From positions 38,874,001-38,938,000 of the forward strand of contig CM060734.1 in the NCBI GenBank assembly GCA_030704615.1: DNA of 64,000 nt, read 5' to 3'. This stretch comes from Takakia lepidozioides. Taxonomy: Eukaryota; Plantae; Bryophyta. The notes beneath the pieces were generated by a model. The model was not told the origin of the DNA. It saw nothing but the letters and a program-made list of their open reading frames with translations, and made no database searches. A program made the translations under genes and the position numbers. Of this stretch, positions 1 through 64,000 are shown in pieces (position 1 is the first letter of the stretch; the number at the start of each line of letters is the position of its first letter).

Positions 1-2855
1 TAGTGCAAGTGGCCCACTCTAGGTAATTTTCCTGGAATTGATAGGCCGCATGTATTTCCACTCTTGTCATATTCTGCGAATCAAATGGATGTTGATGAGC
101 AATAGAAGGCGAAGTATAGAAATAGTTGAAACTTGAAACCATAATAGGCGAATGGAACTCTTTGTGTGTGGACACCATAGAGGCTAATAGGTACAGATGA
201 GGTGTATAGGTATCTACACTTAGGCAAGACAGACGACGACCATCTCCATGGGAACGGAGGAGGCCCCACAACCCTAAACCCACTCCTCATCTCGCATCTT
301 GCATGGGCCGCCATGGCTGGTGGGTCCACGGGCGATGACCTTTTTGAGACCCCCAAGTTTTTGGCAAAAACTATCTTATTTGGACGTCTTTTTCCATTTG
401 TTTCATTCGCCAAGGGCCCATTTGGCAAAGCGGCCAAATGGTGAAAAATCACCAATAAAAAAAAACTGTTGTGGAGGATATAGACCGGGTGAGCTTCAAG
501 GGAATGGTGGGAAGGGTTATGGTGATTACATCATCCCAACTTTGACGGAGTACGTTATATTTGGAGGAGTACACTACACCCAAATATAATGTGCTCCCCA
601 AAATATAAGGTACTTACCCTAAAATTTGTCCAGATAAGTGTGCTCAAACTACAAAGGAAAAAAATGATGAGGTTCTTTACGTATAATTAGGGGAAGACCC
701 CAAGTGGAGGGCGTTCCTGATTTTGAGGGCCTTGAGTGATGGCACTAGCCCCAAGTTAAGGCCCAAAAATCAATGTAAAGATTCTCCCGCCTAAAAATTG
801 GGAAATGGCCCATGCGGGACCTTAGAGGGATTCCCCCTATAAGGTCCAATGTCTAGAAGTTCTACTATGTATCCCAATTCATTTGGGGAGTTTGGGAAGG
901 TCAAAAAACCGAATACGGTGCGAACAACTAATCGCTTGGGGTCTCGGGAGGCTTGGAGAGGAAGAGGAAGGAAGTGGGTCGACTGGACGTGGAAACCTGT
1001 ACTGTTAGGTGATTGGAGTGGCCAATGGGCTCGCAGGTAGGACTGCATGCAACGGGTGTTTTTTTATACGACATGGGGGCATAGAGAGGCGGTGGGGCCA
1101 AGACTATGTGCACAAGACATCTCTATGCCCTCCTTCTACTTCTAGACCTTTCCATAAGCATGATGAGGTGGTGGGCCCCTTTCTAGAAGCCTCCACCACC
1201 TCGGAAGAGTATATAAGGAGGGTAAGGGGTATACAATTTATTTGTGTTTCTTCCGCCTCCCTTTGGTGGACTCTGCAAGCAGGCCCCCTTAGAAAATTAA
1301 ATTTTGGAACCTAAACCATCTTGAAATGAATAAGACTATATGGGGATTTAGGGTACAATTTCTACAAGGGTCCCAAATTCTGGCGGGGGCTATTTCTGAA
1401 GGTCGAAAAAAGGGAGAGGATTGGAGCGGCCAATGGGAAGGAATTTGTCATGGTTTTAATCATGGTTAATTAGAATTACTTCTAGTTAATTATGACACTG
1501 TGATATTTATATTTATATTTTGTGTGTTGGTACTTCATTTGGTCTCATATCCCAAGCGAGGTGTCAAGCCTCATTTGGGACATGGGAATAGGTTTTCCCC
1601 TTGTGAGGGTCGAGGAGGCTCATCTTCTTGTAGTTGAGCTTCTATGAGCCTCTCCCACCTCCATAGCTCTAGGTATTGAGAGGGAGTGTGGTAAAGGCTT
1701 TGTAGGGTGGATTCATTTAGCAAAGGTGCCCTTGGCTTGACTTGGTTTATGTCATTGAGTGGATTCATGAGTGGAGTGTTTCCATTGTTTCGCACGATGC
1801 TTAGGTGGACGACAAATTAGGGCACCGGGTTGGAATGGGACATGGAATGTGAGGCCACTTGTAGAGGCTAGCATAGAAGTAGGAGGATGAGCCCTCTTTT
1901 TAGTTCTAGAGCTTTCTATAAGGAAGATGAGACGGTGGGCCCCACTCTAGAAGGCTCCATCAAGAGACAATAAATGAAGAGGTTGAGGGCGAAGCCTTAC
2001 CAGTGGTAGAGAGAGACACGATGTTACCACATATTCGCAATTGTGGAAGGGTTTCAGTGACTTGCAAATGACAACTCCTCAGAGACAGCTAGAAGACCTA
2101 GCCAGCGTTCTCCAATCCTGGTTAATAACTAGAGAGAATTAAGGTGGTGGATCAGGAAAGGAGGTCATGCCCGACATGCACCAGAAGAGGAGTCTTGCCA
2201 AGTAGTATCATGTTGCTGATACAGTGGAGTGGAACTGTAGTAGAAAGTTGTCAATAAGTTCTAATGATGCGCCATCCTGCTCCCACGTACTGGTGATGCT
2301 ACTGCCAGATCCACTACCAAAACTCTATTTTAACTAATTCAGGACTTTTGTTTGGTCCAGAAATAATACAAGATATATGAATAATTATAATTTATAATAG
2401 AAATAAAGAGATATATCTATAATTATTTGACTATTTGTGCATTATATAACAACAAATTATGTAATCCTCCACACATTCTACGCAAAAATACAAGTATGTA
2501 TTGTGGTCTTAGATGAACATCCACTGCCAAGTTAACGTTCATTAAAAGGAATGGGAGGATGCAATGAATCAAACAATGATGAGAGCTCCAATATCCAAAA
2601 TGACATACAGAAACAAACATGGAATAATGGCAGAACAAAATATGAAACAATGATGGCATGTGATGAAGAGGACAACATGGAAAAACAAGTCTGTCAGGAC
2701 CTGATTGATGATATGGAACATTCATATTTTATTTGAGATTATATCATTCAAGGCGATGGACCAACAAAAAAATGAACGTCAACTGTCCATCCGTTCATGG
2801 ACTTAATGCCATACAAGCCATAGATTCTGAAGCCATAGAACCGTTACGGCTTATA

Positions 2856-3990
2856 CTAACTCATTAATACTATTGAGCCTCCTCCCAAACGGCTCGCAGT
2901 CAAGGCATGTGTCCGAAGACGCCTCCGGTTACCACAGCCACTTGCAACGGTCTCCACTCCAGAGGACACAGAGATACTTTCAGGAAGGTGAAACCGGCTG
3001 ACATTGTCATCTGAAATATTACTGCCAACTCTACTTGATGCCCTTGAAGCCTCCTGGCACGCTCGCCATTTTTCCCAATCACGCAGCTCTTGTTCCTCTT
3101 TTAGAATTCGTTCCTTGAATGTAACTGGGGACAAGCGATGGAAATGACAAATGTTAGGCCCAAAGTAGAAGTTTTGCATATGGATATGTTGAGGTAAGAG
3201 TGCAAATGCAGCTGCAAAAGAATTGGAAAATCAAATTATGAACAAACAAGAAAAGAGTGGGATCCACGTGTCTACCAAGGTAATCAGGTTCCTTTTGTTG
3301 TGGGATCCAAATACGAGGATCAAGATATCTTCCATACCAGGCCCAGCAGGCATGGTCTCGACCAATAGGCTTATGAGAACACTTTGACCGGTTCTCGCTA
3401 ATGTAATCAACGATTGTTGAAGCTCCAGCCATCTCCGATATATATGGCCACACTGCTTTTGTCATATCATCCCGGTCATGCAATCCATTTGGTGAAGGCT
3501 TGAATGAGAAAGGGAAGAATCCAGTATTTTGTGGGTTTCGCACGCCTTTTGATGGCTCATCATCTACAAGAAGTATTTGCCCTTGCGTAGCAAACGGTCT
3601 ACCAGGGTATCTGACAATAACACTTCGAATATCCTTCACGAGATATTTCATCCCGGGCCTGATATAACCGGTGGTATCCTTACAATCCTCAGCAGACCAT
3701 ATGAAGCAAAACTTCTTCGCTATTCTTCGTGGGGACGAAGCTCTCCAACATCCTACAAAGAACACCTCTATCAGCACATGACCAAATGGCCACGTGAAAA
3801 TGCTTCAATGCAAGGTCCAGAAACTCCAAGACTCCAGGCCGAGGCACCACAAACGGTCTGTCAGGAACTTGAAGTGTCACATTCCTGAAACGAAATTTCT
3901 CCTTAAACAGTTCACCGCCGGTTGGGGGTGGCCGGTAGCAGAGGAGTCCGTTGACACTCAAAATTAACAACATCCGTTTTCTCTTCCCCG
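2856..3990 (-). pseudogene. FCP1/NIF-like HAD phosphatase domain, copy 3 (catalytic Asp absent), plus a probable last exon
   Basis: LLILSVNGLLC...VPRPGVLEFLDLALKHFHVAIWSC / FCFIWSAEDC...YLVKDI...ILLVDDEPSKGVRNP. Frameshift near 3730. Confidence 0.8.
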
Positions 3991-5616
3991 CTGTTGCATG
4001 TAAAGGATGAGAGACAAAGTTATCCTGAGCAGGTTAATCACACACTAACATTAGTGTTTCTGCCATGAAAAATACCCACGACCCAGAATGATTGAGTGTA
4101 TGGAAGATTAACATGATTGTGCAGAAAATGGCAAAATACTGCACAATGTTGTGGGCTTGGAATGTTTCAAGAAGAGGGTGAATATTGCTAAGAAGAGGAA
4201 CGTCGACTGTCAAGTGGAGGTTCAGGAAAGTACCTTGTACGGAAAGAAATTGATGAAGGTATCGTGCTGCATCCCTGCCTGTTGAGAAAAGATGAAGTTA
4301 ATTAGTGCATAACCAAATGAATAGAAAAAATAATAAAATTTTGAGAAATGATATCGAATAATACCGATGTCGCCTTATTGGAAAGTCTCGATGGCGGGCT
4401 TGGCATCCCAATGGACGTGTTTTGACGAGACCCCGATATGTCCGAGGTATGCATTTTCTTCCTCGAGTCTGCTTTGTCTCTGACGAAGGACTTCTCTCCA
4501 GTGGAACCGATTTGTAGAAGAGATGGAAATGGTTTGGGGCCCTATTCCGCTTCGTCGGTGCAGAACATTGCGCCAACACTGCAGGGTCGGGAAGCCCAGA
4601 AGTTGCAATTGAAGTTTCGTCTTTATCCTCGTCGAAAGGGTTTCGGAGAAGGGGAACGGAATGGAAATTGTCCCTTGAGCACTCCACATCCTGAATGGAA
4701 TTCACACGTAACAAAGGGATTACCTCGGAACAGATTTCCAATGAAGACGTCGTTTGACAGGAAGGTCACAATCCGCAAATTTTCTGGCCTGGAGTAAAAC
4801 AAGAACATCAGACCCAGTACTAAGGAAAACAAAAGGACGAGTTAGAATTCAGATATAAGTAATTTTACCTGACTCCTTCTGATATGGGCTGTCCAACCTT
4901 CATGCTTGGGAGAGAATGATGGAAGAGAGATAACATTGTGCTGCGGAGCCGCAGCCGCAGCCGCGTCCTCAACGGATGACATTCTCGAGGTAGATTTCAC
5001 ACCATTGACACTTAACACGGAGGGTGAGGATTGTAGAGTGAGGTCCACGAAATCCCCTGCACATTTGTCAAGTTGGCTTCCATCTTCGACATTCAATCCT
5101 AAACAATCCTGCAACAGAACATCATTTTCAGGAATGGACTGAATCGTGCAATTGAAGGGAAGCCAAGTGCCTGGATGATGCTTCACCGTCGATGACAGGA
5201 TTCTCAACAGTAGTGTGAATGTTGTCCCTCTGTAGACGAATTTCTGATATGGAGGATTCCAATGGAGGTCCCGACAAGAAGTTGGCATCAGCAGCATCGC
5301 CATGAACATGTAGAAACGAACTTACAAGGTCAATGTACAGACAAGGAATAACCTCCACTGCACAGTGGAGGTTGTCGGATTTGAAAAAAACCCCGAGACG
5401 AGTTTCGGAGAAGGCCTGTATTTCAGAGGATCGAGATGGTATGGGGTGGAGAAACGCATGAATCAGACCAGGAAATAGCAAACAATTCCATGTCAATTCA
5501 AATTGAAAAGGAAATCACAGCACACAACAGTTTTTCTAGAAAAACAATACAACCTATAAAAAAAAACCAATCAAAAATAAACATTGAATCACAGACGTGG
5601 TTGATCAATAAAATCT

Positions 5617-6347
5617 TTATTTTGAAGCATCATATCGGAGATTCCCGTAATTAGAATCATCAACATAATCCAGGAGAGGCTTAAACTTGGGATCGGTGGA
5701 AACATTCTGACAAGGCTTAAGTCTTATCCTCTTTTCCCTGAGATAACTGGAAACGGTGTGAGATTTCTTCATTTCAAGCAAATATTCTGAAGAACCTTCT
5801 GGAGATAGCAAGAGACCGTCTCAACGGATTCAAACGATTTTAGAATCAGGCAGGATTCAAGCGGGTTCAACACACACTTAATAGCTGAATCGTCAATAAG
5901 TAGAGTGTTACTCAGGTTGTACTGACCACCAAATCTTTGCCAGACCGTCATCAATGGCTTCAAGAACAGACTCGGCGGGTCGTATCCTAATATAAATTGA
6001 GGGTGGACAGAAGTAGGACATAAGATACAATCTTCCTTAGACATAACGAATGTCGGCTGAGGAAGACCCCGAAGCATAAAGTCCAGGATAGGCTGCAAGT
6101 TCTTGTACATCATGCAGCTCCATATACCTAGATGGAAATGTTTGTTCAACTATGTCCACATCTCACGATATTTTTCCCGCCTATAGACAAGTCGAAATCC
6201 AACAAGAGCTGGTATCATGTAGTCTGTCTCGGACATTCGGGGGACACTGTAGCTCTTCTGGTGCTTCAAGACTTTGCACAAAACTCCATTCAGGTCAAAA
6301 ATTATCAAGCGCAATCCTTTTGCAACTGGAGAAACTGGTGCTGCAAT
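5617..6347 (-). pseudogene. FCP1/NIF-like HAD phosphatase domain, copy 2
   Basis: LIIFDLNGVL...LVYRR...HFHLGIWSCMM...FLKPLMTVW...YNLSNTLLIDDSAIKCVLNP. In-frame TAG at 6150 and a later frameshift. Confidence 0.85.
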
Positions 6348-6519
6348 CTGTGAGAAATTCATACATCCACTCAGGTGGTAATCAAGATAAACCAAGGACA
6401 GGATTGACATTGGGAGCAACGTCCACTGGATAGTCGAGGTTCATGAAAATCTAGAGCAGCTATCTACGTTTCAAATTGTTCCAATGAAGCGTTAGGAAAT
6501 TTTTGTTTTCTAAGATAAA

Positions 6520-7263
6520 CCTGCCACTGCAAATCTCATAGCAAGAGACATTTGACCTTTGGGTCATTATACGGTGGACATCCTATGGGTTTTTCCACGT
6601 TGAATATATCAGCGTCTTTTCCGGATAACCGCAACTCTTCCAGGTGCGGTTTGAGTTCATCAAGAAGAAACATGTCCTTGTATGGGTCGACGAGCGTTTT
6701 ATATTTTGGAAGGAAGATACCGAACGACTTTGGGTTCAAGTACTACTTATACATATTTTCTACAGTGTCGATAAGAAATGTGTTTGATTTGTACGCTACA
6801 GGGTCGTCTACAGTGAAAAGGTCGTAGAGACGTTTAAGATATATTGGCGCTTTCGGATATTTGGGCCATTCGGCACTGAACGTCTGTCTATGCTTCACGT
6901 AGTTCTCATTGTTGAATTCCCTGACCTTGTAAAACCTTCTTCCAAACAAAACCAGCCCTATATCCAGGACATTTTCTAACGGTCCAGTGTTCCAAAAGTA
7001 GACCTCAATATGCTTAAGGACCCATTTCAGGAAGTCGTCCCACCATTTCGGACTGCAAGCTTGAATTTTCCAGCGCACACACAAGGATGGGTTGCGGGAG
7101 GGGATCTCGGGCCATCTCGGATGTAAACCTCACCAAGGTAACCGATGTCAAGAACCAGGACGTAGTATCCTGGTCGAGATCCTTTCGGTCCCTCAGAGAG
7201 GCGATACCAATCCTGTGGGTTCACAGATTTGTGATAGTCGATTGGAGGGTGAATCATATCATC
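6520..7263 (-). pseudogene. FCP1/NIF-like HAD phosphatase domain, copy 1 (highly divergent)
   Basis: YVLVLDIGYLG...DFLKWVLKHIEVYFWN...YLKRLYDLF...SNTFLIDT...LNPKSFGIF...FLLDELKPHLEEL. One frameshift and one in-frame stop. Confidence 0.6.
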
Positions 7264-7366
7264 CTGTGGAATAACAGAACAATTTATTTATTTTGAAAAC
7301 TAGAAGAAGGACAAAGAAGAACATAGCTAAGATGGTTATGAGGTGTATACCCGTTTCGAGGAGGGG

Positions 7367-8369
7367 TGTCGCGCGGCTTTTACTCACACATCCCTTCGCT
7401 ATCCGAGGTGGGAACTCCAAGATAGAAGAGTTGGAAATCTCTAAGCACTCAGCCCGCTCAGAACAATCAGTCATGACCTACAGCTAGTGTATCATGGGGG
7501 TGTTTCCTATTTGTACTCCTTCCCGCATTCATGTTAGCGAGTTACCTTACTATCTGCAATTAAGTATCAGTTTGCTTCAGAAATCTATCAAGTTCCATCC
7601 ATTCATTCCACAGCTTCACTCAGGTCTCTCGACACAGTGTGAGTATGAAGTATGTATCAGATTAATATCTATCAAGTATCAGGCTGAAGCCATGGTGTCT
7701 CTATTCTGTTCTACATTACAACTCTACTTCTTGCATTCAGCAAGTATCAATAGATCGTTCTCCTCCTACTCCGTACTCTCCCTCTTTCTGCTCAGAGATG
7801 CGCTCTCCGCTTCATTTCCAAGTAGTCCTCTCCCCCCCCCCCCGAAGTCCTTCTAGAAGTCATCCCCCAGAAGTCCTCGTTCTTGACTTTTTCCCCCTAC
7901 AAGCTGTTCTAACCGCTTTCCTAACTAACCGTCATCCCTGTATTACACGTTCCTTTTGCAAATGTCGTTCATTCACAGTCGTTCCCTGCCATTGATAACT
8001 GTTCCCCAGCTGTGCGAAGCTGTGACTAGCTGTGTAAGGCTGTGGCGGACTGTGACTGGCTGTGTCGGGCTGTGTAGGGCTATGCGAAGTTGTGGCGGCT
8101 ATGTCGAGCTGTGACGGGCTATGTCGGGCTGTGATTGGCTGTGACGACGGTGTCGGCTATGATTGGCTGTGGCGGCTGTGTCAGTTGTGTCGGACTGTGA
8201 CGGGCTGTGACGGACTGTGTTGGCTGTGACGGGCTGTGTAAACCCCCCCCCCCTCCCTAAAGTGCGCTGCTGTCACCCCTAAGGCTCCTGTTGGTCTCAG
8301 TCTGTGCAAAAATTAAGGGTACCCCACAGATCCCGTAAAAGTGTCTAAGTCCCAAGCAGCCTTCTAACA
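7367..8369 (-). repeat. 3' LTR (1003 bp)
   Basis: Direct repeat of 19798-20763. About 23 substitutions by manual count, plus indels in the GCTGTG repeat tract and C runs. Adjacent to the PPT. Confidence 0.96.
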
Positions 8370-8373
8370 TTTA

Positions 8374-8387
8374 CCCCTCCCCCTCTC
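8374..8387 (-). other. Polypurine tract
   Basis: GAGAGGGGGAGGGG on the minus strand, 4 nt before the 3' LTR. Confidence 0.9.
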
Positions 8388-8408
8388 AAAAAGTGGTGTC
8401 CTCACGGT

Positions 8409-11400
8409 TTACTGTTTGGGATTAGCAAACCTTTGTGAGCGAGCACCCTTCTGACGTTGAGAGTCTCGTGAAGGACTCTGTGTGCAAGCCCGAGGTCTGT
8501 CACTAGTTGACGGAGATGATTGAACACTACCTAGATATGTCAGGCCCTCTGGAGGCTGATATCGAGGTAATCTTTCAAGCATAGGAGACCCCCGTCGCTT
8601 CTTCTCTGCCATCTGAATTGCATAGTCCTCTGCCATGTCAAAAGAGTCCGCTGAAGAAACAGTTGTATCAGAATCCTCATCGCCTCTCAGGTGTTTTAAT
8701 GGCCGAACTTTTTGTGGAATCCTCTGGGGCATACAATGTTGTCACACCATGTCTGGAAGTTTAAACTGCAAAACTTGCTGTAAACGCTGAATGGCGAAAT
8801 TGGTGAAGACCCTGAGCTCCTTGTCTGTCTAGGTGAGTGGGATACCAATGACTTGTGAATTGTGCAAGTATTTCCATGCCTCATGTCCCTTAAAGAAAAT
8901 ATCGTCAGGGCCGAATTTCTGTGTTGACAAATTGTTCCAGGGCGCATGAAACCATGAACGAATCTGAGAATCCTTTTTCATCATAACTTTTGCCTCATAT
9001 AGGTACATATGAGGTGGCACTGAAGGTAAGACCCAATGATCCCCACTGGAATAACTCAGAAAGCGCGATTGCATCTTCTGCTGCTCAATGTGATAACGTG
9101 CCAGAAAACAAGCAGCGTAGTATAACCCGCAGCCCATTACAATACTTGCTACCTCCTTGGTCTTGGTATAAATGAATCCATGTACAACTTGGAAGGCAAT
9201 TAATTCCTTCAACATGGTACTTGTCTCATGCCAGTACTGCGCAAAGTGATGATCCTCAATTGGTCGATTGTTCGGAAGAACTTTAGTCATAGTTGTCACT
9301 GGCAGCCAAATGCGCATGATTTGATAGTAATGTGCCAACGACTGCGGAGGACTAAATTTCTTCCAAGCCAAATCCAACACAATGGGAATTTGGTTGAAGG
9401 GCATAATCATAGCCCGACTGTACTCCCGTGCAGCAGGAGTTTTAGGTGGGTTAAAAGCAGCGTTCCCCCATACCTCAGGCTGTGGTGACTGTGGTGTGGT
9501 TGTAGTAACAACAGGGTCAGCTACTGGCACAATGACTTGTTGTGGTGTTGGTGGCACTAGCTCTTGTACCATTGGCATCTCCTGCACCCCCTGCGAAGAA
9601 GACTGAAAAGCCAAAGTTCTGGCTTGTAAATAAGAAGCCATCAGTTGCTCCTCAGGTACAAAGACTCTCTTGTCAATATTTGATGTCAGGTCCTCTACCT
9701 GAGTCTGCAGGCCGTCTACATCCTCTTGTAGCTCCGCTGTCCTACTATAGACATTGTCTATAGTATTTGTGGCAATGTTCTGTACTTGCAGTCTGAGCTC
9801 ATTCATCTCGCTTTGGGTGAGCTTTCGTGGTGCTTTGCCCTCCACCGGTCCTTGTGCTAACCAGACCTACATAAGGTGGTTATCCACCAAGTTGCTTGTG
9901 GCACCCCTGAGAGTCTGCTCCTCTGTGAGCCTGTACACATCTATCTGCTGCTGTAAAGCCTCCATGCGCTTCGCATGAGGTTCAACCAAATTCGCATATG
10001 CAGCAGCCAGATTATTGGCTTCCTTCCAAGCCTTGTTAGCCACAGAGAGTTCATTTCTATTGGACATGAGCGTTTGTTGCAATTCCAGGATGTACCTCTC
10101 TTGGTCAGCTTCAACCTGTCTGTATTGCTTGAAGGTATTCTCATTGCGACAGATTGTATTCTTCATATCGACAATGAGTTTCGTTTGCTCGACATTGTCT
10201 GCCTCTGCCTTCGTACATCTTTCCGCTTGACTGTTAACTTCTAATGTAGTGTGCTCAAGCGTAGTTGTGTGTGTAGCACATTGTATGGCCATCCTGTCAT
10301 GCACTGTCTGCAACTCCATATGTAGTGCATTCACTTCTTGCAACTTGCTTTCATGCTTCACCTGCATTTGGTATAGCTGTTGCTTATGTGCTTCGTGCAA
10401 CTGGTCTTGCGCGAGGCCTGCCTCAATCAATTGTTCCTTGGCCAATTGCAAAGCAGCTTTTGTACTCTCTAAGTCTTGCTGTATCTTGAGAGTGATCTCC
10501 TCATCGACCTTGTTTGCACACTCAGTGGCAAGTCAAGCCTCAAACTCCTTCCTGAGTTCCTCTCTCAAAGCTGCCAATTGGGTAGTTGGAACATGGGATT
10601 TGACATAAGTGCCCAACAAATTAAGTGTCCTGCTTATGGAACTCATAAGCATGGCCTGTTGAGGGTCATCATGGTGAGCTTGCTGCTGTTCTCCCTGATC
10701 CTCAACAGTGTGATGCCTCACGAACCATTCAGGCCATTGCCCCACCAGATTTTCTTCCTGAACCACTTCATCCGTCACAGGTGTTGCAGTGTCTTGACAT
10801 TCTACCTGTGGTACCTCCATCACAGGTGTGTGTATTATATGCATAGCAGGGTTTCCCCTGGACAACCGCTGCACCTCTGCAATCATTGTTTCCCTGACCA
10901 AACCAGAATTTTCATAGAGAAGGTCCCCCTTCTCAATTTCTGCCACCACCTGTTCTGTAGTGGGGATATCTAACCCTTCTTTCTCCAAATCAATTATTTG
11001 TGGTGGAACTGCATGGACAACTTGTGGTAACTTTGTGACAAGCTGATCATCTGGCTGTAATGGCTGTGATACTGAAGTAACTTCCTCTTCCCTCTCTGAA
11101 GACCCTGCTTCCAATAATAGCAGCTCTCTGTGCTGCTGAGAGCTTGGGAAACATTATCATGCGGTTTCCGTGAAGCCAGTGGATCCGCCACTACAGTCTT
11201 TCCCCGCCTATGTCTCTTAGACTGGGGTTGCCCTGCCAGTCCACCCTCACTGTGTGAAGAGCCTTGCTCTTCCATTGCAGTGGTTTCGGTCTCAAACACT
11301 CTCATCTCCTTTCTTTCCCGAGCATCAAGTATGCAAGAATCAAGAATTATTTGCGCAATGATTGGGCCAGACACTATGATAGGAGACTTTGCGGCAGTGC

Positions 11401-11950
11401 CCTGTAATCTTTTCATCTCCTCTACCAGTGCGTTGTACATTATGTCCGCCCATGCTACCTCTTCTCTTCTCAGGGCTTTGAGTATTTCCTCTGTGAAGGA
11501 TCTGCTCAAATACTATTGGTTCTGTTTCATGGCAAACAGAACGTTCAATACCTGGCCTACCTCCCTTAGCCCTGGGTACACGGCCTTGGTACAAGCATAA
11601 CCCTGAGTTTTAAAGAAATTCCCTTCTTGGAATAAGTCCCCTATTTGCAGTCTTGCCCTGTGCTCCTCCACATGCACCTGACCTGATGGCAATTCAAACA
11701 ATTGTTGTAGGTATAGGGGAGTAATTTCTAATTCAACTCCCTTCACCGTTGTTGCTCCTGTCCTAGGCTCAAAGTTCTGCAAGAATTGTAACATGTACTG
11801 CCTATGGTGCAATGTCCAATCTTTGCTTTGCAATCCTTCTAATCGCAGCTCCTTCAGTAACTGTACCGCCTGTGGAGGAGCAATCGTTTGTTTCTGCAGG
11901 ATTGTGGTGCTCTTCACCCTGATTTCTTCCATTCCTCTCACTCTCTTCAT
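8409..11950 (-). pseudogene. Large extra ORF downstream of integrase (~1180 codons): plant-transposon/Athila-type N-terminal domain, coiled coil, unknown C-terminal domain
   Basis: ORF pieces 11513-11950, 10994-11509, 10533-11114, 9867-10451, 8829-9845 and 8409-8732 join by read-through of TAG/TGA codons and two frameshifts. QFLQNF...TVKGVELEITPLYLQQLFELP and VAWADIM resemble Transposase_32-type Athila ORFs. Q/E/L-rich heptad middle. Confidence 0.7.
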
Positions 11951-12655
11951 TCTAGACCCACAGAAAGGTTTTGGCTGTAACAATTGAAGAAATGCCTGCA
12001 GGGCACAAAGCATAAACGTATGGTTGCCACAAAATGCTATGGGTAATTTCTTGTAAGCCTGCGGGGCTTGCAAGCATCGATCAAGAGAAAAGATACTCTC
12101 TGTTTTTCTATCCCCGTGCCACTGCGTAAATAGTATAGCGAGCGTATAGTCTGTTAGTTCCTCCATAGCTTCAAAGCTATAGCATTGATGGTCTGTCCCG
12201 TCGTGACGCCCGTTACTTGGAACGACGCCGACTTTTGCGCTTAAAATTCCTCCATTTTCTTGATTCTGCTTCTGGCTTTTGATTGGCTGTAACTGATGTG
12301 ACTGGATTTTAGATTTCATTTCCTTCCATGGATTTTCCACTCTGGACTGTCCACTAGGATAGCACATGTGACATGGATTTCGCTTTTCGGTACTTTTTAA
12401 GGGTTCTGTTACCATTTCCCCGTATGCATTAATGGCCCCATAATAAGTTAATGTGCCGGGTAGGTATTTTGACGGCCAATTTTGTCTTTTTCCTTGATGA
12501 CAGTCGCCCTTGCAATCCATGTCCGGCTGTGTGTCTCGCCCTGGCGTCCACGTGTCCATTTCTATACGTGCCTTTGTCCACTTTTCCGCTGGCCACTCTC
12601 CGGATGTTAACCCACGTCCACCTGTCACTGATCCAATGGATTATGTAACCCTAGT

Positions 12656-13053
12656 AGGCTGTGTTGTGCTGTGACAGGCTGTGTCATACTGTGGTACTCT
12701 GTGATAGGCTGTGTGGCATTGTGGTAAGCTGTGATAGGCTGTGACACGCTGTGATGGGCTGTGATAGGCTGTGTCACGTTGTGATGGGCTGTGATAGGCT
12801 GTATCATGCCGTGATGGGCTGTGATAGGCTGTGTTGCGCCGTGCTGGGCTGTGATAGGTTGTGTCGCGCCGTGCTGGGCTGTGATATGTTGTGTCGCGCC
12901 ATGCTGGGCTGTGATAGGCTGTGTCGCGCCATGCGCGTGCTGGGCTGTGACATGCTGTGTCGCGCCGTGCTGGGCTGTGATAGGCTGTGTTGCGTCGTGC
13001 TGGGCTGTGATACGCTGTGTCGCGCCGTGCTGGGTTGTGATAGGCTATGTCAC
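12656..13053. repeat. Tandem array of ~13 x 30-bp units built from 10-bp GGCTGTG subunits
   Basis: Unit GTGCTGGGCTGTGATAGGCTGTGTCGCGCC, repeated between the integrase and the extra ORF. Confidence 0.92.
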
Positions 13054-13179
13054 GCATATACTGCCCGCCCTGGTCATATACGCTCGGCCTAGCGACAAGT
13101 GCTCCATACTCTGTTGGTATCACTGGCGCAGCCCGTGACTGCTTTTGCGTTTCAACATGCAAATCATGCTACAATGGTT

Positions 13180-16100
13180 TGTCATGGATACCACTGTACC
13201 CCTTCAACTTATTGACATTGACTCTTCCCAGCATCTCTTTGTTAATGGTTTGTAACATGGCGGTGTTGTTATCATACATCTTCTGTATGACATAAGGTCA
13301 TTTCCATGGTGATTTAAGCTGAAAAGCTTTAATCTTTCCCTTCTTCTGCAACCAGAGAACCAAATCTCCCGTCTTAAAAGTCTTTATCTTGCCTTCATCA
13401 AACTGTTCCTTTCTCTTCATCTGAATTTTGGTCATGTTATCAGCTGCATCAGTACGTACTTCTTCCACATGGTATAATTCATGTTTCCTGACCTTAATTG
13501 AATCTTGCAATTCCATTCTCTTTCCCCATTCCATTCTCATGGTAGGTAACAGGAATTCCACTGGAAGTAAAGCTTCCATACCATAAACTAATTGGAATGG
13601 TGTATACTTAGTGGTGACTTTATATGAAGTCATGTATGACCACAAAGCTGTCAGCAGCTTTGTATCCCAATCCGTTCTGTTTGCATTGACTATCTTAGCC
13701 AAGATAGTACATAGTATTTTGTTGGTAGCCTCTGCCTGCCCATTACCCTGTGGGTAATATGTTGTACTCTTCCTATGCACAATCATGAACTCTTTAGTCA
13801 ATAATTCAATGGTCTCATTAATGAAGTGACTTCCCTGATCACTGATAAATTCCAAGGGACAGCCAAATCGTGTAAGTATGTTCTCATACAGGAACCTTGT
13901 TGTGGACTTGGCTGTGTTGTCCCTCAAAGCTTTAGCTTCCACCCACTTCGTAGTATAATCAGTGGTTGTAATTATGTACCTGTTTTGTGTATTCTTGGCT
14001 GGTGGGTTAATTGGTCCAACAAATTCTAGTCCCCATTTCTGAAATGGTTCCGTAGGCATTGTAGGATGCAAAGTCATCTTCCCAGATCTCTGCAAAGGTC
14101 CTAGCCTTTGACATTCATCACAACTCTGACAATACTTGTGTACATCTTTGAACAAAGTAGGCCACCAGTAACCTGCATGTAGTATCTTCCTACTGGTAGT
14201 CTCTTCTCCAAAATGACCTCCTGCCACTCCTTTATGAACTTCCTCCAAAACTTTATTAACTTTATGGTGGTATAAGCATCGCTTCAGCACTCCATCTGGT
14301 CCTAGCTTATACATTCTGCTCCCTACCATAGTGTAAGGTAGAGCCTTGATAGCAATTCTCTTTCTCTGCTCCTTTCCATAACTTGGTGGGCACTGACCAT
14401 GAGCAAGGTAGTATCTGATTGGCCACTGCCAATCTAACCAGTCATCTGCACTTCCCTGCACCTCCACTGCAAATAGACTCGCATCTGGTAATTGATCATC
14501 TACTCCCGTGGCTGGTTCTCCTGTTGATAACCGTGACAAGTGATCCACCACAAGATGCAGCCTCCCAGGCTTGTAAACAACCTCGAACTCAAACTCGTGC
14601 AAGATTATCAACCATCTTGCTATTCTTCCGCTTATCAGAGGTTTGTTTACCAGGTATATCAGAGCCTGGTGATCCACATAGAACATAAACTTCTTGCCCA
14701 ACAAGTAATGCCTGAATTTCTTCACTGCATAGATCATTGCCAATGCTTCTCTTTCCGTTGTGCTATAATTTCTTTCGGCATTGTTCATCAATCGGCTAGC
14801 ATAGTACACAGGTGAATCTATCATTCATGTAACATTTTGGGCTAACACTGCTCCTAGTGCTTCTCCAGAAGCATCACAGTGAACATGAAATATTTCCTGC
14901 CAGTGAGGATTAATCAGCACAGGTGTAGTTGTTACTGACAATGTAAGTTCCTCAAAAGCCTGTTGACATTCAGGTGTCCATGCAAACACTGCATCTTTCT
15001 TCAGAAGTTTGCTCAATGGTGCTGCTATCTGTGCATACCGTCTGACAAATCTTCTGTAATAACTGGTTTGCCCAAGGAATCTCCTTAGACTCTTAACATT
15101 CACTGGTGGTGGAGAGGCTTTAATGGCCTCTGTTTTCCTGGGATCCACAAGAAGTCCCCTCTTACACACAATGTGTCCCAGAAGCACCCCTGAGTTCACA
15201 CAGAAAGTACACTTCTCTGGATTCAGGCCCAGACCTCTCATCCTGCATCTGGCCAGACATAACTCCAATTTATGCAAGTGCTCATTCTTAGAGCTGTACA
15301 CACTGAAATCATCCAAGAACACCTGCATGAAATCATCCAGATACTCATGAAAAGATTCACTTATCACTCTCTGAAAGGTTGCTGGTGCATTACAAAGTCC
15401 AAATGGCATGACTTTGTATGCATAAGCACCCCAGTCTGTGATGAAAGCTGTCTTTCCTTGGTCTTCTTCTGCCACTTGCACTTGATTATAACCACTGAAG
15501 CCATCCATGAATGAGTACATCTCATGGCCTGCCACAGTGTCCAATACTGCTTCTGTGAATGACAAAGGGAAATGATCTTTCTTCGTACAAGCATTCAGCT
15601 TCTTGTAAGTTCACACAAACTCTTAGTTTACCATTCTTCTTGGGAACTATCACAATGGGTGACAACCAAGTTGTATACTCTATTGGGTATATAAACTTAG
15701 CCTCAGCCAACTTCTTGATCTCTTCTCCAACCTTCTGTGCATAGTTGGGATTCATTCTGTACCTTGCCTGCTTGATTGGTACTGATCCTGGTTCCAGTTC
15801 AATCTTATGCTGACAGATCTCAGGTGGTATCCCTTTTAGATCCTCGTAGCTCCAAGCAAATACATCTCTGTATTTGATGAACAAACTCTTAGCTTCTTCA
15901 AAGAATTCTGGCTCCAAATCAGCTCCTACCTTCACCATCCTTGGTTCCTCTTTAGTTCCCACATTCACTTCCCTCACCTGCTCATCAGCTGTGATTGTCC
16001 AACCAGTCACCACTTCATCCTGTAAACTCACAGTGGCTGGTTCCTCTAGGATTTCCATTTCTCCTTCTCTTTCTTCATAGAAATGTGATGGGTAACTGCT

Positions 16101-17074
16101 GGTTTCCTCTTCAATTGGTGTTGCTGACACTACACCACAGCAGATACCTCTTAAACAACTTAGGCCTTCCAGCCGCATCTTGCAACCTGCTCCCACTCTG
16201 GGTGTGCAGCGAACAGGGTAGCTTCCTGCTCCTCATCCAGTCCTCCTTTCCAGTCATACTCTCTGACCCCTCGAGGTCTTCTCGTAGCAGGTAATCTACT
16301 AGATTTCTTTGTGGTAATTTGTATCTCGTGCATCCCATTATGCACGGTTAGTAACTGAGAATTCCAGTCATGGAATACCCTGGCCTGTTTCAGCCACGGA
16401 CGTCCCAATAATAAGGAGTAAGCCTCCATGACTTCATCCATCTTCAACACAGTTACTGTGATCATAAAGATCATCTTCTGTATCTGTATCTTAACTCCTC
16501 TTATCAATCCCAATGGCTGTACACTTCTTTGATCTGCCATTGTTACTGTAAATGGGGCTGGTTTCATGTTACTTAGACCAAGCTTCTTCCTTAATTGGTC
16601 TGTCATGATATTTACTCCAGAGCCTCCATCTATCAGTACATCAGTTAGTTTTGTGCTTCCAATTCTCAATTGGATTACTGGCATAGAATCATCAAAGTCC
16701 ATGACTGTTTCTCGCCCTTCCGGCTTCACATTATAACTGGTCACCTTGCTGTTCAGGTCTGTGTTTCCTGTCTCCTGGGCAATTCGATTGATTGCTTGAT
16801 ACAGCCTGTGTCTACAATAAGGTGCCACAGCCAATAGCTGTCCAATGGTAATCTCTGCTTTGGTCTGGCATATTACTTCAGCCAAAGTCCCTTCATTACT
16901 TTGCATGTCTGCAACTTCTTTCTTCCTTTCATCCTCACTCACTTCTTCTTCTCCATCAGAATCAGAGGAATCTGCCATAGGAATATCAGTACTCTTCTGC
17001 ATTTCCCTTATGGTATCTGCCACTTCCTTGTGCAGTTCCTTCTCATCTCTCCAAGCCTCATCATCTTCAGGCAT
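13180..17074 (-). pseudogene. pol: pol: aspartic protease, reverse transcriptase, RNase H, integrase (frameshifts and stops)
   Basis: PR VLIDGGSGVN. RT DGFSGYNQ, MPFGLCNAPATFQ, FLDD. RH CDASGEALGAVL, NYSTTEREALA. INT HH-CC zinc finger and DQGSHF...GQAE core, with a degenerate W-x-PY tail and no chromodomain. Confidence 0.95.
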
Positions 17075-18821
17075 ATCACTGCCATTTCATTATCATCATC
17101 TTCCTCAACTACTGGAGGTATTAGTTTGGCTTTGCTTCTTGTTACTATCATTGTACTTACTTCTGGTACAACACATGGCCTAACCATGTGAGCTGCCACC
17201 ACTGGGCCCTCATTCACAGGAGCTCTCATCTCATTTTGGTGTCTAATCCAGAATGAACAGGCTGCCTTGCGATGTCCTGGCTGATTACAATAGTAACACA
17301 GTTCTTCACCATTGGGTCCTCGCCCTTGGTCTGCTCTTGGATTATTTCTGTAATCCTGATTCCCTGGCTGGTAATTCCCCCTTGGATTACCCTGATAGTT
17401 GCCTCTGGAATTTCCTTGGTAATTCCCTCTTGAATTACCTCTCCCTTCCATGCCATTGTTATAACCACCAGGCCTACCATAGTGGTCCTGATCACTGTTT
17501 CTTCTTGGCTGGGGTTGCACTTGATGCACCCTTACTTGCCTAGGTTCTCTTGCAGCTGTCCTTCTGTTGTAGTAACAATTCTCAGTAGAATGGTTATCCA
17601 TTTTACAGATAGTACAGTGTTTCTCCTTCATGTGGCATTCAGTGGTGGTATGGCCTTCATTCTGGCACTTTGCACACCAAACACCCTTCCTCCAATGTGT
17701 TGCAGCCTCTGTGGCATACTTCTTCAAGATTTCTTCTAATCTTTTCTCATAGTTATCCCTCTTCAACTTCTCCTTTCTCTTACTCTTCTTTTTAGTTCTT
17801 GCTCTTCTTCTTCATCTGACTCATCCTCAGAGTCCTCATCATCCCTTTTCTCTCCTGAGCATTCCCAATTGCTCAATTCTGTTTGCAGTTTCAAATGCCT
17901 CCTCCACTGTATTATGGGGTAACATATCCACTTTCTTCTGCAACTCTGGTCTTAGTCCACTCACAAACCAAGTCTTCTGTAAACCTGGTGCTGGTACAGC
18001 AGCCAGCTTTTTCATCATCAATTCCATCTTTTCCATATACTCCTCAACAGTTTCATGCTTCTTTTGCTTTAACTGTTGTAAACTTCCATACACTTCATCC
18101 TCAGTTTTACTTGTCCTGAACCTATTTCGGAATGTTGTATTCAAGCCATTCCAGGTTAGGAAATGATTATCAGGGAATCTTGCATACCATTCACTTGCTT
18201 TCTTGATAAGTGAACAAGGAAACAATCTCATCTTGGCATCATCGCCATTCTCATTGTTCACTATACACATGTGCTCAAATTGGCTAATGTGTACATCGGG
18301 ATCCCCTTTTCCTGAATATATTGGAAAAGGTGGTTTTGCCCGTGTTGGTTGTAACGCCATCTGTGGCCCTACCTTCTGCCCACTGACAGGTGCTGGCACC
18401 CTTGCTGGTGCTGGTCCTTGAGGACCTGTTGTAGTTGTGGTGGATCTTCCACCAAGTGGTGGCCCCTGAGCACTCCTTGCTACTGGCCCCACGATATTCA
18501 CAGTATTCCAAGCTCCAGTTGCACTACTTCCCACACTCCCTGTCCCCCCAGAGCCAGATCCAGGCAGCCCGCCTGATCCCCCTGAGCCGACACCTTCGTT
18601 GGCGTGTGATCCAAGTGCTCCACTTGATCCAGGTCCAACGGGTTGGGATGTCCTGGTTGTAGTCTCAACCTCAGCTGTTGGTCTACTTCTTCATACTCTT
18701 CCTCTTCCAATTTCTTCTCTCTATTTTCATCCTCCAAGTTCTGCCTTTGGGTTTCTTCTTCACTCATGTAACTCAACTGCAATGGTGTTGGAGAGTCTGA
18801 ACTCTCCGTTGGCTCTGCCAC
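17008..18821 (-). pseudogene. gag: gag (retrotransposon capsid plus three CCHC zinc knuckles), frameshifted
   Basis: FPIYSGKGDPDVHISQF...LFPCSLIKKASEWY...LKQKKHETVEEY capsid motifs. Knuckles CAKCQNEGHTTTEC, CTICKMDNHSTENC and CYYCNQPGHRKAAC. Confidence 0.9.
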
Positions 18822-19777
18822 ATCCTCTCCTCCTTCTTCACCTTCCGCTTCAGAAACTGGAGTTCCTGCTTTTGGTGTTCCATGCCAACTCTTATCAAAG
18901 ATTTATGTCAAATCTTTTATCCAGGGATGTACCTCAGATCTTTCACCTCGTGATTGATCTTCTTCCCGTACCAATTCCCTTAATCTTTCTTGCAAAGAAA
19001 AAAAGGAGTGGCATCCAACTCTAGTTCTTCCGGTATGGGTGATGTATTCTCTGATCTTAATGGTGTGAGAGGTCCAGATGATTCCCTATGTCTATTCCTC
19101 TCTCCCAAAGATATGGATAATTAGCTTTCAGATAGCTTTATCTTTTTGCTGAATATCTCTGGCGTCTAGCTTCTCTTTCATCACTCATGTCCCATGTCTT
19201 TCATTTCTTTTAATGTGGCAATAACCAAAACTCTCTTCTGTAATATCTCTCGTATATGCCTGGGTTTCTTTCAAGCTTCAATGCACCCTTGGCTATACTA
19301 GAAGTCTCCGTTACCATATAACCATATGGCAAACAAGTCTGGAAAGTTGTTCTTGGTGTGAGTTTGATCCACAAAATATCCTTTGGAATCCAATTCTTTA
19401 CCAGTACAAGCTCTTCATGCATATGAGTATAAACATTCACCTTTCTTTCCTCCTAGCCTTCAAACTCTACTCGCTTAATGGATAGCAATGCTATCACCTA
19501 AACCAGTGTTGGTAACCAACGTGCTCTTCCTCTACAGGCCACCTGATAAATCTTTATCACTCCTTTCTCCAGACCCCACTCAGGGTCAGCATCATGCACT
19601 CTCTTAAGAATGTTTTCTTTACAACCGTCTGGCAATTCCAAGAACCTCTGAAAGAATCGTTTGGACAATCTTTCCTTCTGAGTTTCACAGGGAATTTGAT
19701 TCACATCAAATTCTTTAATTCTCCATCCACCATGATCCCACCAGATGCCTGTCACATCTCGTTGTTCATGACCCAGT

Positions 19778-19795
19778 TCCCCAGTATGGTCGCCA
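19778..19795 (-). other. Primer-binding site, probably tRNA-Arg type
   Basis: TGGCGACCATACTGGGGA on the minus strand, 2 nt after the 5' LTR. Resembles the complement of plant tRNA-Arg 3' ends (TGGCGAC...TGGGGA). Confidence 0.8.
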
Positions 19796-19797
19796 AA

Positions 19798-20763
19798 TGT
19801 CGCGCGGCTTTTACTCACCCATCCCTTCGCTATCCGAGGTGGGAACTCCAAGATAGAAGAGTTGGAAATCTCTAAGCACTCAGCCCGCTCAGAACAATCA
19901 GTCGTGACCTACAGCTAGTGTATCATGGGGGTGTTTCCTATTTGTACTCCTTCTCGCATTCATGTTAGCGAGTTACCTTACTATCTGCAATTAAGTATCA
20001 GTTTGCTTCAGAAATCTATCAAGTTCCATCCATTCATTCCACAGCTTCACTCAGGTCTCTCGACACAGTGTGAGTATGAAGTATGTATCAGATTAATATC
20101 TATCAAGTATCAGGCTGAAGCCATGGTGTCTCTATTCTGTTCTACATTACAACTCTACTTCTTGCATTCAGCAAGTATCAACATATCGTTCTCCTCCTAC
20201 TCCGTGCTCTCCCTCTTTCTGCTCAGAGATGCGCTCTCCGCTTCATTTCCAAGTAGTCCTCTCCCCCCCCCCCGAAGTCCTTCCAGAAGTCATCCCCCAG
20301 AAGTCCCCGTTCTTGACTTTTTCCCCCTACAAGCTGTTCTAACCGCTTTCCTAACTAACCGTCATCCCTGTAGTACACGTTCCTTTTGCAGATGTTGTTC
20401 CCTCACAGTCGTTCCCTGCCATTGATAACTGTTCCCCAGCTGTGTGAAGCTGTGACTGGCTGTGTAAGGCTGTGGCGGACTGTGACTGGCTGTGTCAGGC
20501 TGTGTAGGGCTATGCGAAGTTGTGGCGGCTGTGTCGAGCTGTGACGGGCTGTGTCGGGCTGTGATTGGCTGTGATGACGGTGTCGGCTATGATTGGCTGT
20601 GGCGGCTGTGTCTGGCTGTGTCGGACTGTGACGGACTGTGTAACCCCCCCCTAAAGTGCGCTGCTGTCACCCCTAAGGCTCCTGTTGGTCTCAGTCTGTG
20701 CAAAAATTAAGGGCACCCCACAGATCCCGTAAAAGTATCTAAGTCCCAAGCAGCCTTCTAACA
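19798..20763 (-). repeat. 5' LTR (966 bp)
   Basis: TGTCGCGCGG...CCTTCTAACA on +. Near-identical to 7367-8369 and adjacent to the PBS. Confidence 0.96.
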
Positions 20764-20998
20764 AGGGGTTCCGAATTTGCTGCTGTTGCTGCTCGCTCTC
20801 TTTTCCTTCGCGGTGAGCAACGACCATCTGCGGCGCATCTCCTCCATCTCGCAACGTCAACTGGGCAGTGGAGGTTGTTTGTTTGGCCGGATCAGTTGGG
20901 CTGGCCTTTATTGTTAAGTCCACCTGCCTCCTCACTGTTTGAGTCGCGATGGATTCTGTTCGGGTTTGTGTGATTTCCTCCAATTTCCGTTCATGGAT
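20764..20998 (-). pseudogene. Exon interrupted by the LTR retrotransposon (continues at 7361-7351)
   Basis: Acceptor ATATAG|ATC at 20999/20998. The frame IHERKLEEITQ...QQIRNP continues through the empty site as SSKR to donor CGG|GTATAC at 7351/7350. Confidence 0.6.
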
Positions 20999-21177
20999 CT
21001 ATATGAGTTTTCGTAACCGTCAGTCACATGTAATGTTGAAGAAGGTGGGAAATATCAAGATACAGATTAGATATTGGCAAAAACACAACCAGAACACAAC
21101 CAGATGCAATACACACAATTTGTTACATTTATAATGCTTAAAGACACCATAAATCTCAGGTGTCATTCGTTACCTAC

Positions 21178-24100
21178 ATCCAAATTGACATGCTGGGAGA
21201 CACTTTGAGAGCAAGTTGGGCTCTGAGTTCGGCCTCTGCCTCCGCTGTTTTTTCTTGGAGACGAGCTTTTAGTCCTGGCTCTGTCACCACTGTCCATTTT
21301 TGCAGGGGACGAGCTCTTAGTCCTCCATCTGTGTCCGCTGTCTTTTGTGGGACACGGGCTCTTTGTCCTTGCTCTCTCTACCCTCTCTTTGGCGGGAGAC
21401 GGGGACATTGGCGCCGGCTCGTCCCCTTCTACAGGTTTGAACCAGTCGTTTGCACTCCCAATAAAATTGCCGTGCACCTCGATTGAGCTCGCCTCCGCAC
21501 CCCTTGATGGTGAAGCAGGATTACTCTTAGTTCTCTCGCTTGAACTCGACGAATCCCCATCCAGAATCACGACATTGTGGACCGCAACGTCTTGGGTGAT
21601 GTTCTCAATACCATCCTGTGACTGAGTTCTGAAGTCATGTATTACATCTAGGTGTCCAGCCTCCCAACGGTTGGCATTGTCACCATCGTGGCCCTCGTTG
21701 TCCCCGTTACCATCGATGCCCTCGTCCTCCTCTCCGTGTTTGGAATGTCCGCCTCCTTCTTCCAAGTCTTCATCTTCCTCCTCCTCATCCTCATCATCGT
21801 CTCCGCCGTCAACCTCTTCAGCAACATTGTCATTCTCAATTTGAAGCTTCTTAAAATCCGCTTCAACTTTTCCTTTGCAAATTTTTTTTTTGGTTGAGTG
21901 GTTGATGTCAAGCACTCAAATGTTTCTTGCCTGCAAATAAACCCAGTCAGTAAAACAGAGGACGTGTTCGATCAAAAATGTAAAATTTGTATTTAAAATG
22001 CAAAAAGGTTTTACACTTACATGAAGGGCGTACGTCAACATCACGCCTCCGAAGATGTTGACAGCGGACATCCCATCTCGACAAAACAGGGAGGCCAAAT
22101 AGTCGTATGTGTCAGCTCGTAGCTCATGATTATATGTCCTGCACTCTTCTTCAAAAGCTGATGGCTTCTCAGAGGGCCCTTCTAGAATCGGCTGTATTGG
22201 CTCGATTAACAGTATGGTGGAGATGTGCTCGTCCGGATTCTGCATCTCCTCAGGTGTCGCTGGAAAAACATAGTCCAGGCACAGTACAGTCCGAGAGAAA
22301 GTCTTTGTGCTGTTTTTGTAAATATTTTCATACTCTCCCGGAACATAAAATCCCTGACGGACAAGATACGATGTTCTTCCGGGACCATTTTGGATGTAGG
22401 AGATCAGATTGGCCGAGGACGGTTGCGTCGAGAAGGAAACAAAAACACTCATGTTCATTTTCTGAGCCACAAAGGCCTCTAGTATGTTCACATAATCCTT
22501 GGACTCAAATACGATAGAGTCGTCTTTAGAAACTGTATTGACGAACACCATCGCTATGTTGTCAAACCGTTTCTTCGGTGTGAGTCGCAGACGAGACTTG
22601 GCATCGGCGAATTTTGTTTCTCCACCCATGATAGCGTAATGAGTCTAGAAACTCGCTGAAATAATCGCCATGTCATCCTCTCTATTCTCATAAGCTTTCT
22701 TGATGGAGGAGACGTACTTAACAAAAGCGGTCGTGAGTGGTTTTGTCTCCATGTTCATCTTGATCTTGCTTTGGATGTAATCCGTCCCCAGTTTGTCTTT
22801 AAATGTTGAGAACTCTGCCTTATTGAAGTGGTACTTTTTCTTCACTTCACGCCACTCGTCCCTAGTGTACGGTTCCGTGTACTGTTTGCTCCTCCGAGGC
22901 CACCCCAACATTTCCATCACATCGTCGACAATAAACCGGCGCATTTTCATGTCGTCTATGTACTTGTTCATGCCTTGAATTGATTTGTCTTGACCTTTGT
23001 AATCTCGAATGGTCAATTTCAGGTCCAGGATTTTCTGCGCAACTTTTATCAGCTGCCATCTATTCAACCCTTGCAGCTTTGCGATAGCAGATTTCGTGAG
23101 CTGTTGCTGTTCACCCTTGTACTGTATCCCAAGCGGGTCGAGTAGCTTTCCCTGCTCACAGTTTTTGAAAATATCTTCCCAGATCTTCCAAACGTCGTCG
23201 TCGCAAAGTACCAGGACCATTGCCTCCTTAATGCTACCCATTTCAAGTATCAAATGACAGGCAAACATGAACTCCTGCATATTCATTCAGGGATAAATTA
23301 GTTGTCACTCCGACAACAGAAGTATTCTTTAGCATAAAATGAATGTGAATAGTAGATTTTGATTCCATAAATGCATACCTTCCATTGTTTCGTCTCGGAC
23401 TTGGTGGTGTGATCGTTGTATTTTCTTGGCTTCCCCCTCAGGTTGAATAACATTCGCACATGCGCAACTTTCTCCGGCATTGTTGTATCAAACTTTTGCG
23501 CCTTATTGGGATCGTTGAGGAGCTTTGACAACTTCAGGAACCTTTGTTCATCGGCAGACCATACAATCTTTGCAGACCACTCCCGGTAGTACTCCTTCAG
23601 TTCGTTGTCGGCAATATCCTCGAGAAGTTCCTGCTACAATTAATGTAAAATGGGTGAGAAAGTTGAAAGTGTGGGGATATATCCAATTTTGTAGTTCAAC
23701 ACCAACCTCCACTGCCCAGTGGAGGTTCGTTAAAAGAGAGGTCTGGGAGGAAATTAAAGTCCATTACCTTTGTTGCCACGATGGTGTATTATCCACCAAT
23801 TACGAAGAACCTTGATACGTCCATCTCCTTCCATTGCTTCGGTCGCGATGAAACAATCTTCTCTGGATTGGAAGGGTTGATTGGCGCAAGATACACCGGA
23901 TGTTTCGAGTCCAACAAATGAAGTTGGAAGAGTCACGCTTTCACTTCGTCCTTATGCTTGATATTTAACGGCCAGTAAACCATGCTCCTTGGAGCTAATT
24001 CCATCATGGAAACCTTCACAAGGAAGGTACTCTCGAATCCGAATGGAAATACATCATTGTATTCCTTCGTGAGCCTCTCCTCCATCTTCTCGCATTTTTC

Positions 24101-24626
24101 CTTGTCAAAAATCTCCCCAGCTTTAGGTCTCTTGTTATCTGACATCAATGCTGGATCCTGATCCTCCTTCTGTTTCTTCTTTCCTACGGAAGTCCCGGCC
24201 TCATTGCCATCATTGTCGGCTGTCGACGACTTGCGTTTTCCCTTCTTTGGCTTTGATGCTTCTTGTAGTGCTCGCTTCTTGCGAATGTCGTTCCCCATTG
24301 CGTGCCAGAAAAATACTCCAAGCCCTCGACAAACCTACGTCTGTAAATACTGAGCCCTCGTCTGGAAATCTAAAGCCCAGTTCAACGCATTCATTCATCA
24401 ACGACTTGTTCAGACGACCCACCTCCACTTTGAAACCAAACGTCCTGGGGGTTCTCGCATCCTCATGCAGGAACAAAACCAACATCGGGTTTTCCTCTTC
24501 AGATTCAAGCTCTATATCGAGAGCTTCTATGTATTTTAAGTCTGTTATTACTCCAAGACTTCTGTAATGAAAAGACAATTTGTGATCAGGAGGTGTACCG
24601 ACAAGCACGATGCCCCAATCTGTCAC
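21178..24626 (-). pseudogene. Spliced ParB/Srx-like + degenerate beta-class N4C/N6A DNA-methyltransferase-like + acidic/SP-repeat protein
   Basis: Phase-0 GT-AG introns at 23631-23767, 23275-23378 and 21931-22020 join the ORFs. ParB-like motifs ELAPRSMVY(W/R)PLNIKHKDEVK and FFVIGG(*/Q)(Y/H)TIVATK. MTase motif X/I-like YDYLASLFCRDGMSAVNIFGG...ALHARNI(*/R)VLDI. Stops at 23933, 23789, 22645 and 21916. Confidence 0.62.
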
Positions 24627-25067
24627 CTCTGGATTAAGCTAAAAAATAGCGGTATGCTCAGTTTTGAAATGTGAGGACTTCCGGCATACGAATGCGCCAC
24701 AAATATCTGCAATCAATCCCTGGACGCAATCTGGTGGTGTAGGATGTCTTCTGTTACAACCAAACACAAATTCATTAGATAATCAAATAACCTGATCTCT
24801 CTTATTAGCATCCATTATTCCAGAAATGAGAACCTCCACTGGACAGTGGAGGTTCGTATGTACAAAACTTTCTACATGAAATGGGAAATCCTCTATATTT
24901 TACAAATGTTGAAGAAAAAACCTTTAATGAAAATGCAGGAGCCATTGAGTACATCATCCTGAAACAGGACTAATCTACAATAGAAATCTTCAAACCTAAT
25001 TCGTCCAAAATATACTAAGGAACTTCTCGCACTATATTCAGACGATTCTAGATTATATACCCAAGAA

Positions 25068-25700
25068 CTACAGAATGCTCCTTCTTATCTCTCTGAGTGT
25101 ATCAGACGAATAGTCTGGAGGGGTATATTTTGGGGATCCGGTGATACTATCAGGAGACGGAGGGGAGTATCCTGGAGATCCGGAGATGTCCAGTAGTTCC
25201 AGGACTCCCCCGCTCGTTTCAGTGTCTAGGAAGAAGTTTGGAGGATAATATCCCTCAGATCCTGATGTGGATTCAGGAGATGCTGGATATCCAAAAACGG
25301 TCACTCGTATCGCCGCCAATGTGTCTGGGGAATAGTCTGAAGGGGTGTATGTCGGATAATCTTGGGAGTAGGCAGGAGATCCGTTGATATCATTGTTTAC
25401 ATGAACGCTTTCTCTTATTTCCGCCAGGGTATCCTTACAGATGACTTCAGGTATATTGTTCGGAGATTCGAATGCGTTCCACGGGGATTCTACAGTCACA
25501 TTTTCGTCATTGACAGACACTTTGTTCGGCTCGGTAGACCCCCAACTGGATTTTTCATCTGGTTCCGAAACACCATGTTTTTTATCTGGACGGTCCGCTT
25601 CCATCACGTCTACCGAACACCGTCTCTTGCTCCAATTTAATCTAGTTGTCTTGTACTCATCGTCTGACACCGGTTCCCCACCCTCGTTCCTCTTTTTCAT
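25068..25700 (-). CDS. Hypothetical 210-aa protein with Y-S/T-P heptad-like motifs
   Basis: Uninterrupted ATG-initiated ORF containing GSPAYSQDYPTYTPSDYSPDT, GSPGYSPPSPDS and GSPKYTPPDYSSDT. Confidence 0.5.
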   Translation of the reverse strand: MKKRNEGGEPVSDDEYKTTRLNWSKRRCSVDVMEADRPDKKHGVSEPDEKSSWGSTEPNKVSVNDENVTVESPWNAFESPNNIPEVICKDTLAEIRESVHVNNDINGSPAYSQDYPTYTPSDYSPDTLAAIRVTVFGYPASPESTSGSEGYYPPNFFLDTETSGGVLELLDISGSPGYSPPSPDSITGSPKYTPPDYSSDTLREIRRSIL

Positions 25701-26659
25701 TCTGACATAAAAACTAATCAGAGTGTGTAACTGGCTGACCCAAAGAAATATCGAACTTCCACTAGGTAGTGGAGGTTCCCAATTATCGTATCCCAGTCTC
25801 GTTGGAAAGTATGTGTCACACTTACAATGTTACACATATGATTCCATCACTCGTTCCCACATCGTCTCAAGCTAATTTCAATTTTCCCGTAATTATCCGA
25901 TTTCGTCCTTACTTTAAAAAAATGCCTTTCAGCTTCTGCATACAGAATTCACGCAAACCTCCACTGGGCAGTGGAGGTTCCAGTTTCTAGTTGCTCATGT
26001 GCATGACATGGGTCTATGAATACTCTACTCTGGCCTGCACGAAGCCTACTGTTAGCATATGTCTACTGTAGAATACAAGTAGACTAGGCTATCATGGTTT
26101 TTTAGAATTGCCGAATTCGACATAATTGGATAAGAAATAAAAATTTCCATTCAGAATCGAATTTGAATGGGAAGAAATGCATCAACTAACGCTGGATTTG
26201 GGGATCAAGAAAACGGTTGAGAAATAAACATCCGGACATTTCCGAAACCATTGTCCTCAATAAACCACCACAATGAACAAAACAAGCAATACAGCCAGCA
26301 CGGTAATCTCCCGCCACCCTAAACCATTACCCTAATCGACCAGAACAAGCACACACAAACCCAATTGCACACAAAACCACCACACAAAACCACCCTACAA
26401 ACCATCAGTGAATTGAAAAACAACAGTGAAGCAATGACGCAGGAATGCACTGAAGCACAAAATGGAGCAGGAGTGAAATGAATAGCACTGAAGACAGTGC
26501 AGTGCAGCAGAGAATGAAGCAGGATCCAAACGAATTGAATCTTGAATAGGCCACATGAATCGAGAGCGGGCCAACACAAAACTGAGAACAGGCCAACACA
26601 TGAATTCAGAACAGGCCAACACAAAACATGAAACAGACGACGAAAAGAGGGAGTTTTTA

Positions 26660-28591
26660 ATGTTGTACCTGCTTGTGCCGGCCATTTTGGTGCCCCTGCA
26701 ACCACAGTCCTTCGTTTGATACTCTCTTCCGCACCTCCGCCTTTTCGGAAACTTCAACAGGGACTCTGAGACCTTGGTGTACTGTTCTGAAAGATGGTCT
26801 CATTGGGAAGCAGCAGGTTTGTCGCACATGCTGCATTTTTGGAACCAAGATTCTAGTTTGCCTATTTCCATGGAAGAAGCAGCAGCAGGGTTTTCCCAGA
26901 GAAGAGTGGCTTCTGGTTGGGGCACAATTTTGGAAGACCTCCCCCCCATCTGGACTCAGTTGTTGGCAAATCGACACTTGAGATCTGTTCCTAGATGGCT
27001 GGGATTCTTCCAGGCTTCGGAGAAATTCGCGCTATATGCCACATCCATTGATCCTAACTACATTTTGGGTACAAGATTCAGTGTGGCAAGTGATGGTCTT
27101 CTCCTTAATCCCCAGCCTTTCGAGCTTCATGCCAGGTCGGACTACTATGACATTAGAGTATTCTGCTCAATTTTTGGTAAAGCTGATCCCACCCCCCTGC
27201 TTGAGCTCCATCTTTACAGTGGCTTCTTCGTTTGGTTCCTATCGGCTCCTATTGGTCAATTGCAGTTTGACCCAGGAGAGTGGGATTGGATGAGCAAAAA
27301 CAAGGATCACTTCTTCTCTTACACGGTTAAGATATGATATTCTCTACTGATGCCCAATCAAACCTTTGACAGGAAATGGTCAAACAAATGGGCTCACCTT
27401 GGCGGACAACCGATTCAATGGAAACTGGTATGGGCAGACATATGGAGAAAGCAGAGATCTTCCAAAGTGTCTGCCTTTCTTTGGAAAATCGCCAATCGTA
27501 TAATTCCAGTTGGACACTACATCTCTGACCCTCCTTTGAAATGTGCCACATGCAATAGAAACGCCCCTGAGGATCTGGAACATTGCGTAGTGTCCTGCCC
27601 ATTTGTTGGTTCAGTTTGGGCTCGTGCTATCTCCCTTTATTCTCTTGGGACAGGGATCTCATATACCCCATTTCTGCTCTTATTCTCAATATCAAGGATG
27701 GCAGATCCTTTTGCTCTTGCCCTGTTTGGGTTGCTCTTAGAGGCATCACTCTCTCGCATATCTGAAAAATGATATGCTCTACCTCTTCCAAAACTCAATT
27801 CCCTGTTTGCAGAAACTTTTATTCTTAGTTCACTCAGACATGTTGCTCGCAAGGCATGGGATGTTTTGGTGGTAGCTCTTTCCAGGTGTAATAACAGAAG
27901 GAGAAACTAGCTCGTTGCAGCATTTGACAGCTCGTGGGGGAGGGGAGGGTTCTTCTGCAGACGGATTTCAGAGTGAAGAGTTCAGTGGTTTGAAGACCTC
28001 CCACCCTGCTGGCAACTCCATAGGAGCCAAACAGTCCCCCCTCGAATCTGAAGAAGGAGAATTAAATTGGAGGCACAAAAGAAGTCTTAGAACGGCAAAA
28101 TCTAAGGCGCAGTTATCATTTGAGAATCCCAATATGAAGCGGGGTTCCTCTTGATTACGAGAAGGATTCTAGTTCCCTACCTTCCTTTTTGGAAGATTTG
28201 ATCATTTCTTTGGTCAGTCAGGTTGGGGCCAGGATACCCCTTTCTTGATCTATGCTTCTTGCTCTCCTCCCTGCTGCTAGGGTTATTGGTTACATTTTCT
28301 TTCTTGCCATAGTTGTCTTGCTACAATATGGTGTAGTTAGTTTATGGCTCCAGCTCAGGCCCTGCTGATGGAGTGGAGCTCCCCACAGAAGTTGATGCTT
28401 GGCTCTTCTGCCATGCCTTAGCTTTGTCCACTTTATCTCCCCCCTCTCTTTAGATCTGCAGGCTCAAAGTGCTATCTCAGTCATCAGCCTTATGGCTCTC
28501 TGTAAGGTTATTTTTTCCTTACCTCCTTTTTAATAAATTTACAGGGCTACTATCCCCCTGTTCTAAAAAAAGAATAAAAAATAAAATAAAA
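26660..28591 (+). mobile_element. 5'-truncated L1-type LINE (C-terminal ORF2 with zf-RVT, 3' UTR, A-rich tail)
   Basis: FFSYTVK...WADIWRKQRSSKVSAFLWKIANRIIPVG...CATCNRNAPEDLEHCVVSCPFVGSVW zf-RVT signature. AATAAA at ~28532 and A-rich tail at 28565-28591. The 5' boundary is approximate. Confidence 0.82.
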
Positions 28592-30287
28592 TTCATATTA
28601 TGACAAAATTGTCTGAAAGGTGCCAAATCTGTCAACCTGTCATGTGAAAGTCATTTTTCCAAAGTTGTCTGTCACAGTGAAAGTAAAAAAAAAAAAAATT
28701 AACCTGTCACAAAAAAGGTAGGGCTACCTGTCAAAAAACAACACAGCCTGGGACCCACATGAGAGAAACAGCAGGATCGAGCGAAACTAAAGAAAACAAC
28801 TAACTTACTGAAATCGACTGAAACTCGTCGTTTCTCTAAACAGCAGCACTAATCCCACCCGGCCCATACCCGCATCCATCTTATAAACGCCGATAAGTTA
28901 AGCCGAAATGAAGGCGAAATGCTACAGGAGGCTGGGAAGGAACATAGGGGACGAAAGCACACGTCACTACCTCACACTGAGCTACCCAAAATTGGGCGAG
29001 AGACACAAGCAGCGGGAGAAATCAAAGGGGAGGAAAGGATTTTGGTCTAGAAGTCATTTCTAGCAGCTTATAGGGGAGAGGGCAAAGTTGTGTATAATTG
29101 TGGTAGAAGAGTCAAACGTACCTTTGAGGTATCGAAGAGAGGAAAAGGGAAAAAACATCCATATAGAAAGAGAGCAAGGTAATAATGCCTATTCTTTTGG
29201 ACCTGTCTGATGTAACCCCTCCTGAAGTGGGTTGTGGGGTTCTTACCCACTGGGTGTGAATTCAACTGGATATACCAGAACTGTCTTGCACTGGTAATGA
29301 CAATTCATTAACAGGGATGATGTAATGGTAATATTGGTATTGTACCAGGAAGAAATATGGTCGAGGATGCCCACCCTTGTGACCAGTTTGTTGATTTCTG
29401 CTTTTTTGGATTCCCATAATGTGTTATTTCTGAATAGAGTGGGATCAATTGACTGTGCAGAACATCCATGTGCTAGAGAAGGGGGCGATGTCTCTGGTTG
29501 GACATCTTGGTGCTTTCAAATATGCATGAGTTTGTGAAGAACAGCCGCCTGAAGCAATTTGCTTTAAGGGTAATCTAGTTTCCCTTATGCATACATATGT
29601 AGTGCTTGAGTGCTAGGTTTAGGAGGTTAGATTTGACTTTTGGTGATTTGTTATTGTGATTCAATTCTTTACAGGAGACGCCATGCCACTGGGCTTGCTG
29701 TGGATGTTATAAAAGGCTAGGGGATGTATCTATCCTTTTTGTTGGGTGCAGATCCATCCACTAGATTTCAAGCTCGGGAGCATCAAGGAGCGTCAACAGA
29801 TGGTCGGTTGGAGAATCTGGAAGTAACCAGGGGGGAGTATGTGGCAAGGCCTGGTGGATGGGGATCGTTGGGACATTTCCAGTATGACCCTCCTTTACTA
29901 GGTGCAAGGTGTCTCCTTAGTTATCATTCTTGAGCCACCTGTTGCATATTTGAAGGAAGAGAGTTCTTATATATTGCTGTGACACAGATCGTCTATACGT
30001 TCTGTAACTTTTTGTCAGTGCAATGTGAACACAGCTATTAGAAGTGGTAGTCCATGCCTAAACATATGGTGATGTTATGACAGCTGCTGACCGAGTTGAT
30101 ATATTTGTCTGATTCGGAACACAAGCCTCAAATTCGCAGCTGATACCCATGATATGGAAAGGTTGCCCAACCCAAAAACCTATGTTGCAAGGAGGCTGTC
30201 CTCATGAAGAATCATGTTTTGAAGTATTTTTTGCTACTCCATAAGTTCTGTGGGTCTGATTCTGACAAGAGTTTTCGGTATTGCAGG

Positions 30288-31490
30288 ATGGCAGGTCTGA
30301 ATCAGGCACAACTAGCACCTCCACCAAAAACCCTACTTTCCAAGCAGGACCAAGAAAGGGAGTCAATATCAACTCTTCTGGTACTTGGGATTTGAGGGCA
30401 CTATGTAGGGCAGGTCCACTTCAAAGAGGTGTTGCACATATTGAATCGAGAAGCCGTTTCAGCAAACTCCAATACTTGTGTGTGTCTCTTGCGAGAGTGC
30501 ATAAAATTTATACAAATGCAACAGGAAGGTGTGATATAAGCAAATGATACAGGAAGGGGTATCACTCGACAGGGTCACTTTCATTTGTGTTCTCAATGTG
30601 TGTGCAAGCCTGGCAGCCTTGGAAAAGGGCAAGGAGGTCCATGCTGACATTATCATAGCTGGAATTGCATCACATATCATCCTGGAGACTGCCCTTGTTG
30701 ACATGTATGCAAAATGTGGAAGAGTGAAGGCTACACGTCAAGTATTTGACAATTTGGCTCACCGAAATGTGGTCTCATGGAATGCAATGATCGCAGGATA
30801 TGCTCAGCATGGGTGTGGTATAGAAGCCATGAAATTATTTGAACAAATGCGGCAGGAAGGCTTGAAGCCAAACTGTATCACATTTGTATGCCTTCTCTCT
30901 GCATGTAGTCATGGGGGTCTAGTGGATGAAGGTTGCCACTACTTTAATTCCATGTGTCGAGATCATGACCTCACTCCTGCAGTGGAGCATTTTGGCTGCA
31001 TGGTGGACCTTCTTGGCCGTGCAGGGCGGCTGGATGAGGCAGAGAAGTTTATTAACCAAACGCCAATGGAACCACATGCTGCTGTGTGGGGGCTTGCTTG
31101 GGGCCTGCAGAATTCATGGCAATGTGGAAGTGGCAGAACGTGCAGAAAAATGTCTTGTTGAGTGGGATCCAGAAGAGGCTGCCACTTATGCGCTACTATT
31201 GAAGAATCTATGCTGCAGCTGGCAGGTGAAACGAGGCAGCACAGGTGAGAAAAATAATGGAGGACAGAGGTATCAGAAAGGAGTCAGGCCACAAGTGCAT
31301 TGAGGTGGACAACCAGGTGCATGCATTCAATGTAGAAGATTAAGTGCATCCTCAAATTGATGCAATCTATATTGAGCTACAGAGACTGTCTGGGGAAATG
31401 ATTGAGGCTGGGTACGTACCTGACACAGTTTGTATTGCATAATGTGGAGGAGGAACTCAAAAATTCTTCTCTTGACTTCCACAGTGAGAA
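30288..31490 (+). pseudogene. PLS-class PPR protein with E/E+ and truncated DYW domain, pseudogene
   Basis: ALVDMYAKCG...VSWNAMIAGYAQHG...TFVCLLSACSHGGLVDEG...CMVDLLGRAGRLDEA and LLGACRIHGNVE. Degenerate E+/DYW start (IEVDNQVHAF, HPQ, GYVPDT, HSEK). Several frameshifts and stops, ending just after HSEK. Confidence 0.88.
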
Positions 31491-34400
31491 GCACAACTAA
31501 AATGAGTTGGCCGATTACCATTGCCTGTATGCCTGTAACCCAATGCAAGGCCTGCATCTATTCCTCTAATGACCATCGGTTACAGGCCTGAAGTCTATGC
31601 CTTCCTTTGTAATGATGCTGGTTGTACCTACAATGTGGCTTCCGCTCAGGTTGAATACCTGCAGTTCTGGTCTTCAAATGCTTGTAAACTTGAGAATATC
31701 CAAGTTTTGCAAAGCATAAATTATGGCGTGTATATGTGAAAGGGAATGGTACTTCTCCTCAACTGCTCAAGCATGAACAAGAACAGCTGGTGAGTTTCTG
31801 GCACACACTTGTTGGTACTGCCTCATTTCATACACACAGGGAGCTTACTGTTTCTATATCTGTGGGTTATCACAAAAATTTGATGGCACTTGTGTTGCAG
31901 CAGTGTCCACACTCCATGCCCTGGCATGGTAAAGCTGCAGCATGATCTCATGCTGGTTCTTATGTCAATAGCAGAGGTTACCCCTGGCAGAATTAACCAA
32001 TACATTTATGGGATTGGTCTCACCTTTTCAGTTCTGATCACCAAGGTGCTGCCTGACAACTCTTGCTTGCATCATAGTTGAAGCACTTGTTTCATGGGTT
32101 GTGAATCTGCTTTGATGCCATCAAAACTGTGTAATACCCCTTCACAGGGGAATGTGACTCTGTTAAGTCGGTCATTGTATTTTGAGAACAACGGTCCACA
32201 TTCTTTGCCTCCCCTACCTTTTGCCATATCAGGTTTGTGGTTCAATAATTTCAGTATTTGTTTTTGTTCATCATCCATGGCAGGAGATGCTATTTGCAGC
32301 TTCCAAGGTGAGTGGTTACGGAGGTGGAAGAAGGTCAATATGATGTGAATTTTCCCAAATCATTTTCTTTGGCAGATTAAGAATCTGGCATATTCTTCTC
32401 AAGTTTTCTCAGTGAATGGCCACAGATAATTTGGTAATTAGATGGATGTTGCACTTTCTTCTCGAATTAAACGGCCATACATTGCAGATGAGACTTACAA
32501 AACTGCGTTAAAACTCAAGATGAAGCTGTGAAAGCATGTTTGAACCACTGATGCACCACCGGAGAGGAGAGTCATTAGAGCATGCATACTAAGGTCCAAA
32601 GATTGAGACTGCATAAACCATGCATACCTAGTCTTGTTCGTCTCTTCCCATTTGAGCGGGCTGCCAACAAGGGAAATGGTGAGGTGTGTAACACTTAATT
32701 CACTGTCATGTGTTTGCTTCCATCTTTCAGGGTCCTGAATTACAGATTTCACACATGATGTGACAAGTTTCACAAAAGAGACTTCTGATGGATCAATCTG
32801 TGGAGGTGACTGACCTTGTACTAGTTACTCCTGGCATTTCCCCTTGGAAATAGCCTGGCATTGTCGCATGCTACAGGAGCATGTGCAATTAAATTTGTCC
32901 ATTTGTGTCACAGTCACTTAGCTCCGACATTTTTCAGAGTTTACTACATTAGTTGTTAGGGAAATTCATCTACAACCAAGGGTGCCCTTTCACTGTTCAG
33001 GTCACTTTGCGTTTCAAGTGATTGAGAGGCATTTACAGGTTGATAGTTCAGATTTCAGAGCCATTTTATGCAGTCCTATCAAAACTTTTAGCTTCAGTCT
33101 ACACTGAATCTTTTATACAGTTCGCATATTGCTTCAACTATATGTTTTTGAGCTGAAGTGCATTTGCAGTTAGTTGCAAAATCTGCACACCATTCTCAGG
33201 AGGCTTCTTTGCACACAGACAGATGAATCTAGGCTGCACTTAGGAGACATGCCTTCAAAAGTTATTCAATGCTACCCAAAGTGAAGGACAATATGAGTTG
33301 CAAGTATGTCTGGTGGAGTGTACTATCTAAATTCTTATTTGGTGGCAGAACTTTTGATAACGTCCTTAGTCCTTGGAGGCAGTATGGGTGGGAAGACGAC
33401 CAGAAATAAGTGGGATGCATAAAGGTACAGGGTTGATGCTGCCAAATCTGGCATTGGGAGAGAGACATGTATGGCTATAGACATGTCAAACAAGAAGACA
33501 ATGCTTACCGCTGAAGAATGCTGTGTTGCGGCAGTTCAGCCCCGCCTCAAGTAAGGCTACGTGTCTGGATGGTGCACTCCACAGAACATAGTACCTGTAT
33601 ATGTTCTTCTGCTACAATTTTTCCAGTGGGAAGACGGCCTGCAACTTTCCCAGGAATAGCCTGCGACGTATATCCAGGCTGCACATGGCATGCACAAAGT
33701 TTTAGATGGCATCCCTAAAGACTTTTAGGACAGGATTTCAGAGTGCTACTTTATCTTGGTACATACCTCGTTGAATGAGACTTGCGGGTAAGGATCCAGT
33801 AGAAAGCAAGGAACACGCTTCTGTGGTTTTGGTTGGCGAACTCGAGAGGACAGAATCCTATCTCCCATCTGTAGACAGTTGAACAACCAAACGTAATGAT
33901 TAGAAAATGACTCAACATTCTTGAAAAGTACAACACTACTCCCCTCCCCTCATCGATTAAGCTTCGGGAAGCAAACCCGGCGGGACGACTCAACTGCTCG
34001 CGCAACGAAATCATATCAGGTCACACGTCGCACCGGTAGGAAGAGTGACTAGAAATTCATCGGTGCTTTTAACTATGTGTCTACTAGAGGTAACGTCACA
34101 GAGAATCGAAACCCGGGACACCATACGGCTAATTGATAAACTAGCAAAAGAAAAGAAAGTAGCAGCAGCTTCCTATAATTCTTCCCCTCCCTCTATTAAA
34201 GACGGCCAAATTGTTCACGCAAGTAGAGTGTCTGTACCGATACGTATCCAGCACGAGTCTCCTGTCCAGCATACAAACTCCATAATCTGTCAACCTCATG
34301 AAAGGATTACAGACTACGCAGTAAAGTAGAAGAAGACCTCCGCCTGCAGCAAGACTAGTCACTCCGCCAATTGCCTGGAAGAATCCGTTCCGACAAGAGT

Positions 34401-35708
34401 CTAAAACCTCTACAACACCTCGCCATCACAAATCCTGCACAGAATCTCCAGAGCCGGTAGCATATGCAAAGATGCAGTAGACCCAATCGCCAATAAGTGA
34501 TACCCCGAGCAACTTCCATAATAGCGTTAGCATAAACTAAAACGCCTGCCTCCCCTCTTATATGGCACGAAAGTTTCCTATCTTCAAAACCCAATTGCCG
34601 ACCTCACCTGAGGTGCTATTTTCTGAGAATCAGTCCCATGCCCGTCTCAAAAAACCAAGTCATTCCACTTGAAACCAAAGCAATCTGATGCACTAGCTGA
34701 TTGCGCGATTCTACAAGAGCGCCCTCTCCACCCGTCTACTCCTGCCCCCTGCATAAACAAACAACAAACAAACAAACAAACAAACAAACAGGCTGTACTA
34801 TCGAAATCCGTCCCGTGTGTGTGTGCTCTGCTGCAAGCTGCTCCACCGAGAGCAGGCTCCCGTTGTGAAGCTTCTGCGCACCCAACCCACAGTCAAGCAA
34901 TCTCGGAAGGTAAAACAAAAGAATGCCACGCTACACATGTGGATGATGAGGAGATGAAATTCACCTCGCCAAATTTTCTTCCCGGTTTTGTCTCGCATCA
35001 CAACCTGTTCCGCACATACGCAGTTTGACAAAACAACCACCTTCCTTCCTCTCTCGCTTGTCGCAACTGGTGATGTCATCCCCCTCCTTCTCTTTTCGAG
35101 CGCTAGCGAGGCTTCCTCTAGATTAGCGAGGCTGACGCTCCGTCGTCGATGGGGATCCGTGGATTTGCGAAAAGTCAAGCAAGCCCATTTATGAGTGCGC
35201 GGATTCGGAGGCCGGAAGATCAGTCTACTTTTTAATCTCGCAAACAAAAACACGACAGTCCCGGATCTAACCTGAACACTCTGCGAGCCAGAAACCTCGT
35301 ATGCCAACATTTATCAGCACTTGTCCGGCTCCACTCCCTGTCAGTCCCGATCTACTCGATGAGATCGGGTGCTGTCAGACCGCAGATGTCCCATAATGTC
35401 CCCCCAACGTGTCCGCATCACTGCATCCCCCCCCACTTATTACTTCTACCCCACCCCCACGCAACCCTAATAACCCTCCCAACGTCTCTCCGCGCCACCT
35501 GCCGCAACCCCACTAGTAAGTTCTCAGAAGCGTACACGTGTGCCAGTGACCATTGATGCACCACCAGTTTTACTGCGAGGGGCCTATCGGCAGGCAGCGG
35601 GTGTGGCGTGGGTTAAAGCTGCCCTGGCCTACTCGGCATCAAAATAGACCTGCGCAGTTGATAAGATGGAATTTCAAACACTTTAACAATAAATTAGGGA
35701 TAGGAAGG

Positions 35709-35748
35709 GCTTCAGAATGCTTCAGAATGCTTCAGAATGCTTCAGAAT
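35709..35748. repeat. Tandem (GCTTCAGAAT)x4
   Basis: Four exact 10-bp copies. Confidence 0.95.
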
Positions 35749-38700
35749 AGAGCGTAAGCAGTAAAGAAGAATCACTGTTCCATCCCAGAACTTATTTACG
35801 TATCAGCATGAATGTGGAAACAATCCGAGTTTAGCAACGGGCAAATTAGTATTAGTGACGGGGATGAGACGCAGAGAGATATATATATATATAACAGGAA
35901 AGTTGACTCGGGGAGTGACGGCACGCGGGGCGGGCAGCGGGCAGGTGGTAACTTGGGCAGCAAACTTTGGGCAGGCGCGGACAGGACACGGGTTCACGTG
36001 GGGGGGGCACGCGGCAGCCGGTAGGAAGGCGGCCGGAAAGAACGCAGAGACGGGAGTCGCGGGCCAGAACGGCGACGCCGCGTAGGGCGCCCTGCCGCCG
36101 GTCCGCGGCTTCTGTCGCGCGGCCCGGCGACCGCTTGTCGCATGGCGCAGCTGCATGCGGGGCCATGCCGCCCTGCTGCCCAGTGCCCACCCCCTCCACA
36201 CGCGCGGCCGCTTCATTGGGCGGCCCGTTTCGACGGCACGTGGCGTATTTGGATGAGATCTGTGGCGGGATTTAGTGGAAAAAAAATACGAGGGGGGTTT
36301 AGCCAAGATTCCCTGCTGGTAATCATTGTTGCGCACCCCCCCTTTGTTTTTTGTTTTCCGCTTTTTGGAGCACTCCCGATATTGCAAAACTACCTTCCTC
36401 CCTACCTACCTTCCTACCGGCCTACCTACATACCTACCGGGTGGGTGTGCGGAAGGGTTGTGCGAGTGAGGGAAGCCCTAATAACAGGACAGCTTGGTGA
36501 GGCGTCGTCCCTGTGACACTTTTGGCGAGTCAAATACAGGGTGCGGGAAAACAGAGCGTACCACCCGCTGCATTGACCCAAGCCGCCCGTGATGAGGCCC
36601 ACATTTGACCCACCCCGCCCTTCTCGGCCCTACTATTTATTGTTTTACGGAAGTTTTTGGTTTTTTCGAATCGGGGTTGGAAGGTTTTGGGAAAAAAAGA
36701 TTTGAAGTACCCTAAGTATGTTTTGTGAAAGCAAAGCACATCCAGTTTTAGAATGATGAATTCCGGTTTCACATATGATCCTCGGGTGCGGTGGTTTTTT
36801 CATCGTGAATACCTACCTACTCCGCAAAATCCATGGGGATCACTGTACGAAACAGGAGTCAGGCGCAGTCACACTCGAGCGCTGCTTATCTTACATGTGT
36901 AAGTAGGCATATTTCACGTTGGCGGCATCCCATGTTCCAAGAAGAAACTTAAATAAAATTAAACACGCAGCTACACCTGTTCACGCCGGTTGAGCGAGCA
37001 AGGCTACTATCCGCCTCCTTCCCGGAAACAGCCACGAAACTTGGTGGCTCAAGAGACGAGTCAGGTCCGCATTGAGGGACGAGGAAGGTACCTTTGAAAA
37101 ACTGGTTGCCACCAACAAAGCAGCGAGAGACAAGTTATGGGTCTTCTTATAAAACTATACTCTCTCTCTCGGCAAGTGAACGATGATTAATAAGAAGAGA
37201 GACACAGTGAGAATAATTGAAAGCCTGCGATTTCTCCCCAAAATCGATAAGTTAGGTAGGCATGTCCCATATTTGTGGGTTTTTTTGTCCCGTGTATGGT
37301 GACACGTTGGCTATGCTAGCAAGCAAGTCCAAGCCATTCTACTTCTACTGTGAGAAAATAATAGGCCTGATTTTTGAAAAGCAGGTTGCAAAGGCGACAA
37401 CAGAGGGGTCGTGGGCATCTAGAAACATGCGGCATCTTACACACACTTTGTGTCAAAAAGCGGGTGACGGACAGAAATGCTGGCCGATCGGGGTGCTGTC
37501 CTGCTTTCATCGACGACAAATGATAAACAACAACAAATGCAGCGGTAAAAGGAGCGAGGGGGTGGTTGGGCGGGTGGAGGGCGCAAGGCCGCGCGGGGAA
37601 GGACCGTGTAAAGGCGCGGGCGAAACAGAGAATGCTGGCGTCGCGGAAGCGCAGAGGCACGGGCGAGGGGGGTCCCGCCGCACGGCCCTCGTCTGCAGTT
37701 AATCCCCACGTGTCAAACAGGTCCCGCCGCTGCCGCCACTGCGCGCCGCTCGGGACCGCACCCCGTTGTGTCCGTCACTCCACCAGGCCAGTTCTACGCA
37801 GAATGTGGCGTGCTCATCATCGCAGCCCGCACGCCTGTTCCGAGCGCATTAAACCCTCTCCGTACACTGCCGGGGGAGCATCCAAGATGTTGCGCAGAAA
37901 GTTACGAGGCAATGATGAATGGAATCCTGTCAGGGCTGCAGTTCCGATCTGGAACCGGGGGCGCTTGCACGCCCCTGCAGCTGGCCGCCTTACGTGGCAG
38001 CTCGCGGACGTGGGCGCGGGTGGTAGGACGTCCCGCGGGTGGCGCCCCGCGGTGCCGCCTCGCCCACCCCACCGGATCCAGTGTCACGTGAGGGCGCGTA
38101 TAGCCTTCGCCCGCGTGGCGTGGCGTGGCGCCGACGATGGCGCAGCTCGCATCGGGAGCGTTGCCGTCTGCGTAACGGTCTTCGGAGTACGTGGCAGGCG
38201 TTACCGCGCCATGCGGGCCCGCGCTCGACTCTGCATCCCTCCCTTCGCTCCTTGTCATTAGTCGGAGGGTCACCAAATTAATATGGTTGCAGAATCAGTA
38301 CCCTACAATCTCCCTCTCTCTCTCTCTTCCCGGAAAGCAGGCGATCCGGGACATTGCACATCCGACGAACGTCATCATGACCAAGGAATTCGGCAGTCAA
38401 AGAGGAGGAGACTACAAGTTCCAGTTTTCATCCACGACTTTCGTAGTTGTTCTGGCAGTGTGATTTAAGGGCATCATGGCGAGAAGTGGTCCTGGGCTCA
38501 AATTGTCAAACGCCGCAGGCTGCAGGTTTGAATTGCGAGACGTGCAGGCGATGCAGGGTGTGGGCGGGGATCGGGACTTGGAACGGGAGCACAAATGGGC
38601 AGGGTCAAGGTCAAGAGCAAGGCCACGCCTCCATGCAAGCCGAGGCTTTTGAGGAGGGATGGATGAACGGAGGTGGCCCCACTGTGGGTCGTACTCTGGC

Positions 38701-41700
38701 AGGTGACGGGGGCAGCAAATCGATATGGAGCGGGGCGGGTCCCATCGCGGCCCGGTCCAAGCTGTTGGGAGCTTGGATGAACCCATCCGTGGGAGTGATG
38801 GAAAGCTTTCTGTTTCGTTATTTTTAGCCTTCCTGCCTGCTGGATGGAAGAGTCTTGCTTAATTGAGATAGTTGCTAACATTAGCATGGGCATTACCATA
38901 ACTCCTGCTCTGATCTTTATATATCACTAGGGTGCTACCTACATATCTCTGAAATTTAGATATCCTATGTGGCATTTACCAGTGTGATATTGCCACATGG
39001 GTTATCTCTAGTTGTGTTGTACCTGCACTGAGTGTGACTGAAGCAGGCTGCCGGTTTTCGTTTCTTTTTCTTTCTATAAATAAACAAGCTAATTGGGGTG
39101 GCAGCGAGGGCGACGTAAAGCTACGGGTTTGAACCCAAGACCACACTGCAAGGGGACCACACTGTTAATCAAAATTATTTGTTTGTTAACCCTAAAGGAA
39201 GAGCACCCTTTTGGTGGGCCTGCTATAAAAGGGTGCATACCCTCATGGACAAGAGTGTAACTTTTTATCCCCAATCATCCATACGGATGAACCTTATGTT
39301 TATGTGCATATCTCCACATCCACACCCGGTGAAAAATGGGGGCAATTTGACCATTGCATTCAGGAGATTATAACAAAATGATGTGCCACAATATTCTTAG
39401 ATGTATTCCAAAGTCGCACGTAAAAACTGGTTGGACAGCCAAGTTCCAAGTATAGAGTTGAATTTTCCTAGATATAGGCCCTCCGCAATCTGATTATATT
39501 GCAAGGATTGCGGCCCCAGAAAATCAGACCAAAATTCCAAAAAGTGAGATAGATTCTGGAGGATAAATGATCAGATTTTGGCTTTCTTTCACCCATGAGG
39601 TAATGTTTGCTTTCTAATTGCTCCGGTAAGTACCTATATGCACAATAACATTACATCGTGCCTTGTTCAGAAATTTGGGCATTGTGATAAATTTTGAGCC
39701 CTACATGTTACTTACAAGATTGCCATTTGGCCTGACACGTGGGCAGTTCAACGGTGTTTTTCCAGCCCCTTGTCCTTTGAAAATTTATAGAGGGTGGAGC
39801 TATAATTATTTTAGGGTGCTGTAAATTCCCACATGTGCTCTTCCCCAATGCGCACCATTTACCTTCAGGGTTCACTTCCATCCACTATCATCCACACAAA
39901 ATCTGAAGCGGGGGTTAAGACAAAATTATATATATGTACGTTCCACAATAAGATTGTCCCCCAACTCACTCCACATATTAAACCCAACTTAGTGTAGCTT
40001 CCTGTTCATTTCCCAAACTTTGAACCTCCTATACACTATATATACAAACTTGGTAATGAGCACATACCACATTGGCAGTGGTCGTGGGTTCAATCCACCG
40101 ATTGGTGTCACCTTTCTAGTCTGAAGGCACTAACTTAGTCCTTCGGGATCATAATTTACATAATTTACGCTTCCTTTGGGAGGTGTCATATATTAGTATT
40201 ATTATTATTACATAAACTCAATTGGCAGTCAGAGTTCTCATCCATCTGCATGCAAATGTGCGTAGGTGTAAACGTGTAACTTGCTAAAAAAAGCACAATC
40301 ACAAAAGTATGCAAGGCAATGAGAAACAGCCAATTGGCATATTCCAATTACCACCAAATTCACGTGTGTGAGCCTTCCCACACTACTAGTATGCATATCT
40401 CTTCCTCGAGAGAACCGACGAGCTCAGTTGGCAGCCCTCTGTTGGTGTATGACGTAAAAATTCAGCTCTAAGTTATTAGTAGTTGCCGGGCCGATCACGG
40501 TCCTTCTCCCGACCCACGAGACTCCCAGTCATTGCTGGATCCGGAATGTGAGGTTATTTTGTGGCTTCCTGGCCTCTTCAACGCTATTTTCACTCCCCAT
40601 TTTCCAACAAAATCAACCAAAAATATCTTCTCCCCATTTTCACTGCCGCCATAAAAGGCCCATTAGCTCTGGATTTGGTTCAGGGTTCGAACCTCAAATG
40701 TGGCAACTATGATGACACAATGATGTGCCAGTGGGGGCGACATAACATCCATTGCAAAATTAAAGGTTGAAAGTACCCAAATTTGAGGCACTTTTTTTTG
40801 TCATCATGACTTGCACCGTAACCCAACCTCCTAAAAATAATTAAATCTCATCCTCCCACTTGATCCATCATTTGCTGTTTCATGATTTGCATTATGGTCG
40901 TTGATTACCTTTCAAGCACCGGCCACCCTCAAATATTCCCCGGTCTCTCCCCTCGTCAACATCTTTTAGTACGGCAAGGTAGGATGGTTCTTCCCCTACC
41001 CCGACCACCGAAACCCAAAGTTTCCGGGTAGTCGAATCTTCAGTAACGTTGCTCACGTCCAAAGGTTGTCTTGGACGGAAACATCGGTGATTCCAATGAG
41101 GTTGAACACAATTTACATAAAAATACGATCGCTTACTCTCTTCCACCTCCAGCCATGCCAATTTATCCGAACGTAGTTTCGCTTCTTAGAGCGGATTCCC
41201 TCTCTCCAATACACACACAAAGAAGGATTCTGCTGCCGTGCGCATTTGGTACTGTGGTTGCATAGCCTGTACACACTCATTCCCAAACAAAACCCAGTGA
41301 CGCACATTAGGATCCCTTACAACTCTGCGGCTTCCGAGAAGCTCCCCCAAAGGTTCTTCGTCCCACAACACACATTTCGTACCTTGGATGAAACATGAAA
41401 CCATCCCTCGTCCTCCGCGGAGGTTAGCGAAATGTTTTGCGGGAAAACTAAACCCTAGGGCCAGCGCCATACAAGTGGAGCGCATGCCCGCGCAGGGAGA
41501 GTGACCAAAGCATGCCAGCACAAGGGCCCCGCGACCAATGCACGCGCGCCACGGCGGCGCGGGCCACAGGGAGGGCCATGCCGCTCCATTATTCGCAGCA
41601 CTGAGTCTGCGGTGAGGCCGCTGCCGCTGTACCGCATGCCGGGCCGTCACCGCGCAGCCGTCGTCGCAGCGTGGCCCCCTCGCCTTCTTCCTTTGACCTC

Positions 41701-43866
41701 GCCCTTCGACTCCCCGCGCCTTCTTTTCCCGTCCCACACCTTCGGCGTGACCGGGCCTTTCTGCGGCCCTCCCCAGGGAAAAAGTGGTGGTCTTTGGTGG
41801 GCCAGTTTTTGGGGAATGCCGGTATGGGGCAGCACCCCTCCCATCCCTCCTTCGCAGTTTAGCCACGCCTCCGGGAATAGCCGGGCGGCTTGAGCAAAGT
41901 CAAACCACACACATTTCAGTCGTTACTGCCGCACCCCGGTACGAAAGACCCCACCTTTGTCCTTGGCTGCGTAGGATTGAATTTCCTCATCCTGCCCGCC
42001 GCTGCCCGCTGCCTCCGCTGCATGTAATCATCGTCCGCCCACCCTTGTCTCATCTATGATCATCCATGCGTGCCGTCCCTACGTCATTTTCTGTTACCAT
42101 TTGGATGTATGAATGATTAGTCCTCCCTACTTTCCATAATAAGCTCCATCCCCATCCGACCATCTGCAGAGATGAATGCTCTCATCCTCGTAATGAATGA
42201 AGTTGGCTAAACTGGCGGAGGGCCTCACGGGGAAGGTGGGCGACCATGGCGGCATGTGGGCCCGCGAGGCATGACTCACATACATCATGCATAAATATCG
42301 CCCAGCCCTAACGCGAGGTGGGCCCGGTAAGCCCTAATATAGCGGGGCAGGCGGGTCGGATAGGATCGGGTGTGATGTGGACGGGCTCCGCGGATGAGTC
42401 AGTCGGGAGCCCTTTAGACTGCTTCAGTCCAAGGGCGGGATGACGGGTGCGCCTGCAACAGACGCTTTCATCCACTTTCTCATCTTATCCTCGTCACCTT
42501 TATATAGGTAGCAGTCTGGTAGTGCGAGAGCCTGTCGAGTAGAGATGACTATTATAATTAGATATTCCCCCGCATTTGTTTTTTTGTTCATTCCTTCACA
42601 AGTCTCGCACTCCGACTGCTACTCGCTCTGGATAAGCCCAACATTCTTTTCGTATGCATGTTTTATATTTCCTCCAGTATTATAATCCTTCGCGCTGACA
42701 GCATTGAACATAAACTTGCGTATCCAACTCCCCTTTCTCCTGAAAAATCATAAACTAACTTTTAGTAAAAACTAAAATCCAACACAGCGACAGAGTTGTT
42801 GAGGAGGTTGAATGTTGAATGTACAGTTTTTATACGCACGTGTCCTGACATCATTCGAACTCCCCTCTCTTTTCAAAACATGACCCATCCGGTAGTTGGT
42901 AGAGCCCCCCCCCCACCACCTCAGTCTACTTACAGATTCCTCGTGGATGAAAATGGGTCAATTTAGAGTTCATTTGTTGAGAAGGAAATATCATGAACAA
43001 TAATGATTTTCAAATGAGGTTTAATTATTTTAAAATAGTTAGGAATGGGATAATTATCTACATCGTAGCAAAGTTATTATTAGACGCTGTTTAATTAATC
43101 TGGGGGTGCAGAGAGTACTGGAGCGCCGACCAAAGGGCAATGGATGAGGCAGTAGGTAACCCAACAGAGGCGTCGCAGGATTTCATCCATGTTTCCCGCA
43201 CTTCTCCCCCCCCAAAAAAAAACAACATTAGTGACACTCGATGTGACCTAAACTAGGTACGGCCCCACTCCGCGCTTCAATAGTTTATGGTTGGATACTT
43301 CCCCCCTGTGCCGACCACATCGCGGAGCCGGACAGGATTTGAACCCGGCACCAGACGGTAGGCATGACGGTACAAGGGCAGCAGGGTCGTATCCCGGCAT
43401 GGCAGCCGCCGGTTAGCAAACAGTTTAGCCGGGGCGGGTTAGCCCTAAGCGCCCGGGTTAGCGCGGCGCGGCGGGCGGGCATACGGGGTGAGCATGGAGG
43501 GCGCGGTGTGGGCAGGCGCGGTATGAGCAGGGCAGGTGGAAGGCGGGCGGGAGTGCGCGCAGTGGCCAGGCCCAGCTAAACTGGCAGCGGGGGCCTAATG
43601 GGGGATTAGCGGCGAGTTTAGCGGGAGGGCAGCGCGCGGGTTAAAGCCAGTGCCGCGGCGCTGAGCTCTCATTCCCTGCCTGCCCCGGTCTGTGTCCCCC
43701 TGCGCCGTTGTGTTGCGATCAATCCCGCTGCGTGCCTGCCTGCAGGTGACCCTCGTCTTGCTGGGAGAGGGAGAGGGAGTGCGGGGAAGGGGTTGGGAAA
43801 TGCGAGCGAGCACATGAGTAGAGAGGCGCGGCGGGAGTGGCACATGTAGGAGGCAGGGAGCAGTGT

Positions 43867-45723
43867 ATGAAGATGCCGGGAGTCTTGCTAGACGAGCAGC
43901 CGTTCTCTCTTGACAGTTTTTCCTCTGGGGGGCCACTGTATGACTCGTTCGTAGCCTTCTCGTCCGCGATGTCGCATAGCCAGCCGCAGCAGCAAATGTT
44001 ACATCGTCTCAACTCGTTTTCTGGGATGAAAGAGTCCGATTCCTGTGCTGGGCTGTCGCAGAGTCCCTACGCGTATCAGCGGAGCCACAGTTTTAACATG
44101 CCTATTATGGACAGTGGAGATGAGTGTCTGAGTGAAGGATCGGGGAGAGGGTGCTTGGGGGTTGGGGAAGTTAGTGCGGAGGGTGGAAAGGGTGGAGGGC
44201 GATGTGATGTTCGGGGGCAGTCTTTCAACGGCTCCACTATGGCTGGAGCCATTGTGGGGTCGCCTACTTTCTCAGATTCTGTTAGCAGCCTGCACAAGTT
44301 CTTGCCCTCGAACAATGAAGACGAAGAAGCATGGCCTGCGGTGGATATGTATGGCTGCGATCAATTCCGCATGTTTGAGTTCAAAGTTCGGCGTTGCATG
44401 CGAGGGAGAAGTCATGACTGGACCGAGTGCCCTTTTGCTCACCCGGGTGAGAAGGCCCGCAGACGAGATCCTCGGCGCTTTCACTACTCGGGGACGGCCT
44501 GTCCTGACTTCAGGAAGGGTAGCTGCAGGCGCGGGGATGCATGCGAGTTCGCACATGGAGTGTTTGAGTGCTGGCTGCATCCGGCCCGTTACCGCACTCA
44601 GCCTTGTAAGGATGGGCGTAACTGTCGCCGCCGAGTCTGTTTCTTTGCTCACACTCCTGAGCAGCTGCGCTTGTTGCCTGCGGCTGCTCAAGCTGCCACT
44701 GCAGCTGCTCGAAGTGCTGGTCTTTCGGGTTCGCACGCCTCTGCGCTCAGTGCATGCCTGTCCCAGGGCTCTTATGATGGATCCCCTGTACGCAGTGGAG
44801 CATATGATGGAGCTTATGTGTTCGAAGGTAGTTCCTTTGATGGTTCCCAGTCATCGCACAATGGCTCCCCTCACAGTCACTTTAGTGGTCACAGCGCCGC
44901 TTCGCATGCGGGCCACTGCTGTTTGCCGTCTCAAATGTCGTCGCCTACTTCGACCCTTGTGGGGCATGCTCATTCCCCTCCCCCTCTTTCTCCACCACTT
45001 TCCCCTTCAGGATCCCCTCCTCTTTCCCCTTGGACTCCCCAGGGGTGGCCGAGCTTTTCTTGCTTATCAGCTAGCCAGGCCTCCATGACGCAGTCAATGT
45101 CTCAGGCTTCTCTGCAGGCCTCGCTGTCGCAAGGGGCGTTTCCACAGCCACAGGTCGCATTGGCTCGTGCACAGAGTGTTCAGACGACGGTGTCTCCGGC
45201 ATCACATACTCACTCCTCGTCCCCAGCACATCGACGGCATTTAGATCGGTTGAATTCCATGCCCTCTTTGTCGATCCCTGCCGTTGAGCAGAGGAGCTTG
45301 CAGCAGCAAACGGTTGCGTTGCCAGGGTCGGCACCGGTTTCCCCAGCAGGGAACAAGTCAATGTTGGAGCTTATTGCTACCTTGCAGCAGTTGGAGTTGC
45401 GTGGCTCCACTCCCCCGTCCTCTCAGTGGCTGCAACAATACTCGTCAGGCCCCTCGCCGCTCCGACGATGCTCTCAAAGCGTGCCAGTCACACCCACAAA
45501 GCTCCGGTGGGAAGAGAAGGAGAAGGAAAGATGGGAGGTTGATGAAAACGATGAAGGAGAGCCTACAGTGCAGCGTGTGGAGTCAGGGCGCGATCTGCGC
45601 GCCAAGATCTATGGTCGTCTGGGTAAGGAGAGTCGAATGGAGTTGGCTGGCGGAGACGTCCCCGACTTAGCTTGGGTGAATGAACTTGTTAAAGAGGAAC
45701 CCGAGCAAGCACCCATCTGGTGA
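43867..45723 (+). CDS. TZF: RR-TZF tandem CCCH zinc finger protein (TZF1/SOMNUS-like, no ankyrin repeats), intronless
   Basis: [37 protein letters not shown] arginine-rich region. [20 protein letters not shown] and [16 protein letters not shown] zinc fingers. C-terminal [13 protein letters not shown] and [11 protein letters not shown] motifs. Confidence 0.96.
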
Positions 45724-47937
45724 AGAAATCTTTCTTGTATTTAACAAAAGCTGCAGCCTGGGTTTGGGATTTTTTGGCTTGGGTTCACAGGGTAGGAGGG
45801 ATGGGATTGATCATTTATTGTTAGTTTAGTTGCATCATGATTTCACACATTTTGGTTTTGGAGGACAGCCTATATATAAGAGTGGGGGGGAGAAGGACAT
45901 AGGGTTCCATGGCATACAGTCTGAACCACAGCGCTCAAACAGCCATGTAAGTGCTGGAAAACATTGGCAGTAATAAACTTTAAACCAGGATAGCCACAAC
46001 CTGCGACAAACTAGTGCATAATCATAGTATCTGTGAAGAGAGTAAGGCATTACCTTGTATATTCATTTCTTGACCAAAGCCTTACATGAATGGATGAGGC
46101 TGAACATACTGTGAATTCACATTCATATGCTTTTGTGAAGTGCCCTGAGTTATATGGTTACTGATGTTCCAGTGACAATGCTTGGTCTATATCTCATGTT
46201 TTTGTTTTCTGCTGGTCCGAGTTAGAACGTTTGTTTAGGTCTTGAATTTGTCTGTTGGTGTTAGTGCAACGTCACAGTATTTGCTACTCAGCTGTTCATC
46301 TGTCCTCAAGCCAGTTGCAAGTTTTGTGGGGTGTACTGGAGGTACTTGGTTATTCATGCAAGTGGTATCCTCTTTCCTGCCTATTCAGTTTAAAGGATGC
46401 TAAAGAGTAGTTAGGAGGAGGGTTTGAGTTCTGTCCTGTAAAACTTTTGCAGAAAAGTGTGTACTTCGTATTTGGTTGTGGTAGAAATAGTTGAAGTAGC
46501 AGCGAACTAATTGTATCAGTGCAGTATGAGCAAAAACTGCACAGGGAGTTTAAGGATGATCAAATCTATTTAACACCTTCAAAGTCACTGTGTGTTTGTC
46601 GTAAGATTGAATGTCATCATTTGCGCAAGTGTGGAAGGCTTGCCTTTATATTCGCAAACTTGGTCAGGAGAGGCCAGTCCTTGGGTGCAGGCTTGTGATG
46701 GTTGTTTGTTGCAAAACAAAGTAACGGTACTCTTACAAGTTGGCCTTAGCATCTGGCGGATGGCAGTTGATCTTCGAAGTCCACTGAGTCTACAACGTTA
46801 GCAGTTGCATATGTTGAAGTCAAACTCGGGTTAAGACTGAAGCCACCTCCAAAACAACACAGCAACTTTCCAACCTTTATGTTGGAACAATCAAAAGAGG
46901 CATGATCTTTTACCATTGACATATCGAACACTTGCACGCTCCAGAGATTGAATTGAAGTGTAGTCGTCATTAGACACACATTTTGTGCTTTAACTTCCAA
47001 TTACACAATTACACAATTTTCCAAGACCTCGTTCTCGGATCTTGAGCTCAAATGTCACCACCATCTTCTCACACCATACCTGCTCAATTCTGTGCAAAGC
47101 ATCTAACTGTGCCTTCTTCACCTCGCACCAAGATTTGCAGGACTGAAATATAGCAATATATGTGACTGCACTGACACTACCAAAATCTTGGGCTTCGGCC
47201 TAATTTTGGTAACCAATGGCGAAGGTGATTTGCTATGGAGCCTTCACACACTAGAGTCCTCGATTGAGGATCCAATCTGACTCGTTACCCTAGTCAGCAT
47301 CAATATAGAACCCAGCTCACTGGGCAGCCTCAGGAATGGTCTTTCGATTGATGTCTGACACGACCAATGGACAGTGTTGGAGGATCCAACTCGCGCACCC
47401 GGAGGCTGATATGAGTCTCTGGTTCTCCACTGGGCTCTGGATACTTTACACAGTATCCGTGTTGGGTTCTTATATCTGCCCATTGGGCACCATTGACAAC
47501 TCAATATGAAACACAAAGAGGCTTGGGGGGTCCTCAATTCTGGTGAAGTTCGACTTGAGTGGACGTTGGGAGATGAAGAGAAGAAGCGTACTTAATGCAG
47601 TTGACGAACGACTCCTTTCCCTTCCGGAAGTCTACCAACGGAAGTTGACGGCCGTCAACAAGGAACGGTGGGGGGCACTTTGCCCTACGTATGTCTCCGG
47701 AATTGCTTCACTGAAACAGCCACCGCTCATGGGCGACAGTGGAAGATGGAGAGGGGAAGTGTCGATGTAGCAAGGCGAGAAGAAGAAAGGTGTACAATTG
47801 TATGACGGGTTTCCAATTGTGACCAAAAAAATCTCATTCTGCATTTCTTGATGCATGTGATTTTTCGTATTTGGTTTTTGAGCTCGGTGATTCTCTCTCG
47901 ATCTCAGTGGACACACTCACACCCAGCAAGATAAGCT

Positions 47938-49106
47938 ATGGGAGCTGGGGCACGCGCAGGCCGGCTGGCCTACCGCGCTGCCCTGGTGGCGGCGGCGGCA
48001 TCGCTGGGCCTTACTGCAGCACAGAACAGCAGTAGCAACCCTTTCAGCAAAGAGAAGAGTGGGCACAGTTCTCTGGTCACGCAGCGGATGTTGGCTTCTG
48101 GATGGAAAGTTCCCGATCGGAATACTCAAGAAGCTGCATTGCGTGGGAGTAGTGCTGTTAATCCCTTTGATGTTTTGGTGATAGGTACAGGATCTGTCCT
48201 TTCCCCTTTGATGATGTATTTCTCCATCTATATGTGTGCATATGCTGTCGCTTGTAAGGCGAATTCACTCATAGATTTGTCTCGTCCATCAATAAACTCC
48301 ATTTCTTTGGAACTATAACATGATGCTGAATCCTCCCATCGTTATCCAGCATGATTTTACTTACATGGATTTCCACAGATAGTTTATCAAATTGATCCAA
48401 GAAGAAGCAAGTTGTAGAGAGATACTGCCCACCAGCTGCCAAGGAAATCACTGGGGGTCTTTTGCCTTGCATACAAAAGATCTGCCGCTGCTTTTTGGTA
48501 TTCTGTCTTCGTTATGTGAAAGAGCGTTGCATTCAACCCGGTAGTCTAGGAGAATTTAAACTTGAATTTAGTGCATCATGTCTCAATTATCGATGTAAGA
48601 GGTTGGTCTGCTTAACCGCTTTGAATTGTTCATGTTAATGGGTTGGTAGAGTGTGGCTTTTGAATGAAACGTACTTGGGAACATAAATATGTTGGGCAGG
48701 TCAGTGGCCTGCATGAAGGGTAATGCGTCGGAAGAGTCTCCTGTGGTGCTGACAGATCAGTGAGGGGAATCTGACCTGTAATCTAACTACACTTGAAAGA
48801 TGATTTTAAATGACAGACTCTTATGTCTCAAGAAGGTGGGGAAAGGCGGTTATGGGTGAAATGCCTCATGGAACTGAATCGCTGGAAGTGGGTCTTTGGA
48901 TTACAGTGAGGCGAAAATTGATTACTTATGTTTACCTTAAGGAGCTGGCGTGGGTGCATGGTTAATGGTAGGTGGGGGTGCCACTGGCTGTGGGGTGGCT
49001 TTGGATGCCACAACGAGGGGCCTGCGAGTGGGGTTGGTAGAGCGGGACGACTTTTCTGCTGGGACTTCTTCGCGATCAACCAAACTTGTTCATGGAGGCA
49101 TCTCTC

Positions 49107-49156
<50 letters not shown>

Positions 49157-52100
49157 GACTACTTGTCTGTTCTAAGGTAAGTCATACTACCGGCGTCAGC
49201 CCCTGACAAAGGTAGTTTCTGTCCCTTTGTGTTCTGCTCAAACTGGGCCCGGGGTCAATGGCCACAAGGCTACGGCAAACAACGTCTTCTGAGTACATTC
49301 TCTCTGACTACCTTTGAACAATAAACAGATGCAGAGAGGAAAGGGAGATTGTCAATGCACAATGTGCGGGTGGCTGAAGGAAAAAACCATTTTCTGATAC
49401 AATGTCTGGGGTTATTTTCATCAAAGAGCGACCCTCTTTGGGACCATCAAGAACATAGTTCCTGCACCTCTGTCCACCAACATTCAAAGTGTTGAGGCTG
49501 AACCGAAAGCCCTGGCCCTGTTGGGGCCTAATTGCTGGGCAGCCCACACACAGCAGCTGTGAATGGCTTTCTAGAGGAAATCTGGAAAGCCTGAATGAAT
49601 TGTTAATACCAAGGTAAGTCCCACTACTGAAGTGAGCCCCTCACAAAGGTAGTGTCCGTTCCCTTTTGTTTCATAACGTCTCAGGAGTATACTTGAAGTT
49701 TTATAACTACTCTAATAGCTTGATGTTTGTGCATGGATTAAGCAGGAGTGAGGTATTTGGAGAAGGCAGTGTTCCAATTTGACTATGGACAATTGAAGCT
49801 GGTATTTCATGCTTTGGAAGAGCGTGCCCGCATGCTTCAGAATGCTCCCCACCTTTGTACTCCATTACCCACCATGACTCCTTGTTACGCATGGTACGGA
49901 ACATGTTTTCCATTTTTTTCCTCAGGGGAAATCTATACGTGTGCTTTGGTTTAAACCCCTTTACTGGTAGTATTGCCACATGTTTCATGTCCCTCTCTCA
50001 TCTCTGTCACATTTTTTCCAGCGGAGGGGTGAGTTGATCCTTCAAGTTGAACTCTTTGGTCATCTTCGGACCGTTTCAATGATGTGCAGGTGGGAGATAC
50101 CGTATTACTGGGCTGGATTAAAAATGTACGACTTGGTGGCTGGGAGCCGTATGCTTCACATATCACGGTATTTCTCAAGCAAAGAATCATTGGAGCTCTT
50201 CCCTACACTAGCCAAGGAGACTGCACATCAGAAAACCCTGAAGGGAACCGTTGTATATTATGATGGCCAAATGAACGACTCCCGTTTGAATGTAGCACTT
50301 GCCTGCACAGCTGCTTTGGGAGGAGCGGCAGTGCTCAACCATGCGGATGCTGTTTCTCTGAAGAAGGATGAGATAACTGGGCGCATTACAGGTTCAATAA
50401 TCAAGAACTTACTGGTTAACATTTTCGGATCTATTTAAGGGTGATTGGGGCCTGGTAGAGGGACAGGGAAGGAGCACAACAGAATGGCATACATCTACAC
50501 TGCTAGGGGGATATGTCAGTTAAACAGGGTGTATGCCATGCACCTGCTGACAATGAGCCTCTAGCAGATTTTCTTCAGCCCAGGTGTGGTGTTGTAACTG
50601 GCTTACAAGTTTTGAATCAGCAACTGAGAGCAATCAAAGGATTAAACTTGTGAATTTCTTTGTTGTCTTGTAGGTGCTCGCATCCGCAACAAGTTAACAG
50701 GTAAGGAATTTGACGTGTATGCCAAGGTGGTAGTCAATGCAGCTGGCCCCTTCTGCGATGAGATCCGGAAAATGTCAGACCAAAATGCATCATCGATGAT
50801 CTCTCCCTCCAGTGGGGTTCACATTATCCTCCCTGATTACTACTCCCCTGACCATATGGGCCTTATCGTTCCCAAGACCAAAGATGGACGGGTGGTTTTC
50901 ATGCTGCCATGGCTTGGGCGCACAGTGGCAGGGACAACAGACTCGAGCACTACACTCACCATGCGACCAGAACCACAGGAGGAGGAGATTCAATTCATTT
51001 TGGATGCAATTAGTGACTACTTAGTGGTGAAGGTACTGGCCCAGTCTGTGCATCAGACAAATTGCCCTTCTCATGATGCTTTCCATTTTTCAATTTGTGC
51101 TGCTCACACCTACCTCCTGCCCAGATCGCACAGACCCCAACTATATTTGCCCTTGTGACATCAATCCAACGTTTGACCCTTTGTGGATGTCAGCGATTTG
51201 TCATAAAGCCATGGTTGTCTCATGACATCTCAAATCTCCCTCCTACATAGTGTATCCGGCGAACAAATTGGCTAGTGTGAGGGGTGGGGGGAGATAATCT
51301 GAAAGGGGATTATTAACTAATGATCCAAAGTACAAGGAATGGTCCCCAATCTAGGTAGGACACCTGGTCAACTTCCTTTGCACGGTCTGTTCCCTTACAG
51401 CTATTTTTTCAGCCTTTAAGAGAGGGATTGCATGTGTGAGGGGGATTGCATATGCACCTGTCAGCAAACGTTGAGGCAGATATACTCTTTTCATGGAACG
51501 CTAGACTGAGTCCCCGCTTCTGTCCAAGAATGGGTCCAATACACCCATTAATCACAGTTTTGTGGAGGACTAGGCATGTTCACGTCTGTTCATAAATGGT
51601 TATTTGCAGGTTCGGCGATCAGATGTCATGTCAGCATGGAGTGGCATCCGGCCATTGGCTACTGATCCAAATGTGAAGGACACAGCATCAATAAGCAGGG
51701 ACCATGTAGTCTGTACGGACCCAGATGGCTTGGTCACCATCACCGGTGGCAAGTGGACCACGTACAGAAGGTAAGTTGTTATGGACTAAGAGTGGAGGAA
51801 CGAAAACAGTTGAGAAAGCGGGAGACAAAGAGACGTGCACTCATTGATGTATCCGTGTGAACATACCTTCAGACCGAACTGCCATTGGATACTGACCCGT
51901 GTGTGCAGCCAACAACAATCCTGCCAGAGAAAGGGAGAGAGAACAGAGAGATGGTGGTGAAAATGACTGCAATGATGTACTCAATGAGACATCCTCTGTC
52001 ATGGACCCAGTGCCCTGTTTGGAGGGCAGAAAGGTGGGAGAGAGGGGGAAGGGGAAGGGAGGGGAACAACCACAGTCACAGGAGGCTAGTAAATAGTGAA

Positions 52101-54765
52101 AACTGGCCTTCCAGATTGTCTCTAGGAACTCTTAACTCTAGCATCTCTTCCCTGCGGCTATGTCTACTAGAATCCAGACCCAAAAGGAAGCTTTTGGTTT
52201 TGTCGTCAGCTTCTTGAATTGATGAAAGAGGTGCAGTGTGTCTTGTTGAATGCAGTATGTATTCCAAAAAGCACCAAAAAATGCTCACTATCAGGCCCAT
52301 GCATTAGAGATTTTCCCATTGGATTAAGAGAGGTAGGCAGCCTATTCCAGGTTTCAAACTTCAACCAAGTACCCAGGAGGGGGATGCTTTGTAGATAGTC
52401 ATTTTGACCAGTTTTTCACCAAAGGTTGGAAAGAAGCTGAGAGTATATTTGTGCCAGGCAAAGGTCCTTCACTTTGTAGTGAACTTTTCCTCTGTTGCTT
52501 CACAATATGTGGCCTTCATCTCCTCTCCTGCACTTCTCAATGAGAAAGAGAGAGAGAGAGAATGTACTAATGAAGACGATGTTTGACATAGCCTTGTGGC
52601 CATCGACCGCGCGCTCAATTTGAGCGGGGGTTCCAGATATCCTCTAGAAATCCCTTCACACAAGCATCAATCTGCTGTATGTGAGAGAGAGAGAGAGAGA
52701 GAGAGAGAGGCTAGAATGTCAATGTGGTTGGGAGCAGCTGCATCTTCCTGATTCTAGATCCGTGTTTGAAAGGAGGATAGAATGGCCTGACAGAGTTGAC
52801 TAATTTTCTTCACCTTGGGGTTTCAGCATGGCAGAGGATGCTGTTGATGCTGCTATCAAGAGTGGGTCGCTACAACCAAGCAATGGTTGTGTGACACAGG
52901 TCCCTCTCTCTTTCTCTCTCTCTAGCTTAGTAAATGCGAAGTGGTGGTTTTCGATGATTGTGGGGAGGGATCCCAAATGGACTGGGAGTCAAGAGATCCT
53001 TGTGTTCCCTTCGTATATTCCTCCAGTTGCAACTGGGACGCATATAAAGTGGTTCAACCAGCTAAATGCAAAGCTTTGGGCCTCGCTAAATTTTTCCACT
53101 GCAGAGGGATTAAAACTGAAGTTAAATCAACCTTGCTTTGCAACTTTCGCATCTTCTGTGTGGGTCGATAACTCCAACCATGCTAAATCTCGAGAATCCA
53201 TTCAGGTTGCAGTGCTCAAAGAGAGCATATCAGTGTGCTCTAGAACAGCTAACGTGGCTGTTTGGAGCAAGTTTGACATACATGCCTTAAGCTCTCGATG
53301 TTAAGAGTTCAAGGTCAGATGGTAGGGTCAGTTGAATCACATGTCTAATAACAGACACCCTAAGCTAATCAACTCTATTTCTTGGCAGCAAGACCGTCCA
53401 GTTATACAGGCTAAGTAGTTGCAGTGTCTAATGCCATGTCGGATGCCCAAAGACTGTCCGATGAAAATGAAGTTAGTCATAGAACTTCCCTGATCTTGTT
53501 TCCAGTCTGTGACATGGGCAAGGACCTTAAGGATTATCTCAAGGGCCTACCTACCTTCAACACTAGACTGAAGTTTAAACTCAGTGTGGGAAGCCTACCT
53601 TTGAACAATAGACAGAGGCAGATTTGAAGAGGAGATTGTAATTAGTGAGACTCTTCAGGAACATCAAGAACATTGTCCTCGCCCCTCTGCTCACCAACTT
53701 AGAAAATATTGCTAAAGCCCTGGCCCAATACTACTGGAGTGAGCTCCTCACGAAGGTGTTTTCTGTTCCCTTTTGTTCCGCTCAAACTGGCCGCTGTGGT
53801 CCATGGCCATAAGGCTACGGCAAACAATGTCTTATGAGTACATTCTCTAGCTTACAAGGCTACAGAAAATGTCTTCTACATTTTCTGTAACTTTCGCTTT
53901 TCTTCGATCACTGGAAAGCAACCGACTCAGGTTGCCAGTTTGGCTTTGGCTCGTTTTGCTGAAAGTTAGGGTCTAGAGGTTCTGTTGTTCTCCTTTCGTG
54001 TCCTTCAACCTTTCTTTTGGTGCAGGCATTGCCCTTGGTTGGTGCTGATGGGTGGGATCCATCCTCCTTCACTGTACTAGCACAACACTATGTGCGCATG
54101 AAGCGAACTTATGGTGGCAAGATAGTTCCTGGAGCCATGGACACAGCTGCAGCCAAACACCTTGTGAGCGCTTATGGTGGCCTGGCCTCACGTGTGGCAC
54201 TCATTGCCCAGGTAGGGTTTTTTCCCCTCGTTTGATCTCCGCTCCATTGTCCTGACAACTTCTGCCTCTAAGGAGAAGTAGAAGGCTTGATACCAGTCAT
54301 TGTCCCAGCAGCTAAAATGACCCTGCTTGGCTTACTTAATAACGTGCATCAAACTAAGCACTCTGAACAACAAACTTTGGAGTGGTCTATCTCTTCAACT
54401 GAAGATAATTACCTTACCCATGGCAATGAGAAGAATTGTACAGTAATTTTTGGTTGACATGGCAGCTGGAAGGGCTGGGAAAGAGGCTGGCACATGGGTA
54501 CCCCTATCTAGAGGCAGAGGTGGCATATTGTGCACGCAACGAGTATTGTGAGTCGGCCGTTGACTTCATTGCTCGGAGATCAAGGCTTGCATTTCTTGAC
54601 ACAGATGCTGCTGGCAGGGCCTTGCCCCGGGTCATTGAGATTCTTGCTGCTGAGCATCGATGGGATAAATCTAGGAGAAGGGCTGAGATGGCAGATGCCA
54701 AAGCCTTCCTAGAGACTTTCAAATCTTCACATAATGCACAATTTGATGATGGAAAACACCGATGA
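47938..54765 (+). CDS. SDP6: Mitochondrial FAD-dependent glycerol-3-phosphate dehydrogenase, 9 exons
   Basis: Exons 47938-48184, 48972-49097, 49746-49893, 50090-50391, 50674-51032, 51610-51770, 52827-52899, 54026-54211 and 54466-54765. Motifs [66 protein letters not shown] and [13 protein letters not shown]. Confidence 0.95.
49101..49156. repeat. (CT)n microsatellite at the start of SDP6 intron 2
   Basis: Imperfect CT dinucleotide run. Confidence 0.9.
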
Positions 54766-56455
54766 TTACAAGAGAATTGCAGCGTGGTCAGGCTGCATAT
54801 AACCGACAACCCAAGTGGATTGGTTTGATTTAAATCCAACCTCTCTGGCCTGACCAAGATTCTTGTCCGTTGATGGATTGAACCTGGATTGGTCCGAATT
54901 TCTTGGTGCTTGTCTATACATCTGCTTCTTCGTCAAGCTGTGCATACTTAGAACTCAAGTAGGCTCATGTAGTGAAACAGTCAGTATCTTTTATGATGTT
55001 ACTGCATTTAATAGCTCAGGAGGATGTGGTACCTCATCTGCCTGAAGGGAGTCAAGAAGGGGGAAGTGGACCCTTAGACTTCTTACCTTTCTCAATGATT
55101 ACAAGGCTGGCAGTTATCAGGAATTTTTTCCTGCTTGCGCAGATTCTTGATTCTTTGCTAAATGCTTGATCATTCTATGACTCTGAAAGCCTTCATCCAC
55201 CGTGACCACTGAAATAAAAGCTTAATTTTTTTTAACTTCAACTGAACCACTGTTGAATGACATGAGGAGAATGGCTCTTTTGTCAATCTGTTATGCCGCT
55301 CAGCAATCACTATCTGAAGGGACATCTTGGTTTGACATCTGGTTTTTTTTACGCCGGTGAAGGGCAGCTGACGGGGCCCTTCAACGTTTTAAAGAATGGG
55401 TGAACGAGTACTTGGGCATTCTTAAAACGGTGGAAGGGCCTCAACAGCTGCCCTTCCCATATACTAAGATTTCTTCATACATGTGAGAGAGGGTCATTGT
55501 GAGGGGGGTTTGCCCAAGTTCAAACTTCAAACCAAGTGGCAGCACCACATGCGTTGGCCAAATTGGACCTTTTTCTTTTTTTTTTTTTTTTTTTTTTTGG
55601 ATGAAGGATCCCACTGCCCACCTGCATATAACTGACAATCCATCATTCAAATCTTAAAAGAACTTGGAATGTGCATAGTGTGCATAGTTTTAGTGTTGCA
55701 ACTAGTGGTTCATGCAATGGTAGCATTCAGAGCTCCAATAGGATAAGTTATACCAGACCACGCCTCATATCCCCCTAGTACCTATTGCTTCAAAAAAACT
55801 TCGTTATTGATACCTGGCATACCTTCCGTGTATGTCAAAAAACTGTATTGCATATCATAGTCGTACCTAGCCGACCCTTTACCAGCTACATACTACACTA
55901 CATACCACGGTAGTACTCTACTGCTCCCTCTTAATTCCAGCCTTGACATACCAGGACCAGTCTGGTATGAGAACAGTGACCAATATTACAGTACAACACT
56001 CATCTAACCTTTTGGGGAAAAAAGAAAAGAAAATAATACAGTAGGTAGAGAATATACTATACTAGTAGGTTCTCCATCCGGATATGCATATACACATACC
56101 TATAGAGTTATATCCTAGAGAGCCTGAAAAGTGAAGGAAGAGGTAGGGTACCCAAAAGCACGAGCCAAGGGCAGTGCAACGCTCTGTGGATTGGCCTTCG
56201 CATCTGTTCGCAATCCCAGCGCAGCCTATCGCAGCGCGCACCCGCGATAACGCAGCCTTCAGCCCTGCCCCACAGTGGACCCACACGCATCGCTTCACAC
56301 AATCGAAGCGCGACAACTGGAGGGTAGCTCAGGTGGGTCGGTTGGAGAGAGGGGCGAGGAGGGGAGTATCGGGAGGATTTGGGTGGTGAGAGCCAGGAGA
56401 GAGAGTCTGTGTGCAAGGTCCGAGCAAGCTTGAGCATTGCAGCGGGAGAAGCAGC

Positions 56456-57719
56456 ATGGCGGTGGCAAGCAGCGCATCGATCGGGCAGCTGTCGGCTGTT
56501 GTGTCTGGCTCCTCTTTCGTTAGGAGTTCACGCTGCCTGCGTTCGTGCCCGTCGGTTTCCTTCGCTGTAAGCAATGGCTCCCGGGTGGTGGCGATGGCCA
56601 CCAAGAAGGTGACGGCTAAGCCCAAGTCGGGTAAGAAGTCGTGGCTTCCGGGCGTCAGGGGTGGCGGAGATTTGGTCGACCCTGAGTGGTTGGATGGATC
56701 GTAAGTTTTCCTTTGCTCTGGTCTACAATTGAAGTTGACATTGGGCTCTCGTCTGATGAAGCAGTAAACAATTTCTAAGCGAGTCGTTCATCATTGAATT
56801 TGCGTCATATTGTTGATCTACACGCTGAGGGAGGGCCGTTATGAGCTCCACGAGTAAGTAAGCACAGCAATTCATGATACATTTCCTGAAAAATGCATGA
56901 ATGGCGGGTAAGGTTATGAGTGCCGCACTGATCGTTTTGTGGGTATGCCACTGTTTGAGATCGTTTCTCTACATCTTGTTCATCTGGCATGTAGACACTA
57001 CTGGCTTTGTGTTGGACCCGCTGGTGGCTGGACGCGGCTTCATACAGTCGTGTCTCACGCGATGTCAGCAGTACACCCTTCGAATGTAGCAAGAAGTGAA
57101 CTGTCCAGATTGCTAATGTTGCGTAGGTTCATAGTCTGGGAGAGTCGTTAACTTCTGATTGGTGGACAGTCTTCCAGGAGACTATGGGTTTGATCCATTG
57201 GGACTCGGAAAGGATCCATCGGCACTTAAGTGGTACCGAGAAGCCGAGCTGATTCACGGCAGATGGGCAATGGCTGCTGTTCTTGGCATCTTCGTCGGAC
57301 AGGCCTGGAGTGGCGTGCCCTGGTTTGAGGCAGGCGCCGACCCCGGCGCTGTGGCGCCATTCTCGTTCGGGACGCTGCTTGGAACTCAGCTCTTGCTCAT
57401 GGGGTGGGTGGAGAGCAAGAGGTGGGCAGATTTTGTGAACCCAGGTACGCAGGCTCTTGAATGGGCAACTCCCTGGTCGAGAACCGCAGACAACTTCAAC
57501 AACACCACTGGCCAGCAAGGTTACCCCGGTGGCAAGTTCTTTGACCCCTTGGCGTTTGCCGGGCAGATCAAGGGAGGAAAGTACACTGCAGACTTGGGCA
57601 AGTTAGAAAGGTTGCAGTTGGCTGAGATCAAGCACGCCAGACTTGCTATGGTGGCCATGCTCATCTTCTACTTGGAGGCTGGACAGGGTCTGACCCCTCT
57701 GGGAGCTCTTGGTTTGTAA
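56456..57719 (+). CDS. LHCB6: Chlorophyll a/b-binding protein CP24
   Basis: Exons 56456-56700 and 57170-57719. [51 protein letters not shown] and [12 protein letters not shown]-terminal transit peptide. Confidence 0.96.
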
Positions 57720-57884
57720 ATTTTTGCGGGCTTTCCGAAAATGTTATGATAGAAAACAGGTTGTTTCTTATTCAACGTTGGGCGGTTTAGGCGCTTCCCT
57801 TGGATCTTTCTGTCCTGCAACGCTAACGGAGCTTTGGATGGTCAGCTGCGGAGAAGGTCTCTGATAAGATAGTTCATTTCTTGG

Positions 57885-59562
57885 TGGACCTTAATTCATA
57901 ACTTGTTGCCACCCTCCATCGAATGGAATCTTGTGTATTGATTGCACCTTCATGCTGGGATTTGCCTTGGCCAATCCTCTCTTGTTAAGCCTGCAGCATA
58001 GAGTATGTTGGTGTTGTGTCATGTGGCTTGCAACAACAGCAAATAGAGAAAGGGGTTACAATTGTGCTCTTACAACTCCTTGAGCATTGTGACAGACAGG
58101 TAGCATTGTATACAAAGGGAGAAAGGTTGACAGTTGCTGAAGCATAAATGATGGGGTCTCTTCACACTGAAGGGGAACAACATTGTAAGCAAGATATAAT
58201 TAACAGCTTGCAGGTTATAAAAAAAATGATCTCTAGCAGTTTACTGATAGTAGGAAACTTGAGCCTCAACATGGAAAAGATATCGCAGAGCGTACAAAAT
58301 GCCAAGAAATTGCTCATGGATCTTCAAGACATCACTGAAGTCCCTGAGTTTGTTCTCAAACTGATCCACGTTTTCGAGCTTCTGTAGCAAACCTTCACCC
58401 TGAGCCATGCATTCCATTCATAACCAGCTTTTGTGCCATCTACCAGTTGTCTTGTCTAAGATTATGAGGCATTTGGTTTGCCACTATTTCTCAAAAGTCC
58501 AGCAATCTCAAATTGGACCTTAAACTGGACCTTACTTCATAACATGTTGCCACCCTCCATCGAATGGAATCTTGTATGGCAAATAGAGACAGGGGTTATG
58601 AAAAAAATGATCTCTCTGGAAGTTTCCTGATAGTGGGAAACTTGAGCCTCAACGCGGAAAGATATTGCCAGAGCGTACACAATTCCAATGCCAAGAAATT
58701 GCTCACGGACCTTCAAGACGTCATTGAAGTCCCTGAAGTTGTTCTCAAACTGATCCATGTTTTCGAGCTTCTGTGGCAAACCTTCATTCCCGGAGCTATG
58801 CATTCCATTCATAACCAGCTTTTGTGCCATCTACCAGTTGTCTTGTCTAAGATTATGAGGCATTTGGTTTGCCACTATTTCTCAAAAGTTCAGCAATCTC
58901 AAATTGGACCTTAAACTGGACCTTAATTCATAACACGTTGCCACCCTCCATCGAATGGAATCTTGTATGTTGATTGCACCTTCATGCTGGGATTTGCCTT
59001 GGCCAATCCTCTCTTGTTAAGCCTGCAGCATAGAGTACAATGTTGGTGTTGTGTCATGTGGCTTGCAACAACAGCAAATAGAGAAAGGGGTTACAAATTG
59101 CACTCTTACAACTCCGTGAGCGGTGTGACAGACAGGTAGCATTGTATACAAAGGGAGAAAAAGGTTAACAACTGCTGAAGCATAAATGATGGGGTCTCTT
59201 CACCCTGAAGGGGTACAACATTGTACACATTATATAATTAACAGCTTGCAGGTTATGAAAAAAATGATCTCTCGAGCAGTTTCCTGATAGTAGGAAACTT
59301 GAGCCTCAACATGGGAAAGATATCGCAGAGTGTACACAATGCCAATGCCAAGAAATTGCTCACAGACCTTCAAGACGTCATTGAAGTCCCTGAATTTGTT
59401 CTCAAACTGATCCATGTTTTCGAGCTTCTGTAGCAAACCTTCATTCCCGGAGCTATGCATTCCATTCATAACCAGCTTTTGTGCCATCTACCAGTTGTCT
59501 TGTCTAATATTATGAGGCATTTCGTCTGCCACTATTTCTCAAAAGTTCAGCAATCTCAAATT
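57885..59562. repeat. Tandem triplication (units 57885-58525, 58526-58916 internally deleted, 58917-59562)
   Basis: Each unit starts TGGACCTTA(A/C)TTCATAAC and ends ...CAGCAATCTCAAAT. Both junctions carry the same TGGACCTTAAAC filler. Confidence 0.92.
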
Positions 59563-59734
59563 TGCTCAATCGCATTTAGTCCTCCCCTTGTATTTACACA
59601 AGTTCACACCCTCAGCTCGTGCCATCCACATAGATGCTGGCACTAGTTGTCAGCTTCTGTATTCAGAGGTCTTTGGCCACTGATAACTACGCATATTTCT
59701 GTATGACTGAAAAAGATTTTGGAGGTCAGAGGTT

Positions 59735-61385
59735 TCAGATTTCGGTTTCAGAGGTATATACCAACTCGTAACCAAGCATATCTCTGTATGACTGAAAAAG
59801 ACTTTTTGTCTGAGTGCTTGAGTCGGTTCCGGTAGTTCTGCTGGCACTTTCTTTCATGATTTTGGGCCTTACTTCTTCACCGTCGCTATCGGCAATCTCT
59901 AAGACCATGCAGCCGTCTGGAGTGTAACATTCCTTGTGACAGTCGGTGGACTTGGGGTTTCGCTTGCTATTCCGAGATTTCCCATCAAGCTTGGTTGTAG
60001 TTATCTTGTCCGCAACAGGCTGCCTTGAGCCCATTCGGCGACGAGAGGAACTGCTGCCCCTAATCAGTTCAGTGGATGTTGCTGCCGTCTCCTGTCACAT
60101 TGTCCAAGAAATGAGCACAAATATGAGTATTGAACAGTATCTCTAATGAAATGGAAACTATATCACCTCCCCCCACCTCCTAGGTTCATAGATTTTATGC
60201 CATCTAGTCTCCAACGCCCCTTTCAGACTTACTTTTGCACTATGCCCACTCTCCTTAGGACTCCTCCAACTGTCCTCTCGACAGAAACGAAACTTACCGA
60301 ATGAGAACGCATGACATACATAGAAAAACTAGAGAATCGGCCCTGAATCGCTGCAAGGAAAACTAGACAAGAGACCCTACCAAGACCCTAGACAAGAGAC
60401 CGCTGCACAAAAGAGCCGAGACAGCCTCAAGCGCAAGAAGCCATAAAGACAGACAGGCCCCTCACCAACGTAGCCAAAGTGGTGTTGTTAAGAGCGCGTG
60501 GTGTGTCCTCCTTGGACTCGTTAAGCACTTCGACTGCGAAATGAGAAAGTGCGAGGAGATAGAAGACCAACCGGTCTCCACTCTTCAAGCTATTTGCAAC
60601 TACAAATTTCTTCCACCCCTCGCCAAAACTGACTCTCGGATAAGACAGAGAAAAATGAACGAGCACCCGGACCACCCATAGTCGGCCACATGGGTCTTGA
60701 AGGGTGACTGTTTCTTTGAACTTATTGCCATGTCGTTGCACGAACTCTGCGGGAAGCTCCTAGACAAACCATAAGGCGAAGATTGGAAGGTACATCATAG
60801 CATTACATTAGAGCATACAACATCAGACACAAATCTATCTTGTAGGAAGCCGATCTAGAAACTGAAAGATCGCATGAATTTTAAGCAGATTTTTGGAGAT
60901 GAGTTCATGAAACAATCAACTTGACAGGAGTTCTCTACCTTCAGCACTTTCCAACAGATTTGGCTTCCACGAGAGCCGATGAAAACAAAATCTATGATTC
61001 AAAAGACTGATCTAGAAACTGACATGAGGGAACTTAAGGTCACAAGCGCAGGTCAGCAACTGCACTGCACCACAGTCATGCAATTCTATCTCGTGAACAT
61101 CGAAGTCTGTGGTCCGTGGCTGCCTTTTATTACGAAATGTGCCCACAAAAGAAAGATTTGTCTAAATTTTCTCGCCACTGAAATTGAACTGGGTGAGTTT
61201 GGAAGCCTCACCAGAGCGCAACCCCTCGGCGAGTCCTGTCTGAAGCAGTTGGAGGCGGTCAGAGTTTTGGTAAAGGAGGAAGATCCAGAATTGGCTACCT
61301 TCCCCCTCGCAATTCTACAACCTCTACAATCTGTGCTGGTAGAGGACTTGAATTTCTTTCTGCCTTCGATGGGGGCAGCAGCCAT
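59735..61385 (-). CDS. REM/VRN1-type B3-domain protein (3' end uncertain)
   Basis: Exons 61212-61385, 60466-60759 and from 60091 down. SFTKTLTAS...LELPAEFVQRH...VTLQDPCGRLWVV...FGEGWKKFVVANSLKSGDRLVF is a B3 fold signature. Confidence 0.82.
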
Positions 61386-61917
61386 GGTTCATCTCCTTCA
61401 TTCGTGACCATCAACACTGCAAGGATCGCTCAAGACTGTCGCTGCTTATGAACCACAGTCCAAGTGTCGCTGTGTATGCGCGGGTAGGTGCTGCAGACCG
61501 CACGTGCCAGTCTGACAGGGATGGTCAGCTGTCACACCAATGAACTGCTCACTTTCCAAACCTAAAAAGGTGAAAAAGTGCACAAAATGCAATTCTACAG
61601 CAAAAACTGCATCTTGGAAGTACTTAGTTTTTTTTTTTTTTTTGAAAAGGTATGAGAGTGACCTTTTGAATTTATTATACTGAGGAAAAAGTAACCTCAA
61701 GAAGTACTAGTTTTGAGGTTAGCTATTTCATGAGCATGAGCGGAGTTAGAAGTACAAATTTTGGAAATAAAAAACATTAAAAATGAATTATTTTAATAGA
61801 ATGTGTTAGAAAAAAAGCTAATATAATATTCATTGTTTGAAGTAGAAATTGTAGTTTTGAGAGCAGTGCTCATGATATTTCGTCTTCCGCTCATGCGAAT
61901 TCCGAGCGACATCTGCA

Positions 61918-62234
61918 AAAATGGCGCCGAATTTCGCGGTAATAGGTTCCGCAAGCGGAGAAATCGGTGACGTATTGCGCGGTAATAGGTGTCTCCGGTG
62001 AAAAATGGTGCCGAATTTCGCGGTTATAGGTCTCAACTTGATTGAAGTGTAAGCCCAAAAGTTGGAAATGTGGCACCGAATTTCGGTACATGGTGCCGGG
62101 CATTGCACAAATGTTGGGCAGTTCTGGGCCATGTAACTGGGAAATTCAGCGCCATTTTTCCAGACATCGTTTCCAGACAATGTTGGGACTTAGCCAGTTT
62201 TCGGCCCAAAATAGGGAAATTCGGCGCCATTTTT
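61918..62234. repeat. Subterminal-type short repeats AAAATGGCGCCGAATTTC in both orientations
   Basis: Direct copies at ~61918, 62001 and 62071. Inverted copies at 62141 and 62216. Confidence 0.8.
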
Positions 62235-62512
62235 CCAGAAATGGCCCCCTCAATTGCAACTGTTGGCATTCAGTTTTCTGGAAGATTTGCAAATTTTTCC
62301 TGCCGCCATCTTTGTATTGATTCTGTTTCGACATTGAATTGTCACTGGACGTCAACGGCTATCCAGCAGTCCATAGTGTTTAAAAGACATCACTTTAATA
62401 TTATCTGTCTCATTCCAGGAGTTTTGGGGTGCAATTCATTACACTGCAAAACAAAGTCTAATGCATCAAAATGCAATTGCAAATATCCATATGGTGGATT
62501 CCCTTTGGCCCA

Positions 62513-63951
62513 TCAATGATTTCTGGAATCCCGGCGGAGGACTTTGTGCAGCTCGTTCACGCCGAATGTTGGCTCCTTCAGGTAAATGTAATACAGATGC
62601 TTGCACGGATAATACTTTGACCCCTTCTTTGCTTCCATCAACGAGAAGTCCGTACAATTGCAAGTCAGCTCCACTCCAATCGTAATTGTGTATACGTCAT
62701 CGCGTACAGCTGAGCCGGCCGTTGCCATCCGATAAACACGCCCAAGGCCGGGTGGGGGTACGTCCATGGAGCTCTGAATAGTGCCAGCCATCCCAAGAGC
62801 ATTGGCAATCCAGTCTCATTCAACTTGTTGGGATGGTGTCGTCTCTTCACTCTTTCGAATCGCATTGTGGGATGTGCAGAATTGTCCAATCCGTCTCTAC
62901 TGGACCGAGCAGTCTGCAATGGCTGGGTCTGAGGAACTGGAAACGGTGTGGGCCGAGACGTCTGTGCGTTGCACCATTCGAAAATCTGCTGCAGAAAGAG
63001 CATCCGCCTTATTCTGAGAGAGGTTGCAACCTGGTGCAGCAGGCCAGACGCCCGGAGGCTCCGGCATTCCCTGAATCCTGTATTTGGGCTTGCCAAATAC
63101 ACAGGTCATTATGTCGTGCCTACAGAACCAAAACGTCTGCGTTGTGGCGTGAGAGAATGTGGGAGTCAAAAATCTGTTGTTGAAACAAGGTGCAGGTACA
63201 GCACCGTGTGGGTTCCTCCGAATCATCTCACCACAGCGTGCTCTCGTATCCACTCAGATAGCGCAGCACTTCCCTCGAAATGCCGGCAATGTCCTTGCAA
63301 TTCTCCACTGTGACTCCGACACTCATGTCTCCACAATGGATATGTTGTACTGCGTTACTACAGATGGTTCGTTATGTTCCTCGGGCACGTGCCCTGTGCT
63401 CAAAGGAGATGGCGATCATGAACGTGCAGGACTTACGGTGCTCGACAAGACCTCCTCGGGCAACATCACAGGACCACGAGGGAGCGTGTGAATATTCTTA
63501 TCAGCTCGCCATGAATCCTCTTCTCCGCCAGGTGCCTCGTCAAGTCTTCGTCTCACTGGATGGGTGTGAACATCTAATTCCAAGTGTTGGCCTCTTCAAA
63601 GCAATGGCGTGTCCCGAAGGCCCTCTCGCAAGGCTGCCGCCCACTTGCGAGATTTCTTCAATCTGGAGGCAGTCCGCATCAGCATTCCTGCCTGTCCGGC
63701 CACAAGCCCCATTGTTTCACTTTCAAGAACTCGTTGTACTGCATTGCTGCATAATTGACCTCACAATGTCCTCCCGTTGGTGGCAGTGAGGATGTCCACC
63801 AGAGCGCCGCAGAAAAGGCACGCCAGGACGAATATATGTTCGGCCAGTGTTTGTTGTCGGCTGTCGGTGTCGGAGGAAGACACATTTCCTGCACATGCAC
63901 AGGTTGAAGGTACAAGCTGGGGGTGCACTCTTTATAAACTGTGCGTATCAC
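62513..63951 (-). pseudogene. Degenerate transposon-associated SWIM zinc-finger ORF
   Basis: YTITIGVELTCNCTDF...PCKHLYYIY (CxC-xn-CxH SWIM). Upstream fragments FWFCRHDIMTCV...PGVWP in other frames. Confidence 0.7.
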
Positions 63952-64000
63952 GTGCGTTCGTCACCTAATAAAAAAAACCCCCTGTATACGGGTCATGGAT

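Follow-up and report, generated by a model that had tools for sequence, protein, structure and literature searches.

We describe an array of nine copies of a 24-bp palindrome in the non-coding parts of a single decayed coding locus, and propose, with a probability of roughly 0.4, that the copies are sites, at this locus, of a symmetric dimeric sequence-specific factor. Judged from the sequence, what appears to be new is the conservation of the palindrome half-sites, positions 4, 7, and 11 excepted. The interval is land-plant nuclear DNA with a recently inactivated minus-strand coding locus that measured ~10.3 kb before a retrotransposon inserted into it, and that was either a single long gene with several exons or a closely packed array of units that all point the same way. 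Its content appears to combine lineage-specific sequence without detectable relatives with three diverged NIF/FCP1-type (UBLCP1-like) HAD units. Throughout, the window denotes the whole stretch of DNA that was analyzed (64 kb).

Results

A lightly decayed coding locus split by a retrotransposon

The following features were recognized on the minus strand, listed in the direction of reading:

25068-25700, minus strand: intact 210-codon ORF, Y[ST]P-rich, with three DTLxxIR repeats; no family match
23768-24638, minus strand: orphan coding pieces with one frameshift and three in-frame stops, ending in a string that had been called ParB-like
23634-23767, minus strand: inferred 134-nt phase-0 GT-AG intron (AAAG/GTAATG ... 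TTGTAG/CAG), in-frame join by reading
23379-23633, minus strand: exon-like orphan piece; no family match
23275-23378, minus strand: second inferred intron, 104 nt, phase 0, without a palindrome
21166-23274, minus strand: large exon, one frame with two in-frame stops; no detectable relatives
7367-20763, minus strand: Ty3/gypsy LTR retrotransposon, identified by its LTRs, target duplication, and Pfam domains; a later insertion that is not part of the cassette
6536-7257, minus strand: NIF-like unit A, with one frameshift and one in-frame stop (VLVLDIGYL, VYFWNTG, FLIDTV); no Pfam match
5617-6362, minus strand: NIF-like unit B, with one in-frame stop and one frameshift (IIFDLNGVL, GIWSCM, LLIDDS); Pfam NIF, E 1.1e-3
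4298-5309, minus strand: orphan unit of broken ORF pieces; no family match
2856-4033, minus strand: NIF-like unit C, with one frameshift and a C-terminal extension (LILSVNGLL, AIWSCA, LLVDDE); Pfam NIF, E 4.5e-4 and 0.064

The initial annotation had described ~9.7 kb of spliced minus-strand ORFs. The coding relic is real, although many of its breaks are in-frame stops and frameshifts and therefore reflect decay rather than splicing; read by eye, two phase-0 GT-AG introns fit the relic. With about eight stops and at least five frameshifts across its length, the locus is a light pseudogene, and any function therefore lies in the past. Within the large exon, the frame at 23286-21166 holds two stops in 707 codons, where the two alternative frames hold 33 and 46, and the exon was therefore coding until recently. 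The compact units all face the same way and are separated by only ~180-500 bp. The observed/expected CpG ratio of the locus (0.73-0.82) resembles that of host genes in the window, versus 0.35-0.38 in the adjoining retroelement-rich DNA.

The LTR insertion reported in the initial annotation was confirmed, and so was an ORF with YSP motifs, which is the intact Y[ST]P-rich ORF listed above. The retrotransposon has two LTRs (7367-8369 and 19798-20763; TG...CA) that differ by indels and at 24 of ~960 aligned bases, a target duplication of 5 bp (AGGGG; 7362-7366 and 20764-20768), and minus-strand Pfam matches to gag, protease, RT, RNase H, and integrase in the order gag-PR-RT-RH-INT. It splits the coding relic within the gap that separates unit A from the large exon. 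The window also holds a LINE remnant; beyond these two elements, no transposon proteins were found in it.

Diverged NIF-like units

Three NIF/HAD domains had been proposed, and this holds in part: units B and C give sub-threshold matches to Pfam NIF (PF03031), which is their only Pfam match, whereas unit A was recognized by motifs and weak alignment alone. The Pfam scores of 20.4, 19.1, and 13.4 bits, all from pieces of units B and C, compare with a gathering score of 21.8. UBLCP1 (3shq) was the best or only meaningful PDB match (E 0.09 for unit B, and 0.17), and the IWS/T and (L/V)DD motifs stand in the correct order in units B and C. Assignment to NIF/FCP1-type domains is thus plausible, if weakly supported. 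Unlike NIF/FCP1/SCP/UBLCP1 HAD phosphatases, the units are broken by stops and frameshifts and have the catalytic DxDx(T/V) replaced by LDIGYL (A), FDLNGV (B), and LSVNGL (C), so that the second Asp is absent in all three and the first is also absent in unit C. We predict that the units are inactive or decayed. A link to the Pol II CTD had been drawn from these domains; it is not supported, given the missing second Asp and a Y[ST]P ORF that is not a heptad array.

ParB and methyltransferase labels

The motif that had been given as ParB/Srx-like, VIGG[Q][H]T..A, reads VIGG-stop-YTIVATK in the sequence (about 23770-23803), the Q and H being substitutions made by the reader; the string holds a stop codon, and Thr takes the place of Arg in the GxxRxxA-type arginine motif. 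No ParB match was found in Pfam, NCBIfam, or PHROGs for the pieces at 23936-24334, 23792-23932, 23699-23788, and 23301-23633, nor by PDB phmmer with 23936-24334 alone, the candidate core being cut by two stops and searched as separate pieces of 55, 47, and 30 aa. ParB/Srx identity is not supported, given the negative profile and sequence searches, the in-frame stop, and the absent arginine. No DNA-binding domain or family was recognized in any coding piece.

The large exon comprises a 213-aa piece, a 242-aa piece that had been described as a degenerate methyltransferase-like domain (21919-22644), and an acidic Ser/Arg-rich tail. Pfam, NCBIfam, PDB, tblastn against phages, and a word-indexed search returned nothing for the 242-aa piece, and phmmer against 1.84 billion representatives returned only a spurious LapA/Calx-beta repeat adhesin. 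By reading, the piece contains no PP[YFW] and hence no (D/N/S)PP(Y/F/W) motif, and its NIFGGVM only loosely recalls the FxGxG AdoMet loop. AlphaFold models of two large-exon stretches were uninformative (pLDDT 35.7 and 39.7). Identity as an N6/N4 DNA methyltransferase (PF01555-like) is likewise not supported, given negative profile and sequence searches and the absent catalytic motif. Until an intact relative turns up, both the ParB and the methyltransferase label are best abandoned.

A palindrome confined to the locus

A search of the 64 kb with AACCTCCACTGNNCAGTGGAGGTT, allowing up to three mismatches, gave eight matches versus 0.00 expected, and the underlying 24-bp dyad motif can be written AACNTCNACT-N4-AGTNGANGTT. 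The earlier claim of eight copies in this interval therefore holds for their reality and confinement, although the count is nine: a weaker copy at 2516 has one mismatch to a 16-position degenerate motif. Nine copies compare with ~0.02 expected by chance, and there are none elsewhere in the 64 kb, retroelements included. The copies, to which no strand is assigned, are as follows:

25956-25979: perfect arms, core GG; 5' of the Y[ST]P ORF
25754-25777: a single unpaired position; 53 nt from its end to the downstream ATG at 25700
24831-24854: perfect arms, dyad extending to GAAC...GTTC; in the gap after the Y[ST]P ORF and before the next coding pieces
23704-23727: perfect arms; within the inferred 134-nt intron
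20853-20876: no pairing at arm positions 4 and 7; in the gap that separates NIF-like unit A from the large exon
6418-6441: no pairing at positions 4, 7, and 11; in the gap from unit A to unit B, with an ATG 55 nt downstream
5350-5373: perfect arms; the ATG at 5309 follows 40 nt downstream
4199-4222: no pairing at positions 4, 7, and 11; located upstream of NIF-like unit C
2516-2539: weak copy in which four positions are unpaired; at the interval's 3' edge

All nine copies are non-coding and lie outside the main reading frames, with a single copy per non-coding gap and two on the 5' side of the first ORF; three of them sit 40-55 nt upstream of an ATG. With the LTR element removed, successive spacings are 1683, 1151, 1068, about 1030, 2851, 1127, 923, and 202 bp. 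The flanking DNA does not align between copies, which have nothing in common beyond 24-26 bp, and no target-site duplication surrounds them.

Conservation of base identity in the half-sites

Among the 18 half-sites, positions 1, 2, 3, 5, 8, 9, and 10 are invariant (18/18) and position 6 is nearly so (17/18), while 15 of the 16 substitutions fall at positions 4, 7, and 11. A rough estimate of the probability of this pattern under uniform decay is ~7e-6 after correction for choosing 3 of 11 positions, a figure that is based on 16 substitutions at one locus and that treats as independent copies that would not be so if copied from one another. Between one and four arm positions are unpaired in each of five of the nine copies, and only one change is compensatory; therefore, base identity is conserved rather than pairing. 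The perfect copies do fold as 10-bp stems (z about -4), cruciform DNA also being possible, and no Rfam family matches the palindrome. This pattern suggests that the constraint was that of a binding site for a symmetric dimer and not that of a hairpin, and the substitutions point to palindromes kept as sequence-specific dyad sites in the non-coding parts of the locus.

Discussion

We propose that a symmetric dimeric sequence-specific factor would bind the motif, most likely on DNA, and that the array would thereby serve to mark this single locus or to co-regulate it, by control of transcription or chromatin. The suggestion that the locus carries its own recognition sites thus survives as a general idea, which the conserved dyad sites fit, but without support for ParB as the recognizer.

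Several other explanations were weighed. Action at the RNA level, as intronic hairpins, as copies pairing across exons for splicing, exon choice, or circular RNA, or as marks of 3'-end processing, is unlikely: the stems of the perfect copies, the palindrome within an in-frame GT-AG intron, and the phase-0 GT-AG in-frame joins that can be drawn across the gaps holding the copies at 20853, 6418, and 4199 speak for it, but chance alone easily yields such joins, two palindromes lie upstream of the first ORF, and the unpaired arm positions, the conservation of identity, and the lack of an Rfam match all run against it. We consider it quite improbable that the palindrome is a tiny selfish insertion that spread locally and without function. 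Such an insertion would leave nothing in common between copies beyond the 24-26 bp, as is seen; its absence from the retroelements and from the remaining ~40 kb of the window, the lack of target duplications, the avoidance of reading frames by all copies, and substitutions concentrated on 3 of 11 positions, unlike neutral decay, are difficult to reconcile with it. Little credence can be given to the initial proposal of the cargo of a large DNA transposon, in which the palindromes serve, as parS does, as loading sites for a ParB-like CTPase clamp that brings methyltransferase-like and FCP1-like domains to the element for anti-silencing or self-recognition. The confinement of conserved dyad sites to the locus and the NIF-like units agree with it, and by eye FLVKV...LAP...VIGG-stop-YTIVATK with ELLEDI across the intron loosely recalls a ParB/Srx core. 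Against it stand the failed ParB and methyltransferase searches, the failure to find a transposase, termini, or terminal inverted repeats for the locus within the 64-kb window, the failure to find a second copy or relatives, and CpG that is gene-like, unlike that of silenced transposons.

Equally doubtful are recombination or mobile-end sites, in which the palindromes would be recombinase sites (as hix/gix or dif) or abutted ends of short mobile units in a cassette array. The 10-4-10 (or 11-2-11) dyad with a variable centre and the placement of one palindrome between successive units at 202-2851 bp are what such sites would predict; no recombinase or transposase was found in the window, however, target-site duplications are lacking, an apparent intron of one continuous gene contains a palindrome, and no such recombination-site system is known in land-plant nuclei. 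We regard as least credible that a large DNA virus or virus-like element integrated here and left a relic whose unidirectional short genes shared a palindromic promoter or terminator signal. Compact same-orientation units, mostly orphan coding sequence, and undepleted CpG, as expected for a recent arrival, are in keeping with it, yet virus hallmark genes are absent, IMG/VR holds no protein or motif relatives, and GT-AG introns are present. The giant-virus relics published for mosses and lycophytes differ in their genes, and palindromes are unmentioned there (PMC4083422), which also counts against a viral relic.

Returning to the dyad-site reading, the array shares features with several known systems. 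Like bacterial ParB-parS, it places palindromic sites near a gene cluster in the manner of a site-specific loader, a resemblance only: parS is 16 bp, whereas the motif here is 24 bp, neither a ParB/Srx domain nor the CTP-motif arginine nor an HTH was detected, and the locus is eukaryotic and has introns. The hix/gix crossover sites of serine recombinases (12-2-12) also have dyad arms flanking a short variable centre, but the array here has a eukaryotic context, no recombinase gene, and one site within an inferred intron. Palindromes likewise stand between the compact genes of Mimivirus, where under the "hairpin rule" each gene has a different 3'-end palindrome, which acts by pairing, whereas here one sequence recurs and pairing is not conserved. 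In Arabidopsis, the VANC motifs of VANDAL (Mutator-like) transposons are bound by an element-encoded protein and are 9-bp, non-palindromic, dense tandem repeats in one orientation (PMC5735166). Both systems have a short motif enriched in the non-coding parts of one element, which for VANDAL are introns, intergenic and terminal regions, and rare elsewhere (PMC5735166); here, the sites are single 24-bp dyads, one per gap and ~1 kb apart, and no VANA, VANB, or VANC homologues (no dedicated VANC profile exists), transposase, or signs of mobility were found.

It is conceivable, if unlikely, that the locus represents a dead copy of a hitherto undescribed selfish element of plants, or of a lineage-specific regulatory module, whose own orphan protein bound the dyad sites as a dimer. 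If true, this would be self-addressed, sequence-specific targeting that follows VANC/VANDAL- or ParB/parS-like logic with unrelated parts, coupled to pseudo-phosphatase NIF domains.

An array of dyad sites in noncoding gaps

The main new result of this analysis is the pattern of variation across the 18 half-sites of a 24-bp palindrome, nine copies of which (starting at 2516, 4199, 5350, 6418, 20853, 23704, 24831, 25754, and 25956) occur in the window. Half-site positions 1, 2, 3, 5, 8, 9, and 10 are invariant (18/18) and position 6 is retained in 17 of the 18, with positions 4, 7, and 11 taking 15 of the 16 substitutions. If decay were uniform, such clustering would have a p of roughly 7e-6 after correction for the selection of 3 positions out of 11. 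The half-sites thus define the real motif as AACNTCNACT-N4-AGTNGANGTT, which is matched exactly by eight copies and with one mismatch by the ninth, and which has no further match at ≤2 mismatches in the window (0.02 expected). The substitutions in the arms are not compensatory: five copies have 1-4 unpaired positions, and a single change, at position 11 of copy 25754, keeps the pair. Base identity at eight positions per half-site has thus been kept, not pairing, a pattern like that of a site recognized by a symmetric dimeric protein.

A mismatch search of the whole 64-kb window with AACCTCCACTGNNCAGTGGAGGTT returned 8 matches at ≤3 mismatches, against 0.00 expected, to which a weaker copy at 2516 is added. 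The palindrome described in the initial annotation is real and confined to one interval as claimed, but the count is nine, not eight: all copies fall within 2516-25979, with none in the retrotransposon that splits this interval and none in the remaining ~38 kb of the window. Every copy sits in a noncoding gap, whether the locus is read as one gene or as a gene array. An introner or MITE origin was rejected because the sequences flanking the copies do not align with one another and carry no target duplication. No terminal inverted repeat or other internal DNA duplication was found in the interval, no short hairpin other than the palindrome in its gaps, and no RNA family at threshold in the window. 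The array is real and nonrandom, and so far without explanation.

Beyond the window, the exact palindrome had no matches in IMG/VR, JGI metagenomes, or GTDB genomes. The degenerate motif occurs as isolated single sites, at 13 loci in IMG/VR and ≥120 in metagenomes; none of them form clusters, and we take these for chance. Literature matches to the half-site were limited to primers and tRNA-related strings.

A recently decayed coding locus split by a retrotransposon

The window is land-plant nuclear DNA, and the minus-strand coding relic that carries the palindromes (the cassette, ~2500-25980) shares it with the following features:

26720-27770, plus strand: tail of a LINE-type reverse transcriptase (Pfam zf-RVT, E 4.6e-9)
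30266-31300, plus strand: relic of a PLS-class PPR coding sequence that changes frame, a probable pseudogene
43837-45723, plus strand: intronless CCCH zinc-finger ORF with an AtC3H23-type tandem, 628 codons, in a GC-rich block (0.52-0.55)
49980-51158, plus strand: exons of a FAD-dependent oxidoreductase (DAO), an ordinary host gene
57159-57719, plus strand: Lhcb6/CP24 exon (pea CP24 chain matched at E 7e-105), an ordinary host gene

The LINE remnant lies just past the 5' edge of the cassette and bounds it there; tandem repeats at 26368-26394 (13-nt unit, 2.1 copies) and 26552-26636 (22-23-nt unit, 3.3 copies) lie between it and the last palindrome. The LTR insertion was correctly recognized in the initial annotation. 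Direct repeats of ~1 kb (7367-8369 and 19798-20763), which start with TG and end with CA, are flanked by a 5-bp duplication, AGGGG (7362-7366 and 20764-20768). The DNA that they enclose has minus-strand coding sequence for gag, aspartic protease, RT, RNase H, and integrase, arranged as in Ty3/gypsy elements. The two LTRs show 24 differences over ~960 aligned bases, plus indels, and removal of the element leaves a continuous interval of ~10.3 kb, from ~2500 to 25980. Arrays of a 10-nt GCTGTG-type unit occur in both LTRs (8029-8239 and 20449-20641), and a 30-nt-period array of the same type of unit lies between integrase and LTR (12655-13055).

The minus-strand frame 23286-21166 contains 2 stops in 707 codons, where the alternative frames have 33 and 46, and was therefore coding until recently. 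Its tail (21166-21400) encodes a long acidic stretch followed by three R(T/W)KSSSP-type Ser/Arg-rich repeats, all of low complexity. The ~3,000 codons of the relic are interrupted by ≥5 frameshifts and by ~8 stops in frame, and from the stop count we estimate neutral decay on the order of 2%. CpG observed/expected in the cassette (0.73-0.82 over 2400-7366 and 20770-26000) is like that of the host genes in the window (0.72-0.82), in contrast to the retrotransposon (0.38, 7367-20764) and the LINE/PPR flank (0.35, 26000-34000). The mutation history of the cassette is thus gene-like, unlike that of a long-silenced transposon. No further copies of its coding pieces were found elsewhere in the 64-kb window.

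Read from the genomic sequence alone, the locus could be either one long gene or a tight array of short genes. One coding piece ends in YTIVATK and is followed by GTAATG; 134 nt on, TTGTAG precedes CAG GAA, where the frame continues in phase 0, and palindrome 23704 lies inside this inferred 134-nt intron. A second inferred phase-0 intron (23275-23378, 104 nt) holds no palindrome. The gaps holding copies 20853, 6418, and 4199 can likewise be bridged by in-frame phase-0 GT-AG joins, of a kind easily obtained by chance. Each of the three NIF-like units (A, 6536-7257; B, 5617-6362; C, 2856-4033) has its own ATG and stop, and in three cases the palindrome is positioned 40-55 nt 5' of an ATG. The ORFs had been described as spliced, a term that suits the candidate phase-0 GT-AG introns and is only partly apt for the locus because simple stops or shifts of one base account for the remaining breaks.

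Protein domain assignments

NIF (PF03031) was the sole Pfam family found, with pieces of units C and B scoring 20.4, 19.1, and 13.4 bits, below the 21.8-bit cut-off. UBLCP1 was the best PDB match for unit B (E 0.09) and the only one (E 0.17) when the second halves were combined in a three-sequence profile. Units B and C share weak mutual similarity, and unit A is linked to both by motifs alone; the catalytic DxDxT is replaced by DIGYL, DLNGV, and SVNGL, with the second aspartate missing in all three. The proposal of three NIF/HAD domains holds in part: three NIF-like units are likely, as pseudo-phosphatases or decayed copies.

The ParB/Srx-like motif of the initial annotation reads VIGG-stop-YTIVA, its Q and H having been supplied by the annotator, and it lacks the ParB-motif arginine. 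The pieces of this region, queried separately, had no ParB match in Pfam, NCBIfam, or PHROGs, and the one piece queried against the PDB (23936-24334) also gave no ParB match. These are weak tests, since the region is broken up by stops, leaving pieces of 55, 47, and 30 residues. The proposed methyltransferase-like domain, a 242-aa piece of the large exon (21166-23274), had no family or PDB match, no PP[YFW] motif, and no tblastn match against phages. In phmmer against 1.84e9 representatives its one match was a repetitive LapA/Calx-beta adhesin, rejected as compositional and spurious. A word-indexed homology search of proteins 0.55-1.75x the query length found no relatives of this piece, of the 213-aa piece of the same exon, or of NIF unit C, and NCBIfam and PHROGs scans of the coding pieces returned only noise. 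Single-sequence AlphaFold models of the 242-aa and 213-aa pieces (pLDDT 35.7 and 39.7) were unusable. The ParB and methyltransferase labels behind the appearance of a new system are not supported by these comparisons.

Interpretation and significance

We propose, at a probability of roughly 0.4, that the cassette is a lineage-specific locus that died recently and in whose gaps dyad sites are arrayed for a putative dimeric sequence-specific factor, which from these noncoding positions would have regulated or marked the locus. The closest known logic is that of VANDAL transposons with their VANC motif arrays, an Arabidopsis anti-silencing system. VANC motifs lie in introns, intergenic, and terminal noncoding DNA of the VANDAL element (PMC5735166), as the dyad sites here lie in noncoding gaps. 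In contrast, VANC motifs are short and oriented and stand in dense tandem arrays, and no feature of the present locus shows a transposon.

Perfect copies of the palindrome can fold, which favors hairpin action, but pairing is not conserved in five copies and a hairpin-only element would fit the half-site pattern less well; a role at the RNA level is thus improbable. Still less likely is a selfish mini-palindrome. That the interval is a virus-like relic has the poorest prospects, given that protein-guided locus searches of viral contigs gave no match and that the giant-virus relics described from mosses and lycophytes have different genes (PMC4083422). The earlier model of a ParB-like protein acting at parS-like palindromes has become very unlikely with its arginine absent and no ParB matches, and we give similarly little weight to the palindromes being recombination sites.

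Some plant transposons escape silencing via locus-specific arrays of protein-binding motifs in noncoding DNA, of which, to our knowledge, VANDAL is the sole example understood in detail. The value of the present broken copy lies in a defined motif and in searchable orphan coding pieces. If real, another such array, unrelated to VANDAL and built on a long dyad site, would represent a new sequence-specific DNA-binding system and would open a way to study how genomic elements in plants recognize themselves.
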